From Deinococcales bacterium (lineage in GTDB: Bacteria > Deinococcota > Deinococci > Deinococcales > JAAFIG01): a stretch of DNA of 64,000 bases. This document shows, piece after piece, positions 1-64,000 of the stretch. Where the stretch lies: positions 108,782-172,781 of the forward strand of contig JANNVX010000041.1 in assembly GCA_031414595.1 (NCBI GenBank), read 5' to 3'. The notes under the pieces are model-generated. The model saw nothing but the letters and a program-made list of their open reading frames with translations. It was not told the DNA's origin and ran no database searches. Positions within the stretch are counted from its first letter, which is position 1; the number at the start of each line of letters is the position of its first letter. Both the position numbers and the translations under genes were made by a program.

Positions 1-141
1 CTCGAGCGGATTGCTCTCTGCCCAACCGTTCTGAGGTGCAATGACTGCATAGCTTCTCGAGGCTTGACCCAGCACCACCCAATCAGCACTTAAAAGCAGC
101 GCCTTACAAGAACCCGTGCCAAGGTCAAGTCCTAGAAGCAT
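1..141 (-). CDS. FGGY-family carbohydrate kinase (xylulokinase-like), 5' part only, runs off the window
   Basis: Manual translation from the ATG at 141 gives MLLGLDLGTGSCKALLLSADWVVLGQASRSYAVIAPQNGWAESNPLE. GLDLGT..K and P..GWAE are FGGY N-terminal motifs. It follows the sugar ABC genes on the same strand. Confidence 0.85.
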   Translation of the reverse strand, partial: MLLGLDLGTGSCKALLLSADWVVLGQASRSYAVIAPQNGWAESNPLE

Positions 142-182
142 AAAAACAGAAAAAGAAAAACCCTAATGAATTATTTTTCAGT

Positions 183-244
183 GGGCAAGGCTTCTTGCCC
201 ATAAACGCGCACCTAACGGGCATGGTCGCATGCCTTGCCCCTAC
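183..244 (-). repeat. GTAG-type REP hairpin interrupted by a 38-nt mini-element (192-229)
   Basis: GGGCAAGGC|38-nt insert|ATGCCTTGCCCCTAC. Removing the insert restores a hairpin like the empty REP at 265-288. Confidence 0.85.
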
Positions 245-264
245 GGTTTAGAACAGCTTTTACC

Positions 265-288
265 GTAGGGGTGAGGCATGCCTCACCC
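265..288 (+). repeat. GTAG-type REP hairpin (empty), inverted partner of 183-244
   Basis: GTAGGGGTGAGGCATGCCTCACCC. Confidence 0.85.
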
Positions 289-366
289 TTTGCGGTCAAT
301 GATGATTCATTCCCAAATCGGGAAATTGATTTTAGATAAATCATAAACCTTCCTTTTTCCCTAGCA

Positions 367-1149
367 TCATGCTAGTACCTCATTTGGAATATCTTCGACT
401 TTCATTGCCCCTGTCATAATCGCAACCGTGTCGGACATGCTGATTTTCTTGGGATTAACCACGGCGGCGCGTTTACCAAGGCGTTGGACATGAATTCGGT
501 CGGCGATTTCAAAAACGTGTGGCATGTTGTGGCTAATGATAATCACAGGTAAACCACTTTCACGCACTCGGCGGATTAAATCGAGTACCATATTGCCTTC
601 TTTGACCCCTAAAGCGGCAGTTGGTTCGTCCATAATCACCACATGGCGGGCAAAGGCAGCACTGCGAGCCACAGCCACACCTTGACGCTGCCCACCAGAT
701 AAGGTCTCGACCGCTTGGCTCATGCTGCGAATACCTATTTTTAAGCCAGCCATGTGATTGGTGGCTTCTTCTAACATTTTTTTGTGGTCAATCACCCGAA
801 AGAGTTTTGCTAAGAAGCCCGGGCGCAGAATTTCGCGTCCTAAAAATAAGTTCTCGGCTATCGTCATGGCGGGGGCAACCGCTAGGTCTTGATAAACCGT
901 TTCGATGCCGTGCTGCCGTGCATCTATTGGGCTACGGAATTTGACGGGTTTACCATCGAGCATTATCTCGCCAGAATCGGGAATGGTTGCGCCAGACAGG
1001 GCTTTAATTAAACTGCTTTTGCCCGCGCCATTATCACCAATCACAGCCAGGATTTCACCGGCTCGCAGTAAAAAATCTGTGCCATCCAAGGCGGTCACTT
1101 GTCCGTAACGTTTGACCAGATTTTTAGCTTCAAAAATCGTCTCTGTCAT
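367..1149 (-). CDS. frcA: Sugar ABC transporter ATP-binding protein, single domain (FrcA-like)
   Basis: Walker A GDNGAGKS, LSGGQRQ signature, MDEPTAALG, SHN. Start placed at MTETIF (1149) just after the permease stop; the longer ORF overlaps the permease. Confidence 0.85.
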   Translation of the reverse strand: MTETIFEAKNLVKRYGQVTALDGTDFLLRAGEILAVIGDNGAGKSSLIKALSGATIPDSGEIMLDGKPVKFRSPIDARQHGIETVYQDLAVAPAMTIAENLFLGREILRPGFLAKLFRVIDHKKMLEEATNHMAGLKIGIRSMSQAVETLSGGQRQGVAVARSAAFARHVVIMDEPTAALGVKEGNMVLDLIRRVRESGLPVIIISHNMPHVFEIADRIHVQRLGKRAAVVNPKKISMSDTVAIMTGAMKVEDIPNEVLA

Positions 1150-1151
1150 AC

Positions 1152-2150
1152 TCACCTCGAGTTCTTGCCTTTTGAAAGTTGGTCTACCGCCACAGCCACA
1201 ATCACCAGTACACCAGTAATCAGAATTTGTACCTCGGAACGTGCGCCCATCAGGGTTAAGCCACTGCGAAAAACCCCACTGATTAACGCCCCAACAATTG
1301 TACCAATCAGTAAACCGCGCCCACCGAACAGGCTTGTGCCGCCAAGTACCACTGCCGTTATCGAGTCTAAATTCTCGGTCTGTCCTGCGTTGGGGTTGCC
1401 AATGCCGTATCTCGAGACCGATAACCAACCCGCAATGCCGTAAATCAGTCCAGCCAAGGTATAAACCATCAGTAAGACCCGTTGGGTTGGAATGCCAGTC
1501 AAACGAGCCGCTTCTGGGTTGTTGCCAACCGCGTACAAGTGTCTACCGGGGGCGGTGTTACTTAAAGCCCATGAAATAGCAGTGAATAAAAAAAGTGTTA
1601 AGGCAATGCCCGTGCCGTAGCCAATGGTGATACCACCAATTGCAATATCTTGTTTGAACCACAATAAAATCGAAGATTCATCACTGACCGTAATGGTTTG
1701 GGCTTGGGTGTAAATTTGGGTGATCGCAAAAGCGATATTCAGTGTGCCAAGCGTGACAATAAACGGTGGAAGTTTTAAGGTTGTGACCAGTAAGCCATTC
1801 AAGAAACCAAAGCCAGTGCTGACGGTTAAGCCAATCAGTAAACTAACAGGGGCTGGCAAACCAAAATCGGCGGCGAGTTTGGTCATTAACATTGTACTGA
1901 GCGCCATCACCATACCGCAAGATAAATCAATCCCACCGGTTAGAATAATCAGGGTTTGTCCAATTGCCAGCACCGCCACAACCATGACCTGCGAGATGAT
2001 TAAAGCGCCATTATTGGGGGTGAGAAAATTAGGATGTTGGGTTGCGAAAAATCCAATCGATAAGAACAGTGCCAAAATTGGACCAAGTACCGAAATACTC
2101 GGTAGTTTCTCGAGCCAATTGTTTTTATTTTGTGTGCCTTGGTTTGTCAT
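1152..2150 (-). CDS. frcC: Sugar ABC transporter permease (RbsC/FrcC-like)
   Basis: GGIDLS, LPPFIVTLG, GR.LYAVG.N.EAARL.G and LGGTSLFGGRG motifs; multi-TM. Confidence 0.85.
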   Translation of the reverse strand: MTNQGTQNKNNWLEKLPSISVLGPILALFLSIGFFATQHPNFLTPNNGALIISQVMVVAVLAIGQTLIILTGGIDLSCGMVMALSTMLMTKLAADFGLPAPVSLLIGLTVSTGFGFLNGLLVTTLKLPPFIVTLGTLNIAFAITQIYTQAQTITVSDESSILLWFKQDIAIGGITIGYGTGIALTLFLFTAISWALSNTAPGRHLYAVGNNPEAARLTGIPTQRVLLMVYTLAGLIYGIAGWLSVSRYGIGNPNAGQTENLDSITAVVLGGTSLFGGRGLLIGTIVGALISGVFRSGLTLMGARSEVQILITGVLVIVAVAVDQLSKGKNSR

Positions 2151-2212
2151 ATTCACCCTGACTTTACTCTTTTTGGAGTGATTGAATCGCACTCGATGCT
2201 CGAGTGATTGAG

Positions 2213-2238
2213 AAGAGGGCGCGAATTTGCGCCCTCTT
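2213..2238. terminator. Intergenic hairpin between the binding-protein and permease genes
   Basis: AAGAGGGCGC-GAATTT-GCGCCCTCTT, 10-bp perfect stem. Confidence 0.55.
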
Positions 2239-2346
2239 TTGTGCTTGGAGGAGTGGGAAACCCGTCACCCCTCGAGACGGATTTCCCAGATATGAAGTCG
2301 TTTTCCTCGAGCCTCATAGCCCATAGCTCAAGACTCAAAGCTCTTC

Positions 2347-3336
2347 TTAGTTGCCCCAGCAGTTGGCAAGTCCGAATGCGACATTCTTGCTACCAATACC
2401 GACCAAAGCACGCTTGGCAATTAAGGTCACGCCAGTGTCCACATAGCCCTTGGCTTTGACACCAGTCTTGGCGTATTTGACACCCGCAGCCACACCCAAA
2501 GCAGCCATTTTCAGTGGGTATTGTTGGCTGGTTGCCACAATCACGTTCTTGTCTACGTTACGAACGCCTTCACAGCCACCGTCTACGCTAAAAATAGCGG
2601 CGGTTTTCTTGGCAGCTTTAAGGGCTTGGAATGCACCTGCGGCGGCTGGTTCGTTGATCGTGTAAACCACGTTAATGTCTGGGTTTTTCTGCAAGCAGTT
2701 TTCCATGGCGGTTTGACCTTTGGCTTGGTCGCCGAAGGTATCTTGGCTGCATACAACTTGGGCAGTGGTGGCAAGGTCTGCTGTGTCTGCGTCTATGTTA
2801 TCTGCGCCTAAACCAGCCAAAAAGCCGTTGTGACGAGCAATCCCAACTGGATGACCAGGGAAAAGGTCGAGCATCGCAATTTTAAGGGTTTTGCCTTTGA
2901 GTTGGGCGGCGGCGTATTCACCAATCAGAACGCCAGCCTTAAAGTTGTCGGTAGCATAGAGTGCGTCTACGGCATCGGCTGGTTCGGTTGGGCTGTCAAG
3001 CGCAATCACTTGAACACCAGCCGCTTGGGCTTTTTTGATGGCTGGAACGATTGCCTTAGAATCTGATGGGGTAATCAGAATAGTTTGTGCGCCAGCCGCT
3101 ACAAAGTTCTCAATCGCAGCCACTTGCCCAGCGTTGTCACCGTCTTGCTTACCGGCAGCACTTAAGAATTTTGCACCCAAACGAGCCGCTTCTTTTGAAG
3201 CACCTTCTTTCATTTTGACAAAAAACGGGTTGGATTCGGTTTTGGTGATTAAACCAATGATTGGTGACTTGCCTTGGGCAAGTGCCAATGCCAAGGTGCT
3301 TACGCCAAGGGCAGCTAACAGAGCAATTTTACGCAT
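2347..3336 (-). CDS. frcB: Sugar ABC transporter substrate-binding protein (FrcB-like)
   Basis: Signal peptide; LITKTESNPFFVKMKEGA, VYTINEPAAAGA, SVDGGCEG and SQQYPLKMA are typical of FrcB. Confidence 0.85.
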   Translation of the reverse strand: MRKIALLAALGVSTLALALAQGKSPIIGLITKTESNPFFVKMKEGASKEAARLGAKFLSAAGKQDGDNAGQVAAIENFVAAGAQTILITPSDSKAIVPAIKKAQAAGVQVIALDSPTEPADAVDALYATDNFKAGVLIGEYAAAQLKGKTLKIAMLDLFPGHPVGIARHNGFLAGLGADNIDADTADLATTAQVVCSQDTFGDQAKGQTAMENCLQKNPDINVVYTINEPAAAGAFQALKAAKKTAAIFSVDGGCEGVRNVDKNVIVATSQQYPLKMAALGVAAGVKYAKTGVKAKGYVDTGVTLIAKRALVGIGSKNVAFGLANCWGN

Positions 3337-3412
3337 GGTGGTTCTCCTATTTTGAAAGAGGGCGAATGACCGAAAATCTGACGGATAATTGAACGCCTAA
3401 ATTACTCGTTCG

Positions 3413-4432
3413 TTAAGAAAGCACTTGGATGGGCGGTGGAGCGGTGCTAAAGCGTTGAATAAAGTTGGTGGCTAAACGAATCTGAATCGGTTTTTGGGTT
3501 CTGCCACGCTCGAGTCGGTCAAGTAAGGTTTCGCAGGCAAGGTAAGCCAATTCGTAAGCTGGTTGGGCGACCACGGTAATACTGGGTTGTAAGAGTTTTG
3601 CCCAACGTGAATCGTCAAAACCAACAATGCTTAGGTCGGCAGGGATAACCAGTCCTAAATCTCTGGCGGCAAAAATTGCCCCAATCGTCATTTCGTTGTT
3701 TCCGACAAACAGGGCGGTTGGGCGTTCACCTTCGGGTCTCGAGAGCAGATTATGGGTAGCTAAGCGTCCACCGTCTTCACGATGATTGCCAGTTTGTACG
3801 AGGTCGTCACGGTACGTGATACCCGCTTCGGCGAGGGCTTCTTTATACCCAGTATGGCGCTCGACGGCGGTAGATATATCAAGGCTACCTGCAATCATGC
3901 CAATCCGTTTGTGTCCAAGGCTGGTCAGGTGTTGCACGGCGGTTCTCGAGCCGCCAATGTTATCTACCATGATTGTGTGTGCGCCTTTCAGTCCACTGGC
4001 ACGGTCAAGTTCGATAACTGGCAAGTTGCCAATTAAACCTAAGTTTTCTTGTGCGCCAGCCGTTGGCATGATAATTAAACCTTGTGGCATGTGGCTGCGT
4101 AGACTCTCTAGGGCTTTGCGTTCTTTATCCGAGTCTTCGTCGGTGTTAAACATAAAGACGGTATAATCGCGTTTGGCAGCCGCATCTTGAACCCCTTTGG
4201 CGAGCATCGCGTTACCGGGGTTCAGCACATCGGAGATGATTAGACCAATGCTCTGGCTTTGTCCGCGCCGCAGCGCACTGGCTAACTGATTGGGCTGGTA
4301 GCCAAGTTGATTGGCAATCTCGAGAACCCGTTCGCGGGTTTTGGTGTTGACCAAATCCGGACGGGTAAACGCCCTCGAGACGGTGGCTCGAGAAACTTGG
4401 GCGAGATTGGCTACTTGGTCTACATCAATCAT
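3413..4432 (-). CDS. LacI-family transcriptional regulator
   Basis: HTH VANLAQVSRATVSRA, LGYQPN..A..L, DLSIVGFDD. ATG at 4432 has an AAGGA RBS. Confidence 0.9.
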   Translation of the reverse strand: MIDVDQVANLAQVSRATVSRAFTRPDLVNTKTRERVLEIANQLGYQPNQLASALRRGQSQSIGLIISDVLNPGNAMLAKGVQDAAAKRDYTVFMFNTDEDSDKERKALESLRSHMPQGLIIMPTAGAQENLGLIGNLPVIELDRASGLKGAHTIMVDNIGGSRTAVQHLTSLGHKRIGMIAGSLDISTAVERHTGYKEALAEAGITYRDDLVQTGNHREDGGRLATHNLLSRPEGERPTALFVGNNEMTIGAIFAARDLGLVIPADLSIVGFDDSRWAKLLQPSITVVAQPAYELAYLACETLLDRLERGRTQKPIQIRLATNFIQRFSTAPPPIQVLS

Positions 4433-4444
4433 TATGGTGTCCTT

Positions 4445-4574
4445 TTGCAATCGAATGCAGTTATCTCGAGGCGAAAAGTAGACATAGAAGGCTTTTTTTG
4501 CCTAAATTTATACTTTTTCGACTTTGTATTGCAATCGTTTGCAAAGTATACGCAGTTTGCAAGACGGTTTGCAA
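4445..4574. promoter_or_regulatory. Three LacI-type palindromic operators
   Basis: TTGCAATCGAATGCAG (4445-4460), TTGCAATCGTTTGCAA (4529-4544), TTGCAAGACGGTTTGCAA (4557-4574); central CG typical of LacI-family sites. Confidence 0.7.
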
Positions 4575-4650
4575 GTATCTTGGAATACATAAGGTTAAGG
4601 ACACAAACCCAAAGAACTCGTAGTCTCGAGAAACACGCTAGAATCAGACC

Positions 4651-6255
4651 ATGCACCTATTATCAACCAATCCTTACGCCAGTCACCGTCACTCGAGTTA
4701 CGGCACATATGGCGCGGTTGCCACCAGCCAAGCGCTGGCGGCTCAGGCTGGGCTGCAAATACTGCGGGCTGGAGGAAACGCGGTAGATGCGGCGATTGCC
4801 ACTGCCGCTTGCCTAACGGTGGTTGAACCCACCAGCAATGGTATCGGCGGCGATGCCTTTGCCCTTGTTTGGGATGGCACAAAACTGCATGGTTTGAACG
4901 CTTCGGGACGCTCTCCACAGAATCTTTCAAAAACACTGCTCGAGGGGCAAGGACACAGCACCATGCCACAACAAGGCTGGCTCAGTGTGACTGTACCAGG
5001 AGTACCCGCCGCTTGGCGAGATTTACACCAGAAATTTGGACGCTTACCGTTTGAAGAACTGCTCGAGCCAGCTATTTTCTATGCCGAGCATGGGTTTGTG
5101 GTTTCAAGTACCGTCGCCAGATTCTGGGCGTATGCTGCCCAAAAATATGCACTGCTCGAGGGGCAAGAATTTAAGCCTTGGCTCGATACCTTTACAAGAG
5201 ATTCACGTAGCCCACAAGCGGGTGAAAAGTTCTTAATGCCAGACCATGCCAGAACTTTGCGCCGAATCGCCCAAACTTACAGCCAAGATTTTTATACAGG
5301 CAGCCTCGCCCAACAAATCGAAGATTTTGCAGCCCAGACTGGCGGGGTCATCACCCAAGCCGATTTACGCGCCCACAGCAACACTTGGGTTGACCCAATC
5401 GGCACCAATTATCGGGGCTATGATGTTTGGGAAATCCCACCCAACGGACAAGGGATTGCCACTTTAAGCGCCCTCAATATCCTTGAAGGTTTTGATTTGT
5501 CGCGTCTGGCTCGAGACAGCGTGGAAAGTTATCATTTACAACTCGAAGCCATGAAACTCGGGTTTTCCGATGCCTTAGCCTATGTTGCCGACCCGACTCG
5601 AGTGAGTGTCCCTACGGCTGGGCTGCTGGATAAAGCCTATGCTGCCGAGCGCCGAGCCCTGATTGGTGAAATGGCATTGCTGCCTAGCCCCGGACAACCA
5701 CCCAAAGGCGGCACGGTCTACTTATGCACTGCCGATTCAGACGGGATGATGGTCAGTTATATCCAAAGTAATTACGCTGGTTTTGGCAGTGGGATTGTGA
5801 TTCCAAATACGGGTATTGCCCTGCAAAACCGAGGCGCAAATTTTAATCTCGAGACCAACCACCCAAACTGTTTTGAACCAAATAAACGCCCCTACCACAC
5901 GATTATTCCAGCTTTTCTAAGTAAAGATAACCAAGCCATCGGCGCTTTTGGGGTGATGGGCGGATTTATGCAGCCGCAAGGACACCTGCAAATGATTGTC
6001 AACACCATAGATTACAACTTGCATCCACAAGCAGCCCTAGACGCACCACGTTGGCAATGGACGGAACAAAAAAACATTGAACTCGAGATGCAGACCCCAC
6101 AACATCTTGCCCAAGCACTACGCGCCAAAGGACATAATGTACACCTTCAACTCGAGAGTGGCAGTTTTGGACGCGGACAGATTGTTTGGAAAATTGGCGA
6201 TGCCCTGATAGCAGGGACAGAATCCAGATGTGACGGTGCAGCCTTGGTGTACTGA
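4651..6255 (+). CDS. ggt: Gamma-glutamyltransferase family protein (YwrD/HpxW-like)
   Basis: GGNAVDAAIA, VEPTSNGIGGD, GG|TVYL autoprocessing Thr, KRPYHTIIP, GVMGGFMQPQGH. Confidence 0.88.
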   Translation: MHLLSTNPYASHRHSSYGTYGAVATSQALAAQAGLQILRAGGNAVDAAIATAACLTVVEPTSNGIGGDAFALVWDGTKLHGLNASGRSPQNLSKTLLEGQGHSTMPQQGWLSVTVPGVPAAWRDLHQKFGRLPFEELLEPAIFYAEHGFVVSSTVARFWAYAAQKYALLEGQEFKPWLDTFTRDSRSPQAGEKFLMPDHARTLRRIAQTYSQDFYTGSLAQQIEDFAAQTGGVITQADLRAHSNTWVDPIGTNYRGYDVWEIPPNGQGIATLSALNILEGFDLSRLARDSVESYHLQLEAMKLGFSDALAYVADPTRVSVPTAGLLDKAYAAERRALIGEMALLPSPGQPPKGGTVYLCTADSDGMMVSYIQSNYAGFGSGIVIPNTGIALQNRGANFNLETNHPNCFEPNKRPYHTIIPAFLSKDNQAIGAFGVMGGFMQPQGHLQMIVNTIDYNLHPQAALDAPRWQWTEQKNIELEMQTPQHLAQALRAKGHNVHLQLESGSFGRGQIVWKIGDALIAGTESRCDGAALVY

Positions 6256-6256
6256 T

Positions 6257-7579
6257 TTACTTCCTAAATTTTAGGGCATTGACTTTAGCCCCAATGCAAC
6301 GCCCTTGCTCGAGACCCTGTTCAATGGCGGCTCGGAAATGAATTCCACCATACAGCCTCGAGATGCCAGCTTCGTTAGCCGCTTCGGTAAACGACTTATA
6401 ACTGCGTGGCTCGAGTCCGTTATCTGAACCTGTGCGGTCGGTGAAAGCATATTTCTCGCCAAAAAAAGTGGTCAGGACACTGGCGGCGGCACTGCTTTGG
6501 GTGCTGTGACCACTCGGGTATTCTGGGAATGGTGGAATCAGCAAAATGGTTTCAAAGGTCGAGTCTATGTGCCGACGAATATAGGTACTGGGACGCAATA
6601 AATTGTAAATATACTTGGTGTGCCAGCAACCAATAAAGGCATCATTGACCGCCAGTCCAACGCGGGCTTGGAGTTCGGCAAACTGCTCTAAGCCAAGGTT
6701 TTTATCAAGCGCCAGATTTAGGGCAATGCTAATCCAATGTCCGGGCGGGGTGATGGTTAGCATCGGGTCGTCAGACCAAAATCGGGCAATTTTCTTCTGC
6801 TCAGGACTGATATTTTTGACGGTGTTGTAAACTTCTAATGCCTCTTTATAGAACGCCGAATCTTTTTCGCTCGAGTAGGTGGGAGGGGCTGGGAGGGGGC
6901 AGTCATTACCAGTTTTCATGACCAATGGGCGGTTATTACCCCAAGCTGGCAAAAGTGGGGTTTGCTGCATCCCAAGGGCTGCGGTTGGGACCCATTGTTC
7001 TGGCTTGGTGGCTTTAGGATAAGTGAGCGGGAAACCCAAGTTGCTGATGGTTGCCCCACCGTCTGTTTTGGCAAACTCGAGGATTTGTTGGGCTGCCAAA
7101 CGCCCATAATTCAGGCTGCGCTCGAGAACATCTTGAGGCATAGATTTTGCCAAATCTTGGGCAATACGGTTTTTAACAATTGTCAGCACCCGTTGCCCGG
7201 TCGGACCAGTATTGCCGTACAAAGCCTCCATACTGCTCGAGAATGCCCCGTGCAGAACAGCCGCGTTGTTGTACTTTTGTTTTGGGTCTGGTTTGGTAAT
7301 CCCGCGAAATCCTTGAACTTGCCCCTCGAGTGAACGCAGGGTTTTACTGTTTACAGCAACCAATTCGTGCATCGTTAAACCGACATAAGCAAAGGTACGG
7401 GCAGCCACTGGTGGCGAGTAAGTCGCAGTGTGACGGGTTAAATCAAGCATCAGGGTGTACCATTGGGTTGCCACACGCATCTCGAGCGGCAAACTGGGGG
7501 TGTTATTCTGAGCGCCAGAATGACCTAAGAAAGCCAAACTCGAGCCAAACAGCACAAGAAGTGCAAACTTTGTTTTCAT
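6257..7579 (-). CDS. Secreted vanadium-dependent haloperoxidase / PAP2-superfamily protein
   Basis: WHTKY...LRP, PPFPEYPSGH and SRLYGGIHF vanadate/phosphate-binding motifs; signal peptide from MKTKF (7579). Confidence 0.8.
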   Translation of the reverse strand: MKTKFALLVLFGSSLAFLGHSGAQNNTPSLPLEMRVATQWYTLMLDLTRHTATYSPPVAARTFAYVGLTMHELVAVNSKTLRSLEGQVQGFRGITKPDPKQKYNNAAVLHGAFSSSMEALYGNTGPTGQRVLTIVKNRIAQDLAKSMPQDVLERSLNYGRLAAQQILEFAKTDGGATISNLGFPLTYPKATKPEQWVPTAALGMQQTPLLPAWGNNRPLVMKTGNDCPLPAPPTYSSEKDSAFYKEALEVYNTVKNISPEQKKIARFWSDDPMLTITPPGHWISIALNLALDKNLGLEQFAELQARVGLAVNDAFIGCWHTKYIYNLLRPSTYIRRHIDSTFETILLIPPFPEYPSGHSTQSSAAASVLTTFFGEKYAFTDRTGSDNGLEPRSYKSFTEAANEAGISRLYGGIHFRAAIEQGLEQGRCIGAKVNALKFRK

Positions 7580-7604
7580 GTATTTTTTGTACCATAAATT
7601 ACAC

Positions 7605-8420
7605 TTAATTTGATGTTGATTTTTGAAGTAGTATCGCCAGATGTCGCACCCAGATTTTCTCCCAGAGGGCTGGGCTTTGCGGTAACTCGAGCTTAAAAAC
7701 TTGGAGCAGTACATCGTTGTAGTCAGCTAGACCCTCTAAGGTGCGTTCGGTTTTGCCTGATTTACTCAGCGTTGTTAGCACCGCCCCACGCAGCGTGTAC
7801 AAGGCTTCTCGAGTCATGCGCTGGCAAACGGTGGTACGGACAAAACCACTTTCTGGATTGGTTTGTAAGTCGGTGCAGCGCTCGGCAAAGTAATCTAAAG
7901 TCCTTGGCTCGAGGCTAAAAATAAAACCAGCCGTATTACTTTGTGGCGGGTTGTGCATTGTCCAATGAGGTTGTGAATAACCCATGCGGTACTCGAGAAA
8001 ACCTGTTTGGTATGTGCCTTCTTGTAAAGGCAGCGCTTCTATTGCCCCATCGCCAAAGCCAACATCAGCTAAGTATGTTCCTTCTTCGAGTTTGACCAGT
8101 AAAATCATGTGGTCGCCATCTGGTGTTTGTCCGTTGGGGCGCAGTACACCACTTGATAAACACTGCACCTCAAAGCCTATTTCGCGTAGCACCCATGCAA
8201 AAAGCGTGTTCATTTCAAAGCACCAACCGCCACGCTGCTCGAGAACAATTTTTTGGTAGGCTTGGGCTAATCCTAGTGGCAGTTTGCGTCCTAAGTGAAT
8301 GTCCAGATTCTCGTAGGGGATGGTGTTTAGGTGCGCTTCTTGGAGGGCATTGAGTACCGCCAGCGTGGGTTCTCGTGCGCCGTGGTACTCAATCCGTTGT
8401 AAGTAAGTCTCGAGTTGCAT
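7605..8420 (-). CDS. Arylamine N-acetyltransferase
   Basis: YLQRI, IPYENLD, RGGWCFE (catalytic Cys), DHM, YLADVGFG; TAGAAT 7 nt before the ATG. Confidence 0.9.
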   Translation of the reverse strand: MQLETYLQRIEYHGAREPTLAVLNALQEAHLNTIPYENLDIHLGRKLPLGLAQAYQKIVLEQRGGWCFEMNTLFAWVLREIGFEVQCLSSGVLRPNGQTPDGDHMILLVKLEEGTYLADVGFGDGAIEALPLQEGTYQTGFLEYRMGYSQPHWTMHNPPQSNTAGFIFSLEPRTLDYFAERCTDLQTNPESGFVRTTVCQRMTREALYTLRGAVLTTLSKSGKTERTLEGLADYNDVLLQVFKLELPQSPALWEKIWVRHLAILLQKSTSN

Positions 8421-8516
8421 GGTCTGTATTCTAAACAAAAGTTCTTCTGGCATTGCTAAGAATAAATTACTTCCTTTTGGGACACATGACAGCCCAATGC
8501 TTGTTACGATTTTTTC

Positions 8517-9536
8517 ATGCTAAGGTTACTTTTTTGGTTGCCGGCATTCTTACTCTCAAGCAATGCCGAAGCCCATGTCAAATGGTTTCATCAAGGAGAA
8601 CGACCGCCCTTTGATTGGCTGGCGGTTTTTTCGATGCCCAGCCTGATTTTTATTGTGGCGGTTGGTCTTACGGTGCTTGGTTTGTGGTTTTGGCAAGGCG
8701 CTCGAGGTGGAGCGGGTTTTATCCCTAACCTTGCGTGGTTTGGGGCGATTCCAGAACGACGCATGGCGTTGTACGGCTTAATTCCAGCCATTCTGGCAGT
8801 GCATTTTGCCGTGCCGCTTTTTGTTGCAAGTGTGCAGGGGAATTTATTTGCACCCGCCTTAAAACTACCGGGCGCTTGGGCGTATTTTATTGGTTTACTG
8901 CAAGCAGGCGTGGCACTGGCGCTTTTCTATGGTGGCTTCACTCGAGCCGCAGCCGTGGTATTGGCTTGGCTGTGGTTAGTGGGTATTGCTTTTGTTGGAC
9001 TCGAGGCAAGCCTAGATAATGCCCATGTGCTTGGTTTTGCGGTCTTTTTCTATTTGGCTGGGCGTGGTCCGATTGCGATTGACCGACTGATTTTAACCCG
9101 TTTTGAACCAACCCCAAACCTGATGCGTCATGCTGTGACCGCCCTAAGAATTGGGGTCGGGCTGGGTTTAATTGCTGCCGCCTTTACCGAAAAACTGGGC
9201 AATCCAATGCTGGCGCTTTCTTTTCTCGAGCAGCAACCCTTAAATTTTACAGCCGCCCTTGGTTTGCCAATTCCCAACGAACTTTTTTTGCGTTTTGCTG
9301 GCAGTGTCGAATTGTTGGTGGGCTTGTGTTTGGTCGCCAATGTCTTTACCCGTGAAATCATTGTGATTGCGTGGATTCCCCTAAATTTAACTTTAACGAT
9401 TTTTGATTGGAATGAATTGGTCGGGCATTTACCGATTTATGGGGCAATGGCGGTGCTGTTAATCTGGGAAAACTCGAGTCAGAATACCGAATTATGGTTG
9501 CGCGGACTGCGGGAAGGTCCTTTGCCGATTAAGTGA
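8517..9536 (+). CDS. DoxX-like multi-pass membrane protein
   Basis: AHVKWF after a signal-like segment, LRIGVG..LI..AFTEKL.NP, ELVGHLP; about 9 hydrophobic segments. Confidence 0.6.
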   Translation: MLRLLFWLPAFLLSSNAEAHVKWFHQGERPPFDWLAVFSMPSLIFIVAVGLTVLGLWFWQGARGGAGFIPNLAWFGAIPERRMALYGLIPAILAVHFAVPLFVASVQGNLFAPALKLPGAWAYFIGLLQAGVALALFYGGFTRAAAVVLAWLWLVGIAFVGLEASLDNAHVLGFAVFFYLAGRGPIAIDRLILTRFEPTPNLMRHAVTALRIGVGLGLIAAAFTEKLGNPMLALSFLEQQPLNFTAALGLPIPNELFLRFAGSVELLVGLCLVANVFTREIIVIAWIPLNLTLTIFDWNELVGHLPIYGAMAVLLIWENSSQNTELWLRGLREGPLPIK

Positions 9537-9584
9537 GCTATGAGCTTGAGGGTTAAACGGTTAAAGGGTGAAAAGGTTAAAGTT

Positions 9585-9752
9585 TTTCGCCTTTCGCCTT
9601 TCGCCTTTCGCCTTTCGCCTTTCGCCTTTCGCCTTTCGCCTTTTGCCTTTTGCCTTTTGCCTTTTGCCTTTTGCCTTTTGCCTTTTGCCTTTTGCCTTTT
9701 GCCTTTTGCCTTTTGCCTTTTGCCTTTTGCCTTTTGCCTTTTGCCTTTCGCC
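9585..9752 (+). repeat. Heptamer tandem array (TTTCGCC)8(TTTTGCC)15(TTTCGCC)1
   Basis: Read directly: 24 units, 168 bp, intergenic. Confidence 0.97.
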
Positions 9753-9812
9753 TTCCCTCTAAGCCATTTGATTTATTTGCAAAATGAAACTATTTTAGTT
9801 TAGAATAATCGC

Positions 9813-10310
9813 GTGGTTAAACCGTCTTTAAGTTCTGAACCTTCGTCTGGTCTGATTGTCTATAAATCTCATGCTCAAGCGCTGCTCGAGGCGTGGTGGT
9901 CGTTTGGACAAACCATGCGGCAACATGTCATCCCCAAAGTGATTGGCGAACTCGACCTTGAATTTAAGGATTTTTTGGCTTTGGTTGCCATTCATGACGG
10001 CGCACTTTATCCCAAGCTGATTTGCACTCGGCTTGCCACCAACCCTTCAGACATTTCTCGGATTCTCGAGAAGCTCGAGGAAAAAGAACTGGTCACTCGA
10101 GCGCTTGACCCCGAAGATTCGCGCCGTATTCGGGTGGTTTTGACTGCCCACGGGCTTGCCACACTCGAGCATAAGCGGCAAGCCATGGCAGAACACATCC
10201 TCAAAGCGGTAGAAGATATGCCTGCCAACGAACTCGAGCGTTTTGCCAATACCATGAAACATCTGACCGACGGCATCAAAGCCCAATTCAAAGACGATAC
10301 GAACCAATAA
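9813..10310 (+). CDS. MarR-family transcriptional regulator
   Basis: ISRILEKLEEKELVTR..DPEDSRRIRVVLT..G; translationally coupled to the MFS gene. Confidence 0.9.
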   Translation: MVKPSLSSEPSSGLIVYKSHAQALLEAWWSFGQTMRQHVIPKVIGELDLEFKDFLALVAIHDGALYPKLICTRLATNPSDISRILEKLEEKELVTRALDPEDSRRIRVVLTAHGLATLEHKRQAMAEHILKAVEDMPANELERFANTMKHLTDGIKAQFKDDTNQ

Positions 10311-12604
10311 TGAAGGAGTCTTTTATGTCTGCCCCAGCCATTGCTATTCCAGAACTAACTCGGCAACAAAAAATCTTTACCCTGATTGGTGCATTTTTAG
10401 GGGTGCTGCTGGCTGCCCTTGACCAAACCATTGTTGCCACCGCCGGACCAAGTATCCAAGCCGACCTAAACATCGAAGCTACCTTGTTTGGTTGGGTTAC
10501 AACTGCTTACCTCGTCTCGAGTACCGTGATGGTCCCAATTTACGGCAAATTATCCGATATTTTTGGTCGTAAACCGATTTTACTGATTGGTATTGGGATT
10601 TTTTTAGCGGGCAGTGTGCTGTGTGGTTTGGCAACTGAAACTTGGCAAATCATTGCTGCTAGAGGTATTCAAGGACTGGGTAGTGCAGCGCTTTTTACCA
10701 GTGCGCTTTCTATTATTGGCGATATTTTCCCTCCTACTGAACGCGGCAAATACAGTGGTTTATTTGGGGCGGTCTTTGGTCTCTCGAGTGTGGTTGGTCC
10801 ACTGGTTGGTGGTTTTCTAACCGATAATTTCTCGTGGCATTGGGTTTTCTTTGTCAATTTACCAGTTGGGGCGGTTGCCTTGGCTTTTATTCTTTCTAAA
10901 ATGCCAAACCTGAATTTGGTGCAAAATAAACCTTCGATAGATTATGCTGGCGCAGTCACCTTACTGCTTAGCACTGTTCCGTTGTTGTTGGCGTTGTCTT
11001 TGGGTAAAACATCGGTGCGCCCTTTTGAGACTGGTTATTCATGGAGCAGCCCCGAAATCCTTGGGATGTTTGCATTATCGGCTGTTGCCCTAATTGCTTT
11101 TATCTTTATTGAACGCCGCGCCAAAGACCCTTTACTCGATTTAGGTTTATTCAAAAATCCAGCCTTTAGTATTGGCAACGCTGCCGCTTTTGTGATTGGT
11201 ATGGCGTTCTTAAGCGCGATTGTCTTTTTACCTATTTTTATGCAGAACGTGGTCGGTTTGAGCGCCACCGCTAGTGGTTTTGCGGGGCTGCCTTTGGTGA
11301 TTGGCTTGGTGATTGGCAATGTGCTGAGTGGACAATTGGTCAGTCGTTTTGGACGCTACAAACCCCTGATGTTGGTTGGCTTAATCATCATGATGATTGG
11401 TTTTGCAATTGCTGGCTTTACCTTAACCCCACAAAGCACCTTTTGGGAGGTCTTTCTGAAAATGCTGGTCATGGGCTTGGGTTTAGGACCAAGTATTCCT
11501 TTGTACACCCTAGCCATTCAAGCGGCTGCACCAATAGAGAAAATGGGGGTTGCGACCTCGAGTGCTACCTTTTTTCGCAGTATGGGCAGCAGTGTTGGTT
11601 TAGCCGTGTTTTTTAGTATCTTTGGAAATATCCTCGCCCAGAACCTTGCCCCTAAACTCGAGCAAGCCACCAAGGATGTTCCACCAGCCTTACGCGCCCA
11701 ATTGACCCAAGGCAGCGCAGGTAGTGCAAGTGCCGAAGGGAATAATAATTTACGTTTTGATGCCGTCGGTATTAAAAAAATAGCCTTACAAAGCATCACC
11801 AACACCGAGCGCAACCTCGAGAAAGCGATGTTGCAAAACGATTTAGCGGCTCTAAAAGTTCTGGCGAATAACAAACAAATGCCTAGCCAAATGCAAACGC
11901 AACTGGCGGCGGCGGTGCAAGCGGGTGGTTTTTGGCAGTATTTAGAGGCTCAAAACCGTGCTGTACAACTTTTAATGGTTCGGGCTTTACGTGATAACGA
12001 CCCGCTTGCCAAAGCTGCCCTGCTTAAAAATCCGCAAATTCCAGCCCAACTCAAAAAGACGCTACAAGTAGGTGGAATTGCCGCCCAAATCCGCCAAGGA
12101 CTCGAGGCACAGTACAAATTGGTAGAAACCGCCATGGCGGACGAAAACCCCAAAGAAGCCCTAGCTAGACTTGCCAAGAACTCAGACTTGCCAACCCCGA
12201 TTAAAGCCCGTTTAAGCAGTATCCCAGAAGCTGTCCTGACCTATCCTGAACGCCGAGCGGGTATCCTTATCCAAATTAGGCAAAGCCTTGATGCGGCTGC
12301 CCCACAAGTGATTTCAGGGGCAATTAACACCGCCCTAGCCGCCGTTGTCAAAAACCAGCCGCAACCCAAAACCGTGGCGGCTGGAATTTATCAAAATAGC
12401 CTAAAAGGTTTAGAAAGCAACAAAAGCACGATTATTAGCACCATAGATAAGGTAGACGCAGCTTTCAAAAGTGTTCTGACCGACAGCATCACAATTATTT
12501 ATAAACTGGGTATTTTGGTGGCATTGGTGGCGTTCTTACTGACCCTTGCCTTGCCAGAAATCCCATTGCGAAAAAGTAATTTTGCTGCACCCGCCGCAGA
12601 ATAA
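10310..12604 (+). CDS. DHA2/MDR-family MFS efflux transporter with a large extracytoplasmic insertion
   Basis: LAALDQTIVATA, YGKLSDIFGRK, GPLVGGFLTD..SWHWVFFVNLPVG; ~280-aa soluble insert before the last TM. Confidence 0.9.
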   Translation: MKESFMSAPAIAIPELTRQQKIFTLIGAFLGVLLAALDQTIVATAGPSIQADLNIEATLFGWVTTAYLVSSTVMVPIYGKLSDIFGRKPILLIGIGIFLAGSVLCGLATETWQIIAARGIQGLGSAALFTSALSIIGDIFPPTERGKYSGLFGAVFGLSSVVGPLVGGFLTDNFSWHWVFFVNLPVGAVALAFILSKMPNLNLVQNKPSIDYAGAVTLLLSTVPLLLALSLGKTSVRPFETGYSWSSPEILGMFALSAVALIAFIFIERRAKDPLLDLGLFKNPAFSIGNAAAFVIGMAFLSAIVFLPIFMQNVVGLSATASGFAGLPLVIGLVIGNVLSGQLVSRFGRYKPLMLVGLIIMMIGFAIAGFTLTPQSTFWEVFLKMLVMGLGLGPSIPLYTLAIQAAAPIEKMGVATSSATFFRSMGSSVGLAVFFSIFGNILAQNLAPKLEQATKDVPPALRAQLTQGSAGSASAEGNNNLRFDAVGIKKIALQSITNTERNLEKAMLQNDLAALKVLANNKQMPSQMQTQLAAAVQAGGFWQYLEAQNRAVQLLMVRALRDNDPLAKAALLKNPQIPAQLKKTLQVGGIAAQIRQGLEAQYKLVETAMADENPKEALARLAKNSDLPTPIKARLSSIPEAVLTYPERRAGILIQIRQSLDAAAPQVISGAINTALAAVVKNQPQPKTVAAGIYQNSLKGLESNKSTIISTIDKVDAAFKSVLTDSITIIYKLGILVALVAFLLTLALPEIPLRKSNFAAPAAE

Positions 12605-12677
12605 AATTAAAAACTCGAGGGGAAACCAATGTTCTGGAAGTTTTTGCTTTTTTGCGTCTGCGAAGCATTTGCGTTTT

Positions 12678-12703
12678 GTAGGGGCGAACCCCTGTGTTCG
12701 CCC
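12678..12703 (+). repeat. GTAG-type REP hairpin
   Basis: GTAGGGGCGAACCCCTGTGTTCGCCC. Confidence 0.85.
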
Positions 12704-12769
12704 TGTAGGATGACATAAGTTCAATTTCCCCTGAGAATTTACCGAACTATTGTAAACCAATCAAGTTTT

Positions 12770-13735
12770 TCAGTCATCCAGCGCGTAATTATGATTGCCC
12801 TGTAAGCCCAGCATTAGGTCTATGTTCTGAGCCGCAGCCCCAGATGCACCCTTGCCCAGATTATCGGCTCGAGCCACCAGCAGGGCTTGTTTTTTAGCGG
12901 GGTTGGCAAAAACCATAATTTCCATTTGGTTTGTCCCATTTAAGGTTTCTGGATTTAAGACCGCCTTGGCTGGGGCTTCCATCTCGAGCGGTAAAACCTT
13001 GATAAAAGGCTGTCCAGCATAACGTTCCTCGAGGATACTTTGGATTTCTAAAGCGGTTGGTTGTTTTGGCAAAGACGAAAGATGAATTGGGATTTGCACC
13101 AACATCCCTTTAAGCCATTTGCCTACGGCTGGCGTAAAAATTGGTTCGGTTGCCAGTCTCGAGTAGGCTGTGATTTCAGGCAAGTGCTTATGGCTTAGCG
13201 ATAAGCCGTAACCTCGGTATGCTCCTGCCAAATGATGCTGGCTGCCGCGTCCTTCAACCGCATCTATCAGTTGTCGTCCGCCACCACTGTAGCCCTGAAC
13301 GCCTTGAATACTTAACGGGTAATCAGTGGGAATCAAACCCGCATCCACCAACGGACGAAGCAGGGCAATCGCATTCTGGGCGTAACAACCGGGGTTTGCC
13401 ACAAAACGGGCTGCTTTTATGGCTGTGCTTTGTTCACCATTCAGTTCTGGAAAACCATAAACCCAATTTGGCGCAACGCGGTGGGCGGTGCTGGCATCTA
13501 AAACTCGAGTCTTGGGGTTGCTAATCATTTGTACGGCTGCCCTTGCTAGGTCGTCGTGCAGACATAAAACCGCTAAATCCACACTGTTCAGTAAGCGCTG
13601 CCGCTCGAGTTCGTCTTTGCGCCTTTCTGGGTCAATCGAAACCAATTCAAGGTCGGCTCGAGGCTCGAGACGCGCTCGGATTTGCAATCCGGTTGTGCCG
13701 GCTTCTCCATCAATATAAATGCGGGGCTTACTCAC
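12770..13735 (-). CDS. argC: N-acetyl-gamma-glutamyl-phosphate reductase (short type-2 form)
   Basis: [43 protein letters not shown] start at 13735 follows TACAAT. Confidence 0.9.
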
Positions 13736-13777
13736 AAGAAGCATTGTACGATGAAAACTCAGTATAAAAGGAGCAAG

Positions 13778-14545
13778 ATGTTTATAACCGTGGATGAAAC
13801 CAAGCTCTACACCACTTCTTTTGGTCGTGTGGATGCCCCGCCTATCCTGTTTTTAAGTGGTTGGATTGGCAGTTGGGAAGACTGGGCGGATACGATGTCG
13901 GTACTCAGTGAAAATTGGCGCACCATTTCTTTTGACCATCGCGGCACAGGGGCAACAGTTGCACCCCTCGAGACGATCAACTTTGACAACATGGTAGCTG
14001 ATGTTTTTCGGGTCTTAGACCATTACAAAATTGAGCGTTGTGTCTTAGCCGCAATGTCGGCGGGGGCGGGAGTGGCATTATCAGCCGCCTTACAACATCC
14101 TGAACGGTTCACAGGGCTTGTACTGGCAAACAGCATAGATTTTCGTGGTGGCGCACAACCCAATCCCCCGTTTTTAGCCGTACTCGAGAAAGACTATGAG
14201 GCGGCGCTTGATTATTTTGTATCAGCTTGTGTACCAGAAAAAAATAGCGAACACATCAAGCGCTGGGGTCGGCAAATCCTTAATCGGGCATCAAGAGAAG
14301 CGGCACTGGCTTTATTTCGGATGGCTCGAGCCATTGATTTACGCCCAGATTTAGCCAACATCAATCTTCGCACGTTGTTGCTGCATGGGGATTTAGATAC
14401 GATTTCACCGCTCGAGTCGGCGCAATGGTTAGCCGCTACTTTACCCAATGCAAGTTTAGAAATCGTATCTGAAACTGGGCATGTGCCAATCTTGACCAAG
14501 CCCGAAGAAGTGGCAAGCCGAATCAATGCGTTTTTTGGAATTTGA
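13778..14545 (+). CDS. Alpha/beta-fold hydrolase
   Basis: DHRGTG, nucleophile elbow [26 protein letters not shown] before ATG 13778. Confidence 0.8.
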
Positions 14546-14580
14546 CAGGTTGGCAATTTTTTGTTATGATATACACGTAA
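14542..14580 (+). promoter_or_regulatory. Sigma70-type promoter overlapped by an RDRM-like (DdrO operator) palindrome
   Basis: TTGACA (14542-47), 17 bp, TATGAT (14565-70). TTATGATATACACGTAA (14564-80) fits the 17-bp TTAYG-N7-CRTAA pattern. Confidence 0.75.
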
Positions 14581-14628
14581 GATTAAGCCTTCGTTATTCG
14601 TCTATTACCAGTACACTCAGGAGAAACC

Positions 14629-15132
14629 ATGCTCATTACAATTCATTTCACCACCCCACTTGGCGCGAACATCAGCGTTGAACTCGAGCCGCACGAGACT
14701 ACCCTAAGCGCCCTTCGCAAACATGGCGCAAGCGGCTGGACAAGCGGCGATGTTGTCAAAAACGGCGGATTGCGCTTACCCCTCGAGAATGCCGAGCGTT
14801 TTGACTGGCGACTTTTGGGCGCTCGAGCTGCCGAACTTCGCAATAACACCACCCAAGCCCTCGAAGCTGGGGTTTGGTACAAAGGCGACTTTTATAAACG
14901 CCGTGAACTCGAGGCACTCGAGACCAAAAAAATGAAACTGGCTGCCGCGATCAAATACTCGAGAGGCGCACGCGACAGCGACCCACCCGAAATCAAAGAG
15001 AGAAGTGGCGAATTTGAGTACGTGACTTTAATTCTTTTCCGTGGTGGTGGACATTTACCAGAGTACGATTTGCCAACAGATGGAATGCCGCTTGGTGCAA
15101 ACAGACAAAATGGCGTTGCGGCTCGGTCTTAA
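14629..15132 (+). CDS. ddrB: Single-stranded DNA-binding/annealing protein DdrB
   Basis: F.T.LGA, G..GWTSG, FDW.LLGAR, YKRRELEA, KL.AAIKYSRGA..SDP and EYVTL..FRGG match Deinococcus DdrB as I recall it; AGGAG RBS. Confidence 0.85.
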   Translation: MLITIHFTTPLGANISVELEPHETTLSALRKHGASGWTSGDVVKNGGLRLPLENAERFDWRLLGARAAELRNNTTQALEAGVWYKGDFYKRRELEALETKKMKLAAAIKYSRGARDSDPPEIKERSGEFEYVTLILFRGGGHLPEYDLPTDGMPLGANRQNGVAARS

Positions 15133-15251
15133 TTGGGCGACTCGAGAATTTGAAGAACAACCCCGTGTTCTCGAGGTTCAAAAAACTGGTTGCATAAAAT
15201 TTGAACCGCTCTCGCAAATAAGCGCGAGAGCGGAACAATTGGCAAAAAAGC

Positions 15252-15701
15252 TTAAGCTTTCTTTGCGGCTGGTTTTTTCGCAGCAGCTTTCGCGGCTGGC
15301 TTTGCGGCTTTTGGAGCAGCCTTTGCTTTTGCGGCTGGTTTAGCAGCTTTAGGAGCGGCTTTTGCAGCTTTTGGTGCAGCAGCTTTTGCGGCTGGTTTAG
15401 CGGTAGCTTTGGCTGCCTTTGGAGCAGCTTTTGGTGCAGCTTTCGCGGCTGGTTTAGCAGCAGCTTTGGCTGCCTTTGGAGCAGCTTTTGCGGCTGGTTT
15501 AGCAGCTTTTGGTGCAGCAGCTTTCTTAGCTGGAGCTTTTACTGCTGTCGCTTTGGCTGTGGCTGTTGCTTTGGCTGGTTTAGCAGCTTTAGGGGCAGCT
15601 TTTGCTGCCTTTGGAGCAGCAGCTTTCGCGGCTGGTTTAGCAGCTTTTGGTGCAGCAGCCTTTGCAGCTTTCGGTGCAACTTCTGTCTTGGTTTTTGCCA
15701 T
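15252..15701 (-). CDS. Histone H1-like Ala/Lys/Pro-rich repeat protein
   Basis: Repeated AAPKAAK and AAKPAAK units; GGGGGTGA RBS before ATG 15701. Confidence 0.75.
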   Translation of the reverse strand: MAKTKTEVAPKAAKAAAPKAAKPAAKAAAPKAAKAAPKAAKPAKATATAKATAVKAPAKKAAAPKAAKPAAKAAPKAAKAAAKPAAKAAPKAAPKAAKATAKPAAKAAAPKAAKAAPKAAKPAAKAKAAPKAAKPAAKAAAKKPAAKKA

Positions 15702-16124
15702 ATCACTCACCCCCTTTTGTTTGAGTCAACGTACTTACCCCAAACTGCGATACGGGTTCTAGGGATACTTCCCGAGCCGCGCATTGAAGCGGAACAACTA
15801 TATGTAGGGGTTTAATGGGATTAAGCACCACAGAGAGTGTAGCATGTTTTTATCTTGTTGTGTGCAAGTTTTTGACAAAATTGTACTTACTCGAGATTGA
15901 AAAAAATAGACTTGAGATTGAAAAACAAATTTATAATGTCCTGTACAATTTTTTCTTTTGATTGCAAAAAATAACAAAAATAATACTTCTAAAATAATAG
16001 TATAAATATTATCACAATTTCAAGCGAATCTCGAGAATAAAAATAAAAATTTCGAGCCAAAAACACCTACTTTCAACTCGAGATTTACAAATTTTAGTTT
16101 TGAAATGCCCAATGCGGTAAATAC

Positions 16125-17099
16125 TTACCCACTGATTGGTTTAGCAAACTGCCCACGTTCAGAAAGAATACACGCCAACGCAATACTATTAAATTTTGTT
16201 TCGCCACTATCCGCCCGAGAAGTTAAAATCATTGGCGCACTCGCCCCCATAATAATCCCAGCCACATTGCTGTTAGAAAAGTAAACCAATGTCTTATAGA
16301 AAACATTTCCCACATCTATGTTATCCACAATTAAGACATCGGCATGACCCGCGACTGGCGAAATAATCCCCTTGATTTCGGCGGCTTGGGGCGAAACTGC
16401 ATTATCAAGCGCCAACGGACCATCTATGGTTGCGCCTTTAATCTGCCCACGGTCTCCCATTTTAGAAATAATAGCGTCATCCACGGCGGTACTCATCTCG
16501 GGATTAACCACTTCCACGGCTGCCAGCATTGCCACTTTAGGTTTCTCGAGACCAAGGGCAATTGATACCGCCACGGCATTCTGCACAATTTCAATTTTAG
16601 CTTTTAAGTCCGGTTCGATATTCATTGCCCCATCAGACATGCAAAATAAACGCTCAAATTTATTCGGGGCATCGAAGACCAAAATATGCGATAACAACTT
16701 GCCCGTTCTTAAACCCCATTCTTTATTCAGCACTGCCCGTAGAATCGTGGCGGTGTCCACCAAACCCTTCATTAAAATATCTGCTCGACCTTCACGCACG
16801 GCTTTGACCGCCAATTCCGAAGCCAAAGCATTGGAAGCCGCATGATGAATCTCGAGTTTAGAAGCATCAATCCCAATTTCTAAACACACGGCTTTAATTT
16901 TAGCTTCATCACCAAATAAAATTGGATGAATCATGCCCTCCAAACGCGCATTATGCACCGCCTCGAGAACATGGTCATCTTCGGCTGCTGCCACTGCCAC
17001 ACGCTTGGTAGCACGCACTTGACCAATCAGTTTGGCTAAACCAATAATGCTTCGCATGTCACGCAAGGGTTCGATATTCGAGAAATCAAGGGTTTCCAT
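16125..17099 (-). CDS. ptb: Phosphate butyryl/acetyltransferase (Ptb-like)
   Basis: ADILMKGLVDT, DGPLALDNAVS...A..KGI.SPVAG.AD, ILTSRAD. Confidence 0.85.
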   Translation of the reverse strand: METLDFSNIEPLRDMRSIIGLAKLIGQVRATKRVAVAAAEDDHVLEAVHNARLEGMIHPILFGDEAKIKAVCLEIGIDASKLEIHHAASNALASELAVKAVREGRADILMKGLVDTATILRAVLNKEWGLRTGKLLSHILVFDAPNKFERLFCMSDGAMNIEPDLKAKIEIVQNAVAVSIALGLEKPKVAMLAAVEVVNPEMSTAVDDAIISKMGDRGQIKGATIDGPLALDNAVSPQAAEIKGIISPVAGHADVLIVDNIDVGNVFYKTLVYFSNSNVAGIIMGASAPMILTSRADSGETKFNSIALACILSERGQFAKPISG

Positions 17100-17136
17100 A
17101 GCAGTATTCTAAACTGTTTAACGAACAACCAATGGT

Positions 17137-17466
17137 CTAACGTTCGTCGCCATCACCAGAAATTTTGCCGCGTTCTAACCTCGAAAAGAGCTTTTTGATA
17201 TTGGCGGCAGCAACTTCTTCAAGGGTCAGGTTTAATTCGGTGCAGAGTTGGGTTAAGTACCACAGCACATCGCCAAGTTCGCCTTTTAAGGCTTGACGGT
17301 CTTGTTCAGAAATGATGCCGTTTTTATCTCTGAAAATCTTTTTAATTTTGCCGGCAAATTCGCCAGCTTCATTGACCAAACCCAGTGTGGGATAGGCAAT
17401 GCTGTGATGACACTCGACAGCCTGAGCGGTTTTTCGTGATTCGGTTTGATAAGTGGCAAAATCCAT
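17137..17466 (-). CDS. MazG-like nucleotide pyrophosphohydrolase
   Basis: LGLVNEAGE, ELGDVLWY, N..KL.SR..RG.ISGDGDER. Confidence 0.88.
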   Translation of the reverse strand: MDFATYQTESRKTAQAVECHHSIAYPTLGLVNEAGEFAGKIKKIFRDKNGIISEQDRQALKGELGDVLWYLTQLCTELNLTLEEVAAANIKKLFSRLERGKISGDGDER

Positions 17467-17616
17467 GGGTTCATTTTATCCTAAGAGTACGAACCGCCAA
17501 GCACCGACCTTGCAAGCCCATGTTTTGAGGCATTTCTTAAATTTAAAAAGCACCGCCAAGGGCATCATCAATTTGTAGATGGCAATCTATTTGCCAGTGC
17601 GTGGTATTTTTGGCTT

Positions 17617-18534
17617 TTAATCCTCGGCTACCCCAAGGGCTTTACGCCACTGCAATACCAAACTCGAGAAAGCTGTGCTGGGTGTGGCATAACGCTCTAA
17701 AGCCAGAATTGTCGTCTCGAGAGCGGCATCAGCTTTTATTCGCGCTGGCACTTCTAAATTTCGCAAGGCAAAACGCAGCGCATCTGGGGTCAGTAAGCGG
17801 TCAAAATTCTTCTCGAGCATATCGGCGGCGGTGAACGCCTCGAGCAGCCCTAATTGCAATTTTTCTAAGAAATTTTTGGCGCTGTTCATGACCGCTTTGG
17901 TTTTTTCGGCTTCGAGAATCAGCCCCGGTCTACCCGCCGCAAAAATCAGTAATTCGGGGTCTATGACTTTCATCTGCTGCTCGAGGATAAAATCTGGCAC
18001 AGGCGGTACTCGGTAACGTTGCGAACGCGAAACAATAGTGGGAATCATGCCCGAAGCATCCTCGGTGATAAACACAAAACGCGCCTTGTGTGGTGGTTCT
18101 TCGATGCTTTTTAAGAGGGCGTTGGCGGCTGATTCGTTCAAGAACTGCGCCCCATCAAAAATAATCACTTTATGACGGTAACGCGGCGATAATTCAATAA
18201 ATTCTAAGACATGATGTTCATAGTCTTTGCCAGTGTCATGCGAAGCGCTGATTGCCCCAATCGGAATTAAACTGACCCGAGCGCGTTTACCAGTGCTGGT
18301 TTCTTCTCGTGGAGAAATCTCGAGAATATCTGCGTGTGAACCTGATAAAAAATTTTGACACGAGGCACACGCCCCACAAGGCTCGAGACCAGTCGGGGCT
18401 TTACAATTGAGGCGCATGGCGTACCATTTGGCAAGCCCACGCCGTCCCACGCGGGCTGTGCCTTCGAGAATCAGGCTGTTGGCACTGGTCTGCTCGAGTA
18501 GCTTTTTTACTTTGTCATGTCCGATTAAGTTCAT
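17617..18534 (-). CDS. holB: DNA polymerase III subunit delta'
   Basis: Zn module C...PCGACASC, ANALLKSIEEPP, PTIVSRS. Confidence 0.85.
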   Translation of the reverse strand: MNLIGHDKVKKLLEQTSANSLILEGTARVGRRGLAKWYAMRLNCKAPTGLEPCGACASCQNFLSGSHADILEISPREETSTGKRARVSLIPIGAISASHDTGKDYEHHVLEFIELSPRYRHKVIIFDGAQFLNESAANALLKSIEEPPHKARFVFITEDASGMIPTIVSRSQRYRVPPVPDFILEQQMKVIDPELLIFAAGRPGLILEAEKTKAVMNSAKNFLEKLQLGLLEAFTAADMLEKNFDRLLTPDALRFALRNLEVPARIKADAALETTILALERYATPSTAFSSLVLQWRKALGVAED

Positions 18535-18582
18535 TTGTCATGACCTATTAAGTTCATTGTCTGCCATGCCTGAAGATGTTCA

Positions 18583-19341
18583 TTACCGACCTATGTCTAA
18601 ACGCGAAGCCAAGGCTTCAGGTAGACCAGCCGCCCTAATTTTCTTTTGGGCAGAGGCAATATCGTAGTTGACTCGGTAAATCTCGAGCAGTTTGGTGTTG
18701 GTGTCAAAAACGCCATAACTGGCTTTGGGGTTGCCGTCTCGAGGTTGTCCAACACTGCCCGGATTGACAATCCAGCGCCCTCTGGGTGGCATTGGCAAAC
18801 GGTTCTCGTTTTCGACACAAGCATGAAAAATCGTCACTTCGGTGTTGTTTTCTAAGCAAGCAAAGACCCCAGCCAAATGTGAATGCCCAACAAAAGCCAG
18901 TTTGCCAGTCCAGTCCTTAAAAATGACCCGAGCGATATTGACATTATCCACATACTCTTTAGGGTCGCGTGGTGAACCATGAATAAACATCACCGAAGCC
19001 CCATCTAATTTAACACTGGCTTGTTCTGCCCAAGTTTGCATCCAACCAATCTGACTCGGCAGTAGTTGGGCTAAATTCTGGCGTAAACTCATCCCTACTG
19101 GGGTATCCAATTTAATGCTTTTACCTTGCGCCATCTCGAGCAGCATCTGGTCATGATTGCCGATAATCGAACGTGGTTTTAGCGGCTCGAGTTGTTTGAA
19201 CACCGCTCCAGCATCCGCTCCGTAGCCAACAGCATCACCCAAAAAAATCGTCTGTTCAAAATTGCGTCTTAAAGCATCTTCAAGCACCGCTTCAAGCGCA
19301 TCTGAGTTACTGTGAATATCGGCAAGCAACAAGTAGCGCAT
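18583..19341 (-). CDS. Calcineurin-like metallophosphoesterase
   Basis: DIHSN, LGDAVGYG, GNHD, HGSP, GHSH, NPGSVGQPRDG. Confidence 0.9.
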   Translation of the reverse strand: MRYLLLADIHSNSDALEAVLEDALRRNFEQTIFLGDAVGYGADAGAVFKQLEPLKPRSIIGNHDQMLLEMAQGKSIKLDTPVGMSLRQNLAQLLPSQIGWMQTWAEQASVKLDGASVMFIHGSPRDPKEYVDNVNIARVIFKDWTGKLAFVGHSHLAGVFACLENNTEVTIFHACVENENRLPMPPRGRWIVNPGSVGQPRDGNPKASYGVFDTNTKLLEIYRVNYDIASAQKKIRAAGLPEALASRLDIGR

Positions 19342-19414
19342 TAAGAGTCTCCAACCAAGTCAAAAACGTAAATCAAGATGAAAACAGTATACCTTGCAAA
19401 TTATAAAAACCAAA

Positions 19415-20257
19415 TCAAACTTGCACAGGCTCCATTAAAATCCCATATGTGCCAGGTCCAACGTGGGCGGCAATCACTGCACCACACTGAATCACGCCAA
19501 ATTCTTGTACTCCGAGTTTCTTACCTTCTTCACGGGCTGGTGCGACATCTTCGGGCTTATCGGTGTAAATATAGGCTGCCCTGACCTGCCCGTGTTTAGC
19601 TGTGTATTCACGTAAATTCTTGACCACATTTTCAAGGGCTGCCCTCGAGCCACGTTCACGCCCCGCCGCTTCGATTTTACCATCCACCAAATGCAAAATC
19701 GGCTTAAAACCAAGTAAACCGCCCAAGAGTGCCTGAGCGCCACCAATCCGACCATTTTTCTTTAAGAAATCTAGGCTGGCAACACAAAAACGCAAATTGG
19801 TCAAAGAAATCAGTTTATCCAAAGTGGCTTTGATGCTTTCAATACTCGCGCCATCAGCCGCTAGGCGCTGCGCTCGGTCTAACATCATGCCCATCGAGCC
19901 ACTGGCAGCTTTAGAATCTATGACCGTAATTTTACCCGCAAAATCTCTTGCCGAAAGTTCTGCCGAATTGTGTGTGCCACTGAGTTTACTCGAGATATGC
20001 AGGCTCAGCACATGGTCATGAGACTGCAACAAACGCTCATATTCACGCGAAAAATCCACGGGTGTGGGTTGGCTGGTGCTTGGCATGGCAGCCCCAGCTT
20101 TGACCCCATCAAAAATATCATGAGCGTTAATCTCGAGTGCATCTTTACGGATTTCATTCTTAAAATTGACGTAAAGCGGCACAACCGTTACACCCATTTG
20201 GGCAGCAAGTTCTGGTCTGATGTCCGAAGTTGAATCGGTGACAAGCGCAATTTTCAT
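19415..20257 (-). CDS. DegV-family fatty-acid-binding protein
   Basis: IALVTDSTSD, STSQP, ISSKLSGT, GRIG, AHVGPG; AAGGAG RBS. Confidence 0.92.
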   Translation of the reverse strand: MKIALVTDSTSDIRPELAAQMGVTVVPLYVNFKNEIRKDALEINAHDIFDGVKAGAAMPSTSQPTPVDFSREYERLLQSHDHVLSLHISSKLSGTHNSAELSARDFAGKITVIDSKAASGSMGMMLDRAQRLAADGASIESIKATLDKLISLTNLRFCVASLDFLKKNGRIGGAQALLGGLLGFKPILHLVDGKIEAAGRERGSRAALENVVKNLREYTAKHGQVRAAYIYTDKPEDVAPAREEGKKLGVQEFGVIQCGAVIAAHVGPGTYGILMEPVQV

Positions 20258-20363
20258 AATTTCTCCTTTGATGATGTGAAAGGAGATTAGCATTCCTCGG
20301 GGGTAGAAATGAAGTCTTGCATCACCATGAAAGTATTAACTTTACGGAAGATACCTGTTGTCA

Positions 20364-21173
20364 CTACGGAATGTACCCTTGGCGCAGTTCAAAAACCTCT
20401 CCTGTGACATCGCTAATAATTGCATAGAAATAGGTGTCCCAATCAAAACCCCAACCAAAATCTTTGCCATTCAAACCCGCCTCGAGTTCTTTAGGGCTAA
20501 CAAACATAAATTCACTGGCAGATTTAAGTAAACGAATCCGTCCAGCTTTAGCAAACATAAAACTACGAAGTGTGGCATTGGTGTTAGAAATCATCAGCCC
20601 ACCGGGATTATCGTTCATGGTCTGTCCAACTCGGCGCATTTCACGCTCAGAACCATAAACATTGACAAAATCCAGCACCAACTTAAAGGGGTTAAAGACT
20701 GTTTGTTTAGAAATCAGCACGGCTTGCTGATAGACACCCGTGATGGCTCGAGTATTGACCTGTTTAATGGCGGTGATTGTGCCACTTGAAATGCTCAGGG
20801 AAAAAATCGGGGTGCTTTCAAATTCGCTTGGTAAGTCATCACTGTTTGAAACCATCAAGCGTAAGTTCTCGAGACTGGTGTTCTTGGCGGTTAAACTCGG
20901 GAAAGTTAATAGTGAGACACTGGCTTTAGAACTGACAGAATAAGTTCTCAGTAACGGATTTTGATTGCTAAAAACGGCTTTATAGTGCCGTGCTTGAACT
21001 GATGTAATCTCTCCTCGAGAAACCGCGATTTTAGGACTGACCAAATCCACATGGTCAGCTTGCAGGGTGTTCTTCTCGAAACCCGACAGAATGGCGTATT
21101 GGGTTTGGGCAACGGCACTCGAGAAGCCTAGAAAAGCCAAACTGACAAGAAATTGTGCAAAAAGTTTTTTCAT
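20364..21173 (-). CDS. Secreted hypothetical protein with an internal two-fold duplication
   Basis: Signal peptide; two similar halves (SNQNPLLRTY / SNTNATLRSF). Confidence 0.65.
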   Translation of the reverse strand: MKKLFAQFLVSLAFLGFSSAVAQTQYAILSGFEKNTLQADHVDLVSPKIAVSRGEITSVQARHYKAVFSNQNPLLRTYSVSSKASVSLLTFPSLTAKNTSLENLRLMVSNSDDLPSEFESTPIFSLSISSGTITAIKQVNTRAITGVYQQAVLISKQTVFNPFKLVLDFVNVYGSEREMRRVGQTMNDNPGGLMISNTNATLRSFMFAKAGRIRLLKSASEFMFVSPKELEAGLNGKDFGWGFDWDTYFYAIISDVTGEVFELRQGYIP

Positions 21174-21181
21174 GGGTTCTC

Positions 21182-21610
21182 CTAAAAGAACTTTTGAACA
21201 GCTTTAGAAAGCTCAAACCCACGTTTATCAAGATTGACACAACGCAAACGAGCCGTGGTGACATCACAGGTAAAGCCGCCTGCTTTCCAAGTTTTGCCAT
21301 ATGCCAAGGTCTTATAATTTGGGTTTTTAATCGTGTCGCCATAACAACCACGTTCGGCTTTACCGCGCTGGCTCATGCCAAAACGGTAGCCATAATCAAG
21401 ATTGCAATCCTTTGGGTTGGCTGGAATTTTAGCGGTGATTTCAGTCATTTCGCACTGCATTTCGGCTGTATTTGCCACCTTGTCACGCCAAGCAATACAG
21501 TAAATATTATTACTTGGTGTTTTGAAACTTCCAATGTCTTCAAAACCTTGGGCATAAGCAAGGGCGAAAAATGCCAGACTCGAGACGACCACAGCCGTAA
21601 TTATTTTCAT
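21182..21610 (-). CDS. Small secreted Cys-rich protein (DUF6636-like)
   Basis: Signal peptide; FKTPSNNIYC, C.GDT, LAYG..W..GGFTC, C.N...GF.LS. Confidence 0.65.
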   Translation of the reverse strand: MKIITAVVVSSLAFFALAYAQGFEDIGSFKTPSNNIYCIAWRDKVANTAEMQCEMTEITAKIPANPKDCNLDYGYRFGMSQRGKAERGCYGDTIKNPNYKTLAYGKTWKAGGFTCDVTTARLRCVNLDKRGFELSKAVQKFF

Positions 21611-21716
21611 ATTCTTACCTCGAACTTTATTTTACAGCCCCAACGTGACACCAGCGTGACTCGAGAAGGTAGTTTTCCTCTTTCCTCTTTCCTCTTTCCT
21701 CTATACCCTATTCTCC

Positions 21717-22169
21717 ATGCGTGAATACACTGTCCGAGTTGGTACACCATCCGATGCGACTGGCTTAGCCCCAATTCTAGCCGAACTCCTAAAACGCCCT
21801 CGGCTCGAGGAAGGGGTTCTGGCAGCGCTGAACACCAATGTGCTGCGCTTATTGCAAACCCCCGGGGCGACTTTTTTAGTAGCAGAGACCGCTTCGGGTG
21901 CATTGCTTGGGTTTGCTTCGCTGCATGTTCGTTGGGGACTGCTTGACCAAAGCCCAAGTGGACTAATAGACCGTGTGGTGGTGCGCCCAAGTGTAGTTGA
22001 CTCGAGTGTCGCCAGTGCGCTTTTAGAACAAGCCCTAGGCGCGTGCCAAGGCATGGGATGCTCGAGCATAGATTTGGTTTTAACGCTGGAAAGTACCGTG
22101 GATAAGGGTGTACTCGAGGGGTTTGGGTTTGCAGAATTGGGTAAGCGTTTTCATTTAGAAGTTTTATAA
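21717..22169 (+). CDS. GNAT-family N-acetyltransferase
   Basis: FLVAE...LLGF, IDRVVVRP, final GFGF; the acetyl-CoA motif looks degenerate. Confidence 0.65.
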   Translation: MREYTVRVGTPSDATGLAPILAELLKRPRLEEGVLAALNTNVLRLLQTPGATFLVAETASGALLGFASLHVRWGLLDQSPSGLIDRVVVRPSVVDSSVASALLEQALGACQGMGCSSIDLVLTLESTVDKGVLEGFGFAELGKRFHLEVL

Positions 22170-22215
22170 GACAAAAAGCACAGCAAAATGCCGCCCAGTG
22201 TGGCAAAATAGGATT

Positions 22216-23040
22216 ATGAATCTAGCAGCCTTTATGGGCGAGTTCAAAGCCGAAGCCTACGACCACTTGGAAAAGTTGGATCAGGGCTTGTTGCAACTCG
22301 AGCGTGATCCAAGCAATAACCAACTTATTCGTGGTCTATTTTTAAGTATGCACACGATTAAAGGCGGCGCGAGTATGCTCGAGTTAAAGGCATTAAAGCA
22401 CCTGACCCATGCCTTTGAGGATGTGCTGGCGAGGCTACGTGACCACGGTGAGGCTTGTGATTCGAGTACCGCGACCTTATTGCTGAAGGCTGTGGACATG
22501 GTTCGTGAAATTGTGGACACCGACCCGAGCATGGAAACGATGTCGCCACCTGTCGAAGACATGACCAATAAATTGCGCCAACGTGCTAGTGGGGTGATTG
22601 TCACCCTCGAGCCAAGTGCTTCGGTCAGTGGGATTCAGGCTTCATTAGCCGACCTCGACCCGCCGATTGAGACCAAAGCTGCCACAAAATCCAATTTGGC
22701 ACTATTACTCGAGCCTTCCGAAACAGCCCGAAACGTCATGACCACCCAACTCGAGAGCGCTGGTTGGACAGTGGCGGGGTTTGCTTCGGCTACCGAAATT
22801 CAAAATCGTGTTGCCGAAGCAGGTTTATTGGTTTTGCCACTCGAGCCAAGCGGTGGGATAGATGGTTTAGCACTGGCGAGGGATTGGCGGGCATTTGGTA
22901 CAAAAACCCCGATTGTGATTACCGCCCTAGAATTTAGCGCTGCCCAAGAAACCGATGCCAAAACCCTTGGGGTGGCATGTGCGCCTAAACCAAGTTGGCG
23001 TGATTCGCATTTGACTGAACTTGCAAGGAGCTTGGTGTGA
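22216..23040 (+). CDS. CheA P1-like Hpt domain fused to a degenerate receiver domain
   Basis: F..EA.DHL, LF.SMHTIKGGA (phospho-His), HAFEDVL..LR; C-terminal receiver-like fold with no Asp at the phosphoacceptor position. Confidence 0.75.
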   Translation: MNLAAFMGEFKAEAYDHLEKLDQGLLQLERDPSNNQLIRGLFLSMHTIKGGASMLELKALKHLTHAFEDVLARLRDHGEACDSSTATLLLKAVDMVREIVDTDPSMETMSPPVEDMTNKLRQRASGVIVTLEPSASVSGIQASLADLDPPIETKAATKSNLALLLEPSETARNVMTTQLESAGWTVAGFASATEIQNRVAEAGLLVLPLEPSGGIDGLALARDWRAFGTKTPIVITALEFSAAQETDAKTLGVACAPKPSWRDSHLTELARSLV

Positions 23041-24005
23041 TCGAAGCGCGACGAATTTTAATCATCGAAGATAGTTTACTGATGCGTAACTTGTTGGTCG
23101 GTTTACTCGACGGGGCTGGTTACGGCGATATTCGAGCGGTCGGGACACTCGAGCAAGGACTGCGCTTATTGGGAATGCGAAGCGAACCTGGCGAGCAATT
23201 CAGTCTGATTTTAATGGATAAACTCCTGCCCGATGGTGACGGTATAGATGGCATCCGCGAAATCAGACAAATTCCGCACTTAACCGAAAAACCAATTATC
23301 ATGGTCACGGGTTTTGATGACCGCGAAACCCTGCGCGAAGCCTTTGACGCTGGGGCAAGTGACTTTATCAACAAGTCCTTTGATGAAACCGAATTGCTGG
23401 CTCGAGTCCGCAGCGCCCTGCGTTTAGATGCTGCCATCGAAGCCGCCAAGAGCCGCGAAGCCGATTTGCGGCGTTTAACCCGAGAACTCGAGAAGCTCTC
23501 CTACACCGATGGTCTAACCAAAGTGACCAATCGCCGTGGTTTTGACGCTGCCTTAGAACGGGCATGGGTTGAAAGTTATGAGCAGCGCAAACCCTTAAGT
23601 GTGGTGATGCTCGATGTCGATCATTTCAAAAAGTACAACGATGCCCTCGGACACCAACAAGGTGACGAGTGTCTAAAAGCCGTGGCTGCCGCCTTAGAAC
23701 AACAAGTCAATGCCAGTGGCGAAGCCCATATGTTGGCTCGCTACGGTGGCGAGGAATTCGCCGCAATTCTCCGCACCAATGCCAGTACCGCCCAGTATGT
23801 TTCCGAAAAACTCCGCTCGAGTATCCAAGAATTACAATTGGTACACCCCAACTCTACCGTTGGCAGTTTTGTCAGCATCAGTGTTGGTTTAACCACCGTT
23901 ATTCCAGATGAACGCAGCACAGCATCCGATTTACTGGCGGCGGCTGATTCGGCTTTGTACCAAGCTAAAAATACGGGTCGTAACCGTGTGGTGATGAAGT
24001 CTTGA
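23037..24005 (+). CDS. Response-regulator diguanylate cyclase (REC-GGDEF, WspR/PleD-like)
   Basis: ILIIEDS, LILMD..LPDGDG, DFINKS; DGLT...NRR, DVDHFKKYND, ARYGGEEF, ALYQAK..GRN. Confidence 0.92.
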   Translation: MIEARRILIIEDSLLMRNLLVGLLDGAGYGDIRAVGTLEQGLRLLGMRSEPGEQFSLILMDKLLPDGDGIDGIREIRQIPHLTEKPIIMVTGFDDRETLREAFDAGASDFINKSFDETELLARVRSALRLDAAIEAAKSREADLRRLTRELEKLSYTDGLTKVTNRRGFDAALERAWVESYEQRKPLSVVMLDVDHFKKYNDALGHQQGDECLKAVAAALEQQVNASGEAHMLARYGGEEFAAILRTNASTAQYVSEKLRSSIQELQLVHPNSTVGSFVSISVGLTTVIPDERSTASDLLAAADSALYQAKNTGRNRVVMKS

Positions 24006-24073
24006 AGAAAGGCGAAAGTTAAATCGCTTTCGCCTTGTCTTGCCTTTATGCCCGTAAAGCGTTACCTTAAACC

Positions 24074-24367
24074 ATGTTCTCTTTTTTCAAAAAACGTGAA
24101 ACCACACCGCAATTCCTTAAATTTGATGGACAGAATGCCTATCGGGTGCGGATTCGGACTGCTAAGCGCGGTGAAATCGTCGAGATTCGCTTTACCCGCA
24201 GTGGTGACATCTCGAGTGATGAGGGCGGTTTTTATGTGCGAAAAGGAGTGGTCGGACCTAATAGTTTTGACCGTGCCACGCTCGAGGTTCGTTTTAGCAG
24301 TGGGTACAGTAAACCCATTATTACTGTGGATGGCGGCGAAGCTGTGCCTGTGAACGAATGGGAATAA
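24074..24367 (+). CDS. Small hypothetical protein
   Basis: 97 aa, stop overlaps the rnhB start (TAATG); plausible composition. Confidence 0.6.
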   Translation: MFSFFKKRETTPQFLKFDGQNAYRVRIRTAKRGEIVEIRFTRSGDISSDEGGFYVRKGVVGPNSFDRATLEVRFSSGYSKPIITVDGGEAVPVNEWE

Positions 24368-24978
24368 TGTGGAGTCTCGAAACTCAGCACTGGGCAGATG
24401 GGGCTAAATTTGTGGCTGGAATAGATGAAGCTGGACGTGGCGCATTGGCGGGACCAGTTTGTGTGGCAGCCGTGATTTTACCGCCAGACCAAAAACCACG
24501 TTTTTACCGTGACTCTAAAACCTTATCGAGCAGCAAACGCCAACAACTGGCGCTCGAGATTAAACAAGAAGCCTTGGCGTGGGCAATCGAATTTGCATCT
24601 GCTACCGAAGTAGACCAGCACAATGTCTTACGCGCCACGCACCGCGCTGCCGCTCGAGCCATTGCCCAGTTAAACCTTGCCCCAGATGCCCTGATTACTG
24701 ATTACTTGAAACTGATAACCACCTTACCGCTTTTAGCTCCAGCTAAAGCCGACTCGAGCAGTTACAGTGTGGCGGCAGCCAGTATCCTTGCAAAAACGGC
24801 TCGAGATGAATATATGGTTGCCCTTAGTCAGCAACACCCAGCGTATGGTTTTGAAGCCCACAAGGGGTATGGCTCAAGTCGGCATCTTCAAGCCCTCGAG
24901 CAGTACGGGGTTTTACTCGAGCATCGCAAAACCTTTGCTCCTGTGGCATTGCTGGTGAATGGTTTGGACTTTGGGTAA
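24367..24978 (+). CDS. rnhB: Ribonuclease HII
   Basis: AGIDEAGRGALAGPV, DSK.L, VAAASILAK..RD, HKGY, HRKTF. Confidence 0.95.
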   Translation: MWSLETQHWADGAKFVAGIDEAGRGALAGPVCVAAVILPPDQKPRFYRDSKTLSSSKRQQLALEIKQEALAWAIEFASATEVDQHNVLRATHRAAARAIAQLNLAPDALITDYLKLITTLPLLAPAKADSSSYSVAAASILAKTARDEYMVALSQQHPAYGFEAHKGYGSSRHLQALEQYGVLLEHRKTFAPVALLVNGLDFG

Positions 24979-25018
24979 TACATTGCATGATATGATTTTG
25001 TCGTACCTCGGAGGATTC

Positions 25019-25369
25019 ATGAAGTTTGATTATCGCATCCCCACAATGAAATTCTCAAAGGTATACCCGTTGTATCTCGAGAAGGTAAAACGCAAAAATC
25101 GCAGTCAAGAAGAAGTAGATCAAGTCATCTGCTGGTTGACTGGTTATGACCAAATTGGATTGCAACAGCAGCTAGACCAACAAAGTGACTTCGAGACATT
25201 TTTTGCCCAAGCGCCTGCTATCCACCCCAATAGCTCAAAAATCAAAGGCGTAATATGTGGGGTGCGGGTCGAAGACATAGAGAATCCACTGGTGCAAAAA
25301 GTGCGATTCTTAGACAAACTGATTGATGAACTCGCAAAAGGCAAAGCCATTGATAAGGTTATGCTTTAA
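25019..25369 (+). CDS. DUF2200-family protein
   Basis: VYPLYL.KV.RK.R, VICWLTGY, I.GVICGVRVEDIE, LDKLIDELAKGK; GGAGG RBS. Confidence 0.8.
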   Translation: MKFDYRIPTMKFSKVYPLYLEKVKRKNRSQEEVDQVICWLTGYDQIGLQQQLDQQSDFETFFAQAPAIHPNSSKIKGVICGVRVEDIENPLVQKVRFLDKLIDELAKGKAIDKVML

Positions 25370-25372
25370 GGG

Positions 25373-26473
25373 TCAAGTGCTTGCTTGTGGTTTTGGCAGT
25401 ACCACAGTAAAAATCGCTCCGCCTTCAGGGTGATTTGTGGCATTGACGTTCCCGCCTTGAGCTTCGATTAGGGTTTTTACAATTGCCAGTCCGAGTCCAC
25501 TACCTCCATCTTGGCGGTTACGGGTGGTGTCGGTGCGGTACAACCTTTGGAAAACCCGTTCTAAATCGGCTTTGGCAAGTCCCGTCCCGTGGTCACGAAT
25601 TTGCAGCGAAATTTCTTGTTGGCTGCTCTGCACTGTGCAATTGATTTCTGTGCCTTCGGCGGTGTGTTTGACGGCGTTATCGAGCAAATTATAAAGCACT
25701 TGTTGGATTCGTTCTCGGTCAACTTGAACCAGAATGGGTGTGCCAGTCACAGTTATTAAACATTTTTTCTGCTCGGCAATTTGGGCAAAGGCTTGGGCTG
25801 CACTTTGTACCAGTTCGGTAAAATCCAGTTCAACAAAATTAAACTCGAGACCGCCCGAATCGCTTAACGACAGTAATCGTAAATCGCCAACCAAGCGCAC
25901 CAGTAAGTCAACTTCTTCACTCAGGCGTTGAATCACTTGTGGTGAGGCTTGGGTAATCCCATCTTGGATGTACTCGAGTTCGCCTTTTAGCACAGTCAGT
26001 GGGGTGCGTAATTCATGGGCAACATCGGCAACCAGTTGTTTATGTTGTTGTTGTTCTTTTTGTATTTGGTCTGCCATTAAATTAAAGGTCATGCCAAGTT
26101 CATGGAGTTCGTCTTGTCCATGACTGGTGTAACGCAAATTGCGTTCTCCACGTAGGTAACGGCGGTTTATTTCGGTCAAAGTTCGGACTGGCTTAACAAG
26201 GCGCGAAGCTAAAAAAGCCCCAATCATAAAGGCAAAACTTAGGGCAATAATCGTTGCGCCAACCTGTGAGGCTTGCAGGCTTTTGAGTAATCGTTCTGCG
26301 CCTCGTGGCGTTTCGGCTTGTGGGAAAATCTGCGGCAAAATAGACCCAGAAATCTCGGGAGGACTCAGCCGAATCCGCCCTCGAGCCGCTTGTTCACTCA
26401 GCCACGAAGCCATAAAAGCAGCAATAAATGCCACAACCACAAAAGCCAGTACGAAACGCGGAAAAAGCCTCAT
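25373..26473 (-). CDS. HAMP sensor histidine kinase (BaeS-like)
   Basis: DVAHELRTPL H-box, NLLDNA, DHGTG, GSGLGLAI; two TMs plus HAMP. Confidence 0.92.
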   Translation of the reverse strand: MRLFPRFVLAFVVVAFIAAFMASWLSEQAARGRIRLSPPEISGSILPQIFPQAETPRGAERLLKSLQASQVGATIIALSFAFMIGAFLASRLVKPVRTLTEINRRYLRGERNLRYTSHGQDELHELGMTFNLMADQIQKEQQQHKQLVADVAHELRTPLTVLKGELEYIQDGITQASPQVIQRLSEEVDLLVRLVGDLRLLSLSDSGGLEFNFVELDFTELVQSAAQAFAQIAEQKKCLITVTGTPILVQVDRERIQQVLYNLLDNAVKHTAEGTEINCTVQSSQQEISLQIRDHGTGLAKADLERVFQRLYRTDTTRNRQDGGSGLGLAIVKTLIEAQGGNVNATNHPEGGAIFTVVLPKPQAST

Positions 26474-26475
26474 AC

Positions 26476-27162
26476 TTAATTCTCGCCACCAGACCCAAGC
26501 CGATAACCAACGCCCCGCACAGTTTGCAGTAAATCGCCACAAGTCCCCATGCGCGAACGCAAATTGCGAATATGGGTGTCTATGGTGCGTTCATCCAAGT
26601 TGTTGATGCTGATGCCGTCCAATAACTCGAGCCGACTAAACACCCGTCCGGGGCGACTGGCAAGCACTGCCAGTAGATGAAAATGAGTTCGGGTAAGTTG
26701 TAATTCGTTTAACCCACAACCTGCAACAAAAGATTCTAAATCCAAGCTCAGTTCACCCACTTGAACTCGAGGGCGTTCTTTGGGGGCAGTTTTAGCGACT
26801 CTGCGTAAAACAGTTTTGACCCGCAGCAGCACTTCTCGAGGACTAAATGGCTTAATGATGTAATCGTCTGCCCCAAATTCTAAGCCCAGCAAGCGGTCTA
26901 TTTCTTCGACTTTGGCACTGAGGATAAGAACAGGCACATCGGATTCATGACGAATGGTTTTTAGTACCTCGAGACCATCTGGGGCGGGAATCATGATGTC
27001 TAATAAAATCAGTTGCGGACGGGCTGCCCGCCAAAGCTCGAGCGCTCGCTTCCCAGAACTCGCCCGTTCGGTGCGGTAGCCAGCCGTTTGCAAACCACGC
27101 TCGAGCAGGTCAGCAATCCGTGGTTCGTCTTCGACAATTAAAATCAGTTCTGATGTGTTCAA
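26476..27162 (-). CDS. OmpR-family response regulator (BaeR-like)
   Basis: ILIVEDE, LLDIM, GADDYIIKPFS, TIDTHIRNLR, TVRGVGY; TTG start is a best guess. Confidence 0.9.
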   Translation of the reverse strand: MNTSELILIVEDEPRIADLLERGLQTAGYRTERASSGKRALELWRAARPQLILLDIMIPAPDGLEVLKTIRHESDVPVLILSAKVEEIDRLLGLEFGADDYIIKPFSPREVLLRVKTVLRRVAKTAPKERPRVQVGELSLDLESFVAGCGLNELQLTRTHFHLLAVLASRPGRVFSRLELLDGISINNLDERTIDTHIRNLRSRMGTCGDLLQTVRGVGYRLGSGGEN

Positions 27163-27176
27163 GCGGACATCACACC

Positions 27177-28259
27177 TTAGTTTATCACGCGCTCGAGAAA
27201 CCAAATACTGCCCATTAAAACAGCGCTCAGGGTTGCCAGTAATGAAGCAGTTTTTACACTGCGCCCACCGAACAATTTTTGCAGCAAAGTAAGTCCGACA
27301 ATAGCCAGCCCTGCCACACCAACTTGGGCAATTTCAATGCCTAAGTTAAAACCAAGCAGCGTTGCACCTTGCTGGGTTGGATTGATACCCAGTGATGCCA
27401 GAGCGCCACCCAAGCCAAGCCCATGAATTAACGAGCAACCAAAAACCAAACCATAACGCAGTTCTCGAGCCGATGACGCTGTACTCGAGCGGGTTAAGTC
27501 ATACAAGGCTAAACCAATAATTGTTGCGGCAATCGCAGGTTCGACAATGTTTTCTGGGAATGTGATTCCACTGTAGACCACGGTCATCAGACTAATCGCA
27601 TGACCAACTGTAAAAATACTCAGGGCGGTCAAAATTTGTTTCCAACCCCAACCAGAAGCCATCACCACCAGCAAAAATAATAGATGATCCAGTCCAGCAA
27701 GCACGTGTTCGATGCCGTGTTGTAAAAACGAGGCAAAAACATTCAGGGCTGGCTCGTACAGTTTTCCTTGTGGGTGTTCTGGGGTCAGCATCAGCAGTTG
27801 TTCGTCTTTGAGGTTCTTGGTGATGGTTAGCCCTAAAGATTGCTCGGTTTCTTTTTTGCCCCATAATTTTGCTTCAAACGATAAGGGTTTATTTGGGTCC
27901 GTCAGTGCAAACCGACCCATGACAATCAATTGATCGGCGGGTTGCCCTTCTTTTGAATCTTCTGGCGAGAGGGTCAGCATCAGCCCCTCGAGTGGACGAA
28001 CGCCATCGGTATCGCTTAAGTGCAAACCTGCCTGAATTTGCTGCTGAATACTTTTGGTGTGAAGACTGAGTTCTCGAGCCGATAATAAACCATCACTGTC
28101 ATCATCTACCTTCTCGAGTGATGAAGTGGGAATCGAAACCAGTAAGTACGCGCCATTCCCAGATAAATTCAGTGTGCCTTTTTGGGCGACCATCAAATGC
28201 GCCAAAGCCGTGTTGAATAGCCCTATTGTCAAGAGCAGGGCAAACAGTGCCGTTTTCAT
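27177..28259 (-). CDS. HupE/UreJ-family membrane protein with an N-terminal soluble domain
   Basis: GIEHVLAGLDHLLFL, FTVGHAISL, LIHGLG, FNLGIE; signal peptide ending ALAH. Confidence 0.8.
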   Translation of the reverse strand: MKTALFALLLTIGLFNTALAHLMVAQKGTLNLSGNGAYLLVSIPTSSLEKVDDDSDGLLSARELSLHTKSIQQQIQAGLHLSDTDGVRPLEGLMLTLSPEDSKEGQPADQLIVMGRFALTDPNKPLSFEAKLWGKKETEQSLGLTITKNLKDEQLLMLTPEHPQGKLYEPALNVFASFLQHGIEHVLAGLDHLLFLLVVMASGWGWKQILTALSIFTVGHAISLMTVVYSGITFPENIVEPAIAATIIGLALYDLTRSSTASSARELRYGLVFGCSLIHGLGLGGALASLGINPTQQGATLLGFNLGIEIAQVGVAGLAIVGLTLLQKLFGGRSVKTASLLATLSAVLMGSIWFLERVIN

Positions 28260-28262
28260 GCG

Positions 28263-29207
28263 TTACCGCCCCGGAGGTGGTGCTTGGGTACTGGAGACGA
28301 CAACTTTGCCTTTGACACAGCGCTGCAAGAACGGATAAGTATCAGTAGCGTAATAATGGTATGTGCCATTGGGGAATTCTGGGGTGACACCCGTCCGTCC
28401 GTTGCACTCGTCGAGTTCACTTAGACCCGCCACGTACTCCCAGTCGTTCTTAAATGTACCCATGGCGTATAAGCTAGTGGCTGGACGGTTGGCATCGGGG
28501 GTGGCTTTGGTGCGGTAACTGCCTTTCATGACTTTAATAGCAGATGTGGCATCGGTGGCAGTCGTGTAGCCATAACGCGCATAAATTGGGAAACCATCGG
28601 CTGCCCAACCAACCAGCGTCATGGCTTGACCTTTGCCTAGTTTGGTTAAATAACCCTCTGGCATCCCATGATAATGGTATTCGCCGCTTGGTTGAACATG
28701 CGCCGTATTGCTGTCTGTGCCAAAGTTAAAAGCCGTTCCACCAAGGGCTTCCATTCGCCATTGCCCAACATTGCCATTTAGGGTGCAGTTATTACCGCTA
28801 TCGTTACAACTCCCACCCGTATCTGGGTCGAGTTTGACACCGTTTAAGATATAACCCACTGCTCCTCGAGGACCGCCTAAGGTGGTAGACGTGCTGGTTT
28901 TCTCTGGCGCTAAGGTGTAAGTCGCCGTTACATTCTGTGCCGATATTCTATTGGGATTGTTGGCATTGGGGAATGTGCCAACGGCATGATCCGGAATTCC
29001 ATTGGCGGTCAATACCCTTGAAGTTGCTGTACAAGACCATTTGACGGTACTGGTGGCATTGACCGAAGCGCTGTTATTAAAAACGCTTTGGGTATAGTCA
29101 CATAATACGCCTGCCATTCCAGTAGTTGCTGTTGTTGCCGTCCCTGCTGGCGTACAAGCGATTAACGCCAGCGCTGCCATTCCACCTAATTTATAGAACC
29201 GATTCAT
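28263..29207 (-). CDS. YHYH-domain lipoprotein
   Basis: Lipobox LIAC; HVQPSGEYHYHG, GWAADGFPIY, LDECNG, YHYY. Confidence 0.85.
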   Translation of the reverse strand: MNRFYKLGGMAALALIACTPAGTATTATTGMAGVLCDYTQSVFNNSASVNATSTVKWSCTATSRVLTANGIPDHAVGTFPNANNPNRISAQNVTATYTLAPEKTSTSTTLGGPRGAVGYILNGVKLDPDTGGSCNDSGNNCTLNGNVGQWRMEALGGTAFNFGTDSNTAHVQPSGEYHYHGMPEGYLTKLGKGQAMTLVGWAADGFPIYARYGYTTATDATSAIKVMKGSYRTKATPDANRPATSLYAMGTFKNDWEYVAGLSELDECNGRTGVTPEFPNGTYHYYATDTYPFLQRCVKGKVVVSSTQAPPPGR

Positions 29208-29308
29208 AAAACCTCCTGCCTTCAGGCTGAATATCCTTTAGGTATGAAGACAATACAAAGACATGTGTGCAAGTACACCTAAAGAAATATGCAAATTCAA
29301 AGGAGAAA

Positions 29309-29860
29309 TCATCTTTTTAGTAGCTCGAGAAAATTTGGCGGTACAGCATCGGCTAACCAAACACCGTTTTCTGAGCAGTAAAACGAATACCCCATTTTGT
29401 GCATCTCGAGGGCATGAACTTTAAGAAGGATGGCTTTCCCATGCCGATTACCTACTTTAAGCGCGGTTTGCGTATCAATGGATAAATGCACATGATGGCG
29501 TTTCATTTTATCTAAGCCAGTCTCGAGAATTGCGGTTAAAGACTGCTCCGTTGTACCGTGGAACAAAAATTCTGGCGGCTCGAGAGAAATTAAATCAAGC
29601 TCCACAGTCACGCTATGACCTTGACTGGCACGAATGTTTTGTTTGGTTTCATCAAAAGCAAAGCGCTGTTTATCGTTTTTTAATACCACTTCCTCAAGTT
29701 CGGCTCGAGATAGGCTAAATCCTTTACGATTAAAGGCTTCTAGCAGCGCATCCACCGATACCCAACCACTGAGTGATAATTGCAAGCCAAGTCTTTGAGG
29801 GTTATGACGCAGGGCTTTAGACATGGTTTTACTGATTTGTACAAGACGATTATTTTCCAT
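29309..29860 (-). CDS. kptA: RNA 2'-phosphotransferase (Tpt1/KptA)
   Basis: SKALRH, NDKQRF, IRASQGHS, FHGT, HVHLS, NGVWL. Confidence 0.92.
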   Translation of the reverse strand: MENNRLVQISKTMSKALRHNPQRLGLQLSLSGWVSVDALLEAFNRKGFSLSRAELEEVVLKNDKQRFAFDETKQNIRASQGHSVTVELDLISLEPPEFLFHGTTEQSLTAILETGLDKMKRHHVHLSIDTQTALKVGNRHGKAILLKVHALEMHKMGYSFYCSENGVWLADAVPPNFLELLKR

Positions 29861-29960
29861 CTGTTTATTTTGGTGCTTCTCGAGCCAAATAGCCACAGTG
29901 TTCTGGCTTAAGCGCAAAGACCGATACCAAACCTGCATAATTGTACTAGACTCGAGTCTC

Positions 29961-30959
29961 ATGTCCATCGAACTCTTGGTTTTAGGTCAATCTGGCAACG
30001 ACAACGCCGCTTTGGTGCGAATTGATACAGGGCAGGCGATTCACCGTTTACTCTTTGACTGCGGACAAGATGTTCTAAACTCTCTCGAGTACAACGAAAT
30101 TTTGTCAATAGACCATCTGTTCTTCTCGCATTTGCACATGGATCATATTGCGGGTTTCGATGCGCTTTTTCGTGGCTTGTACGCCCGTACCCATAAACCC
30201 AATTCAATTTGGGGTCCAGACCAAACGGCTCGGATTTTACAGCACCGTTTTTGTGGCACACTCTGGAATTTGCATGAGGGCATGAACGCCACATGGTTGG
30301 TGCATGACATTCTTGAGGAGCAGATTCGTACCTACCGATATGAATTAGCCGATGCCTTTGAAAATGCCTATTTAGAACCCAAAAAACCACGTTCCAAATA
30401 TATTCTCGAGCATCCAGATTACAGTGTAGAAGTGATTATTCTTGACCACCGCACCCCAAGTCTTGCCTATGTGGTACGAGAAAAAGACCGAATCAATCTC
30501 GAGCCAGAAAAACTCAAAGCCCTTGGTTTAGAAGCTGGTGCATGGGTACGAGACCTCAAAAATTTGGAACTCCAAAAAGAAACATTGAACATTAACGGTA
30601 AAATCTATCCACTCGAGGCGCTACGTTCTGAGCTTTTAACCACGACCAAAGGCGATGCGGTGGCGTACTGCACCGATTTTATTCTTAACCAAGAAACAGC
30701 CAAAAAACTCATTCCAGCTTTACAAGGTGTGCGGTTACTGCTCTGCGAAAGTCAATATTTACACACCGACCTCGAGATGGCAGAGAAAAACTTTCACATG
30801 ACCAATAAACAAGTGGCAGAACTGGCAGCTTTGGCAGAGGTGCAGGAGCTACGGCTTTTTCATGTTTCTGACAGGTATTCAGCCCTCGAGCGCCAAATTT
30901 TACTCGAGCAAGCCAGAAGCATTTTTGCCAATGCCCATTATCCGAGTCATTGGGTATAA
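29961..30959 (+). CDS. MBL-fold metallohydrolase, RNase Z-like
   Basis: LLFDCG, SHLHMDH, LDH, YCTD, CE..Y, FHMT, FHVS.RY and a flexible-arm-like insert. Confidence 0.75.
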   Translation: MSIELLVLGQSGNDNAALVRIDTGQAIHRLLFDCGQDVLNSLEYNEILSIDHLFFSHLHMDHIAGFDALFRGLYARTHKPNSIWGPDQTARILQHRFCGTLWNLHEGMNATWLVHDILEEQIRTYRYELADAFENAYLEPKKPRSKYILEHPDYSVEVIILDHRTPSLAYVVREKDRINLEPEKLKALGLEAGAWVRDLKNLELQKETLNINGKIYPLEALRSELLTTTKGDAVAYCTDFILNQETAKKLIPALQGVRLLLCESQYLHTDLEMAEKNFHMTNKQVAELAALAEVQELRLFHVSDRYSALERQILLEQARSIFANAHYPSHWV

Positions 30960-31008
30960 ATGTCTGGGTATGAGTGACGCTCATCAAATACTTGAGTAAA
31001 CTAGGGGC

Positions 31009-32070
31009 GTGAGTTTACGAGTTACCCCTGTCACCAATCCCCTCGAGTGGGATGCCTTGGTTCAAACCTTTACTTATCATAGTGCGCTGCAAGGCTGGGG
31101 CTTTGGCGAAGCAAGGCGTGTTACAGCTTGGACACCGCACCGCCTAAAACTCGAGCGGGACGGCGTGGTTTTTGCAGCTGCTCAAGTGCTGCGCCGTTCG
31201 CAATACGGCTTAGGGTATTTGTACTGCCCCCGTGGACCTGCCCTAAACAGTCTGGGGGATTTACAGGATGTGGCAACTGCCTTAAAGTCATGGGCAAAAA
31301 TGACCGATGTCAGCCTCAAAATTGAGCCATGTGTACCAATTTCGTCACTTGGCGACCCAAGCATCATGCCCGAAAAAATCGGAGTTTGGAGTTTAGCCGA
31401 AACAATCCAACCCACCCACACGGTTTTAATCAGTCTCGAGGAAAGCGAAGATGTGCGCCTGTCCGCCATGCACCAAATGGCAAAACGCAACACCAAACAA
31501 AGCCTCAAAGAAGGTGTGACCGCCGAAACCGATGATGACTTCGAGGCATTCTGGGAACTTTTTAGCGAGACCAATACGCGCTCAAAATTGTTGCAACGCT
31601 CAAAAGCCTATTACCAAGCGATGTTCAAGGAGTGCGCCAAGTACGGTGGTGAAGCCAGAATCATCAATGCTCGCTGGAATGGTAAGGCGCTGGCAACCTG
31701 CTTTGTGATTGGGCTGGGCAACGAACTGTGTTACTTGTATGGCGGCAGTATCCGAGCCGAGCGTGAAGAAGGACAACGTGACCCGAAAGCCCCAAATGGC
31801 GCGTATTGGGGCATGATTCGGTTTGGGCTGTCTCGAGCCTACAAGACTTTGGATTTATACGGCATCCCGAAGCGCATAGACGAAAGCACAAGCGATAAAA
31901 TCAGCAATGGAGTCTATGAGTTTAAGATGCGGCTTGGTGGGCAAATGGCGTACTTTCCAGCTTATGAAATTGCACTTAATCCGCTATCATCTGCCGTCAA
32001 TACTGCCCTGCGCTGGCGGCGAAAAGCCATGAATCGTAAAGCTCGAGGGAACGAAAATGATGTCTTATAA
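31009..32070 (+). CDS. FemABX-family lipid II peptidyl(glycyl)transferase
   Basis: LQGW.FGE, YCPRGP, LKIEP, YLYGGS, DLYGI, GVYEFK..LGG. Confidence 0.85.
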   Translation: MSLRVTPVTNPLEWDALVQTFTYHSALQGWGFGEARRVTAWTPHRLKLERDGVVFAAAQVLRRSQYGLGYLYCPRGPALNSLGDLQDVATALKSWAKMTDVSLKIEPCVPISSLGDPSIMPEKIGVWSLAETIQPTHTVLISLEESEDVRLSAMHQMAKRNTKQSLKEGVTAETDDDFEAFWELFSETNTRSKLLQRSKAYYQAMFKECAKYGGEARIINARWNGKALATCFVIGLGNELCYLYGGSIRAEREEGQRDPKAPNGAYWGMIRFGLSRAYKTLDLYGIPKRIDESTSDKISNGVYEFKMRLGGQMAYFPAYEIALNPLSSAVNTALRWRRKAMNRKARGNENDVL

Positions 32071-32143
32071 AATAGTCTAACTCGGTCTTTTAAGCACGGG
32101 TTAAAAGTTTTGACGTGTACTTAGAAGGGTTATTTACTTTCAC

Positions 32144-33460
32144 CTAGCCCTTAAACCGCCCCATCAGTTGTTGCAAGCCACGTCCTTTGCTGCCGCGCAT
32201 CAGTTTCATCATGTCTTTCATTTGGTCATACATTTTGACCAAACGGTTCAGTTCCTGCACCGTGTTACCGCTTCCTACCGCGATGCGTTTTCGGCGTTGC
32301 CCGTCTATCAGTTTGGGATTACGGCGTTCTTTTAAGGTCATGCTTTGAATCATGGCTTCGATGCGCTTAAATTGTTTTTCGTCTACGTTTAAGTCATTAG
32401 GCAGCATTCGGCTCATACCGGGAATCATTTTCACTAAGTCGCCAATCGGACCCATTTTCTGAATACTTTTTAACTGCTCGAGTAGGTCTTCAAAGTCAAA
32501 TTCATTGGGTTTTTTCGGCGCAAAGGACTGAATATCGGCTTGTTGGGCGCGTTCAATCAGGGTCAGGACATCGCCCATACCAAGGATTCGTTGGGCAACC
32601 CGCTCTGGGTAAAATGGCTCGAGTCCGCCGATTTTTTCAGACACACCCGCAAACATAATCGGTTTACCTGTCACGCTTCTTGCCGATAATGCCGCGCCGC
32701 CACGAGCATCACCATCGAGTTTGGTCATGATTAAACCCGAAACACCAATTCGCGCATCGAAAGCCGATGAAACATTCAATGCCTCTTGTCCGGTCATGGC
32801 ATCCACGACTAAAAAGGTTTCCGATGGGCTTAACTGGGTTTTTAAGTCTGCTAGCGCGTCCATTAGCCCTTCGTCTATTTGCAAACGCCCGGCGGTGTCC
32901 ACAATCACCAAATCATGGAAATTGGTTCTTAGGTATTCTTCCAGTCTGGCTTTGGTGCTGCTGGGTGATTCGTTGTCTTGCACCTCGAGAACTGGTACAC
33001 CGACCTGTTGCCCTAAGACCTTGAGTTGGTCTCGAGCCGCAGGGCGTTGCGTGTCGGCTGCCACCAGTAGGGGTCTGCGACCTTTAGATTTATAAAATGA
33101 AGCCAATTTACCGGTAGTGGTAGTCTTACCCGCACCTTGTAAACCGACCATAAACCAGACGTTGCCTTCGGTTTTTAAGAGTGGCTGGCTGGCATCGCCG
33201 CCGAGCATTTCTCTAAGTTCGTCATAGACAATTTTAATCACTTGCTGACCGGGCGTTAGGCTGGTCAGGACTTCTTGCCCAACGGCTTTTTCTTGGACTC
33301 GAGCCACAAAGTCTTTGGCAACCGTAAAATTGACATCGGCTTCGAGCAGTGCCACACGAACTTCACGCAGGGCGGTTTTGACATCCGCATCGGTCAGTTT
33401 GCCGCGTTGACGCAATTTATCAAAAATATCTTGGAGTTTATTTCCTAGGGTTTCAAACAT
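32144..33460 (-). CDS. ffh: Signal recognition particle protein
   Basis: [33 protein letters not shown]-domain RRKRIA.GSG. Confidence 0.97.
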
Positions 33461-33512
33461 ACGCTATTGTATAGGCAAACGGCGCAAGAAAAAAGCCAAA
33501 ACTGATTAAACC

Positions 33513-33574
33513 GTAGGGGCGAGGCTTCTTGATTCTAAACGCGCACCTGTCGGGCAGAATCGCATGCCTCGCCC
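33513..33574 (+). repeat. GTAG-type REP hairpin interrupted by a 38-nt mini-element (33526-33563)
   Basis: GTAGGGGCGAGGC|TTCTTGATTCTAAACGCGCACCTGTCGGGCAGAATCGC|ATGCCTCGCCC. Confidence 0.88.
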
Positions 33575-33614
33575 GCTAACGCAATCCATTTTGGTTTATT
33601 GCCATAGTCATTTT

Positions 33615-34514
33615 TCAATCTGATTCTGACAATACCTGCAACCAAAGCGGGTATTCGGCTCGAGTTGTGCCGTTTCTAAAACGATCTAGGTGCTTGTTGC
33701 CGTACTCCATAAAGTCAAATTCAAGGCTCGAGATACCACTTTGTAAATACCCCCAAAAGGCTTCTCGAGCATCGGACACAAGGCGCATCAGTTGAACTTG
33801 GGCAAGCAAAATAGGGGTTATTTGCCCGTAATAAAGGCTAATCAGGTTTTGCAGTTCAATTTCGTTTAACTCGAGGTTCGCCGCCAAGTTACCAAGGTCA
33901 AAAGCGCAGTTGCTATTGCCAGCGTATTCCCAATCCACAATCCAAAGCTGGTTGGTGACTAAAATATTGGCGGGTAATAAATCGTTATGGCACGGCACAA
34001 TAACCGCATGAGGCTCGAGAATGGCTTTTATGTGTTGTAACTGCTCGAGAATTTGGGTCGTATCTTTTGGAAATTTGACGTGGTGTTCAAGCGCTAATTG
34101 ATGGTAATTTCGGATGGTTTCAAAGGCGCTAAAAGATTTAGGGAAGGCTGGGGCAGCATGAATTTTTTTCAGGGCGTTCAGGATTGCTTCAAGCTGCATT
34201 TTGGCTCTGGGGATGGTCAGTGTTTCGGCATTCTCGAGATAGCGGGTAAAAAGCGCCCCATGAATTTGCAGGTACGCCACGGGCTGAGCGCCGATGCCAA
34301 CCGAGTAAGCGGTGCTACTGCATTCAAATTCGCATTTGCGGTCTATCCCCAAAAGCTCGGTGCGTTCGCCCGGAACACGCAGCATATATGTGCCAGATGC
34401 GGCTTCTAGTTTGTAATTGCGGTTGGTGATGCCACCGGGGATGGCTTCTAGGCTAAGGATTTTGCCCACCAGCAATTGCACATCCTTGGTTAGTTCTCGG
34501 GTCAATTGGTTCAC
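33615..34514 (-). CDS. Choline/ethanolamine kinase-family phosphotransferase
   Basis: GGITNRNY, LRVPG, PCHNDLLPAN, IVDWEYAG, FDLGN. Confidence 0.85.
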   Translation of the reverse strand: MNQLTRELTKDVQLLVGKILSLEAIPGGITNRNYKLEAASGTYMLRVPGERTELLGIDRKCEFECSSTAYSVGIGAQPVAYLQIHGALFTRYLENAETLTIPRAKMQLEAILNALKKIHAAPAFPKSFSAFETIRNYHQLALEHHVKFPKDTTQILEQLQHIKAILEPHAVIVPCHNDLLPANILVTNQLWIVDWEYAGNSNCAFDLGNLAANLELNEIELQNLISLYYGQITPILLAQVQLMRLVSDAREAFWGYLQSGISSLEFDFMEYGNKHLDRFRNGTTRAEYPLWLQVLSESD

Positions 34515-34547
34515 AGTGTCTGGTAGTTTAGCCTGTTATGCTTATTC

Positions 34548-35915
34548 ATGCTCAAAATTTTAGATACAGCACAATCTTGGGATGTGATTGTTCTTGGTGG
34601 TGGCACGGCTGGGGCAATTGCCGCCATCAAAGCGGCTCGAGCCGGGGCTAAAACACTGGTGGTCGAAGCCCTAGGAAGCCTAGGCGGAACGGGAACAAAT
34701 GCCCAAGTGACCCCCTTAATGCGAAATATCTCGAGTGGCATTAACCTCAATCAAGGTTTAACCAACGAGCTTAAGACGCGGCTTTTTGCCCAAGGTGATG
34801 GTGCGACCGATATGCACAATAATGACAACTGGTTTAACCCCGAAGGCATGAAATATGTTCTCGAGCGAATGCTGGTCGAGTCCGGTGGGGATATTTTGTA
34901 CCACACCCATTTTGTGTCCCCTGAACTCGAGCAAGAGCGGGTGACGAGTGTGGTTGTGCATAACAAAGATGGTTTGGTGCGCTTAAAAGCCAAAGCCTTT
35001 ATAGATGCGACTGGCGATGCCGACTTGAGTGTTCGGGCAGGAGCGCCTTTTCAAGCTGGCGAAGCCGAAACGGGTTTACATCAAGCCATGAGTCTGCGCT
35101 TTATTCTGGGCGGGGTTGACCGCCAAAAACTTTGCGGGTTTTTAGCTAGGCACGGACAAGTTCAAGAATCCGAGCAGTTTATGCACTTTTGGATGGTTTG
35201 GGGCAAAAACGCCAGTCTTGAACCAATTTTCAAAAAAGCCGTCGAACAAGGTGTTCTCGAGGAACGTGACGGCGATTACTTTCAGGGTTTTAGTATCCCC
35301 GGAATGCCCAACTGTATCTCTTTTAATAATCCGCGTTTAGCCGAAGACATCAATGATGGCGCAGATGCTTGGACACTTTCCAGAGCGCAAATAGATGGCA
35401 AGCACGCGATTAACCGCCTTGTTAAATTCTTACGCAACACCTTTGAAGGTTGCGAGAACAGTTTTGTCTCGAGTTACGCTGCTATCCCCGGAGTACGCGA
35501 AACCAGACGAATCGAAGGTGAATACATGCTGACCTTAGACGACATTCTCGAGTGCCGCACCTTTGAAGACGCAATTTGCCGCAACCATTACCCTGTAGAC
35601 ATTCACACCCCACGCGGACAAAAGCTCTACCACGAACGTTCTGGCGACCTACCGTACTTCAAACCTGATGCCTTCCATGAAATCCCCTATCGTAGCCTGA
35701 TACCGCTTGGACTCGAGAATGTGCTTGTCCCCGGACGTTGTGCCAGTGCCACCTTTGAAGCTCAGAGCGCCATCCGAGTTCAACAGAACTGCCACAGCAT
35801 GGGCGAAGCGGCTGGACTGGCGGCAGCATGGATGGCAGAACAGAACTTAACTTCAAGGCAAGTCAACGCCCTCGAGTTACGGGCAGCCCTGAAAGCCGAC
35901 GGAGCGTATTTATGA
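34548..35915 (+). CDS. FAD-dependent oxidoreductase
   Basis: DVIVLGGGTAG, FIDATGDADL, GVRETRRI.G.Y, IPYRSL, GEAAG. Confidence 0.85.
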   Translation: MLKILDTAQSWDVIVLGGGTAGAIAAIKAARAGAKTLVVEALGSLGGTGTNAQVTPLMRNISSGINLNQGLTNELKTRLFAQGDGATDMHNNDNWFNPEGMKYVLERMLVESGGDILYHTHFVSPELEQERVTSVVVHNKDGLVRLKAKAFIDATGDADLSVRAGAPFQAGEAETGLHQAMSLRFILGGVDRQKLCGFLARHGQVQESEQFMHFWMVWGKNASLEPIFKKAVEQGVLEERDGDYFQGFSIPGMPNCISFNNPRLAEDINDGADAWTLSRAQIDGKHAINRLVKFLRNTFEGCENSFVSSYAAIPGVRETRRIEGEYMLTLDDILECRTFEDAICRNHYPVDIHTPRGQKLYHERSGDLPYFKPDAFHEIPYRSLIPLGLENVLVPGRCASATFEAQSAIRVQQNCHSMGEAAGLAAAWMAEQNLTSRQVNALELRAALKADGAYL

Positions 35916-35930
35916 GCAACGAGCAAATCA

Positions 35931-36013
35931 GGGCGAACACAAGGTTCGCCCCTACGGTTGGACACGACTTATTTTGCAATTTAATCGTTAGGGGCAGACC
36001 TCTGTGTCTGCCC
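35931..36013. repeat. Inverted pair of GTAG-type REP hairpins
   Basis: GGGCGAACACAAGGTTCGCCCCTAC (35931-55) and GTTAGGGGCAGACCTCTGTGTCTGCCC (35987-36013). Confidence 0.85.
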
Positions 36014-36051
36014 TGTAAGAAAACTTTTTTTAATATTCTCTTTAGGAATCC

Positions 36052-36807
36052 ATGCCTCTGCTCATTGACCTAAACGCCGATGCTGGTGAATCCTACGGAA
36101 CTTGGACGCTTGGACAGGATGCGGCGCTTTTTGGGTTTCTCTCGAGTGTCAACATCGCTTGTGGGTTTCATGCTGGCGACCCAAAGATGATATTGCAGAC
36201 CCTCGAGTTGGCAGAGCAGCATGGTTTAGCGATTGGCGCACATCCGGGCTTTCCAGATTTAATTGGTTTTGGCAGACGCGAAATGAACCTTGAAGCCAAT
36301 CAGATTTATGCCGATGTGCTGTATCAGATTGCGGCACTCGAGGGCATGACACAGGCTCAGGGTTTAAGGCTGCACCATGTCAAAGCCCACGGCGCACTGT
36401 ACAACCAAGCCGCCCGAAATCTAAGCACCGCCAAAGCCATTGCTAAAGCCGTCCATGATTTTGACTCGAGTTTGCCATTTGTTGGACTGCCCAATTCAAA
36501 ACTCGAGGAAGCTGCCACCGAATACGGCTTGCGATTCATCCCAGAAGCCTTTCCAGAACGCGGCTATGTGGATTCTGGGCAACTTGCACCACGCAGTATC
36601 AATGGCTCAAGTATTCACGACCCAGAACTGGCGGCGGCTCGAGCCGTACAGATGGCAAGGGGTTGGATTGAAACACTTGAAGGGCATATCCTCGAGATTG
36701 CGCCACAAACCTTGTGTATTCACGGCGATAACCCCAATGCTGTCGAGATTGCCAAGGCAGTCCGCCAAGCACTCGAGCAAGCAGGGTTTCAGGTTCGGGC
36801 TTATTGA
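36052..36807 (+). CDS. pxpA: 5-oxoprolinase subunit A (LamB/YcsF)
   Basis: IDLNADAGES, NIACGFHAGD, GAHPG.PD..GFGRR, HVKAHGALYN, LCIHGD. Confidence 0.92.
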   Translation: MPLLIDLNADAGESYGTWTLGQDAALFGFLSSVNIACGFHAGDPKMILQTLELAEQHGLAIGAHPGFPDLIGFGRREMNLEANQIYADVLYQIAALEGMTQAQGLRLHHVKAHGALYNQAARNLSTAKAIAKAVHDFDSSLPFVGLPNSKLEEAATEYGLRFIPEAFPERGYVDSGQLAPRSINGSSIHDPELAAARAVQMARGWIETLEGHILEIAPQTLCIHGDNPNAVEIAKAVRQALEQAGFQVRAY

Positions 36808-38348
36808 TGCGTTTAGGTCTTTACATTCCTTTTGCGGGTAAACCCGATGTGGCTGCCTCATCTCGAGCCTTAAATGCTGTTAAAGCCATGCGTGAACATC
36901 TGCTTGAGGGTATTACTGATATTATTCCAAGTTATTTGAATCTTTATTTTGAATTTGATACTCGAGTGACCACCAAAAAAGCTGTGCAGGATTGGGCATT
37001 GTCTTTTCTAAACCGTAGGGGTGGGGCTGTCTTGACCCTAAACACGCACCTGGCGGGCAGGGTCGCTTGCCTCGCCCAACCTAGCCAGTCCATAGAAATT
37101 CCAGTCCAGTACAACGGTCTTGACCTCGAGTTTATCGCCAAAAAAACAGGGTTGACCATCCCAGACATTATCCAAACCCACTCGAGCCATGTCTACCACG
37201 CTTTTGCCGTTGGTTTTACGCCTGGTTTTCCGTTTCTTGGTGTGTTACCGCCCCCTTTGCATTTGCCGCGTCGAGAAAACCCTCGAGCAAGAGTAGAGGC
37301 ACATTCGGTGGGGATTGCCATGGCGCAAACCGGTGTTTATCCGTTCTCGAGTCCGGGCGGTTGGCATCTGCTCGGTACTTCTGGTGTAGCAATGTTTGAC
37401 CCGCACCGAGAACCGCCATTCTGGGTGCAAGCGGGTGATGCCGTGCGTTTTGTGCCAGTCCAACAAGTACAAATCCCGACCCTCGAGTCAGTATCGTTGT
37501 TGCCACTCGAGCCAAAATTCCCAGTCTTAAAACTCGAGCAGGCGGGTTTGCAGACCTTGTTGCTCGATGCTGGGCGGGTACAGGTCGGTCATCTTGGTTT
37601 GGCGCAGTCGGGGGTACTTGACGCTAGAAGTGCGGCTCGAGCAAATGCCGTTGTGGGCAACGCAGCAGACGCGCCACTGCTCGAGCTAACCCTGCTTGGT
37701 GGGGTATTTACGGCACTGCGTGATGTGGTGCTTGGCTTTGCGGGGTACGGTATGAATCCAATTTTGAATGGTGAAATAATACCCGCCGCCTCGAGTTTTT
37801 TATTGCGCCGTGGACAAACCCTGTCTTTTAAGCCGAGCAGTACGGGGGTGCGTGGTTATTTGAGTGTCGCGGGTGGTTTTGAGGGCGTACCGATGTGGAA
37901 TAGTATCAGTTCAGATGCTCGGGCGAGTTTGGGGCGAGCTTTACAAGCGGGGGATGTGCTTGGGGCAAGGTTGCTTAAATCCGTCCGAGCAGGTTTTTAC
38001 CTATCACAACCGAGTCTCGAGCCTAGGGCTTTTCGACTTCTTCAAGGGGCGCAAGCCAATCCCGAGGCTTTTGTAGCCCTGACCAGTGCCAATTTTACGG
38101 TTGAAGGCGGCGACCGGATGGGTTTGCGTTTATCGGGGGCGTTGCTGGGTGGCGGTGATGTTCCCAGTGAAGCTACCCCGCTTGGTGCGGTACAAATCAC
38201 ATCTGGTGGGCAACCGATTATTTTGCTGCATGACCGTGGGCGGATGGGCGGCTACACCAAGCCAGCCGTGGTGCATCCAGCCGATTTATGGCGCTTAGCG
38301 CAACTGCGAGATGGTCAGGGTTTGCGATTCTCGAGATTTTTGCACTGA
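36807..38348 (+). CDS. Fused 5-oxoprolinase subunits B/C (carboxyltransferase domains)
   Basis: IPVQY, GFTPGFPFLG, YP..SPGGW.LLG (PxpB); LELTL.G, RGYLSVAGG, DRMGLRL, GAVQI...GQPI, GGY (PxpC). Confidence 0.88.
   Translation: MRLGLYIPFAGKPDVAASSRALNAVKAMREHLLEGITDIIPSYLNLYFEFDTRVTTKKAVQDWALSFLNRRGGAVLTLNTHLAGRVACLAQPSQSIEIPVQYNGLDLEFIAKKTGLTIPDIIQTHSSHVYHAFAVGFTPGFPFLGVLPPPLHLPRRENPRARVEAHSVGIAMAQTGVYPFSSPGGWHLLGTSGVAMFDPHREPPFWVQAGDAVRFVPVQQVQIPTLESVSLLPLEPKFPVLKLEQAGLQTLLLDAGRVQVGHLGLAQSGVLDARSAARANAVVGNAADAPLLELTLLGGVFTALRDVVLGFAGYGMNPILNGEIIPAASSFLLRRGQTLSFKPSSTGVRGYLSVAGGFEGVPMWNSISSDARASLGRALQAGDVLGARLLKSVRAGFYLSQPSLEPRAFRLLQGAQANPEAFVALTSANFTVEGGDRMGLRLSGALLGGGDVPSEATPLGAVQITSGGQPIILLHDRGRMGGYTKPAVVHPADLWRLAQLRDGQGLRFSRFLH
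37015..37077 (+). repeat. REP hairpin plus 39-nt mini-element (37028-37066), in frame inside pxpBC
   Basis: GTAGGGGTGGGGC|TGTCTTGACCCTAAACACGCACCTGGCGGGCAGGGTCGC|TTGCCTCGCCC. Confidence 0.85.
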
Positions 38349-38459
38349 GTATAATTTTATTTGCCCATTCGAGCGCCAAAACCTTGTAGAATCTGCCAAT
38401 TCCCAAAAGTATCCACGCTCTGTTTTGTGGATACCCTCATGCCTAATCATAGGAGACAT

Positions 38460-38942
38460 ATGGATCCCAAAGACTTAAAAAGAATTTTAGATGCCCTCAA
38501 AGACGCAGATGTGTCCGAATTTAACCTCGAGACCCCAGAGTACAAAGTTCATGTCAAACGCGGGGCGCAAATTGTTCATGTGGCAGCCCCCGCGCCCATC
38601 GTCATGACTGCCCCAACACCGATGCACGCTCTACCCGTGGTGGCTGCGCCTGTGGTTAGCGCCGCCCCTGCTGTGGCTGAAGTTGCCCCTGAAAAAGCAG
38701 TCATCAACGGTCATCAAGTCAAAGCCCCGATTGTTGGTACGTTCTACCGCTCGAGCAGCCCAGATGCCCCTGTTTTTGTCCAAGTTGGCGATAAAGTCGA
38801 ATCTGGTCAAGTGCTGTGCATCATCGAAGCCATGAAACTGATGAACGAAATCGAATCCGATAAAGCGGGTGTGGTACGAGAAATCCTCGTCACAAATGCC
38901 CAACCTGTTGAATACGGACAAGCGTTGTTTGTTATTGAGTAA
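38460..38942 (+). CDS. accB: Acetyl-CoA carboxylase biotin carboxyl carrier protein
   Basis: APIVGTFYR, IEAMKLMNEI biotinylation motif; AGGAG RBS before ATG 38460. Confidence 0.95.
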   Translation: MDPKDLKRILDALKDADVSEFNLETPEYKVHVKRGAQIVHVAAPAPIVMTAPTPMHALPVVAAPVVSAAPAVAEVAPEKAVINGHQVKAPIVGTFYRSSSPDAPVFVQVGDKVESGQVLCIIEAMKLMNEIESDKAGVVREILVTNAQPVEYGQALFVIE

Positions 38943-38946
38943 AAAA

Positions 38947-39031
38947 GCGACTAGCTGCTAGTCATAAGCTCGAGAAATGCCTTATCAACTCGAGAAGAAG
39001 CTAGAAGCTAAAAGCCAGAAGCTAGGAGCTT
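38947..39031. repeat. Degenerate CTAGAAG-type heptamer repeats between accB and accC
   Basis: GCGACTAGCTGCTAGTC...GAAGCTAGAAGCTAAAAGCCAGAAGCTAGGAGCT; shares its start with the element at 43626-43663. Confidence 0.6.
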
Positions 39032-39034
39032 TCT

Positions 39035-40372
39035 ATGTTCAAAAAAATACTAATTGCCAATCGTGGCGAAATTGCTTTGCGGGTCATCCGCACCGCTAAA
39101 GAAATGGGGATTAAAACCGTGCTGGTCTACTCAGAAGCCGATGCAGGCAGCCTGCCCGTACTGCTCGCCGATGAATCGGTTTGTGTTGGACCTCCCGCCT
39201 CGAGTGGTTCGTATCTCAATATCCCCAATGTCTTGTCGGCAGCCGTGATGACTGGCGCAGAAGCAATTCACCCCGGTTATGGGTTCTTATCCGAAAATCC
39301 AGATTTTGCCGAAAAATGCCGTGACCACGGAATTGTCTTTATTGGACCGACCCCTGAATCCATGCACGCCCTTGGTTCAAAAGCCGGTGGGCGTGAAATC
39401 GCGGCGCTTTCTAATGTGCCAGTTGTGCCGGGGACTGGGGTTCTCGAGTCCACCGAAGAAGCGATTTTACAAGCCGAAAAAATTGGTTATCCAGTGCTGT
39501 TAAAAGCCAGTGCTGGCGGTGGCGGACGCGGACAAAAAATTGTCCGCTCGAGCGAAGAAATGCAGAGTGCCTTCGCACAAGCTGGTCAAGAAGCGCTTTC
39601 GTACTTTAGCGATGCCGCCCTGATTATGGAAAAGTTTATCACCGAATTTCGGCATGTTGAAGTCCAAGTCATGGGTGATGGTACTGGGCATGTGATTCAC
39701 ATTGGCGAACGCGATTGCAGTATCCAGCGCCGCAACCAAAAGCTGATCGAAGAAGCCCCGAGTACCTTACCAACAGACTTGCGTGACGAAATTTTATCGG
39801 CTGGGGTTCGGCTGGCTCAGCATGTCAAATACAGTGGGGCGGGAACTTTAGAATTTATTGTAGACCCCGAAGACAATTTTTATTTTATGGAAATGAACAC
39901 CCGAATCCAAGTCGAACATTGTGTGTCTGAAGCCATCTCGAGACTGGACTTTGTGCGTTTACAAATTGAAATCGCGGCTGGCGAAGGGCTGCATCTACAG
40001 CAATCCGATATTCGGCTCGAGGGACACGCCATCGAATGCCGCATTAACGCCGAAGACCCCGATAAGGATTTTCGTCCAGCCGCCGGTAAGCTCGAGAGTG
40101 TCCATTTTGCGGGTGGTTGCGGCGTGCGGGTGGATAGCCATGCCTTTAGTGGTTACACCATCCCACCTCATTACGACAGCTTAATTGGTAAATTAATTTG
40201 TTGGGCTCCGACTCGAGAGATGGCAATTGCCAGAACCAAACGGGCTTTGGATGAAACCGTGATTCAAGGGGTCAAAACCACGATTCCGTTGTACGTGAAA
40301 ATCATGCAGAATGCTTTTTACCAACGCGGCGTGGTGCAAACCAATTTCTTAAAAACCCGAATGGAGATGTAA
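39035..40372 (+). CDS. accC: Acetyl-CoA carboxylase biotin carboxylase
   Basis: ILIANRGEIA, HPGYGFLSEN, GGGGRG, RDCSIQRR.QK, EMNTRIQVEH, YDSLIGK. Confidence 0.97.
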   Translation: MFKKILIANRGEIALRVIRTAKEMGIKTVLVYSEADAGSLPVLLADESVCVGPPASSGSYLNIPNVLSAAVMTGAEAIHPGYGFLSENPDFAEKCRDHGIVFIGPTPESMHALGSKAGGREIAALSNVPVVPGTGVLESTEEAILQAEKIGYPVLLKASAGGGGRGQKIVRSSEEMQSAFAQAGQEALSYFSDAALIMEKFITEFRHVEVQVMGDGTGHVIHIGERDCSIQRRNQKLIEEAPSTLPTDLRDEILSAGVRLAQHVKYSGAGTLEFIVDPEDNFYFMEMNTRIQVEHCVSEAISRLDFVRLQIEIAAGEGLHLQQSDIRLEGHAIECRINAEDPDKDFRPAAGKLESVHFAGGCGVRVDSHAFSGYTIPPHYDSLIGKLICWAPTREMAIARTKRALDETVIQGVKTTIPLYVKIMQNAFYQRGVVQTNFLKTRMEM

Positions 40373-40390
40373 AGAAGTACAATCGTTTGT

Positions 40391-41536
40391 ATGAGCAGCC
40401 CAGCCACTCAAGAAAAACCGCTTAAAAACCCATCTGACCGAGTGAAAATCCAGACCCTCGAGATTACGGGTTTTCGGGGTATTAAACACGCCCAAATTGA
40501 ACTAGGCGATGTCAATGTTTTAATTGGGGCAAATGGCGCAGGGAAAAGCAATATTTTGTCTGCTTTAGGGTTTCTCGAGCGGGTTGCAGATTCTTCTTTT
40601 CAACAAGCCATTGGTGAAATTGGCGGGTCAAATTTTGTTTTGTACGGTGGTCGAAAAGTGACTACACATGCAAGAATTGCAGTGGATTTTCAAGATTCTA
40701 TACCATCAAACACGACTGTTTTTGAGCTTACAATTCGATTTGGCGAAGATGATTTACCTGTCTTAAAAGAGAAACTAAATTCTCAAAAAATAGGAAGAAG
40801 CAATTTTTTCGTAAAAGAATCAGAATTCTTTAGAACTCCACTTGACCACATTGAGTTCCAAAATTTTACTTTTGCATCTGCAATCAAAAACAACTTAAGC
40901 CAAACTCGGGTGTATCACTTTTCTGACTCGAGTTCGCAGGCAAGAAGTCGTCAGGGTTGTTTAATCAACGACAATCACTATCTAAAGTCTGATGCAGGTA
41001 ACTTGGCTGCTTTTTTATATCGTTTTGCTAAGGTAAAGCCCGAGCGGTTTGGGTCTTTTGAGAATTTAATCAAGCGCATTGTTCCGGGCTTTGGTCGTTT
41101 TATGCTCAGCCCAGACCGACTCAACGAAACTTTGATTCGGCTCGAGTACCGCGATACTCGTCATGATTTATTATTAACAGCTTCGTATTTATCCGATGGC
41201 TCACTGCGTTTTATTGCATTGGCGGCATTACTTTATTTTGAACCCCCACCGCTTGTAATTATTGACGAACCAGAACTTGGTTTGCATCCTACAGCCTTGA
41301 TATTCTTAGCTGAACTGATTCAGCAAGCATCTTTTGAGAGTCAAATTTTGGTGGCGACTCAAAACCCAGAGTTCTTAAATCAATTCCAGCCGCATCAGAT
41401 TTTGGTGGTTGAACAAGATGAGCTAACCGAAGAAACAATTGTTAAGCGCTTAGATACAACTGAATTAGAAGGTTGGCTCGAGGATTACAAAATTGGTGAT
41501 TTGTGGCTACAAAATGTCTTGGGTGGTAAGCCTTGA
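40391..41536 (+). CDS. ABC/AAA_21-type ATPase
   Basis: GANGAGKSN, LSDGSLRF, IIDEPELGLHP, ATQ. Confidence 0.85.
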   Translation: MSSPATQEKPLKNPSDRVKIQTLEITGFRGIKHAQIELGDVNVLIGANGAGKSNILSALGFLERVADSSFQQAIGEIGGSNFVLYGGRKVTTHARIAVDFQDSIPSNTTVFELTIRFGEDDLPVLKEKLNSQKIGRSNFFVKESEFFRTPLDHIEFQNFTFASAIKNNLSQTRVYHFSDSSSQARSRQGCLINDNHYLKSDAGNLAAFLYRFAKVKPERFGSFENLIKRIVPGFGRFMLSPDRLNETLIRLEYRDTRHDLLLTASYLSDGSLRFIALAALLYFEPPPLVIIDEPELGLHPTALIFLAELIQQASFESQILVATQNPEFLNQFQPHQILVVEQDELTEETIVKRLDTTELEGWLEDYKIGDLWLQNVLGGKP

Positions 41537-42177
41537 ATTTGACAATTATCGCTGAGGGACATTGTGAGGAGCAGTTTGTTAAACGCATTTTGCGTCCACA
41601 TCTTAGGCAATTTGATATTTTTGCCAAAGCCATTCAAGTACCAACTTCAAAACAACAAAGTGGTGGTGTGACCTCGTTTACTCGGGTCGAGAAAAGTATT
41701 CGTCTTGAATTACGGCATGGTTATGTGAGTACGATGTTTGATTTGTTTGGTTTACACAAATCCTTTCCGAGTTTTGAAACGCAGCCATCCCAACTCGAGT
41801 CAAAATTAAAGCACCTTGAAAAAGCCTTAGCGGATGTTATTGATGATTGGCGATTTATTCCCTATATCCAAGCGCATGAATTCGAGGCATTGCTGTTTAG
41901 CGCCCCTGAAGAATTAGATTCGGTTTTGTGTCGTGACCACGGGTGTACTTCGCGGCTTGTTGAACTCAAAACGGTTTTATTAAAATTTGATTCTCCTGAA
42001 CATATCAATGGTGGCACACAAACTTCCCCAGCCAAACGGCTGATTAGCTTGTACGAAAAATATCAAAAAGTCAGAAATGGCTTGGAAATTGCCGAACAAA
42101 TTACTTTACCTGTTATGCGTCAAAAGTGCTTACATTTTGACGCGTGGATAGGGAAACTCGAGAACCTAAATAATTAA
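41533..42177 (+). CDS. DUF4276-family protein
   Basis: IIAEG..EE.FV, PYIQ.HEFEALLFS, PEHIN....SPAKRL, C.HF..W; overlaps the ATPase stop by 4 nt. Confidence 0.75.
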   Translation: MNLTIIAEGHCEEQFVKRILRPHLRQFDIFAKAIQVPTSKQQSGGVTSFTRVEKSIRLELRHGYVSTMFDLFGLHKSFPSFETQPSQLESKLKHLEKALADVIDDWRFIPYIQAHEFEALLFSAPEELDSVLCRDHGCTSRLVELKTVLLKFDSPEHINGGTQTSPAKRLISLYEKYQKVRNGLEIAEQITLPVMRQKCLHFDAWIGKLENLNN

Positions 42178-42587
42178 GCCTGTGCCAAAGGCGGCTTAGG
42201 GGCTTCTTCGCGCATCAGTTGCCTAAATTCTCGCATTGCACTGGCAAGTAAATCTATTTGTCTGCCCAAAACAGGAAAGACATCTTCAATTTTGCCATAA
42301 AAATTCTCGATTGCCACACAAACATCGTTTTGCATGATGTAAAACTTAGCGGCTTTGTAGTCGGTGTTGAGTTTCATAATCACTTTGGTGGCACGTTCGG
42401 TTTCTTCTTCGCTCTCGAGTTCCCAAAAGTAAGGCACCATTAAACGAAAAAAAGTTTCGTCTTTTTCGTTGGCAAACAGCACAAAGTTAATCCGTTCGTG
42501 CTTGAAAGAAATATCTTGGTCATTGTCGAGTTCTGGGCGGTAGCCTTGTTCGTTTAGCCATGCCATATAAGTTTCGGTCTTGGTCAT
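42174..42587 (-). CDS. YbjN-like (secretion-chaperone fold) protein
   Basis: L.E.GY.PELD.D.DI.FK.E, N..YK.AK; start uncertain. Confidence 0.6.
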   Translation of the reverse strand: MTKTETYMAWLNEQGYRPELDNDQDISFKHERINFVLFANEKDETFFRLMVPYFWELESEEETERATKVIMKLNTDYKAAKFYIMQNDVCVAIENFYGKIEDVFPVLGRQIDLLASAMREFRQLMREEAPKPPLAQA

Positions 42588-42617
42588 AAGTAATAGCATC
42601 TCGTGTTTTTGCCTTCT

Positions 42618-42675
42618 CGTCAACTACCCCGTATGCGCCAAGCGTCAACTACCCCGTATGCGTGAAACGTCAACT
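42618..42675 (+). repeat. 25-bp-period direct repeat
   Basis: CGTCAACTACCCCGTATGCG at 42618 and 42643, partial CGTCAACT at 42668. Confidence 0.85.
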
Positions 42676-42717
42676 GGCAATTTGGCGCACTGAGTCCAAA
42701 ACACGGTACAATTTATC

Positions 42718-43617
42718 ATGATTGTTGTTGTTGGCAGCCTGAACCTTGATTATGTAACTCGAGTCGAACGTCATCCTAAACCGGGTGAAACGGTACTGGG
42801 TTCTGACTTAGAGCTTCATTCGGGTGGTAAGGGCGCGAATCAGGCGGTGGCGGCGGCTCGAGCCGGGGCGAAAGTGCGGATGGTTGGTTGTCTTGGCTCA
42901 GACATGGCGGGCAGTTTGCTGCGTGGCAATCTTGAACGAGAAGGTGTGGATACCAGCAGTTTACAAACCTTAGAAACCGCGACTGGTTCGGCTTTTATTA
43001 CGCTCAACAGAGCAGGACAAAACACGATTGTGGTCTCCCAGGGGGCAAATGGCAAATTGCGACCATCCGACCTGCGGGTTCAAACCTTTAGTGATGCCAA
43101 ATTGGTCTTAATTCAACTCGAGATTCCACTCGAGACAGCAGTGGCGGCGGCTAAACTCGGGCGAGTAGCTGGGGCGCGAGTGGTCTTAAACCTTGCACCC
43201 GCCCAAGCCCTCGAGCCAAATCAATTGCGTGATGTGACTACACTGGTGGTCAATGAAACCGAAGCGGGGGTGCTGCTCGGGCGAGCGCCGCAAAACATCA
43301 AAGAAGCACTGCTCGAGGCACAAGCCTTGCGTGAACTTGTACCCGAAGCAATTATTACGCTTGGTGTAAATGGCGCAGTCTATGCCAATAGTGCTGGAGA
43401 AGGACATGTGCCGAGTTTTCCAGTCAAAGTCGTGGACAGCACCGCCGCCGGAGATGCCTTTATCGGTGCATTCGCGGCTGCCCTAGTCGAAGATGCCTCA
43501 CTCGAGGAGGCAGTACGGCGTGGTGTGGCGGCTGGCGCATTGGCTTGCACCCGAATTGGCGCTCAACCGAGTTTGCCATTTGAATCGGATGTGGACAAGC
43601 TCTTAAAAAGTCGTTAG
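42718..43617 (+). CDS. rbsK: Ribokinase
   Basis: VVGSLNLD, GGKGANQAVAAAR, VNETE, VDSTAAGDAFIG. Confidence 0.9.
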   Translation: MIVVVGSLNLDYVTRVERHPKPGETVLGSDLELHSGGKGANQAVAAARAGAKVRMVGCLGSDMAGSLLRGNLEREGVDTSSLQTLETATGSAFITLNRAGQNTIVVSQGANGKLRPSDLRVQTFSDAKLVLIQLEIPLETAVAAAKLGRVAGARVVLNLAPAQALEPNQLRDVTTLVVNETEAGVLLGRAPQNIKEALLEAQALRELVPEAIITLGVNGAVYANSAGEGHVPSFPVKVVDSTAAGDAFIGAFAAALVEDASLEEAVRRGVAAGALACTRIGAQPSLPFESDVDKLLKSR

Positions 43618-43629
43618 TGTGTCAGCGAC

Positions 43630-43663
43630 TAGCTTCTAGTCTTTAGCTAAAGACTAGAAGCTA
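43630..43663. terminator. Perfect 34-nt palindrome between convergent genes
   Basis: TAGCTTCTAGTCTTTAGCTAAAGACTAGAAGCTA. Confidence 0.6.
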
Positions 43664-43665
43664 AT

Positions 43666-44268
43666 TCACCCTCGGTGTTTCTCGAGGAAAATCACTTGAA
43701 TTAAGGCTAAAGCAATCAGGCGTTCATCGTTGCCTGTCGCAGCTTCGGCAGTCATTTGTTCTAAGGTAAAGTGACTTTCTAAGATACTGCGTTTTTTGGT
43801 GATGCGGTATAAAACTGTGCCGCTCGAGTCGGTCATTAAATAACGCGGGTTGATAAACATAGCAATCACAAAACCGACGATTGGAATTTCGTCCACCAAG
43901 GCATCCAGCACTTTAATCCACGGGTTTTCTTCGCGGACAGTCAAAATAGTTTGGTCACTCGAGTCGGCAATATCGTATTGGGTACGCCAAAGACTCCGCA
44001 TTCCAGCCGCTTTGACTGCGCCAACAGGGGCATTATCGGCAAGGCGGGTGATTTTATGGACTGCCCGAAAACCAATCACTCTATCAGCCATCATTTTGTA
44101 AAGCGCAACTTTTTTGGCTTCATCGGCAAAGACCGTGGTTTCTTCACGCAGCGTAAAACCCTTTTGTTTGACCTGTAGCATCAGCGCCCCACTCGAGTCA
44201 CGCACCGTAACTTCAGGAGAAAGTGCGAGGAGCTTAAAAGTCGCGGTCAGTGGATAATTAATTGCCAT
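43666..44268 (-). CDS. LURP-one/scramblase-like protein
   Basis: VKQK.F.LREE..VF.DE, G.RSLWR..Y.I, EENPW.KV.D. Confidence 0.6.
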   Translation of the reverse strand: MAINYPLTATFKLLALSPEVTVRDSSGALMLQVKQKGFTLREETTVFADEAKKVALYKMMADRVIGFRAVHKITRLADNAPVGAVKAAGMRSLWRTQYDIADSSDQTILTVREENPWIKVLDALVDEIPIVGFVIAMFINPRYLMTDSSGTVLYRITKKRSILESHFTLEQMTAEAATGNDERLIALALIQVIFLEKHRG

Positions 44269-44296
44269 AAGTGCATTCTACCCGTAAACTCGAGAA

Positions 44297-44827
44297 ATGC
44301 GAATTGCCTTACTTTCAGATACGCACGGATTTATCGATGATGAAATCCTTGAACACTGCCGAGAAGCCGACGAAATCTGGCACGCTGGAGACATGGGTGC
44401 TAGGGCTGTGATGACTCAACTCGAGACTTTACAAAAACCAATTATTGCTGTCAGTGGAAATGTGGACAATCAGGCACTGCAACTCGAGTACCCCGAAGAC
44501 CAGCAATTTAGCAAAGAGGGGGTCAGTGTTTGGATACGCCATATTGTCGGGCATCCAAAACGTTACAACCCAGAAATTCTCGAGGTCTTACGCCAGCCAG
44601 CCCAGCGTCCGCAATTACTGATTTGTGGTCATTCGCACATCCTCGAGATTGCCAGAGATGCTTTTGGGGTGCTGTACATCAATCCCGGGGCAGTTGGACA
44701 TCATGGGGTACATCAAAAACGCACGATGGTACGGTTTAGTCTCGAGAACGGCAAAGTTTTGAATGTTGAAGCGATTGACTTTGGTACTCGAGGACGCAAG
44801 GCAAAGAATTCAAATCCACAATTTTAA
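44297..44827 (+). CDS. YfcE-like metallophosphoesterase
   Basis: LSDTHG, HAGD, GNVD, GHSH, INPGA. Confidence 0.88.
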   Translation: MRIALLSDTHGFIDDEILEHCREADEIWHAGDMGARAVMTQLETLQKPIIAVSGNVDNQALQLEYPEDQQFSKEGVSVWIRHIVGHPKRYNPEILEVLRQPAQRPQLLICGHSHILEIARDAFGVLYINPGAVGHHGVHQKRTMVRFSLENGKVLNVEAIDFGTRGRKAKNSNPQF

Positions 44828-47788
44828 GGTGATAATTTCAAAACCACGCATCTCGAGGGTTACAGCGCCATTAACAATCTCGAGTTCTTGTAATTCTTGT
44901 TCCAAGAAATTGATAACTGAAACCTGTTGTGCCTTAAAACTACCGACCTTCAAGATTTGTCTGCTGTGTTGCCCGTTTAATTCATAGAAACGCAGAATTA
45001 GGGCTTGGTCAGTGTGACTCTTGTACATCGCACTGCACATTAAACCATCAGTGCGTGCCAGCACTTCTAAGGTGCTAAGTATTGGGCTATTCATGGATAA
45101 CCCGCGTTGTGCCGCCGTCTCGAGCGGCAGGTACGGGGTCAGTACGGGGTCGCCGAGGTAATCCAGCAAATACGTAAATTCGTGTTCGCCCATATCGGCA
45201 CTTGGGTCTGGATAGATTGTGCCACGCAGTAAAGACATGGTGATTAAATTGTCCCGCACGGCAAAACCGTATTTGCAGTCATTCAGCAGCACCATACTTT
45301 TTAAGCCTTCTTGCAACAGCACAAAGCGCTGGCTAGGAACTTCAAAAGCCGCCATCTCGAGGGCGGTATTGGCTCGAGTTGGGTGTTGCACCACCCCAAA
45401 AGCAGTTTCAAAAAAAGCCGTTTGCCCATGCACTGCCATCGGAAATTCAGCGCGTAGCATGATTCGTTTTTCTTGCCAAAAAACCTTATTTTTGACTTCA
45501 ACCCCTGTGTGCAATAGCCTAAATTCTTGTTCAAAGCTCGAGTCTCGCCAATGATGGATGACGCGAACACCCGTTTCGGACGGTATAAATTCTACACGGC
45601 TTTCGATGGTTTGGCTACTCGGTGGGTTGACATCCCAAGCCTCCCATTCCCTTGGCACATCACGCTGGTAGGTCAGGGTACAAGGTGCGGCAATGTATTC
45701 GATGTTGCGGTAGGTTTCATGAATAGACTCTAGCCACCCCGAGGCGTTAATCGTGGCGGTGGTCGTCGAGTCTTGCAACTTGTACCCACCATTCTCGAGT
45801 GGAACAACTTCTATTTCTATTCGTTCGGCTTCGGCAGAATCCTCAATCACATGCTCGAGTAAAGCTCGCAAAGCACCTTTTTTTGGTGCAGAGTCTCGCA
45901 ACGACGTGGTTTCTTGTAAGGCTGTTTCCAAGGCAGTATGGGCATCCTTGTAGACTTCCCTGATACTCGAGCCGGGCAGAATGTCATGGAATTGATGCAG
46001 CAATAAAGTTTTCCACAAACCTTCAAGTTGCGCCTGTGGATAAGTTTCACCTTCGAGCCAAGCCAGTGACCACAGCACTTCTGTCTCGAGCAGCCGATGC
46101 TCTAACATGCGGTGCAGTTTCTTGATTTTGGCTTGGGTGGTTAGCGTTCCACGGTGCAACTCGAGGTACATTTCACCTTTCCAGATTGGTAAATCGGTTG
46201 GTAGTGAAGAATAAAAATCATCCACTCTGGTCATTTCGAGTTTTGGCATGGCAGGGTACTGTTGCAGTCGGGCATAACTCTCTAAGTGTTCGCGGCTTGG
46301 TCCTCCGCCACCATCGCCGTACCCAAAAGACAGTAAACTTTGAGGCGCGGTATTATGCTTTAACCAAGCTGGACTGCTTTTGCCCTTAAAGTTACGCCAT
46401 GTTTCAAAAATACTTTTGGGGTCTAAAAGCGCGTTGTAACTGTCAAACTTATTCCAAAAACAATGTGCCAAGACTTTAGAACCATCTAAGCCCTGCCAAA
46501 TAAATAAATCATGGGGAAATTCGGTTGTTTCATTCCAACGTAACTTAGTGGTAAAAAATGAATTCATCCCGCCTAAACGCAGTATTTGCGGCAATTGTGG
46601 ATTAAAACCAAAGGTGTCTGGCAACCATGCCACGGTGTTGATACGCCCGAATTTTTCTAAGAAATACTGTTGACCAAAAATAATTTGTCGCACCCAAGAT
46701 TCACCATTTAGCATCTGACCATCGGGTTCGACCCACATCCCGCCAATCGTTTCCCAGCGTCCTTCGAGAACCCGAGTTTTGACTTGCTCGAAAAGTACAG
46801 GGTCGTCCTGCTCGAGCCACGCATAGGCTTGGGCGCTGGACTGATTAAACCTAAAATCTGGATAGCGATTCATTAAATCCAGCACTGTGGCAAAAGTGCG
46901 TTTTATTTTTCGCCGTGTTTCAGAAATCGTCCAAAGCCACGCCAAATCAATATGGGCATGACCACTTAGTGCCAAACTGCCTTGTGGTGGATACAAGACT
47001 TTTATTTTATTGACATGCGCTTGCAATTGTTCTCGAGCCAGATTTATGCCCTCGAGATACTGTGTTTCGAGTGGTTTTAACTCTGGGATTTTCGGCAAAC
47101 TCCATAAGATACTGCGTTCAAATGAATTGCCAAGCGTGCCATGCAGCAACCTCGAGAGGTATTCGGTAGCGTTACTTGTCCAAGGTAGCGTTGTTAAAAC
47201 ATCCTCGGCAGCAGCCAATAAAAGTGGTACAACCTCGTGCAAATCAAGCGTCAGACAAACCTGATGCAGTGCTTCTAAATCGCCCAAGAATGCTCGAATC
47301 TCGAGATGCGGCGCAACCAAATGCGCCCGCGCCAAACTGGGCGAATCGTTTCTCGAGCCAAATAAACCCTTTGGGACGACATCTACAGTTACTGTCAATG
47401 ATTCCCCACCTGTAGCTTTCTCGAGTATTGGAAATGCCTTATGAAACGGATTCAAACCGCCACGAAAAATAATCCCATTCGAGTTTGTAATTTCAACAAA
47501 ACCCTCGCCACCAAAATCAAGCTCGAGTTCGACTGGAAAACCTGCCAAAGATGTGGGAATAACCAGATTGGCTTCAAAGCGCACCGCCCCTTGCTGATGG
47601 GTGTTGTAGCCGTGTGTGCCATCCGAGAAGCCCCATGAATCCCCTAGACGCACCGCTCGAGAATTCATATTTGGTTGTGTTAGCACCCATTCGAGAACTG
47701 GGAACTCCAACGCCACCCGCCACGCCGAGAGTTCAAGCATTCGCCGTTCAAGCAAACGCAAACGCTGCGAAATTGTTAATTGCCACAT
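44810..47788 (-). CDS. Alpha-mannosidase (GH38)
   Basis: GHAHIDLAWLW, WLPDTFG, FGYGDGGGGP, YLELHRGT, QFHDILPGS. Confidence 0.93.
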   Translation of the reverse strand: MWQLTISQRLRLLERRMLELSAWRVALEFPVLEWVLTQPNMNSRAVRLGDSWGFSDGTHGYNTHQQGAVRFEANLVIPTSLAGFPVELELDFGGEGFVEITNSNGIIFRGGLNPFHKAFPILEKATGGESLTVTVDVVPKGLFGSRNDSPSLARAHLVAPHLEIRAFLGDLEALHQVCLTLDLHEVVPLLLAAAEDVLTTLPWTSNATEYLSRLLHGTLGNSFERSILWSLPKIPELKPLETQYLEGINLAREQLQAHVNKIKVLYPPQGSLALSGHAHIDLAWLWTISETRRKIKRTFATVLDLMNRYPDFRFNQSSAQAYAWLEQDDPVLFEQVKTRVLEGRWETIGGMWVEPDGQMLNGESWVRQIIFGQQYFLEKFGRINTVAWLPDTFGFNPQLPQILRLGGMNSFFTTKLRWNETTEFPHDLFIWQGLDGSKVLAHCFWNKFDSYNALLDPKSIFETWRNFKGKSSPAWLKHNTAPQSLLSFGYGDGGGGPSREHLESYARLQQYPAMPKLEMTRVDDFYSSLPTDLPIWKGEMYLELHRGTLTTQAKIKKLHRMLEHRLLETEVLWSLAWLEGETYPQAQLEGLWKTLLLHQFHDILPGSSIREVYKDAHTALETALQETTSLRDSAPKKGALRALLEHVIEDSAEAERIEIEVVPLENGGYKLQDSTTTATINASGWLESIHETYRNIEYIAAPCTLTYQRDVPREWEAWDVNPPSSQTIESRVEFIPSETGVRVIHHWRDSSFEQEFRLLHTGVEVKNKVFWQEKRIMLRAEFPMAVHGQTAFFETAFGVVQHPTRANTALEMAAFEVPSQRFVLLQEGLKSMVLLNDCKYGFAVRDNLITMSLLRGTIYPDPSADMGEHEFTYLLDYLGDPVLTPYLPLETAAQRGLSMNSPILSTLEVLARTDGLMCSAMYKSHTDQALILRFYELNGQHSRQILKVGSFKAQQVSVINFLEQELQELEIVNGAVTLEMRGFEIITLKLWI

Positions 47789-47909
47789 GGTCTTAGTCTA
47801 ACAAGTTATGATGCCTCATGGCTCGAGAATCAAAAATACACTTAGTATTCAGCACAAAAAGTAACCCCTCACCAACTCCCCCACTCGCGCTTTCCTCCCC
47901 AAGGTTTTT

Positions 47910-48785
47910 ATGAGTTGGATTGCGTATGCACGGGCTTATCCGACGGTGGCGGGTCATTCGGTTGTGGGTAATGTTCGGGTAAAACGCAATGTTGGTGGTG
48001 GAACGGTGGCGGCAAGGGATATTGTTGTTTATCTTCCGCCAAGTTATTCTAAAATTAAAACCGCACATTATCCTGTGTTGTACATGCACGATGGGCAGAA
48101 TTGCTTTGACAATAAAACCAGTTACTCGGGGGAATGGGCAGCCGATGAAGCCGCTGAACGACTCGCCAAGCGTGGTCTCGAGTGTATTATTGTGGCTGTG
48201 CCGAACGCTGGGGTGGCGCGGATTGATGAGTACGGTCCTTGGTTTGAAGCTAAAATTAAATTACCGGGCATTAACGGCGGGGCGGGTGGTCGGGCAAACG
48301 AGTACCTTGATTATCTGGTGAATGTGGTTAAACCGCTTGTGGATTTGAGTTTTCGCACCCTAACCGAGGCTCGTTTTACAGGTGTAGCGGGCAGCAGTAT
48401 GGGTGGAATCATGAGTTTGTATGCACTCTTGGAGGCATCGGATATTTTTGGGTTTGCTGCCTGCTTCTCGAGTGCTTTTTGGGTTGGTAAAGCTGGGTTA
48501 CTCAAGCACGTGCAGACCCATATTGCCCCAAATACGCGGATTTACTTGGATTGTGGTCATCGAGAAGGTGGGCAGTCTAAGGACAGTAAATCATATCTCG
48601 AGGACAGTCGTAAAATTGCTGGAATGTTGGTCTCGCAAGGCTGTTACGATTTGGTTTTTTTGGAGGACGAAACGGGTGTGCATTCAGAATCCGAATGGCG
48701 TAAGCGTTTCCCAGCCATGCTTGAATGGTTTTTGAATCCGCGTCGAAAACCCAAAACCGACATGTGGCTCAAACCCTCAAGTTAA
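47910..48785 (+). CDS. Putative esterase, alpha/beta hydrolase
   Basis: YPVLYMHDGQN, GSSMGG, HSE..W..R. Confidence 0.85.
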   Translation: MSWIAYARAYPTVAGHSVVGNVRVKRNVGGGTVAARDIVVYLPPSYSKIKTAHYPVLYMHDGQNCFDNKTSYSGEWAADEAAERLAKRGLECIIVAVPNAGVARIDEYGPWFEAKIKLPGINGGAGGRANEYLDYLVNVVKPLVDLSFRTLTEARFTGVAGSSMGGIMSLYALLEASDIFGFAACFSSAFWVGKAGLLKHVQTHIAPNTRIYLDCGHREGGQSKDSKSYLEDSRKIAGMLVSQGCYDLVFLEDETGVHSESEWRKRFPAMLEWFLNPRRKPKTDMWLKPSS

Positions 48786-48797
48786 AGGAGAAAAATA

Positions 48798-49277
48798 ATG
48801 GCGAATGTTGAATCGTTTAATCTTGACCACACCAAAGTACAAGCCCCTTATGTGCGTCTGGCAGGTCGGCACATCACCAAGCATGGGGATACAATCACCA
48901 AATTTGATTTGCGGCTTGCCCAACCAAATCAAAGCGCCCTCGAGACTGGGGCAATGCACACCTTAGAGCATTTGCTGGCGGGTGGTTTACGTGACCATTT
49001 AAGCGGCGTGATAGACCTTTCGCCAATGGGTTGCCGCACAGGATTTTATCTTGTCCATGAAGGTGAAATCAGCCCCGAAAAGGTCAAAACGGCGCTCGAG
49101 AAAACCTTGGCTGGGGTAGCAGAAATTGTTCATATTCCGGGCGTGTCTGAACTTGAATGCGGTAATTACCGTGACCATAACCTCGAGTCGGCGCAGTTTT
49201 GGGCAAAAACCACGCTGGAACATGGTTTTCGGGTGCAAGAAACGATTAAAATCCCAGAAGGAAGCTCGAGCCAGTAA
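48798..49277 (+). CDS. luxS: S-ribosylhomocysteine lyase
   Basis: VESF.LDHTKV.APYVR, HTLEHL, SPMGCRTGFY, CGNY. Confidence 0.96.
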   Translation: MANVESFNLDHTKVQAPYVRLAGRHITKHGDTITKFDLRLAQPNQSALETGAMHTLEHLLAGGLRDHLSGVIDLSPMGCRTGFYLVHEGEISPEKVKTALEKTLAGVAEIVHIPGVSELECGNYRDHNLESAQFWAKTTLEHGFRVQETIKIPEGSSSQ

Positions 49278-49280
49278 AAC

Positions 49281-49691
49281 TTATTTTTTGCTGATAGCAC
49301 ACCCAAAACCAGCTGTTTTGCGATCATTTTGATACTGTGCGCCAATGCCTTTATTGGCTAGGGTCTGTTCGGTTAAAGGTACAACACAAGACAGTTGTTC
49401 GGTGCTGGAAATTTGAAAAACCATCACTAAGTTTTTACGATCACTCGGCACAACCCCAGAACCCGCCAAGGCTGGGGCGGTGGTTTTGAAGGTAGCATAA
49501 ACCCAGTTGGTCTTGTCTAAGCGTGGTGTCCCAGTCAAAGAAAAATCAAAAGCGATTTCTTTTGGAGCGTTAAAAACCACCTTCCAAACCTCATCTGATT
49601 TGAGTGGGAAGTCAAAATTGAATTTTGAAACAAAAGCAGGACTACAAGAAGCAAGAAACAACGCCAAAGCAACACAAACAAACCATTTCAT
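49281..49691 (-). CDS. Hypothetical lipoprotein
   Basis: Lipobox LASC after a hydrophobic signal. Confidence 0.65.
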   Translation of the reverse strand: MKWFVCVALALFLASCSPAFVSKFNFDFPLKSDEVWKVVFNAPKEIAFDFSLTGTPRLDKTNWVYATFKTTAPALAGSGVVPSDRKNLVMVFQISSTEQLSCVVPLTEQTLANKGIGAQYQNDRKTAGFGCAISKK

Positions 49692-49710
49692 TCCCCGAGA
49701 ATACCTGACT

Positions 49711-52026
49711 TTAGCGCTGTGTGGGTTGTCCTAACAAACCAGCTTCGGGGTTTTGCATCAGGGTGCGCCAAGTTCCAGTCTCGAGGGAATAGGTTATTGC
49801 TCCATCTCGGTCGGTGCGAAACGCCAAAGGGCGGTATGGTTTTAGGCGTTCCAAAACATCTTTACTTGGGTGTCCGTAAGTGTTGTCTGCGCCGCTCGAG
49901 ACGACCACGGCTTTGGGTGTGGTACGACGCAAAAGTGTTTGGCTGGTGCTAAATCGGCTGCCATGATGCGCCAGTTTTAAGACATCTACTGCGCCCGGAT
50001 TCATCGTCTCTTCGACTTCGCTGGGCGCATCGCCTAAAAAAAGCAGACGCTTACCTTTGAACTCGAGACTGAATGCCACCGAATTGATATTGTCGTCCTC
50101 CAAATTAAAAGGTGGGGCTGGATGCAAGAATTGAATCGTGGCTGTACCAAGTTTCCACTGCATTCCACGCCCAACCACTCGAATTGGAATGTTACGGCTT
50201 TTGGCAGAAGCAATCATTTCATCCCAAACAGTATCTTCGCCTGTTGGCTTATCATGCCCAATCATCAGGCTCGAGACTGGAAAATGACGCAGTACCGCAT
50301 TCAGCCCCTCGATGTGGTCAGCATCACCGTGTGTAGCAATCACGGTCAGGCTTTTGACCCCAAGGCTACGCAATGCCGGCACAACTACCCTTGCGCCCAT
50401 ATCAAAGTCCGATTGGGGTGTTCCACCACCATCCACAAGAATATCGCCAACGGGCAATCGAATCAGGGTGGCATCGCCTTGTCCAACGTCCAAGTAAATA
50501 ATTTCGGCTCGAGAACGATTGGGTAATGCTGTGACCAACACCGATGCCAGCATAATTGCCAGCATTTGATACGGACGCAACCAACCTTGCAGTGCCGCGT
50601 AAATAGCCATCACACTGGCATAAAACGCCACATAACCCAGTGTGGAAACACTGCCCCACTCGAGAACAGGTGCATTAGAAAAAAACTTTGCACCCTCGAG
50701 CATGAGCCAAGCCAAATGTTGGATGACCAAGTTCACAATCCAACCTGCCGAGCCAAGCAGCCCCGCGATAAAACTCAGAATGACAAGCGGCAACATTAGC
50801 AGTTCTGCAAACAAATTACTGATTGGAGAAATGAGGGGAATTGCGCCAAAACTTGAGGCGCTTAATGGCAAAGTCAGTGCTTGAGCAGCAAGGGTCGTGA
50901 CCAGCACACCAATTACCCAGAACTTGACTCGAGAAAAAGTCAGGAATTTTAAGCCCCAAAGATGGACGAACCTAGGGTTTAAGTCGTTTTCATCTGGGCT
51001 TTTAAGGCGCAAGACCGCAAGAATTGGCAACACAAAAAAGACCATGCCCAGTACCGCCAAATACGAGAGTAGCCAGCCTAAATCTGCCAGCCAAGCCGGT
51101 TGCCAAAGCAGCGTCAGAACAGCACTTAAACCAATCGTGGGTAAGACCTCGAGTCTGCCACGCCCTAACCAACCCGTGACCAGCACAGCTAAACCCATGA
51201 GAATTGCTCTCGAGACACTTGGCGATGCCCCAACCACTGCCCAGTAAGACAGCAGCACCACAATCAGCACTGGAAAACGCCAGAGCATCAAACCCCGAAG
51301 CGCAAACGATAAAGCCAAGACGATGATGCTCACTTGCTGACCGCTAAGCGCCATGATGTGAGCTAAACCGCTTTTTGCAAAGACATCACGCCAAGCTGTA
51401 CCATCCTCGGATACTGGAATACCGTTTAATTCATCGGGGTCGCCAAGCGCCACCCCAGTCATCAGGGCGGCTTCTCGAGGTTGCAGACCAACCCGCACTC
51501 CCGAACGCACCCACGCCCGAGTTGCCCCCAAGATACCGAACTCGAGTGCAACGACTTCTTTGGCTTTGAAGATATACCGCGCCCCTCGAGACAACATCCA
51601 CGCTCCAAGGTCAAAGACACCCGGATTCCTAAACCACTTTGGGCGCTCGAGTTTGCCTGTAATGCGGTATGCCCCCATCTCGAGGGCTGGTTTAACCCGC
51701 AAAAACACCCGAGCAGCCCCAGTGCCAAAAAAACGCCCATCATAATCTCCGCTTAGCGTAATGGTTTTTCCAATAAACGGCTCGAGGTTATCGGGCAGCA
51801 CTCGGGTCACATGACTTCGCCACCAAGCCAAAGGGCAAAGCAGTAAAGCCACAGCCAAAGCGTATCGAATGGCTTGTGGGAACTTAGATAAAAGGGCTGG
51901 CAGCGCCAAGGTAGCTACAGCGAACGCAGCCCAAAATGGTAATTCTAAACGCTCGAGCAGCACCCCAAACACCACACTGAATGCCCCAAAAACAGGGAAG
52001 TTCAGCAGGCTCGAGGGTTTAAGCAT
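49711..52026 (-). CDS. comEC: DNA internalization competence protein ComEC/Rec2
   Basis: GLAHIMALSG, SPSV.RA..M, LSY; MBL domain LDVGQGD, THGDADH, HHGS, YGHP. Confidence 0.93.
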   Translation of the reverse strand: MLKPSSLLNFPVFGAFSVVFGVLLERLELPFWAAFAVATLALPALLSKFPQAIRYALAVALLLCPLAWWRSHVTRVLPDNLEPFIGKTITLSGDYDGRFFGTGAARVFLRVKPALEMGAYRITGKLERPKWFRNPGVFDLGAWMLSRGARYIFKAKEVVALEFGILGATRAWVRSGVRVGLQPREAALMTGVALGDPDELNGIPVSEDGTAWRDVFAKSGLAHIMALSGQQVSIIVLALSFALRGLMLWRFPVLIVVLLSYWAVVGASPSVSRAILMGLAVLVTGWLGRGRLEVLPTIGLSAVLTLLWQPAWLADLGWLLSYLAVLGMVFFVLPILAVLRLKSPDENDLNPRFVHLWGLKFLTFSRVKFWVIGVLVTTLAAQALTLPLSASSFGAIPLISPISNLFAELLMLPLVILSFIAGLLGSAGWIVNLVIQHLAWLMLEGAKFFSNAPVLEWGSVSTLGYVAFYASVMAIYAALQGWLRPYQMLAIMLASVLVTALPNRSRAEIIYLDVGQGDATLIRLPVGDILVDGGGTPQSDFDMGARVVVPALRSLGVKSLTVIATHGDADHIEGLNAVLRHFPVSSLMIGHDKPTGEDTVWDEMIASAKSRNIPIRVVGRGMQWKLGTATIQFLHPAPPFNLEDDNINSVAFSLEFKGKRLLFLGDAPSEVEETMNPGAVDVLKLAHHGSRFSTSQTLLRRTTPKAVVVSSGADNTYGHPSKDVLERLKPYRPLAFRTDRDGAITYSLETGTWRTLMQNPEAGLLGQPTQR

Positions 52027-52029
52027 AGG

Positions 52030-52539
52030 CTATTGAATTGGATTACCAATAGCTCCACTGCACGACGCACCGAGTTCAGGTGTTTGCTTACCCTGCATGT
52101 AGGTACGAATAAATTTATCTAAGCGCTTGTCATCTGCCTTTTCTACGCCAACCCGCACGCCCCATGCCACCGCATAAATGGGTTTACTGAGCGCTCCAAA
52201 TGGTGAAGGACTGACCACGGTGTAAGCTCGACCTTTGACCAAATCACGAATTTTTTTAATCTCTTCTGCCGCTAAGTTGGGTTGATAAGTAATCCAAACT
52301 GCGCCATGTTCTAAACTATGCACTGCATTTTCGGCGGCAATTTGCGTTTCGTAAACACCACAATTTTGCCAACGCGGATTATGCTCACCACCGGTTGGTG
52401 GATAGGTTGGGTACGATAAACGCCCTTCTTTGTGTCCTTGTGTGACCGTAAAAGTCTCGAGTCCTTCGATGGTCATGTCTTCTGGGGCGCAAGCCGCAAG
52501 TAACAGACTTAAGGCGATGGGAATGAGTAGTTCCTTCAT
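52030..52539 (-). CDS. DUF3105-family lipoprotein
   Basis: Lipobox LAAC; PPTGGEH, CGVY, VHSLEHGAVWITY, AWG, PE.GA.C. Confidence 0.8.
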   Translation of the reverse strand: MKELLIPIALSLLLAACAPEDMTIEGLETFTVTQGHKEGRLSYPTYPPTGGEHNPRWQNCGVYETQIAAENAVHSLEHGAVWITYQPNLAAEEIKKIRDLVKGRAYTVVSPSPFGALSKPIYAVAWGVRVGVEKADDKRLDKFIRTYMQGKQTPELGASCSGAIGNPIQ

Positions 52540-52657
52540 AGCAGTATTTTACGCGATTATTGGTGTGTGGATTGTGTGCTATGGCTGTCGGTAAGCATCC
52601 TCGAGTTGGTCCAATACAAAAAGGCAAAGGGTTTTCTTTCGCCCTTTGCCCTTCGCC

Positions 52658-52814
52658 TTCTTGACCCTTAAAGCAGCACCTATCTTGACCACATACGCGC
52701 ACCTTCTTGCTCGTGGAATAGCACCTGTCGGGCTACTCGCGCTGTCGGGCGTGGTCGCTGACGGGCTTCTTGCTCACAAGACAGCACCTATCGGGCTGTT
52801 CGCGCTTGGGTCGC
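52658..52814 (+). mobile_element. Nest of four copies of the 38-40-nt mini-element
   Basis: Parses exactly as A[52658-80] B[52681-703] C[52704-42] B'[52743-58] A'[52759-66] D[52767-805] A''[52806-14]; mobility is inferred from the nesting. Confidence 0.7.
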
Positions 52815-53306
52815 TTACTTCTTAATTTCTTTAATCACATCATCGGACAAATCTGTGCCTTCAGGGTCGGCGTAAATCACCAAACCCGATTGACTGGCAA
52901 TGGCTCTATCCATGACCAGCACAAAGCCTTGGGCTTTGGCAACTTTACCAACTGCCGTATCTACTTGTTTGGTAATTGGCTCGAGCAACTTATCAATTTG
53001 GGTTTTTAAGGCAACCTGACGAGCTTGACCCGTTTTAACAAGGGTTTCGTACTGTTGGCGTTCGGTTGGTGTGGCTGTGTTATTGGCAATTTTGGCTTGC
53101 AGGGCTTGGACTTTATCAGAGAGTTCTTTTAGTTCGGCTTGGGCTTTTTTCTGAGCTTCAAGTACCTTAGAACCATTTGGATGCCCTGCCAAGACAACTT
53201 GGGCATTGACAAAACCAATTCTGGTGGCGCGGGTTTGTGCCATTGGCACAGTGAAAACAGCAGTTAAGGCAACGGCGGCAGCGATAGGTAATAATTTTTT
53301 CAACAT
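52815..53306 (-). CDS. skp: OmpH/Skp-family periplasmic chaperone
   Basis: Signal peptide, RIGFVN.Q.VL, coiled coil, VAK..GF.LV.D, YAD...DLSD.VIK. Confidence 0.8.
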   Translation of the reverse strand: MLKKLLPIAAAVALTAVFTVPMAQTRATRIGFVNAQVVLAGHPNGSKVLEAQKKAQAELKELSDKVQALQAKIANNTATPTERQQYETLVKTGQARQVALKTQIDKLLEPITKQVDTAVGKVAKAQGFVLVMDRAIASQSGLVIYADPEGTDLSDDVIKEIKK

Positions 53307-53478
53307 ACATTCCATCCTTTTGATTTCCCTCGAGTCTGGAGGGTTTTTATCTCGAGCCAAAGTATCATGAGACAAACCAGCCGCGTGAGGTAGCCGTGAA
53401 AAATGTGAAAGCTGGTACTTTTGATAGAGGAAATTGGTTGAATCCATAGTGGTTCTGAGCAGCTACGGTAAAAGTGGG

Positions 53479-53507
53479 TTGACGAAACCTCTCTAAACAG
53501 GTACATT
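53479..53507 (+). promoter_or_regulatory. Sigma70-type promoter of tRNA-Gly
   Basis: TTGACG, 17 bp, TACATT. Confidence 0.65.
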
Positions 53508-53519
53508 ACTGAACGCTGC

Positions 53520-53593
<74 letters not shown>

Positions 53594-53613
53594 AAAATTG
53601 TGATTAGCACGAA

Positions 53614-53661
53614 AAACCAGAAGCCCCTCGAGTGCATTTAGACTCGAGGGGCTTCTGGTTT
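53614..53661. terminator. Long hairpin, probable bidirectional terminator
   Basis: AAACCAGAAGCCCCTCGAGT / ACTCGAGGGGCTTCTGGTTT, 20-bp perfect stem between convergent units. Confidence 0.75.
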
Positions 53662-53691
53662 CAAGGAGCTTGGCTATGGATTTTCAAACAC

Positions 53692-54204
53692 TTACTTTGG
53701 TGTGACAGCTTCTTGGAAAATTGGTACAGCCCGATTAACAAGGTTTTTTAGACTGAGTTCTTGAGCGCTGACCGCAGTACCAGCCGTCCCTTCTGCGTCA
53801 AATTCCCAATTCTTGAGCAGTTCGCCATCTGGTTTTGTCACAAAAAACTTACCTGTTAAAATATGAAAATAGGTTGTCACCCCTAAGACCGAAGTCGTTC
53901 TATTATTCTTTTGACTGAAATTACTAATCAGGATAAAATTTGGTTCAAATTCTTTGGTTAAACTGAGCAGTTGTTTGACCTGCGAAGTATTTGAATCGTT
54001 GTAATTTGATTGGTTTGAGATTGTTCTTTCAACAATAAAAACACGGTAATCCAAGGCTTTTAGTGCGTCGGCAATAAAAGGTTCGACTTTTTTCTTGAAA
54101 CTGTACACACCTGTATCCGAAGTAACCAAAACCACACGGGGCTTCTCGGTCTGGGCTGAGACAAAAGACATAAGTGCCAGTATCAAAATAACTACTTTTT
54201 TCAT
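53692..54204 (-). CDS. Secreted hypothetical protein, AT-richer than its neighbours
   Basis: AAGGAG RBS, signal peptide MKKVVILILALMSFVSA. Confidence 0.7.
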   Translation of the reverse strand: MKKVVILILALMSFVSAQTEKPRVVLVTSDTGVYSFKKKVEPFIADALKALDYRVFIVERTISNQSNYNDSNTSQVKQLLSLTKEFEPNFILISNFSQKNNRTTSVLGVTTYFHILTGKFFVTKPDGELLKNWEFDAEGTAGTAVSAQELSLKNLVNRAVPIFQEAVTPK

Positions 54205-54357
54205 AAAACTCCTTTTTGGCATTGGTGTTGTCATGAGTATACCCTAGGTTACAATTTTTTAGGGTTCAAATCTGACACCATTCCAGAGCCAAGTACCTCC
54301 CAAAAATGGTGTGATGAGCAGGAGCAGTCTAGGGATGTTTTGAGGCATAATAAACCG

Positions 54358-55179
54358 ATGAATCCTTTGGTCAGTGCCGCTTGGTTACTCGAGAACATTT
54401 CAAACCCCAATTTACGTGTGGTGGATACTCGTTTTTGGTTAGGGCAGCCAAGCGCAGGTCTGGATGCGTATATAACTGGGCATATTGAAGGGGCAATTTT
54501 TTTGGATTTAGAAACTGATCTTTCAAGTCCTAAGCACCCCAATGGTACGGGTGGACGGCATCCACTTCCAGACCCCGAAACCCTAGCGAAAAAACTCTCG
54601 AGCGTCGGTATTGGTTCAGAGCATTTGATTGTGGCTTATGACGATCCAAGCACTGGACAAGGGTTTTATGCCGCCCATTTATGGTGGCTGATACGTTACC
54701 TTGGGCATGATCAAGTGCAGGTCTTGGATGGTGGTTTACCAGCTTGGGCTGGAAAACTCGAGACAAGTAGTTCAGAATATCCCAAAGCGGTCTTTACCCC
54801 TCAAGTCCGCCCTGAAATGCTGGTCAGCGCCGAAGAAGTAGCGGCTCGAGATGCCAAAACAAGGTTAATTGATGCTCGAGCGCCAGAGCGTTTTTTTGGG
54901 CTGGTTGAACCGCTTGATAAAAAAGCTGGGCATATTCCGGGGGCAGAGAATCTACCATGGGCTTCGGCACTCGAGCATGGTTTTTGGAAAAGTTCAGTTG
55001 CCCAAGGGCAGAGGTTTAATTTAGAAGACCCCCACCAAGCGATTATCTTGTATTGCGGTAGCGGCGTAAGTGCTTGTGCCAATGCGCTTTCGCTCGAGCT
55101 TGCTGGGGTACAAGGGGCTAAGTTATATGCGGGCAGTTGGTCAGATTGGGTTTCTGATGACTCGAGACCCACCGAGTAA
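54358..55179 (+). CDS. sseA: Tandem-rhodanese sulfurtransferase (SseA/MST)
   Basis: GHIEGA, GRHPLP, LDGG..AW, GHIPGA, YCGSGVSA, LYAGSWSDW. Confidence 0.9.
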   Translation: MNPLVSAAWLLENISNPNLRVVDTRFWLGQPSAGLDAYITGHIEGAIFLDLETDLSSPKHPNGTGGRHPLPDPETLAKKLSSVGIGSEHLIVAYDDPSTGQGFYAAHLWWLIRYLGHDQVQVLDGGLPAWAGKLETSSSEYPKAVFTPQVRPEMLVSAEEVAARDAKTRLIDARAPERFFGLVEPLDKKAGHIPGAENLPWASALEHGFWKSSVAQGQRFNLEDPHQAIILYCGSGVSACANALSLELAGVQGAKLYAGSWSDWVSDDSRPTE

Positions 55180-55668
55180 AGCGACTGAATTGGCAATCAG
55201 TTCGCCTGTAGGCGTAAGGACATACTGGCGTTGCTGATGGCGTATGTATCCACATTGCCCGAGGTCTTTTAGGGTCATGGTCAGGGCGCGTGAAGTGATA
55301 CTCGGTAGCACTTCCAGCAGTTTTGAAAATCGGTGATGGGTTTGCAGTGCCAAAATGGTTGGTAATGCCCATTTGTTCAGTAAGGTCTCTTGGTTTGGCT
55401 CGAGTTGCTGGATTAAATTATAAGCGTGTTCGCCCAGCTTTTGGTTTATCAGGATGTATTCAGGGCGCAGAGGATGGGCATAAACCGTGTTGCGGCTAAT
55501 CAGTTCTAACTCGAGCATGATTTGCAGGGTACGACTGAGTGAATCACGACTGAGTTTAAGGCGGTTAATCAAGGTAACAAATTTACTGCCACCATTTTGT
55601 TGGTGCAGTTCGGACAGGATTGGCAGAATCCAGCGATGATGGCAGAGTTGGGTAAGGGTAATTTTCAT
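55141..55668 (-). CDS. Tandem HxlR-like winged-helix regulator
   Basis: Two HxlR-like halves (RWILPIL...LSRTL..M; KWALPTIL...RFSKL...ITSRALT..LKDL); overlaps the sseA 3' end by 39 bp. Confidence 0.7.
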   Translation of the reverse strand: MKITLTQLCHHRWILPILSELHQQNGGSKFVTLINRLKLSRDSLSRTLQIMLELELISRNTVYAHPLRPEYILINQKLGEHAYNLIQQLEPNQETLLNKWALPTILALQTHHRFSKLLEVLPSITSRALTMTLKDLGQCGYIRHQQRQYVLTPTGELIANSVALLGGSRVIRNPI

Positions 55669-55820
55669 ACAGAATTTACTTTTAGAATACGCTCTTGACA
55701 AAATAAGATTTTTGTATAAAAATAGTACCTAAGTCAAGACGAACTGTCTGCAAGCTGAACGACATTTCAGTTATTGCGCCAGCTTTGTTTTGCCAAAACC
55801 CGCACCAAAAGGAGATTACT

Positions 55821-56213
55821 ATGTCTAACAATCGTCTCGAGTCCCTAGGTTTCAAACCCACCGTCGTTGCCTCCACCAGTGTTAGCAATTTAGAAAACAG
55901 CATTGAGTGGTACTCAGAAAAACTTGGGTTTGAGTTAATCTATAAAGTCGAAGAAATTGGTTGGTGCGAAATGACCACCCCAGTTACAGGTATCACGATT
56001 GGCTTATCGCAAGTCGAAAATCCGCAAGTCCAAGGTACAGTTCTGACTTGGGAAGTGACCGATGTTGCCCACGCCAGAGCCTTACTCGAGCAAGCTGGGG
56101 TAAAATTTGTAGGCGAGACCAATACCATTCCGAACCTTGTTATGCTGGCTAGTTTCTATGACCCAGACGGCAATACTTATATGCTTTCTCAAACTCTTGC
56201 TCAGCCTTCATAG
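55821..56213 (+). CDS. VOC/glyoxalase-family protein
   Basis: VSNLE.SI.WY...LGF, V.DV......L...GV, FYDPDGN; AAGGAG RBS. Confidence 0.88.
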   Translation: MSNNRLESLGFKPTVVASTSVSNLENSIEWYSEKLGFELIYKVEEIGWCEMTTPVTGITIGLSQVENPQVQGTVLTWEVTDVAHARALLEQAGVKFVGETNTIPNLVMLASFYDPDGNTYMLSQTLAQPS

Positions 56214-59200
56214 TTTGTCTCGAGCCATTTTTTTCTTAGCACCCAAGATTCGCTAACCTCGAGCGGTTTACCTTGGCAAAGCGCTAAATTGACCTCGAGC
56301 GGTTCGCCAATTTGCACCACTTGGCTGAGTCTTAGGGCAATTAAATCAGCGTTTTGATTATCACCCAACCGCCTGAGTGCTTTGACCTCGAGATGGTGAT
56401 GCAATTTAGGGGCATGAAGTCCGCGCCAATAGTTATTTTGTTGGCGTATTAGAATGGCGTTTCTAGCGTATTGGGCAGCATTTTCCCAGTCGTTTAAGCC
56501 AACACTGGCAGCGCACAGATTCGATTCAATATAATTGCCGTAGCGCTGCTCGTTTTTTAACAGTTCTGGAATACGTTCTCTTGCCTCGAGCAAGATATTT
56601 TTGGCTTCTAAAAAGCGGTTCTGCTCGAGCAGCATTAAAGACTGGGCAAATTCAAATTCAATCGCCATACGTGGTTGGGCTTTATGGCGTAACTCAAAGG
56701 TTTTATTACATAGGGCATAGGCTTCGTTAAACGCACCAGTCTCGAGCAAAGGATATGCCAAATAGACGGCTGCCATTCCTATAAAAATAGGGTTGTCGTC
56801 TATTTGTTGTTTAATGGCTAAAGCGCGTCTTGCATAAGAAGTCGCATCTTGGTAAAAACCAGTGTTGGTCTGACAAAATGCCAGATTTTCAGTGTAGTAC
56901 GCCATCGTGTCACTGATTGGCTGCAACTCAAAGCGTTCAAGAATATCACGCCAGTGGTGAGCGGCAATTTGCCAGTCGCCGCGAGACTGATAAGCATCGG
57001 CAAGTGTGACCAGTGTCCAACGTTCGTGGTCTGGACTGATTTTTTTAGCTCGAGCCACCAATTCTAAAATCGGCTCGATAGGGTGATTATCGCCTGTGGT
57101 TTGTCTTTGAAAATTCAGTTTCGACATGGCGGTTTCCATCGCACCTTTTTCGTCTTCTAAGCCTTCAAAAATAACCGCCGCTTGGTCGTATAAATCCTCT
57201 ACCTTTTCTATTTTAGACCATGTGTAGGTGTTGGCTGCAAAAACCAACGAACGCCCCTCGAGTCGTAAATCCCCTAGTTCTCGAGCTAAGGCTAAGGCTT
57301 GTGCCGCTAATCCTGTGGCTTTTTCAGATGGTTCATTTAAGGTCACATAAATTGAATTGAGCGAACCAAATAAATGCCCAATTTCGTCGGTGGTTAGCCC
57401 CAAGCCAAGCACGGTGTTATCTGGATGTTGGGTTAAAATCTGCCGTGCCGACTCGAGATGGGTAGCGGCATCACGCCAAGCATAATTTCGTCCAGCTTCA
57501 TTGGCTGCCTGCATCGAAAGACGCACCGCTTCGAGCCAAGACCGTGCGCCTATCGCATGACCTGCCCGTTGTGCTGCACTGCCATAAGTTCGGGTCAAGG
57601 CGAGTTTTTGCAGTGCCTGTAAACGCGGCGCACTGAGGCGTTGCAGCGCCGTTTCACGCAGTTTATCGTGCGAAAAAGCAAAGCGCACCACATCCAAACC
57701 AAAGGCGGGAAGCTCGAGTAAAACCCGAGCGCGAAGGCATTCCTCGAGAGCGGCTAAAACATCTGATTCAGCAATTTGGCTGACTTCTACAACATCGATA
57801 AAACTAAAACCTTGTCCCAGTACCGCCCCAGCCTCGAGCAGTAAGCGTGCCGCACCGCTCAGACGGGCAAAACGGGCTTCAATCACCATCCTTACCCCCG
57901 GAGCGGTGCGTGGATTTTCCTCGAGTTGAACTTTCCAACCCTCGCGCCCAGCGACTAAACCGCCGCTTTCGACAAGGCTACGCAGGGTTTCGGCAATGTA
58001 CAAGGGCTGTCCATTGGTTTCGTGGTACAACCAATTTAGCAAGGCTTCGGGTGGTACACCAACATCCTCGAGCAAGCGCAGAGTTTCATCCCTAGAAAAT
58101 GCCTCCAAGGGCAATAACTCGAGGCTGCAATCGCGCCCAAGTTGGGTCAGCCATGTTTCGAGGCTGCTCATGGCTTCACTGCGAACCGTGACCAGCAGTA
58201 AAATTGGGATTTTTTCGAGAACAGCACGGCGCAAGGTAAATAGCAACACTTCAAGCGAGGCTGCATCTGCCCATTGTGCGTCATCGAGCATCCAAAGCAA
58301 ATGCCCAAGCTGCTTAGTGAGTTTTACAACAGCCTCAAAAACCCTCGAGCGCCCAAGTGATTCATCCGACACAGGGGCTGGTAAATTTGGTAACTCGAGC
58401 AGTTCTGGCAGCAGCCGCGCCAATTCTGCCAACCAAACACTCGAAAGCCGCGTCTCGAGATGCCCAACCCGCCGCAGGGCATCGGCAATGCACTGATACG
58501 CTAGTGCTGCCCCTTCAAATGCCCTTGCCGAAATCACAGTCGCATCTCGAGCCGCCGCCCAAGCCAAGAATTCTTGGGCGAGGCGGGTTTTACCAATGCC
58601 CGGTTCGCCACTTAAAACCACCACCCGAGGCGAACCTTGGGCAGTGCTGTGAAAACCCACCACAAGGCGCTGAAACTCGAGGACTCGCCCGACCAGCCGC
58701 GACTCGAGCAGCAGACTCGGTAAGCTCGGCACACGCCCAGACTGGACAGGCTCGAGCCGCAGGGCATCTGCCAGTGCCAAGGTTTCGGGTACGGGTAAAA
58801 CCCCCATTTCTTGTTCAAGCCGAGCCTTGAAATTTTCAAAAACCCCAAGTGCTTTGGAGCGCTGCCCAAGGTTGGTCAAAAAAACAATCAGACGCTGATG
58901 CGCCAGTTCCGACAAAGGTTCAAGCCGAGACCACGCCTCGAGAACCGCCAAACTCGGTTCAGCCACTTCTAAGGTGCTTAATGCAGCTTGTAAAATCTGA
59001 CCACGAATCGTCTCGAGCCAATCCTCAGCTTCGGGTGCATCGGGCAGACTAATCCCCTCAAGAAAATCACCCTGCGAGTTTAGTACCATCTCGAGCGAAC
59101 CAGATAAAACTGTTCGCACATCACAAGAAAAATCCTCGAGCCAGAGGTTGTGGCGGTCAGACTGCACCGCCTCGCCAAAGCTGTAGCGCAAACTCGAGAG

Positions 59201-59386
59201 AGCGTTTCGCAAACTGTTTTTGGCATTCGGTGAATCCGCCCAAAGCAGCAAGGCTAGGCGCTGGCGTGAAACCCGACCCTCGAGCGCCAAAACTGCCATT
59301 AGTACAAGTGCTTTACGGGTCTTTGGGCGTACCTCGAGACCATTTAATTTTAGTACAGGATTTCCTAAAAAGACCAACTCGAGCAT
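56201..59386 (-). CDS. SARP/BTAD transcriptional regulator with STAND-type ATPase and TPR-like C-terminus
   Basis: wHTH (SR..LA.LLW), BTAD (EPLSE.AH..L), LVGR..E, GEPGIGKTRL, LDDAQWAD, T.GQPL, F.HD. Confidence 0.85.
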   Translation of the reverse strand: MLELVFLGNPVLKLNGLEVRPKTRKALVLMAVLALEGRVSRQRLALLLWADSPNAKNSLRNALSSLRYSFGEAVQSDRHNLWLEDFSCDVRTVLSGSLEMVLNSQGDFLEGISLPDAPEAEDWLETIRGQILQAALSTLEVAEPSLAVLEAWSRLEPLSELAHQRLIVFLTNLGQRSKALGVFENFKARLEQEMGVLPVPETLALADALRLEPVQSGRVPSLPSLLLESRLVGRVLEFQRLVVGFHSTAQGSPRVVVLSGEPGIGKTRLAQEFLAWAAARDATVISARAFEGAALAYQCIADALRRVGHLETRLSSVWLAELARLLPELLELPNLPAPVSDESLGRSRVFEAVVKLTKQLGHLLWMLDDAQWADAASLEVLLFTLRRAVLEKIPILLLVTVRSEAMSSLETWLTQLGRDCSLELLPLEAFSRDETLRLLEDVGVPPEALLNWLYHETNGQPLYIAETLRSLVESGGLVAGREGWKVQLEENPRTAPGVRMVIEARFARLSGAARLLLEAGAVLGQGFSFIDVVEVSQIAESDVLAALEECLRARVLLELPAFGLDVVRFAFSHDKLRETALQRLSAPRLQALQKLALTRTYGSAAQRAGHAIGARSWLEAVRLSMQAANEAGRNYAWRDAATHLESARQILTQHPDNTVLGLGLTTDEIGHLFGSLNSIYVTLNEPSEKATGLAAQALALARELGDLRLEGRSLVFAANTYTWSKIEKVEDLYDQAAVIFEGLEDEKGAMETAMSKLNFQRQTTGDNHPIEPILELVARAKKISPDHERWTLVTLADAYQSRGDWQIAAHHWRDILERFELQPISDTMAYYTENLAFCQTNTGFYQDATSYARRALAIKQQIDDNPIFIGMAAVYLAYPLLETGAFNEAYALCNKTFELRHKAQPRMAIEFEFAQSLMLLEQNRFLEAKNILLEARERIPELLKNEQRYGNYIESNLCAASVGLNDWENAAQYARNAILIRQQNNYWRGLHAPKLHHHLEVKALRRLGDNQNADLIALRLSQVVQIGEPLEVNLALCQGKPLEVSESWVLRKKWLETNYEG

Positions 59387-59524
59387 GGCAAAGTATAAGC
59401 GCACAAGTATAGGCACAGAATTTAACGATCCATTTAACATTTTTTTATTGCTCGGTTTGTACAGTCTGACTCAGTGCTTGACTCGGTGAACCTCCGTGAC
59501 CCGAGTTAGGTGCAGGAGGAAATC

Positions 59525-59716
59525 ATGAACGACCTGAATATGTTCCGTGCCTTACAACAAAGCCGTCAAATCATTGAAGAAGAATTTACCCCCAAAGAAC
59601 CAATCAGACTCGCATCCGAAGTGACTAGCACTACGCTAAAACACGAAAGTGCCATAACTACATTACGTGTAAAAATAAAAACTCAAGCCAAACCTAAGCA
59701 GTGGAACGTGGGTTAG
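59525..59716 (+). CDS. Small hypothetical protein
   Basis: Strong GGAGG RBS before ATG 59525; divergent from the SARP regulator. Confidence 0.55.
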   Translation: MNDLNMFRALQQSRQIIEEEFTPKEPIRLASEVTSTTLKHESAITTLRVKIKTQAKPKQWNVG

Positions 59717-59828
59717 CCGCCTTACTAACATGGGCTATTCGCGTCACAAACGCCATAAAAATAACCCTTCTAGAATACCAGAAGGGTTACGACAAATAGC
59801 TAAAAGATTTTTCTCGAGCTTGGTAAAA

Positions 59829-60275
59829 TTATGCGTCGGCTTCGATTTTGTTTTTGATGGTCTCGAGACCCTTATCAAAATCGTTCTGCGGAAAACCAAA
59901 AGCGTTCATTGTTTCAGCCACTTTATTGGCAATGGCGTTCGGTAAGCTGTAACTGAAAATCAGTTGTACCAAGGTTGCGCCGTCTTGTTCTTTGAAACTT
60001 AAGCTGCCTTCGCTCTTGACATTTTCGGACTCGTTTTCATCGTGAATACTGTTCCATTTAATCAGTTCATTCTCGATACTTTCTATCGTTTTTGCATCAA
60101 ATTCAACTTTGGTACGCATTGGTCCACGCACTACCCAATGGCTAGTATCATCACTGGTGCGTTTAATTGATTCAACACTGCCAATAAACTCGGCAAAATT
60201 CTCAAAATTCTGCCAGAACTTATACACTTGTGCAATGGGGGCGTGAATAGCAATAGATTTATCAATTGTAATCAT
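59829..60275 (-). CDS. SRPBCC/polyketide-cyclase-family protein
   Basis: SI.I.AP..QVY.FW..FENF..F, SHW, I.W.S. Confidence 0.82.
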   Translation of the reverse strand: MITIDKSIAIHAPIAQVYKFWQNFENFAEFIGSVESIKRTSDDTSHWVVRGPMRTKVEFDAKTIESIENELIKWNSIHDENESENVKSEGSLSFKEQDGATLVQLIFSYSLPNAIANKVAETMNAFGFPQNDFDKGLETIKNKIEADA

Positions 60276-60434
60276 AGAAACCTCGGCTCGAGCCTAAGCC
60301 CGAACTACTTTGGGAATTTCCGATAGCTGGCTTGAACAGCGACTCCTGTTATTGCCTCGAACCGCGCTGGTCGCGGAGCGTTCAGGTGAGATTTTATTTT
60401 GCTCGAGACAAAAAATAATCACAAGGCATGGCGT

Positions 60435-60486
60435 TACAAAACTACAAAGTATCGGGCTACAAAACTACAAAGTACCGGGTTACAAA
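60435..60486 (+). repeat. 23-bp tandem repeat (about 2.3 copies)
   Basis: TACAAAACTACAAAGTATCGGGC / TACAAAACTACAAAGTACCGGGT / TACAAA. Confidence 0.85.
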
Positions 60487-60534
60487 TTATTTACCTGACA
60501 CATTCGTCACACTTCATCTGTCACAATACATATC

Positions 60535-62409
60535 ATGCCGTCTTTTTCTTCTTCACGCGAACGCTCTTGGCTGGCTTTTAATCGTCGGGTGCTGTTACAA
60601 ACCACCCGCTCGGATGTTCCACTGCTCGAGCGGGTGCGCTTTTTTAGCATCTTCCAAAATAACTTAGATGAATTTTTTACGGCTCGCGCCCAAGCCAGTC
60701 AGCAGATTGCTAAAGCGCCTAAAGCCACTGCCACCAGTCAAAAAATTTATCTGGATTACTTGGCAGCCGCTTCCGAGCAACAAACCAAAGCCCTAACCCT
60801 GCTCGAGCCAGTGCTGCTCGAGTTACACCAAGCGGGGATTCATCTGCTCGAGCCGTCAGATTTAAGCACCGACGAGCAAAATTACTTCGGCGCGTATTTA
60901 GCCGAAAGCATTGCCCCTGCCACCGATGTGCTGCCCCCCGAAAGTCTGACCGCCCTCGACTCGAGGGCGCTGTATTTGGCGGCTGGACTCGAAACCTTAG
61001 AGGCGATTATTCGTGTGCCAGACCGTTTAGCACATTTTATTGCTGTGCCGGGGCGCGAAAAAAGTTTTGTGCGCTTAGAAACCCTAATGCAGTGGCGCAA
61101 CGACCTTTTTTTACCCGAAGCTCGCCCAATGTTTGCGCTGCGTTTAACCAGACGTGCCAATATCGAACTTAAAGGTCAAATAGACTGGGAAGACGTGGCT
61201 CATGCTTTAGAGAGCCGCCTAGATGGTGGGGTCAGTCGGCTCGAGATACAAACAGGTTTTCCGTGGCTGGGGACGGTCAAAAACGCCTTGGGATTGTGGA
61301 ACGAAGAAATCAGCACCGCCACGATGCTCGATTTACGCTGCTTTGATACAATTGCCAATTTGCCCGTGCCGAGCCTCAAATTTAAGCCCTTTGTGCAACG
61401 TAAACGCATCAAGTTTCACACCCATCCGTTTGGCTTTATCGAAAAAAAAGATATGGCGCTTTACCACCCGTCGGACGACTACAACACCGTGGTGCATTTT
61501 GTCGAAGCGGCTGCCATAGACCCCGAAGTGGATAAAATTAGGGCTACGCTCTACCGTCTTGGGCGAGATAATCCAATTGCCGAAGCGCTGCTCTTAGCTG
61601 CCAAAAACGGCAAAAACGTAGCGGTCTTTCTCGAGGGTCGAGCGCGGTTTGATGAACTCGCCAATCTCTACTGGTCTTTACGCTTTAATGCTGGTGGGGT
61701 GCGGGTCTTACCCTATCCACAAGACCTCAAAGTTCATGCCAAAGCCTTGTATGTGCGGCGCAAAGGCAAGGGATTTGTGCATCTTGGCACGGGCAACTAC
61801 AACCCCGCCACTGGCAAGTTATATACCGACCTGAGTTTATTATCTGCCAGTAAACGCCTGACCAAAGATGCCTTAGAGTTCTTCACAGCTTTAGAAGAAA
61901 ACCGCCTACCCAAGCTCGAGTGGATGAAAGTCGGTACACAAGCCCGAGAAACCCTGATTGGGCGAATTCTCGAGGAAGCACACCCAACAGGGCATATCAT
62001 TCTTAAACTCAATCACCTGACCGACCCAAGTGTTTTAGAATCGCTCGAGCAAGCTGCCCAAGCTGGGGCAAAAGTTGAACTGATTATCCGCAGTACCCTG
62101 ACTTTAATTCACCCTAAATTTAAGGCTCGCAGTCTGGTGGGGCGCTTTTTAGAACACGCTCGGATTGCTGCTTTTAAGCGCAACGGCGATTGGGAAGTCT
62201 GGGCGGGCAGTGCTGACTGGATGCCACGCAACTTTGAAAAACGCTTGGAGCTTGTCTTTCCGATTCTGGACAAAACCGTGCGGACACGGGTCTTGAAATT
62301 ACTTCGCGCTCAACTCGAGGATGATGTTAATGCCTTTAGTCTGACCGCCAAAGGCACAGAAAAAGCCTTTTGGGGTGGCACCAAGGACTCACAGAAATTA
62401 CGCTTATGA
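60535..62409 (+). CDS. ppk1: Polyphosphate kinase 1 (compact form)
   Basis: RE.SWLAFN.RVL, NLDEFF, TLYR, ARFDE..N, KVHAK, HLGTGNYN, GRFLEH.R, SADWM.RN. Confidence 0.93.
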   Translation: MPSFSSSRERSWLAFNRRVLLQTTRSDVPLLERVRFFSIFQNNLDEFFTARAQASQQIAKAPKATATSQKIYLDYLAAASEQQTKALTLLEPVLLELHQAGIHLLEPSDLSTDEQNYFGAYLAESIAPATDVLPPESLTALDSRALYLAAGLETLEAIIRVPDRLAHFIAVPGREKSFVRLETLMQWRNDLFLPEARPMFALRLTRRANIELKGQIDWEDVAHALESRLDGGVSRLEIQTGFPWLGTVKNALGLWNEEISTATMLDLRCFDTIANLPVPSLKFKPFVQRKRIKFHTHPFGFIEKKDMALYHPSDDYNTVVHFVEAAAIDPEVDKIRATLYRLGRDNPIAEALLLAAKNGKNVAVFLEGRARFDELANLYWSLRFNAGGVRVLPYPQDLKVHAKALYVRRKGKGFVHLGTGNYNPATGKLYTDLSLLSASKRLTKDALEFFTALEENRLPKLEWMKVGTQARETLIGRILEEAHPTGHIILKLNHLTDPSVLESLEQAAQAGAKVELIIRSTLTLIHPKFKARSLVGRFLEHARIAAFKRNGDWEVWAGSADWMPRNFEKRLELVFPILDKTVRTRVLKLLRAQLEDDVNAFSLTAKGTEKAFWGGTKDSQKLRL

Positions 62410-63273
62410 CTCGAGACCACGAATTTGTTCTGGGCTAATTTGGTATTTTGTACCGCACCAATGACAAATCACTTCTTGCCCACCAGCTTGTATCATCTCT
62501 TGGCGTTCGGTCTTTGAAAAATAGACCAGACTGGCTATGGAACGCTCAACACTGCACCGACATTTCCACTCGAGGGCGAGGGCATCTTCGCGCAATTCTA
62601 GGTTTAAGCCGTGCAGTACGTTGTGAACGGCGTTCAGCAAGCCACCATTTCGCATGGCTGTGGTCAGTTGCCCAAGACCCGCAATGTTCTGCTCGAGGCG
62701 ACTCAGCACTTGGTCTGTGACATTGGGCATGGCTTGAATCAGAATGCCGCCAGCCTGCGTCACACCGCTTAGGTCAAGATGCACCCCAAGCAGCACCGCA
62801 CTGGGGATTTGCTCGGATTGCAACAAATAAGCAGCTAAGTCATCGGCGATTTCACCCGAAACCAATGGCACACTGCCCGTGTACGGTTCGGTGTTCTCGA
62901 GTAAGCGCATCACCGCAAAATCACCGTTTTTACCAACCAGACCGCCAACATCGAGTTTGCCATCTGATACTCGAGGCGGCAAGTCGGCTTCTGGGTATTT
63001 GACATACCCTCTGGCTGTTCCGTCGCGTCCACCTTCGGCAACAATATAGCCAATTGCACCATCCCCTTGAATGCGTAAAGTTACGCGGTCAGTATCGCGT
63101 TTAGAAAGCACTTGACTTAACAACAGCGCCCCTGTTAAAGAACGCCCAAGCGCAGCCGTAGCGGTGGCACTTAAATTATGACTGGCTCGAGCCGAAGCCA
63201 CCAATTGGGTGGTGTCGGCTGCAAAAACCCGCAAGGTTAAACCAGCCGCATGACCCGCGATTAAGTAACTCAT
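62404..63273 (-). CDS. hslO: Redox-regulated chaperone Hsp33
   Basis: ALGR.LT, SGEIA.DL..YL.QSEQ.PS, Zn motif CRCS...CHWC. Confidence 0.93.
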   Translation of the reverse strand: MSYLIAGHAAGLTLRVFAADTTQLVASARASHNLSATATAALGRSLTGALLLSQVLSKRDTDRVTLRIQGDGAIGYIVAEGGRDGTARGYVKYPEADLPPRVSDGKLDVGGLVGKNGDFAVMRLLENTEPYTGSVPLVSGEIADDLAAYLLQSEQIPSAVLLGVHLDLSGVTQAGGILIQAMPNVTDQVLSRLEQNIAGLGQLTTAMRNGGLLNAVHNVLHGLNLELREDALALEWKCRCSVERSIASLVYFSKTERQEMIQAGGQEVICHWCGTKYQISPEQIRGLES

Positions 63274-63809
63274 AGCCTTGCCTCGAGTTGGGTTTTGAAC
63301 TGCAAAAAGTCTTGGTCAGAAAGGACAGGTTGGGCGTTACGGGCTTCTAAGTTCTGTTCAAGCTGAACCCAAGAAACACAACCCGCGTACTCTGGGGTTT
63401 CCTCGAGCAGTACGGGTTCGCAGGTGTAGACCCGTAGCAAAAGCGCATGAACAAAAGGCTTATTGCGGTAATGGTATTTGCGTTCTAAGGCATCAGCAGT
63501 CAGGGCATTGTGCGTCTCGAGTTGACGAATGATTGCTAAATCCTCGAGTTTCCAAGTTTTTTCGACCACGGCAAAAGAGGACAGTTCGACACTGCCAAAA
63601 TTGGGATTTTCACGCAGCAAATCCTGATATTCGGGGCGTAATTCGGCTTCGTTTTGGTGCAAAAAAGTTTTGTAGAACCAAAATTTCTGATGCTCGAGGC
63701 TAAATTCACCGCGTTGTTCGACAATCCCGCCTTTACGCATCAGCAATGCCACACGTCCCAATTCAAGCGCTCGAGTTTGCACATCCCATTCTTTTAAGGC
63801 AACATTCAC
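63270..63809 (-). CDS. DUF1802-family protein
   Basis: ALKEW, L.RKGGI.E, F.HQ, LRVY, Y.GC.SWV.L; GTG start is a best guess. Confidence 0.8.
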   Translation of the reverse strand: MNVALKEWDVQTRALELGRVALLMRKGGIVEQRGEFSLEHQKFWFYKTFLHQNEAELRPEYQDLLRENPNFGSVELSSFAVVEKTWKLEDLAIIRQLETHNALTADALERKYHYRNKPFVHALLLRVYTCEPVLLEETPEYAGCVSWVQLEQNLEARNAQPVLSDQDFLQFKTQLEARL

Positions 63810-63921
63810 AGCCAAAAAATACCATGTTGAAACTTGTACTTTAGTCGGATGTAACACTCCTTTAGGATTTGTCCGTAAATAACTTCCCTATTTGGAAATG
63901 ATGAAACATTGTTTCCTAGCA

Positions 63922-63995
63922 GGACAGACACAGGGGTCTGTCCCTACAAAATCCATAAAAATACGTCAGGTAGGGGCGGACCCCCGTGTCCGCCC
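63922..63995. repeat. Inverted pair of GTAG-type REP hairpins
   Basis: GGACAGACACAGGGGTCTGTCCCTAC (63922-47) and GTAGGGGCGGACCCCCGTGTCCGCCC (63970-95). Confidence 0.85.
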
Positions 63996-64000
63996 TGTGA

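Follow-up and report, generated by a model that had tools for sequence, protein, structure and literature searches.

A 64,000-nucleotide stretch of a Deinococcales genome (referred to as the window) is densely populated with the palindrome CTCGAG, raising the question as to what force keeps the word so abundant. The genome (G000) is that of an uncultured Deinococcus relative; its assembly has 120 contigs totaling 4.49 Mb, is 94% complete, and includes the DdrB gene, a marker of the Deinococcus-type lineage. Genes were called as greedy longest open reading frames, with no trained gene finder. A literature search found no paper describing CTCGAG over-representation.

CTCGAG is over-represented in genes and spacers

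The over-representation of CTCGAG in this genome is real. The 369 copies in the window compare with 14.5 predicted from base composition and with 8.0 ± 2.9 (maximum, 16) in 200 dinucleotide-preserving shuffles, a 46-fold excess over the latter. The 62 open reading frames called in the window hold 331 sites against 32.9 ± 4.9 (maximum, 45) when synonymous codons are shuffled within each gene, an excess of 10-fold, and in intergenic DNA it is 36-fold. An earlier hand count of 23 copies in bases 1 to 6000 agrees exactly with the position list, and the region at 56 to 59 kb, also said to be dense, has 26. Genome-wide there are 23,235 copies (5.2/kb, about one per 190 bases), and CTCGAG is the top-ranking hexamer at 65 times its order-1 Markov expectation, with the next palindromic hexamer at 1.9 times. 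The densities in coding and noncoding DNA are 5.15/kb and 5.42/kb, and all three codon phases are used, as the initial annotation had reported for the window, with 12,226 sites read as CTC-GAG, 4,072 as xCT-CGA-G, and 4,371 as xxC-TCG-AG.

A plausible concern is that the word is a side effect of nucleotide composition or of codon or amino-acid usage, or else belongs to a dispersed mobile repeat. The Leu-Glu phase CTC-GAG is the most frequent, accounting for 59% of coding sites, and GC-rich relatives are rich in both CTCGAG and the reverse word GAGCTC through codon usage (1,455 to 2,803 and 1,113 to 2,680 copies, respectively, in genus g9). However, the excess over the dinucleotide, synonymous-codon, and intergenic controls, the mere six occurrences of GAGCTC, and the rarity of the codons concerned outside CTCGAG refute this explanation, and we see virtually no chance that it is correct. 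The initial annotation had argued that codon usage alone is insufficient and had named disappearance of the excess under shuffling as the result that would speak against it; the excess survives both the dinucleotide and the synonymous-codon shuffles. We also reject a dispersed repeat of the REP or MITE type, because octamers containing CTCGAG occur at 0.98 to 1.06 of expectation, without any extended or flanking consensus, and divergence is at background one base outside the word.

The force maintaining CTCGAG overrides protein sequence. Leu-Glu dipeptides are approximately doubled, with 20,390 in the genome versus 9,169 expected and versus 8,996 Glu-Leu; CTC-GAG encodes 12,237 of these Leu-Glu pairs although CTC provides only 8% of Leu codons elsewhere. 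At the 13 Leu-Glu places encoded by the word in the GH38 alpha-mannosidase gene (Table 1), orthologues outside the family mostly carry other residues, and outgroups differ at 8 to 11 of the 13.

Table 1. CTCGAG-related features of the window
Feature	Position	Strand	Observation	Basis
Whole window	1..64000		369 CTCGAG, 5.8/kb, 4-20 per 2-kb bin	Position list and 200 dinucleotide shuffles
Periplasmic sugar-binding protein gene ("frcB")	2347..3336	-	Zero CTCGAG in 990 bases	
CTCGAG-G-CTCGAG pair	13657..13669		Left copy private to this genome; three relatives read TGCGAA or TGCGAT	
AT-rich spacer	15890..16082		Three CTCGAG (15890, 16030, 16077); CTTGAG and TTCGAG variants adjoin	Sequence read directly
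Site	22708..22713		CTCGAG here but not in three close relatives; two more distant congeners have it at the matching position	
Site	23553..23558		TTAGAA in this genome, G001, and G004; CTCGAG in G005 and three distant congeners; short-patch allele sharing	
Site	28291..28296		Copy lost here through one base change (CTGGAG); the three close relatives all read CTCGAG	
Site	31986..31991		ATCATC in this genome, G001, and G004; G005 and three distant congeners read CTCGAG and share a linked change at -3	
GH38 alpha-mannosidase gene	44810..47788	-	20 CTCGAG, 13 encoding Leu-Glu	
ComEC competence channel gene	49711..52026	-	18 CTCGAG	Competence (PF03772), Lactamase_B
tRNA gene	53520-53590			65.5 bits
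Hairpin right after tRNA gene	53620..53655	+	CTCGAG in each arm (53627, 53643)	Inverted repeat
STAND/BTAD regulator gene	56201..59440	-	32 CTCGAG, 9.9/kb; highest density among long window genes	

Several individual sites had been singled out previously. The three copies assigned to AT-rich intergenic DNA are indeed located in a spacer, and the hairpin described as a tRNA terminator has the word in both arms (Table 1). The gene named frcB was described as free of CTCGAG and has no site; normal-GC genes lacking the word genome-wide are mostly solute-binding protein genes. A histone-like gene, mentioned alongside frcB, was not found among the 36 of 62 window open reading frame calls scanned with Pfam.

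The conserved unit is exactly six bases

In comparisons with two close relatives, divergence at the six CTCGAG positions is 0.26 to 0.43 of what codon position predicts, but 1.01 at position -1 and 1.06 at position +6, and conservation is confined to the six bases themselves. The wider flanks are at 1.0 to 1.4 of expectation, such that the sites lie in faster-evolving stretches. Codons are identical in four genomes far more often inside CTCGAG than outside it (CTC, 80% versus 30%; GAG, 81% versus 46%; CGA, 85% versus 45%; TCG, 84% versus 56%). CTCGAG is also lost more slowly than control words, with 411 of 432 sites retained, whereas 179 words matched for composition kept 1137 of 1324 (p=3e-8); noncoding copies were kept in 26/30, 22/24, and 15/26 cases, with control values of 0.70, 0.67, and 0.42, respectively. 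We note that an identical conservation pattern is expected under selection on each site.

Density is shared across a family, positions are not

The suspicion that other Deinococcota are similarly enriched is borne out. All 19 genomes of the family, representing five genera, have 4.3 to 6.8 CTCGAG/kb; other families of the order have a milder excess or none, and in same-order genera with 3- to 4-Mb genomes CTCGAG exceeds GAGCTC by 3- to 40-fold. The five genera are alike in density but unlike in positions, and only one of the 13 Leu-Glu sites of the GH38 alpha-mannosidase gene is common to G000 and its orthologue in G013. The sites are therefore continually re-made.

Spacing within the genome is near-random (coefficient of variation, 0.99), as expected if every site evolves independently; 4-kb windows hold 20.8 ± 5.6 copies, with an index of dispersion of about 1.5. 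Gaps of 50 to 200 bases are in mild excess, those of 400 to 1000 bases are below random (0.67 to 0.86), and no gap between copies in the 4.49 Mb exceeds 4,941 bases. Low densities (1 to 1.7/kb) are restricted to 79 kb of AT-rich accessory islands.

This strikingly uniform density, with its shortage of longer gaps, and the conservation of CTCGAG in both coding and noncoding DNA are what might be seen if every site were under selection for a role in the cell, such as binding an abundant protein of the nucleoid or of repair that organizes or re-assembles the chromosome; Xu et al. 2018 reach such a conclusion for HIP1 from similar evidence (PMC5861425). Nonetheless, we regard this as decidedly improbable. 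The benefit per site among 23,000 should be tiny, yet amino acids are altered, positions are not kept between genera, the overall spacing is near random, and there is no known candidate binding protein.

Substitutions and short patches

Among hexamers aligned gap-free in all four genomes, to which the scoring was confined, the single-lineage events listed number 36, with 15 gains and 21 losses, and every one is a substitution that leaves length unchanged. Of the 21 losses, 20 are single-base changes; in this genome, single-base losses are seen at 36606 and 50852 as well as at 28291..28296. These events support the spread of CTCGAG through substitution and not insertion. For four of the five lineage-specific 'gains' that could be checked, more distant congeners have CTCGAG at the corresponding position, in patches of approximately 10 to 30 bases, and the allele-sharing patch at 31986..31991 spans roughly 18 to 34 bases. 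Such short-patch allele sharing at motif sites shows that recombination moves CTCGAG sites.

Eleven short clusters of private differences are shared with distant congeners; three of these clusters install CTCGAG, including the only clusters of three and five sites, and none destroys it; with about 0.08 installations expected per cluster, we estimate p≈0.05 from these small counts. For the three clearest patches the direction is ambiguous in that spread of a non-motif allele through three close genomes also fits the data, and parsimony prefers re-installation in two of the three. Gains exceed those of control words 7-fold (13 versus 1.83), but this figure is too high, since re-import favors abundant words over rare ones. 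Still larger estimates of gain are raised further by mis-polarised losses.

We conclude that a directional force acting on exactly six bases, in any frame and in spacers, keeps CTCGAG at about 5/kb, and that it acts more slowly in acquired islands. Of the explanations considered, hexamer-directed, short-patch biased gene conversion is the likeliest for this force, a tentative proposal that we consider possible but short of probable. Two homologous DNA molecules differing at a CTCGAG site would pair, being either genome copies or incoming and resident DNA; for this uncultured lineage we assume both polyploidy and natural competence, by reference to Deinococcus and Thermus. The mismatched patch would then be resolved toward the strand with the full palindrome, guided by a putative protein that would recognize CTCGAG as a symmetric dimer. 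Existing copies would thus be protected, lost ones re-installed from relatives, and new ones spread. Under strong protein constraint or strong codon selection, the conversion force would lose out. We infer that a bias in conversion, rather than selection at the level of the organism, is responsible, and that a dimeric reader protein presumably exists.

Methylases, nucleases, and one-off variants

No agent of the proposed conversion was found: searches gave no Vsr homologue, no XhoI-type nuclease, and no family-wide methylase family. Conversion of this kind would work like Dcm/Vsr repair in Escherichia coli, in which very-short-patch mismatch resolution favors one word and raises CCWGG. However, CTCGAG differs from that system in its far larger excess, and the Vsr model (PF03852) has no match in this 94%-complete genome, although it matched 3 of 14 control genomes. 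The deamination products CTTGAG and CTCAAG, whose depletion had been proposed as a check, are at 1.30 and 1.32 times expectation from an order-1 Markov model built on the motif-masked genome, and we reject a Vsr-type repair bias on these grounds. On the same basis TTCGAG and CTCGAA are at 1.9 to 2.0 times and CCCGAG and CTCGGG at 1.7 to 1.8 times, and only transversions at positions 2 to 5 are low (0.42 to 0.75 times). A target of XhoI/PaeR7I-type restriction is similarly rejected: the nuclease model (PF04555) has no match in the genome, and also none in any control genome, and CTCGAG is enriched and not avoided.

The initial annotation offered a methylation-coupled mismatch-repair ratchet as one interpretation and proposed searching for a cognate methyltransferase together with Vsr. 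In Elhai's form of this model, a CTCGAG methylase marks the strand with the word and mismatch repair corrects the other toward it, ratcheting on replication errors. There are precedents for such an enzyme: CTCGAG m6A methylases with no listed nuclease modify 99.5% of sites in Meiothermus ruber, 94.1% in M. chliarophilus, and 94.6% in Marinithermus hydrothermalis (PMC4752239); these bacteria are of the same class as G000, and the word methylated is identical. Blow et al. 2016 report methylation there, not over-representation, and name CTCGAG in the main text only for Nocardia (PMC4752239). G000 itself encodes over 20 DNA methylases of unassigned specificity, two with a TaqI_C domain, so that methylation may still be involved. 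Each cyanobacterial HIP is paired with a cognate methylase according to Elhai 2015 (PMC4390886), and the excess of CTCGAG over GAGCTC in same-order genera would also fit.

Nevertheless, the 19 family genomes have no methylase family in common. TaqI_C-type enzymes are present in 6 of the 19, G000's own TaqI_C enzyme is found in 2 of the other 18, and N6_N4 methylases (PF01555) are missing from 3 of the 19, including one single-contig genome. As putative stand-ins for the published Meiothermus and Marinithermus enzymes, with which they may or may not be identical, we used a family of about 600 amino acids, present in 1 of 18 family genomes, and a TaqI-like family, present in none of the 18 but in all 28 genomes of a genus without CTCGAG excess. 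In genus g13, CTCGAG density is equal in genomes with (4) and without (13) the family of about 600 amino acids. Single-step gains are not clearly raised (3/203 versus 0.53% for controls; p=0.095), and methylases, by protecting 23,000 sites, may have followed from the excess instead of causing it. With one-off variants not depleted and no Vsr match or shared methylase, the expected parts of the ratchet are missing and it is distinctly unlikely, whereas the HIP-like label attached to the word in the same annotation stands.

CTCGAG compared with uptake sequences and HIP1

A further explanation, also raised in the initial annotation as an uptake or recombination signal, is that CTCGAG is a DNA-uptake or self-recognition word, a role now proposed for HIP1 too. 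Competence or a step following uptake would prefer DNA containing it, and kin alleles with the word would replace those without it by molecular drive. The USS and DUS words of Pasteurellaceae and Neisseriaceae are family-wide, rarer in acquired DNA, tolerated at variable protein positions, and paired in terminators; CTCGAG is likewise common to a whole family (and, more weakly, across the order), poor in acquired islands, located in faster-evolving stretches, and paired in the tRNA hairpin. The ComEC gene within the window shows that the lineage possesses DNA-uptake machinery, and CTCGAG alleles are held in common with distant congeners. However, USS and DUS are 9 to 12 bases long, not palindromic, and evenly spaced at about 1/kb, whereas CTCGAG is a six-base palindrome, about five times denser, and spaced nearly at random. 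At 5/kb, fragments from kin already contain multiple copies and an extra site would hardly alter uptake, yet each site has the six-base footprint. To our knowledge, DNA uptake by Thermus and Deinococcus is described as having no sequence preference, which also counts against this explanation, and we view it as rather unlikely, even with the methylation-dependent stimulation of transformation reported for HIP1 (PMC13756078).

Among known systems, a close parallel to CTCGAG is HIP1 (GCGATCGC) of the cyanobacteria. HIP1 (PMC5861425; PMC13756078) is a short palindrome tens-fold over-represented in genes and spacers that spreads by substitution, is conserved between genomes, belongs to a transformable phylum, and has no agreed function. 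The HIP-like label is apt in that CTCGAG is also a short over-represented palindrome, in all frames and spacers, conserved beyond control words and borne by substitution, and its excess thus appears as a HIP1-like phenomenon outside the cyanobacteria, in an uncultured Deinococcus relative. It is not HIP1 proper, which has eight bases and a GATC core (CGATCG); the word here has six bases, a TCGA core, and a host in another phylum of the Deinococcus type indicated by DdrB, and CGATCG occurs three times with GATC at 0.14 of expectation. Unlike HIP1, CTCGAG has no conserved cognate methylase that we found, and its six positions are equally protected, whereas deviations from HIP1 concentrate at the outer bases according to Elhai (PMC4390886). 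GGCGCC of Calothrix PCC 7103 and other alternate cyanobacterial HIPs are likewise hexamer palindromes resulting from lineage-specific word replacement, but each is confined to single strains whose genome also encodes a cognate methylase (PMC4390886), whereas CTCGAG characterizes a whole family of five genera. In abundance, HIP1 exceeds one copy per gene in some cyanobacteria, compared with about one CTCGAG per 190 bases here, and its distribution is reported to be periodic at 10 to 90 kb, both according to Xu et al. 2018 (PMC5861425).

Abundance of CTCGAG in coding and noncoding DNA

A position list of the 64-kb window contains 369 copies of CTCGAG, with 14.5 expected from base composition and 8.0±2.9 (maximum 16) seen in 200 dinucleotide-preserving shuffles; 26 copies lie in the 56 to 59 kb segment, and the 23 copies counted by hand in the first 6 kb by the initial annotation match the list exactly. 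The source genome (G000; 4,488,778 bases in 120 contigs, 94% complete), in which the window spans positions 108782-172781 of contig C41, has 23,235 copies (5.18 per kb), and the word ranks first there among all hexamers. Using a greedy longest-ORF call, which placed 89.5% of the genome in 4,115 ORFs, we found 20,703 copies in ORFs, compared with 2,058±58 after synonymous codons were shuffled within genes; the corresponding values for the window are 331 and 32.9±4.9, and intergenic DNA of the genome holds 2,537 copies compared with 70.8±8.9 after segment shuffling. The excess, which the initial annotation had exposed to disproof by shuffling, thus survives both dinucleotide-preserving and synonymous-codon shuffles, and an artefact of composition is excluded. 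Densities are 5.15 per kb in coding and 5.42 per kb in noncoding DNA, all three codon phases are in use (12,226, 4,072, and 4,371 copies), and the spread is very even, with 20.8±5.6 copies per 4-kb window and no CTCGAG-free gap longer than 4,941 bases anywhere in the genome. Depletion of the hexamers one base away from CTCGAG, which had been proposed as a check, was not seen in G000.

Pairs of the word separated by exactly one base occur 101 times in G000, compared with 17 to 49 times for spacers of 2 to 6 bases, and the four bases are about equally used as the spacer.

CTCGAG is a conserved six-base unit

Octamers containing CTCGAG occur in G000 at 0.98 to 1.06 of expectation, which shows that no longer repeat has the word as its core. 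We aligned the window with three close relatives, of which G005 and G001 are 92-93% identical to it and G004 85%, with 36,547 positions aligned in all four genomes. Divergence from G005 and G001 at the six motif positions is 0.26 to 0.43 of the codon-position-matched expectation, and is 1.01 and 1.06 of expectation one base outside the motif on either side; this footprint, together with the octamer frequencies, rules out a longer true motif.

Synonymous positions within CTCGAG are frozen. Where the residue is conserved in all four genomes, codon identity inside the motif is 80% for CTC, 81% for GAG, 85% for CGA, and 84% for TCG, compared with 30%, 46%, 45%, and 56%, respectively, outside it. 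Where three of the genomes have the word in common, it is retained by the remaining one in 411 of 432 cases, compared with 1137 of 1324 for 179 composition-matched control words (p=3e-8), and noncoding copies are retained in 26/30, 22/24, and 15/26 cases in three pairwise comparisons, where control hexamers give 0.70, 0.67, and 0.42. Direct selection of the word for a nucleoid function could also be read into such retention, but we consider this explanation improbable.

Distribution in the order

CTCGAG was counted in 201 genomes of the order, and GAGCTC, the same word reversed, served as a built-in control.

Counts of CTCGAG and of the control word GAGCTC per genome in groups of the order
Group	Genomes	CTCGAG	GAGCTC	Remarks
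G000's family, five genera	19/19	12,028-35,442 (4.3-6.8 per kb, rounded sizes)	0-568	GC 46-65%, from sampled loci
Genus g7	51	26-942		GC 69-74% in two sampled loci
Genus g9	28	1,455-2,803	1,113-2,680	~2.2 Mb
Genera g13, g22, g24	24	3,336-16,086	278-4,391	2.4-4.7 Mb
Family f2	53	514-11,363

The excess forms a graded series along the order: there is none in Deinococcus-like and Thermus-like genera, it is mild in Meiothermus-like genera, and it is extreme in G000's family. In genus g9, CTCGAG is not in excess beyond codon usage. Because site positions differ between genera while the density stays, the sites must be continually re-made. Viral contigs dense in CTCGAG are, among the matches listed, mostly GC-rich with GAGCTC also common, and are uninformative on phages of G000's lineage.

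Methylases and nucleases

A methylation ratchet acting on replication errors is one conceivable source of the excess, and the word is methylated in other bacteria. CTCGAG carries m6A at 99.5% of sites in Meiothermus ruber (Blow et al. 2016, PMC4752239, supplementary files 3 and 4), at 94.1% in M. chliarophilus, and at 94.6% in Marinithermus hydrothermalis (Blow et al. 2016, PMC4752239). In the available tables of that paper, the CTCGAG enzymes are type II methylases without a nuclease listed alongside, and M. silvanus has no CTCGAG methylase entry; the available main text names CTCGAG for Nocardia only.

A cognate methylase was sought by homology queries over 19 to 201 genomes and by methylase family scans, and none that tracks the CTCGAG excess was found by these. 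A TaqI_C-type enzyme of G000 is present in only two of the 18 other family genomes, and a PDB sequence search with it gave generic methylase matches only; another gene of TaqI_C type, which represents only a fragment of a large type IIG enzyme, is present in 3/18, and an HsdM-like gene is patchy, with its best matches in scattered genera. Among all 19 family genomes, the TaqI_C domain is found in six, and N6_N4 methylases are absent from three, one of them a single-contig assembly. A TaqI-like methylase is present in 28/28 genomes of genus g9, which lacks the excess, and in 0/18 in G000's family, and a family of ~600-aa methylases is found in 1/18 in G000's family and, in other families, in 14 genomes; in genus g13, CTCGAG density is equal in four carriers and 13 non-carriers of the latter. 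No Vsr homologue was found in the 94% complete G000, and a model for XhoI-family nucleases had no G000 match, although it also matched no control genome. With no methylase tracking the word in these searches, we regard the methylation ratchet as improbable, to the same degree as selection for nucleoid function.

The g9 TaqI-like proteins are ~400-460 aa long, with 51-58% identity to the query, and four copies have an in-frame stop. G000 itself has more than 20 DNA methylase genes plus ScaI-, TdeIII-, and NgoPII-type restriction genes, and with these goes an extreme avoidance of most other short palindromes. About 40 of the 64 palindromic hexamers fall short of 0.3 of expectation, GGCC occurs 152 times with 13,951 expected (0.011), GATC is at 0.14, and the rare hexamers include TGCGCA (2 copies), CGATCG (3), GACGTC (3), and GAGCTC (6). 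All four RTCGAY words are also rare (26-89 copies, compared with 500-1,400 for other NTCGAN).

Gains, losses, and short patches

Presence of the word was scored in the four close genomes (digits in the order G000, G005, G001, G004). Pattern 1111 is seen 137 times, 1110 41 times, and 0001 11 times; losses in a single lineage (0111, 1011, and 1101) number 3, 11, and 7, and gains (1000, 0100, and 0010) number 4, 5, and 6. Losses result from a single-base change in 20 of 21 cases. With the word required to be absent from all three other genomes, there are 13 gains for which the ancestor can be deduced, compared with 1.83 expected from control words, and ten of them need at least two changes; we do not take this ratio at face value, because an abundant word is re-imported more often than a rare one. 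An earlier estimate (27 of 252 one-off sites gained, 8.8 times control) was withdrawn and replaced, as majority-rule polarising counts shared losses as gains, an error that hits abundant words hardest.

Five gains can be aligned to the more distant congeners G003, G006, and G007 (75-78% identical, with 15-22% of the window covered), and for four of them one or more of these congeners has CTCGAG at the corresponding position. In three of the five, every one of the congeners carries it, and linked changes in the flanks place it within patches of ~10-30 bases. These gains thus reflect alleles that are shared, through recombination or as old polymorphism, rather than newly created, and on this ground we rejected de novo writing of the word as the source of the multi-base gains. 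Among 11 short clusters of private differences matching the distant congeners, three install CTCGAG, including the only ones with three and five sites, and none removes it, a suggestive pattern, though the numbers are small. A rough tally of imports per site relative to the distant genomes, too small to decide the matter, gives ~4/~35 installing and 1/~20 removing the word. Import could also be biased by a USS-like drive at the uptake step, which we think unlikely.

Effects on proteins, and genes poor in the motif

Leu-Glu dipeptides number 20,390 in G000, compared with 9,169 expected from amino-acid frequencies and 8,996 for Glu-Leu, and 12,237 are spelled CTC-GAG; elsewhere, CTC accounts for 8% of Leu codons and GAG for 20% of Glu codons. 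The window's GH38 gene was compared among 13 family members, which have 19 to 33 Leu-Glu in it with 7 to 10.7 expected. Of G000's 13 such sites, 7 to 11 hold other residues in four orthologues that belong to two of the order's other families, and one is in common with G013, a member of another genus of the same family.

Only 13 regions of G000, AT-rich and totalling 79 kb, drop to 1 to 1.7 copies per kb, and the six scanned include a surface-polysaccharide cluster, an RHS toxin locus, and a transposase. Genes of at least 900 bases without CTCGAG number 28 (4.5 expected), most of them AT-rich; 11 have normal GC, and six of these encode ABC-transporter solute-binding proteins. They include the window gene named frcB in the initial annotation, correctly reported there as lacking the word. 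The EF-G gene has 2.8 copies per kb, and two small ORFs just upstream, putatively rpsG and rpsL by position alone, have one and zero. This pattern fits the earlier remark on highly expressed genes, expression being presumed.

Locations of features in G000 (window positions, or contig and positions)
Sequence	Positions	Feature
Window	2347-3336 (-)	frcB, solute-binding protein, normal GC; no CTCGAG
C15	16597-17895	Solute-binding protein, normal GC; no CTCGAG
C88	209398-210516	Solute-binding protein, normal GC; no CTCGAG
C88	1497-2558	Solute-binding protein, normal GC; no CTCGAG
C55	10896-11954	Solute-binding protein, normal GC; no CTCGAG
C70	24538-25566	Solute-binding protein, normal GC; no CTCGAG
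C14	21001-41000	Locus L417, low-motif AT-rich island
C78	4-432	EF-Tu N-terminal part
C21	4-432	EF-Tu N-terminal part
Window	13657-13669	CTCGAG-N-CTCGAG, example
Window	14629-15132 (+)	DdrB homologue (PF12747, 124 bits)
Window	182-346	Dispersed noncoding repeat
Window	9535-9759	Dispersed noncoding repeat
Window	12614-12817	Dispersed noncoding repeat
Window	32087-32128	Dispersed noncoding repeat
Window	33507-33586	Dispersed noncoding repeat
Window	35922-36037	Dispersed noncoding repeat
Window	37010-37082	Dispersed noncoding repeat
Window	52614-52817	Dispersed noncoding repeat

The solute-binding genes are 990-1,299 bases long. In locus L417, the gene for a 3,646-aa RHS-repeat protein that includes a PT-HINT domain comes after a SIR2-domain gene and before SUKH-type immunity-like genes.

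Mechanism and comparison with other palindromes

These facts call for a force that sees exactly six bases, is blind to reading frame and coding status, acts site by site, changes residues at variable positions, yields to constraint where genes are conserved or probably highly expressed, and has lasted through five genera. Because the force is six-base and frame-blind and the word is shared in short patches, we think biased short-patch gene conversion favouring the palindrome the most likely mechanism; this is a tentative preference, and the data do not tell it apart from per-site selection. A more specific and more doubtful possibility is that CTCGAG is the target of an as yet undescribed sequence-directed gene-conversion system, a word-installing drive without a cognate methylase, which would act on short patches when genome copies recombine with one another or with DNA arriving from kin. 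If so, the drive would have rewritten ~3% of bases and thousands of dipeptides across a whole bacterial family, and a single general process of transformable bacteria, as yet undescribed, would have cyanobacterial HIP1 and CTCGAG as two independent instances.

For thirty years, to our knowledge, cyanobacteria have been the only known source of highly iterated palindromes, with a ratchet, selection, and an uptake signal still in dispute as the cause. No report of CTCGAG over-representation in Deinococcota was found in the literature searched, whose coverage stops short of subscription journals. The initial annotation had called the word HIP-like, and it shows four of six listed HIP features (over-representation, occurrence in all frames and spacers, spread by substitution, and conservation between genomes), the list being completed by a cognate methylase and long-range periodicity. 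The word is distinct from HIP1 itself. The nearest known examples, from the available parts of the sources, are HIP1 and the alternate HIPs of cyanobacteria (PMC4390886, PMC5861425, PMC13756078). CTCGAG adds a case that is independent, much denser, and from a different phylum. New here are the six-base footprint, the order-wide census with its built-in control, the negative test of a methylase link against published methylomes, and the evidence of site movement by short-patch allele exchange. The graded excess along one order offers a comparative handle on cause, and direct tests are possible in culturable relatives whose excess is milder and whose CTCGAG methylases are known. In these genomes the word also skews codon usage, dipeptide statistics, and the prediction of terminators, and XhoI-type cloning or restriction of their DNA would be unusual.

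Other features of the genome

DdrB is a single-strand-binding repair protein typical of Deinococcus-type bacteria, and the 504-base gene for its homologue in the window has six CTCGAG copies. Contigs C78 and C21 start with identical EF-Tu N-terminal parts (equal score), and duplicated tuf genes evidently broke the assembly there. Short noncoding segments of the window have counterparts of 75-100% identity at dozens of places in the three close relatives and resemble dispersed MITE-type repeats.

Follow-up and report, generated by a model that had tools for sequence, protein, structure and literature searches.

The window analysed here, a stretch of DNA 64 kb in length, contains seven copies of a gene-less sequence of 38-39 nt, which is a non-autonomous mobile element far below MITE size. 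Comparison with the sequences of related genomes indicates that this mini-element is independently mobile, since orthologous sites are empty at four places and a nest of copies is absent from four relatives.

Copies in the window and their structure

All copies in the window are on the + strand. Copy 1 (192..229; 38 nt) lies between C191 and A230 and splits the loop of a REP (REP1; 183..244), the GTAG tag of which is on the - strand, as read from the sequence and from comparison with relatives; the arms of the copy, GCCCAT/ATGGTC, contain one mismatch. The inverted partner of this split REP is an empty REP1 with the loop CATG (265..288, + strand), which is also found in the related genome G001. 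Copy 2 (33526..33563; 38 nt; arms GATTCT/AGAATC) occupies the loop of the REP1 at 33513-33574, and copy 3 (37028..37066; 39 nt; arms GACCCT/AGGGTC), which starts with TG-TCTTG, occupies that of the REP1 at 37015-37077. Copy 1 matched the R1 model with 47.9 bits, and the model matches of copies 2 and 3 scored 50.4 and 54.4 bits, respectively. The host sequences are split as AAGGC^ATGCC, GAGGC^ATGCC, and GGGGC^TTGCC in copies 1, 2, and 3 (the caret marks the point of insertion), and relative to the GTAG tag, copy 1 is in the opposite and copies 2 and 3 are in the same sense. An ORF for a fused 5-oxoprolinase-type carboxyltransferase (36804..38348, + strand; Pfam CT_C_D plus CT_A_B) runs in frame across copy 3 and its REP1 (63 nt, 21 codons).

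The other four copies form a nest of three levels (52658..52814; 157 nt), as read from the sequence. The outer copy (52658-52680, 52759-52766, and 52806-52814) contains a second copy (52681-52703 and 52743-52758) in its loop, which in turn contains a B-type copy (52704-52742) in its own loop; a second B-type copy (52767-52805) is placed after the CGGGC of the outer copy. The sequence-only reading of this DNA had described seven copies, three of them splitting GTAG-type REPs at the loop, an empty REP of the same type, both orientations relative to the GTAG tag, and invariant TCTTG, GCACCT-NN-CGGGC, and terminal CGC motifs with complementary arms; all of these features were found in the window copies as described. 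The core pattern has six matches in the window, compared with 1.06 expected, and at least six matches were obtained in 0 of 100 shuffles. One core match (27062-27074) was rejected as a copy; it contains one mismatch and lacks both TCTTG and arms. Logan contigs of four runs, possibly from the source sample, matched positions 33100-52795 without differences, and no element-less allele was found among those covering this region. The joints listed from Logan contigs were discarded as cross-matches among repeat copies.

The mini-element consists of T(G)-TCTTG, a 5' arm, a linker of 5-6 nt, the hairpin GC(A)CC-TNNC-GGGC, a 3' arm, and GC. Its 5' end is T, sometimes TG, followed by the invariant TCTTG tag, the G of which is the start of an outer helix of 6-7 bp; the sequence of this helix is free but its pairing is required. 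The inner hairpin is invariant and its A is bulged. Subtype B follows the common plan, with the arms GCTCACA/TGTTCGC and a conserved pyrimidine mismatch. In an alignment of 56 sequences from 21 genome handles, including this genome (G000), the covariation of the arms was 0.286 when aligned by MAFFT, compared with 0.125 (sd 0.012) in shuffles, none of which (0/500) was as high, and slid controls gave 0.041-0.161. The alignment fitted to the model, which is biased towards the structure, gave 0.311, whereas shuffles gave 0.114 and reached the observed score in 0/500 cases; both sides were changed in 86 cells, versus 26.6. Arm pairs 1-5 are Watson-Crick in 525 of 545 cells and wobble in only 5. 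Single copies are not unusually stable, their folding energies being no better than those of shuffles (copy 1: z +0.2 to +0.6), and the case for the structure thus rests on covariation rather than on energy. The earlier suggestion that structure, and not sequence alone, is under selection was supported in the larger alignment, in that pairing of the arms, rather than their sequence, is kept.

The invariance of the inner hairpin, the covariation of the arms, and the intergenic location of many copies would also fit selection of the unit as a functional signal in RNA or DNA (a terminator, a stabiliser, or a protein-binding site), with its spread being secondary. This explanation appears very unlikely: the orientation relative to flanking genes is mixed (28/19/11/10), copies lie in frame inside at least ten genes as well as inside one another, recent gains differ among close relatives, and wobble pairs are almost absent. 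In addition, Rfam gave no match in the window at the gathering score and none at E<=1 on 52600-52860. A small structured RNA, which the sequence-only reading had offered as an alternative, found no support, given the Rfam result, the mixed orientation relative to genes, and the near-absence of wobble.

Distribution and empty orthologous sites

In total, 114 intact copies were identified in G000, and the full pattern has 73 genome-wide matches, compared with 1 for a reversed control pattern. Beyond G000, the mini-element is present in each of the 18 further genomes of the family and in a single genus of Deinococcaceae, the other 342 genomes of the phylum that were searched being negative; the tag and the inner hairpin are invariant across five genera plus this Deinococcaceae genus, while the arms vary. 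Among the matches listed, contigs outside Deinococcales have single matches near the chance level (estimated for a 16-base pattern and 596 Gb), and several matches in one stretch occur only in records named 'MAG: Deinococcales bacterium'. The 32 pattern matches in viral contigs were rejected as chance matches located in conserved genes; complementary arms were found in 0 of the 32.

Empty counterparts of several insertions are preserved in relatives. At the orthologous place of copy 1 (192-229), both G001 and G005 hold an empty REP, and G007 holds an empty REP at the same place of the same gene as copy 3 (37028-37066). Two further sites, at 88030 and 90461 of contig C98 of G000, have empty orthologues in G001/G003 and G007. 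At these orthologous sites, the filled form is longer by exactly 38 or 39 nt, and apart from 1-3 ambiguous bases nothing is duplicated. The whole 157 nt of the nest (52658-52814) are absent at the orthologous place in G005, G007, G004, and G001, and four insertions have accumulated at one spot since the split from a relative that is ~94% identical in the flanks, which indicates recent activity. The site at 33526 was rejected as a clean empty site; the closest relative, G005, lacks the REP, the element, and ~40 further nt.

Insertion sites and relation to REPs

The junctions of 103 insertion events with distinct flanks were compared. Where the 5' boundary allowed two readings, the one following C was taken; on this basis, C precedes the insert in 78 of the 103 events, the insert starts with T in 95, and it ends in C; the host dinucleotide at the junction is C^T in 50, C^A in 18, C^C in 7, and C^G in 3. 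The boundaries are supported by paralogous empty sites (blastn). When the host was refolded, the junction fell within a loop in 57 of 103 events, compared with 443 of 1500 random C^W control sites. The usual site is located after C and before T or A, with a preference for the 5' side of hairpin loops, and the occurrence of C^A beside C^T agrees with the earlier remark that no strict CT rule holds. The targets include REP loops, the element's own loop, other palindromes and hairpins, a terminator tail, and coding DNA. The proposal that the mini-element targets REPs was correct in that one family enters REP loops, but too narrow, REPs being only one class of target.

Nested or truncated copies form 17 clusters, each on one strand, and insertion into older copies of the same kind always occurs in the same orientation. 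Extra 5' halves in the clusters end at the internal GCACC^T, which is the outcome expected from cutting at an internal C^T. Orientation showed no bias with respect to GC skew (p 0.44) or gene strand, although these are weak tests in a draft genome.

These extra halves could also represent partial tandem duplications, and tandem arrays with a period of 37-39 nt occur in relatives. Both would fit an origin of the copies without a dedicated enzyme, i.e. by replication slippage, template switching between hairpins, or gene conversion, with the arms kept complementary by repair within the hairpin; the near-absence of wobble would be consistent with such templated correction. However, identical exact ends occur at unrelated unique sites and in the lineages of different relatives, the tag and hairpin have remained invariant over the genera mentioned above while the arms changed, and the site rule is obeyed at most junctions, so that this origin is distinctly unlikely.

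Genome-wide, 20 of 77 REP1 matches carry the mini-element, 8 in the same and 12 in the opposite sense (orientation read off the sequences). The copies hosted by REP1 belong to several arm subfamilies and occur in both orientations and at different positions. Of those hosted by REP2, ~14 of 17 share one junction (T^C) and look co-amplified with their REP. Such co-amplification, together with the REP families with long self-complementary loops described by Di Nocera et al. (PMC3733652), would favour a reading of the mini-element as no more than a REP variant with a long loop, spreading along with REPs and not alone. As a general explanation, this is scarcely credible and is contradicted by the empty orthologous REPs, the nesting of copies inside one another, the differing subfamily, orientation, and position of the REP1-hosted copies, and the 44 of 103 events that lack a GTAG tag within 150 nt; it applies to the REP2 subset alone. 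The single clade of insert-bearing REPs considered in the sequence-only reading fits ~14 of the 17 REP2-hosted copies but not the REP1-hosted copies, which vary in these respects, nor the four sites empty in relatives. GTAG REPs within 150 nt show no excess on the element's strand (43) compared with the other strand (45). The mini-element may depend on REP enzymes, i.e. behave as the 'parasite of the REP system' that had been suggested.

Candidate enzymes and comparison with known systems

G000 contains two RAYT-like ORFs that are intact and show HUH and Y motifs: RAYT-1 (C98, 106767-107468), the sole match of a Y1_Tnp family search, and RAYT-2 (C109, 4189-4776), found by a protein search. These searches revealed no Y1 gene of another kind. 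RAYT-1 holds a REP1-like hairpin and RAYT-2 holds REP2 copies, and no mini-element was found within ~2 kb of either gene. RAYT homologues are present in 63 of 364 genomes of the phylum, many of which lack the mini-element, and no RAYT match was obtained in G005 (84% complete) despite 56 pattern matches in this genome. Between the 8 pairs of copies located 150-3000 nt apart in G000, only a broken IS110 gene and ordinary genes were found, and these pairs thus yield no candidate partner gene.

The E. coli RAYT is described as cutting single-stranded DNA between C and T to either side of a REP and at a distance, and as performing strand transfer (PMC3333891; PMC3479197), and the Marinomonas RAYT as cutting CT and CA (PMC8266576). 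Because C^T and C^A are published cleavage sites of RAYTs, cutting and joining of single strands by a RAYT-like enzyme can be inferred, and we give roughly even weight to movement of the mini-element as single-stranded DNA by a trans-acting HUH-Y1 enzyme of the RAYT/IS200 kind. The element would move in single-stranded form, its fold setting both ends, each a C^T junction, at the foot of the outer helix. The enzyme, which may be one of the two RAYTs of this genome or an unrecognised protein, would cut C^T, keep the 5' T on its tyrosine, and join the held strand to a further C^T or C^A that is exposed. It probably recognises the TCTTG tag and the invariant hairpin, the layout of which would be REP-like, with a 5' tag that is conserved and a palindrome that is free in sequence but contains an irregularity. 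Against a RAYT, the mini-element lacks the GTAG tag needed by the RAYTs studied and flanks neither RAYT gene; against the C^T/C^A rule, the REP2-hosted clade lies at T^C and 25 of the 103 events are not preceded by C. More tentatively, the mini-element may be a minimal single-hairpin HUH transposon living on the REP system. It would be excised as a single-stranded circle of 38-39 nt, by a RAYT or by a Y1 enzyme not yet recognised, through cuts at the two C^T junctions that the outer helix holds together, and would then be pasted into exposed C^T or C^A sites in hairpin loops.

It is rather unlikely that the mini-element is moved by an enzyme other than HUH-Y1, such as a bridge-RNA recombinase of the IS110 type whose core is CT, a tyrosine recombinase that works on the folded single strand (cf. 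integron attC), or a hairpin nuclease such as Ssn combined with a ligase. Junctions at C^T targets fit a duplicated CT core equally well, IS110-family elements target REPs, and G000 contains one IS110-family gene; however, the 'cores' would be unequal at C^A targets, a double-stranded circle of 38 bp would be physically implausible, and the only IS110 gene found is frameshifted and itself interrupted by elements, of which one sits in the gene in frame. Ssn is a non-HUH partner of REP-like repeats (PMC11893778), but the arrangement of ssnA, which has NTS at its flanks, has no counterpart in the mini-element and the genes of G000.

The spread of REPs and other very small repeats is not yet settled, and the dissemination mechanism of REPs is described as poorly understood even though RAYTs cut and join in vitro (PMC8266576; PMC3479197). 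The mini-element offers what REPs rarely do, namely exact donor ends and, in close relatives, orthologous sites in exact empty and filled form, as well as a simple site rule, separate invariant and free parts, and recent repeated activity. If it is indeed such a single-hairpin HUH transposon, its clean orthologous sites, empty and filled, would represent the first footprints left in nature by strand transfer of the RAYT type in vivo and would provide a direct handle on the movement of REP-like and SDR-like repeats. Because REP loops and coding linkers tolerate insertions of 13 codons, such elements can also reshape proteins.

Among known systems, IS200/IS605 elements and their gene-less derivatives are described as sharing the lack of target duplication and orientation-specific insertion and, as proposed here for the mini-element, hairpins with unpaired bases as recognition marks and movement as single-stranded DNA (PMC8266576; PMC6006769). 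They differ in having two subterminal hairpins and a left-flank target of 4-5 nt, whereas the mini-element is one folded unit containing both ends, has one outer helix throughout, and is fixed in its left flank only at C. The insertion sequences reported to use REP hairpins as landing sites (IS1397, ISKpn1, IS621, and others; PMC3116915 and the sequence-only reading) are full ISs with their own transposase. Rickettsia palindromic elements and in-gene REPs, as described in PMC3733652, are likewise hairpin repeats tolerated in frame in functional genes, but here a smaller second element is placed within a REP that itself lies in a gene, or occupies a linker by itself. The NTS/SRM repeats, reported to be recognised as single-stranded DNA by the Ssn GIY-YIG nucleases (PMC11893778), are also oriented hairpin repeats with a conserved flanking tag; the tag and sequence are different, and element-flanked genes were not found in G000. 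Unlike MITEs, the mini-element has no target-site duplication, its inverted arms are internal, and its size is below ~70 bp.

The closest precedents are cyanobacterial SDRs and REPs. The REP/REPIN and RAYT system shares short hairpin repeats with the tag and palindrome layout given above and many lineage-specific copies, including in-frame occurrences in genes; the published RAYT cleavage sites, C^T and C^A, fit the junctions of the mini-element. The mini-element differs in carrying TCTTG in all copies instead of GTAG (GTRG), which occurs only in the host REPs, in being a single unit with a second, invariant hairpin, in entering REP loops and itself, and in being unlinked to the RAYT genes, which carry REP1/REP2. 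SDRs reportedly nest and are 21-27 nt in size, and we know of no C^T rule or enzyme link proposed for them. SDR4-6 of Nostocaceae (Elhai et al. 2008) are, like the mini-element, tiny gene-less repeats that insert precisely and are reported to be mobile; SDR5 is described as entering the HIP1 palindrome between its bases 3 and 4 (PMC4390886). The mini-element is longer and occurs in a different phylum, SDRs being reported as absent outside Nostocaceae (PMC5861425); it adds a second phylum to the SDR phenomenon of cyanobacteria.

Copies, anatomy and distribution of the mini-element

The three mini-element copies named in the sequence-only reading (192-229 and 33526-33563, 38 nt each; 37028-37066, 39 nt) are all present, and each splits the loop of a GTAG-tagged REP of the REP1 family (consensus GTAGGGGCGAGGC-ATGCCTCGCCC). 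The empty REP1 beside the first copy was verified at 265-288. The remaining four window copies form a nest (52658-52814), in which the outer copy carries a second copy in its loop, the second carries a B-type copy in its own loop, and a further B-type copy follows the CGGGC of the outer copy. The core pattern has six matches in the window versus 1.06 expected, far above chance; a core match at 27062-27074 was rejected as a copy, having neither tag nor arms. The genome (G000; 4.49 Mb in 120 contigs) contains 114 intact copies, i.e. 118 places found with a tolerant pattern minus four judged false. As a separate feature, there are 369 CTCGAG sites in the window and 23,235 in the genome, where base composition predicts 13.9 and 972, respectively; GAGCTC has 6 occurrences.

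Type A consists of N-TCTTG, then a 5' arm, then a linker (AAACGC, for example), then GC(A)CC-TNNC-GGGC, and finally a 3' arm and GC. Type B (39 nt) is laid out likewise; its arms are GCTCACA/TGTTCGC, and a TC/TC mismatch is conserved. Among 364 genomes of the phylum searched with the mini-element pattern, all 18 other genomes of the family contain it (1 to 251 matches per genome), as do all three genomes of one Deinococcaceae genus, g19 (11-40 each); genomes elsewhere in the phylum yielded 0-2 matches, and a reversed control pattern 0-1 per genome. The element was not found in the viral contigs searched.

Covariation of the arms

The claim that the arms covary was borne out in larger alignments. 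In a MAFFT alignment of 56 distinct type-A copies (taken from the window, from relatives belonging to five genera of the family and from one Deinococcaceae genus), the covariation score was 0.286 versus 0.125 (sd 0.012) in shuffled alignments, none of 500 being as high, and slid controls scored 0.041-0.161. A model-fitted alignment (63 distinct rows), which is biased toward structure, scored 0.311 versus 0.114 (again 0/500), with 86 double-sided changes versus 26.6. Both sides change in five of the six pairs of the outer helix; the four inner pairs are invariant and thus uninformative on pairing, yet they mark fixed sequence. Kinship among sequences can alone outscore shuffles when structure is absent, but both the slid controls and the count of independent arm types disfavour this explanation. 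In a set of 109 distinct type-A sequences (G000 and relatives), the arms make up about 20 different pairs of perfect complementarity, and the first five arm pairs are Watson-Crick in 525 of 545 cells, G-T in 3 and A-C in 2. The arms in g19 are other sequences again, e.g. GGCCCA/TGGGCC and GGAGCT/AGCTCC, with tag and inner hairpin unchanged, and the inner arm bases of type B also covary (AC/GT, GT/AC and AT/AT, read by eye from the sequences). Single copies were no more stable than shuffles. At 183-200, where the first window copy meets its REP, the copy has an altered arm base (GCCCAT for GACCAT) by which its 5' end can pair with the split REP's left half, and the DNA fold favours GGGCAAGG/CTTGCCC.

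The sequence-only reading also offered a small structured RNA as an alternative. We give little weight to a functional RNA: the mini-element has no match in Rfam, its copies are mixed in orientation with respect to the neighbouring ORFs, copies lie in frame within genes, and wobble pairs are nearly absent.

Insertion sites and mobility

Orthologous sites were compared among relatives within the genus. The site at 192-229 is empty in G001 (flanks ~92% identical) and G005, which carry the intact REP GGGCAAGGC-ATGCCTTGCCC, the insert in G000 being exactly 38 nt at C^A (^, insertion point). The site at 37028-37066 (39 nt, C^T) is empty in G007, with REP GTAGGGGCGGGGC-TTGCCTCGCCC at the matching place of the matching gene; G005, G001 and G004 contain a different REP variant, and the REP is absent in G003 and G006. 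Two 39-nt inserts in G000, both at C^T, correspond to empty REPs in G001 and G003 (C98:88030) and in G007 (C98:90461, off-centre). The nest at 52658-52814 (157 nt, C^T) is missing in G005, G007, G004 and G001; its target lies after ..GCC and before TTAC, behind a terminator-like hairpin. No target duplication was found at any compared orthologous site, with a boundary ambiguity of at most 1-3 bases. Other relatives hold different copies in other orientations in the nuo spacers with the C98 insertions, and gains are therefore repeated and lineage-specific. Judged from these sites, the mini-element is independently mobile. The spot in the PxpB-like gene (37015-37077) is taken in G005, G001 and G004 (loci L012 and L013 in the first two) by another GTAG-tagged hairpin, a variant reading GTAGGGGCG, then ACGGAGCTTCAAGCGACG and GGGG, which is present at 7 places in G000.

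The scenario of a single ancient event copied along with the REP holds for part of the copies: about 14 of the 17 hosted by the REP2 family have both a single junction (GGGGT, then GTCTTG) and extended flanks in common, and probably spread together with their REP. It does not hold for the sites with empty orthologous REPs.

Site statistics were based on 103 events with distinct flanks. The base preceding the insert is C in 78 and the first inserted base is T in 95, under a boundary rule that favours C when two readings are possible and with which paralogous empty sites, where present, agree. The host dinucleotides are C^T (50), C^A (18), T^T (8), C^C (7), T^C (7), G^T (4), C^G (3) and others (6), confirming that a strict CT rule fails. 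When the insert was removed and 60 nt were refolded as DNA, 57/103 junctions fell in hairpin loops; among random C^A and C^T sites, mostly in coding DNA, the figure was 443/1500. Insertion is usually one base past the 5' stem, as in REP1 (C^ATG), a third REP type (C^TTGT) and the mini-element itself (GCACC^TNNC); further self-sites are CGGGC^T and GC^ACC. Of the REP matches, 20/77 (REP1) and 17/97 (REP2) carry the mini-element. For 44 of the 103 events, no GTAG tag lies within 150 nt.

Nested or truncated copies form 17 clusters, and within each cluster all copies are on one strand; no opposite-sense copy-in-copy nesting was seen by eye in the printed cluster sequences. Forms in which the 5' half is present two or three times and the 3' half, which follows, only once terminate at the internal GCACC^T, as would be expected if the internal C^T served as an alternative end; partial tandem duplication is the alternative. 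At C1:38597-38703 and C8:11436-11519 of G000, a lone complete copy comes after two or three 5' halves, each ending in GCACC, and the 3' half of the host is missing; half-elements could move, or partial tandem duplication could occur. Head-to-tail arrays of 3-5 copies with a period of 37-39 nt were observed at L046, L055, L060, L073 and L075 (in G149, G010, G012, G009 and G003, respectively), and array units in g19 are joined by a single G, not T.

Ten copies keep the reading frame of the ORF they sit in, which has Pfam domains flanking the copy, or a domain upstream and a long tail: a PxpB/C-like fusion (36804-38348 in the window), the MetH linker, an AMP-binding enzyme, a tandem NUDIX protein, an XdhC-YHS protein, a 6-phosphogluconolactonase, an N6-methylase-type enzyme, the NuoC tail, a TPR regulator and an IS110 transposase. 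The length added is 39 or 36 nt in each of the ten, whereas lengths of this type are found in 59/103 of all events (chance of 10/10, ~0.004), and frame-breaking copies have evidently been purged by selection. REPs with or without the mini-element also occur in frame in housekeeping genes (36804-38348; L236-L243), including the MetH linker, 6-phosphogluconolactonase, AMP-binding enzyme, NUDIX and NuoC tail cases.

Candidate enzymes and comparison with known repeats

RAYTs, the REP-associated HUH-Y1 enzymes, are described as cleaving single-stranded DNA between C and T to the left or right of a REP, hundreds of bases off, as requiring a GTAG-tagged REP in cis and as capable of strand transfer (PMC3333891; PMC3479197); one is reported to cleave both CT and CA (PMC8266576). 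The ends and targets of the mini-element appear to match these cleavage sites exactly, and its junction footprints point to RAYT-type chemistry. G000 has two intact RAYT-like ORFs, both on the minus strand: C98:106767-107468 (L023:1417-2121; DHVH, YIRNNP; Pfam Y1_Tnp match) and C109:4189-4776 (L245:287-892; DHIH, YILENP). One lies between what we take to be type I restriction hsdS-like and hsdM-like ORFs. Both hold GTAG REPs in the reading frame just past the HUH motif, and REPs within the gene are a trait reported for RAYT subclass 2.4 (PMC6006769). However, the mini-element lacks the GTAG tag and flanks neither of these genes, RAYT homologues occur in 63/364 phylum genomes, many without the mini-element, REPs are not enriched on its strand, and it shows no orientation bias; the chemistry is therefore a footprint inference and the enzyme a candidate only. 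The sole IS110-family gene found in G000 (C42:2486-3636, L024) is frameshifted and has mini-elements at three places, namely a B-type copy that keeps the frame within the Transposase_20 domain, another in non-coding sequence upstream, and a truncated nest farther upstream, and we read it as a victim of the mini-element.

The mini-element shares the design of REPs, i.e. a conserved 5' tag, a palindrome of free sequence, an irregularity and C^T ends, but differs from REPs and REPtrons in having no GTAG and no REPtron arrangement. It is also like Elhai's SDRs, which are reportedly small, insert precisely into palindromes and nest. Searches directed to work on SDRs, RAYTs and Ssn found no literature on a TCTTG-tagged or Deinococcales element, although work indexed under other words would be missed. 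REP families with long self-complementary loops, treated as loop variants in the account of Di Nocera et al. (PMC3733652), may be the same phenomenon viewed from the REP side. The mini-element is real, recently active and structurally constrained, and its mechanism is testable because the site rule is unusually clear; it is a variant within the REP/SDR kind of repeat.

Follow-up and report, generated by a model that had tools for sequence, protein, structure and literature searches.

How REP-type repeats spread is still called poorly understood (PMC8266576, in excerpt). TnpA(REP) transposases cut single-stranded REPs at C|T, either 5' or 3' of the hairpin, one of them cutting also at C|A, and recognize the tag 5' of the stem, irregularities within the stem and bases of the loop (PMC8266576, in excerpt). 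Some repeats linked to tnpA(REP) lack the GT[AG]G tag (PMC6006769, in excerpt), and REPs lying inside palindromes are mentioned in passing by Di Nocera et al. (PMC3733652, in excerpt). Natural insertions of single units have rarely been caught. The small dispersed repeats (SDRs) of Nostoc-type cyanobacteria are reportedly some 20-odd nucleotides long, inserted without duplication and found one inside another; we know of no enzyme that mobilizes them. Their description by Elhai et al. (2008) is cited in PMC3116915 and PMC2884548 (both in excerpt). For the Deinococcota, the literature we searched holds no description of the family reported below or of REP-like repeats, with the exception of the mosaic SNRs of Deinococcus radiodurans (PMC1978522, in excerpt).

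Here we describe a 157-nt nest of small repeats from a Deinococcales genome. The nest is probably a stack of four copies of a REP-like, non-autonomous mobile hairpin of 38–40 nt, which targets loops and is presumably moved in trans by a Y1 HUH transposase.

The nest and its repeat family

The locus belongs to a metagenome-assembled genome (MAG) of a Deinococcales bacterium (G000; 4.49 Mb in 120 contigs, 47% G+C, 94% complete), whose nearest named relatives are metagenome bins also labelled Deinococcales bacterium. We analysed a stretch of 64,000 nucleotides from it, here called the window (contig C41:108782-172781); positions given without a contig are window positions. Two co-directional genes frame the locus on the minus strand: a skp/OmpH-like gene (52815..53447) and, downstream of the nest, a DUF3105 gene (52030..52539). 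The nest (52658-52814) abuts the skp stop codon (52815-52817), and its units lie on the strand opposite the two genes. Between the nest and the DUF3105 gene stands a terminator-like hairpin recognized by eye (52623..52650, minus strand), with 9-bp arms followed by a T run on the minus strand; judged likewise by eye, it is conserved in nest-free relatives. This hairpin is flanked by short runs of a 7-nt unit, GCCTTTC or GCCTTTT, which are recurrent landing sites of the element (TTCGCC|T). Longer intergenic runs of the same unit occur at C41:118314-118537 (window ~9533-9756) and in the skp spacer of the sister species G001 (L098).

Read directly, the nest resolves with zero remainder into four units on the plus strand, A of 40 nt and B, C and D of 39 nt each, which together make up its full span of 157 nt. 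The left part of A (52658..52680) comprises the 5' tag TCTTG, the 5' arm of the outer stem and the sequence up to GCACC. In the apical loop of A, at C|T, sits B (left part 52681..52703, right part 52743..52758), and in the apical loop of B, again at C|T, sits C (52704..52742), an intact copy of the type 2 subfamily. A resumes with the 3' half of its apical loop and its inner stem (52759..52766), is interrupted at CGGGC|T, where its inner 3' arm gives way to the outer one, by the intact type 2 unit D (52767..52805), and closes with the 3' arm of the outer stem and a terminal GC (52806..52814). All eight junctions read C|T on the plus strand.

The same nesting was recovered by a routine that had not been given the order. 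A profile HMM was trained on 74 uninterrupted genomic copies; intact copies were then excised in silico round by round, their flanks rejoined and the search repeated, partial hosts being accepted where they spanned the junction. Excision of C left B intact (33.2 bits), and excision of B and then of D left A intact (36.8 bits). The reconstructed units have counterparts elsewhere in the genome. Rejoined A recurs as one further exact, uninterrupted 40-mer on contig C106, and rejoined B has uninterrupted relatives at two mismatches (one) and at up to three (three). C has a copy at one mismatch, and D occurs four times exactly, itself included. Moreover, the window contains a 13-nt core motif six times, whereas 100 shuffles gave 1.06 on average and none of them reached six; the motif has 79 exact occurrences in the genome. 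Chance as the origin of this excess is excluded.

The preliminary description of this DNA had proposed the four-unit parse, the C|T junctions and a total of seven copies in the window. The parse stands on the direct reading, on the HMM excision and on the exact twin of rejoined A, and the junctions and the count are as it gave them. Beside the four copies in the nest there are three solitary ones, all on the plus strand: at 192..229 in the loop of a GTAG-type palindrome, at 33526..33563 in the loop of a REP palindrome of GTAG type, this copy having a compensated outer stem, and at 37028..37066 at the centre of another palindrome of the GTAG REP type.

Short-read data agree with the assembled sequence. 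Public k-mer contigs from run X1, which may be the source of the genome, span 52450-52790 and 52778-53004 with 0 differences. A further sample of the same study, X3, covers 52450-52729, 52700-52749 and 52778-53004, also with 0 differences, and zero-difference pieces of the nest region are present in run X4, another sample of that study; for 52750-52777 no such piece is listed in X3 or X4. The extreme abundance of D-like sequence in these metagenomes, with a summed contig depth of 430-1540 over 52765-52806, causes the k-mer contigs to break within D. Partial-nest alleles, such as A only or A with B, are absent from the public k-mer contigs examined.

The four units belong to a large family. The HMM finds 105 full-length copies in G000; with nests collapsed, there are 100 top-level and 17 nested copies, about 117 in total with 94 distinct sequences. 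Each begins with an unpaired, invariant 5' end, a T, an optional G or A and then TCTTG, in which four of the five TCTTG positions are identical in 94/94 distinct sequences. There follow a co-varying outer stem of 5–6 bp with an A-rich 5' internal loop, and an invariant inner stem-loop made up of GC, a bulged A, CC, a loop of 4–5 bases starting with T, and GGGC (GC(A)CC-TNNC-GGGC). The element terminates in CGC at its 3' end.

In the main subfamily (94 copies), the outer stem forms 5.35 of 6 possible Watson–Crick pairs, against 4.52 with shuffled partners. In this control the 3' arms were dealt to other copies, and the best of 1000 shuffles reached 4.87 pairs. Five versions of the stem are fully compensated. 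The second subfamily (type 2; 23 copies, C and D among them) has two conserved pyrimidine mismatches in the outer stem, adjoined by co-varying pairs. Judged from this pattern of substitution, the structure of the element is under selection. Folding energies, of single copies and of the whole nest alike, are no better than those of shuffled sequence (z -1.9 to +0.6), and what speaks for a structure is therefore the covariation, not the stability.

Although crudely called ORFs cover 88% of the genome, 79 of the 105 copies lie outside them. Relative to co-directional neighbour genes, 31 copies are in opposite and 22 in the same orientation, with no clear bias. The extragenic position and the lack of a clear orientation bias therefore favour an element acting at the level of DNA over an RNA gene. 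Rfam has no match at E<=10 to either strand of 52300-53100. A second compound nest, again three deep, is found at C86:41832-41987 (L230), where a type 2 copy holds a type 1 copy and is followed head to tail by another type 2 copy, which holds a type 1 copy that holds yet another.

The family is narrowly distributed. We searched 364 Deinococcota genomes with a sequence pattern, using the reversed pattern as a control. Within the same taxonomic family (f1, five genera), all 18 of 18 genomes contain the pattern, with 1-167 matches each, and the three genomes of genus g23, which is placed in another family, contain 11-39. The remaining 342 genomes searched have 0-3 matches each, like the reversed control. 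The pattern also turned up once each in at least 120 viral contigs of IMG/VR; these yielded no full-length HMM copy, the best scoring 17.8 bits over positions 1-31, and we treated them as chance matches.

Precise insertion into hairpin loops

The preliminary description had expected empty alleles in relatives. Indeed, in all seven same-genus genomes, compared by anchored extraction, the spacer between skp and DUF3105 lacks the nest. In G004 the spacer reads ...GCC|TTAC..., with both flanks of the nest joined exactly. This is an empty site, and it shows that A inserted between C and T, immediately behind the skp stop codon, without duplication. The spacer differs by 8-11 bases in some relatives, and in run X4 a contig from a strain of about 92% similarity skips 52660-52814. 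All four insertions of the nest postdate the split from the nearest sampled relatives.

The sister species G001 provides a second view of the same process. We compared 60 of its regions, round 67 of 69 pattern matches, with G000, leaving out the two matches at contig ends. Two clean filled/empty pairs emerged, neither with a target duplication and each with a one-base ambiguity at the boundary. In the first, a 38-nt unit sits in the loop of a GTAG palindrome (a REP) whose flanks are 100% identical between the two genomes; in the second, a 39-nt unit sits at CTC|TTAC. Whole units insert precisely and without target duplication.

Most of the remaining differences between G001 and G000 involve larger insertions, 120-335 nt long, which have inverted ends and duplications of 8-9 bp. 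These belong to a MITE whose GTAG palindromes hold the small element in their loops. The MITE itself measures about 200-245 nt, its inverted ends are of the AGAGCCTCCGAAAG type, and its target duplications span 8-9 bp. G001 carries it at L084, L051, L079 and L045, and the same sites are empty in G000 (C110, C114, C18 and C67). At least 16 of the G000 copies are passengers in this larger element, with its inverted ends and target duplications, and have been spread passively.

On these data the proposals of the preliminary description have fared well. It had suggested the serial insertion of a very small, non-autonomous element, with no target duplication beyond an ambiguity of 1–2 nt, and had looked to further genomic copies and to Rfam. 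The 105 full-length copies, the empty alleles in seven of seven relatives and the allele differences of exactly one unit all support serial insertion, and the two allele pairs confirm the absence of duplication; no described Rfam family claims the sequence. It had also remarked that B and C occupy the same site, GCACC^TG. This turns out to be general. Among the 17 nested insertions, 12 are in the apical loop at GCACC|T (five of them ambiguous by one T), three are at CGGGC|T between the two 3' arms, and two are elsewhere.

All 17 nested copies in G000 have the orientation of their host copy. Since the family occupies about 0.1% of the genome, 17 of 117 insertions into the family itself amount, by simple arithmetic, to an approximately 140-fold excess.

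Hairpin loops are also preferred outside the family. There are 72 distinct top-level contexts, and in 28 of them (39%) the insertion site falls within the loop of a perfect hairpin with at least 5 bp. The same is true of 5.6% of 20,000 random sites, 5.5% of random C|T sites and 9.7% of sites shifted by 14 nt. For 14 of the 28, the loop contributes exactly one base before the cut, a C. The result in G001 is the same (15 of 48 contexts). Overall, the base before the insert is C in 54/72 contexts of G000 and 40/48 of G001, and the base after it is T in 49/72 and 30/48, respectively, and otherwise mostly C or A; about a quarter of the sites are other than C|T.

The target hairpins are mostly REP palindromes tagged with GTAG. 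G000 has 384 perfect hairpins following GTAG, which corresponds to 2.4% of GTAG sites, a control tag giving 0.83%. CCCCGT, CCCTGT, CATG and CTTGT are the main loops, on stems of several families (for example, window 33513-33577 and 37015-37080). The CATG loops (36 free) and CTTGT loops (19 free) are often occupied; the 163 CCCYGT loops are hardly occupied, though CCCTGT too contains C|T. Insertions fall between C and T, less often at C|A or C|C, and preferentially one base into a DNA hairpin loop. The target is the hairpin loop, not sequence alone: a hairpin, a C at the first position of its loop, and a cut after that C.

Every copy brings with it a fresh C|T loop, and the element therefore makes its own preferred target. 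The consequence is a series of Russian-doll nests, up to three deep. Because the 3' boundary of the element is again C|T, head-to-tail arrays of 39-nt units are formed as well. Arrays with an exact 39-nt period are found in relatives, in G010 (for example, C91:9541-9647 and C229:3958-4064), in G001 (C256:3969-4075) and in G003 (C1:26158-26291).

Mechanism and candidate enzymes

Precise ends, the lack of inverted ends and of duplications, strand-specific co-orientation, dependence on a hairpin and C|T boundaries are hallmarks of single-strand transposition by Y1 HUH enzymes, and therefore point to this type of chemistry. Movement would proceed via single-stranded DNA, with a Y1 HUH tyrosine transposase catalysing in trans. 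Such an enzyme would cut at the C|T on each side of the hairpin, releasing a fragment with T as its first base and C as its last, as in the element itself, and would join that fragment into a C|T exposed in the loop of another hairpin. At the present locus, A went into GCC|TTAC behind the stop codon of skp; B then entered the loop of A and C the loop of B, and D entered the 3' bulge of A.

G000 encodes two RAYT-like Y1 genes, both outside the window, whose products are 37% identical to each other. They score 39 and 28 bits against Pfam Y1_Tnp (cut-off 23), and both proteins retain the His-hydrophobic-His motif as well as the Tyr that adjoins an NP motif (motifs compared with those in PMC2817692, in excerpt). 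They are the best candidates, and the first to consider, for the enzyme that moves the element. Neither reaches the NCBIfam cut-off of 80 bits for REP-associated tyrosine transposases (62.9 bits; 36.4 and 33.7 in a six-frame search), and a PDB sequence search with the RAYT-like protein returns nothing at E<=0.01.

One of the two genes (C98:106767-107468) lies in the region C98:105348-108518 (L001), between ORFs whose translations resemble, by eye, the M and S subunits of a type I restriction system; its protein has a low-complexity insert in the linker. The other, RAYT-2 (C109:4189-4776), has a conserved position adjoining a gene that resembles, by eye, tryptophanyl-tRNA synthetase. In RAYT-2 and its counterparts in relatives (L030, L029, L031 and L034), the part of the reading frame that encodes the linker between the HUH and Tyr motifs contains GTAG palindromes. 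The in-frame palindrome of G015 also holds a 38-nt copy of the element, and in G003 and G006 a palindrome with the element is situated about 40 nt upstream of the RAYT-like gene.

The preliminary description had suggested a search for RAYT or Y1 HUH genes flanked by the element. The genes are there, but the flanking is not: in G000, no copy of the element lies within 5 kb of either RAYT-like gene. The repeats that flank RAYT-2, and even those inside it, are GTAG palindromes. Among 12 RAYT loci in relatives, 4 have a copy close to the gene or within it, always nested in a GTAG REP as a passenger.

It is possible, if doubtful, that the element is mobile and owes its movement to an enzyme that is not RAYT-like: an IS200/IS605 TnpA acting in trans, some other HUH nuclease, or an unrecognized recombinase encoded elsewhere or missing from the MAG. 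The RAYT-like genes of G000 have no physical association with the element, RAYT-2 being flanked by GTAG REPs instead, and RAYT homologues occur also in families without the element. Conversely, G005 (84% complete) has 53 copies by pattern match and no RAYT-like match; its Y1 genes are ordinary IS200-type TnpA only, one of them intact. G158 (95% complete in 5 contigs) has 11 pattern matches, and two queries, Pfam Y1_Tnp and the RAYT-2 protein, find no Y1 gene in it. Against a role for IS200-type enzymes, G000 lacks an ordinary TnpA of this type, a PF01797 search finding only the RAYT-like gene, and the flanks of the IS200-type genes in G005 and G157 bear no resemblance to the element. Moreover, cutting at C|T and C|A beside a hairpin is published RAYT behaviour (PMC8266576, in excerpt). 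G000 also has one TnpB-type gene. In G005, an IS200-type tnpA at C401:8645-9024 (L233) is interrupted by two copies of the element; the gene is in two pieces with stop codons, and copies are located between the pieces and at the start of the gene.

Our preferred reading remains that a Y1 HUH enzyme moves the element, the RAYT-like proteins being the first to consider; explanations of the nest that do without a mobile element do much worse. It is very unlikely that the nest has been kept for a local function between skp and DUF3105, as a structured RNA, an mRNA-stabilizing module or a terminator module, its repeat nature being secondary. Its position directly 3' of the skp stop codon and ahead of a terminator-like hairpin would suit such a role, and REPs are reported to affect mRNA stability and termination (PMC3733652, in excerpt). 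However, the nest is absent from this spacer in all seven same-genus genomes, the orientation of the family relative to genes shows no clear bias (31 versus 22), Rfam offers no match and the nest folds no better than its shuffles.

We give hardly any weight to the idea that the nest formed with no transposition at all, through slippage during replication, copying primed by a hairpin or gene conversion among neighbouring repeats. Slippage could yield the head-to-tail arrays of 39-nt period found in relatives, but the order of units here is nested, not tandem, and the four units come from different subfamilies, each within one to three substitutions or fewer of dispersed copies on other contigs. 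Single units with exact ends also distinguish close genomes at unrelated loci, and the site of the nest is empty in seven of seven relatives. An origin without transposition is strongly disfavoured. Equally little weight attaches to a faulty assembly of a repeat present in many copies in a metagenome bin, a misassembly that the abundance of D-like sequence and the breaks of k-mer contigs inside D might suggest, since the X1 contigs and the pieces in X3 and X4 match the assembly without a difference and similar nests exist at no fewer than 10 other loci and in other genomes.

Comparison with known systems

The element most resembles the REPs and REPtrons of E. coli, Stenotrophomonas and Marinomonas, with their RAYT enzymes (PMC8266576, PMC2817692 and PMC3733652, all in excerpt). 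Like the REPs of these excerpts, which measure 20-40 nt, it is small, has an unpaired conserved 5' tag followed by a hairpin with a co-varying stem and conserved irregularities, and is present in many copies, mostly extragenic and without target duplication. Its boundaries at C|T, and also at C|A, match the in vitro cleavage published in PMC8266576 (in excerpt), the junctions here being identified in silico. As in REPtrons, RAYT-like genes are present in the genome. Unlike REPs, however, the element carries the tag TCTT(G) in place of GTAG or CGTC, it is demonstrably inserted as single units, and it lands in hairpin loops, its own included, giving nests up to three deep. Unlike REPtrons, its copies are not found flanking a RAYT gene. 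Furthermore, G000 has a separate set of GTAG REPs, and it is these that resemble the cognate partners of the RAYT-like genes. In the way it works the element is like a REP, but it fails two features that define REPtrons, the GTAG tag and the flanking of a RAYT gene.

We tentatively suggest that the family represents a third class of REP-like DNA, tagged TCTT, in which a single 38-nt hairpin may transpose, a Y1 HUH enzyme may insert it at a C|T one base inside the loop of a single-stranded DNA hairpin, and each copy may make the next target. If true, this would supply a long-missing in vivo picture of REP-type spread, together with defined donor and target substrates for biochemistry. The family offers exact filled and empty alleles and 17 nested events in one genome, a target rule that can be quantified (C|T, with the C as first base of a hairpin loop), a host range limited to one uncultured Deinococcales family and one genus, and two candidate enzymes. 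It turns a vague idea into a model that can be tested at the bench with defined donors and loop targets. It is also a practical marker, because it breaks assemblies, interrupts genes, transposase genes included, and differs between close species. Its interest lies in an unusually clean natural record of singlet insertion and of the rule that governs the target.

REPINs (Bertels and Rainey, PMC3116915, in excerpt) are likewise non-autonomous hairpin elements that are thought to use RAYT and that form tandem clusters. There, however, the mobile unit is an inverted doublet and singlets are dead remnants (PMC3116915, in excerpt), whereas here it is a singlet of 38-39 nt that differs between alleles, and the nested copies are co-oriented in 17 of 17 cases. 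With IS200/IS605 elements and their miniature derivatives (PMC6006769 and PMC8266576, in excerpt) the family shares the lack of inverted ends and of target duplications, strand-specific insertion beside a short sequence and dependence on a hairpin. Those elements have two different subterminal hairpins and a fixed 5' target of 4-5 nt (same excerpts); ours has one hairpin and a C|T in a loop, and the ordinary resident TnpA that would be expected for an IS200/IS605-derived miniature element is absent from G000. Unlike a classical MITE, the element forms clean allele pairs without terminal inverted repeats or target-site duplication.

The SNRs of D. radiodurans, from the same phylum, are described as mosaic, modular and non-coding (PMC1978522, in excerpt). 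Set against that description, the element differs in distribution, its pattern being at background (0-3 matches) in the 342 Deinococcota genomes outside f1 and g23. The cyanobacterial SDRs belong to another phylum and have another sequence, and the element described here has a defined, co-varying hairpin and a loop-target rule that can be measured. The element is neither a classical MITE nor an IS200/IS605 derivative nor a REPIN.
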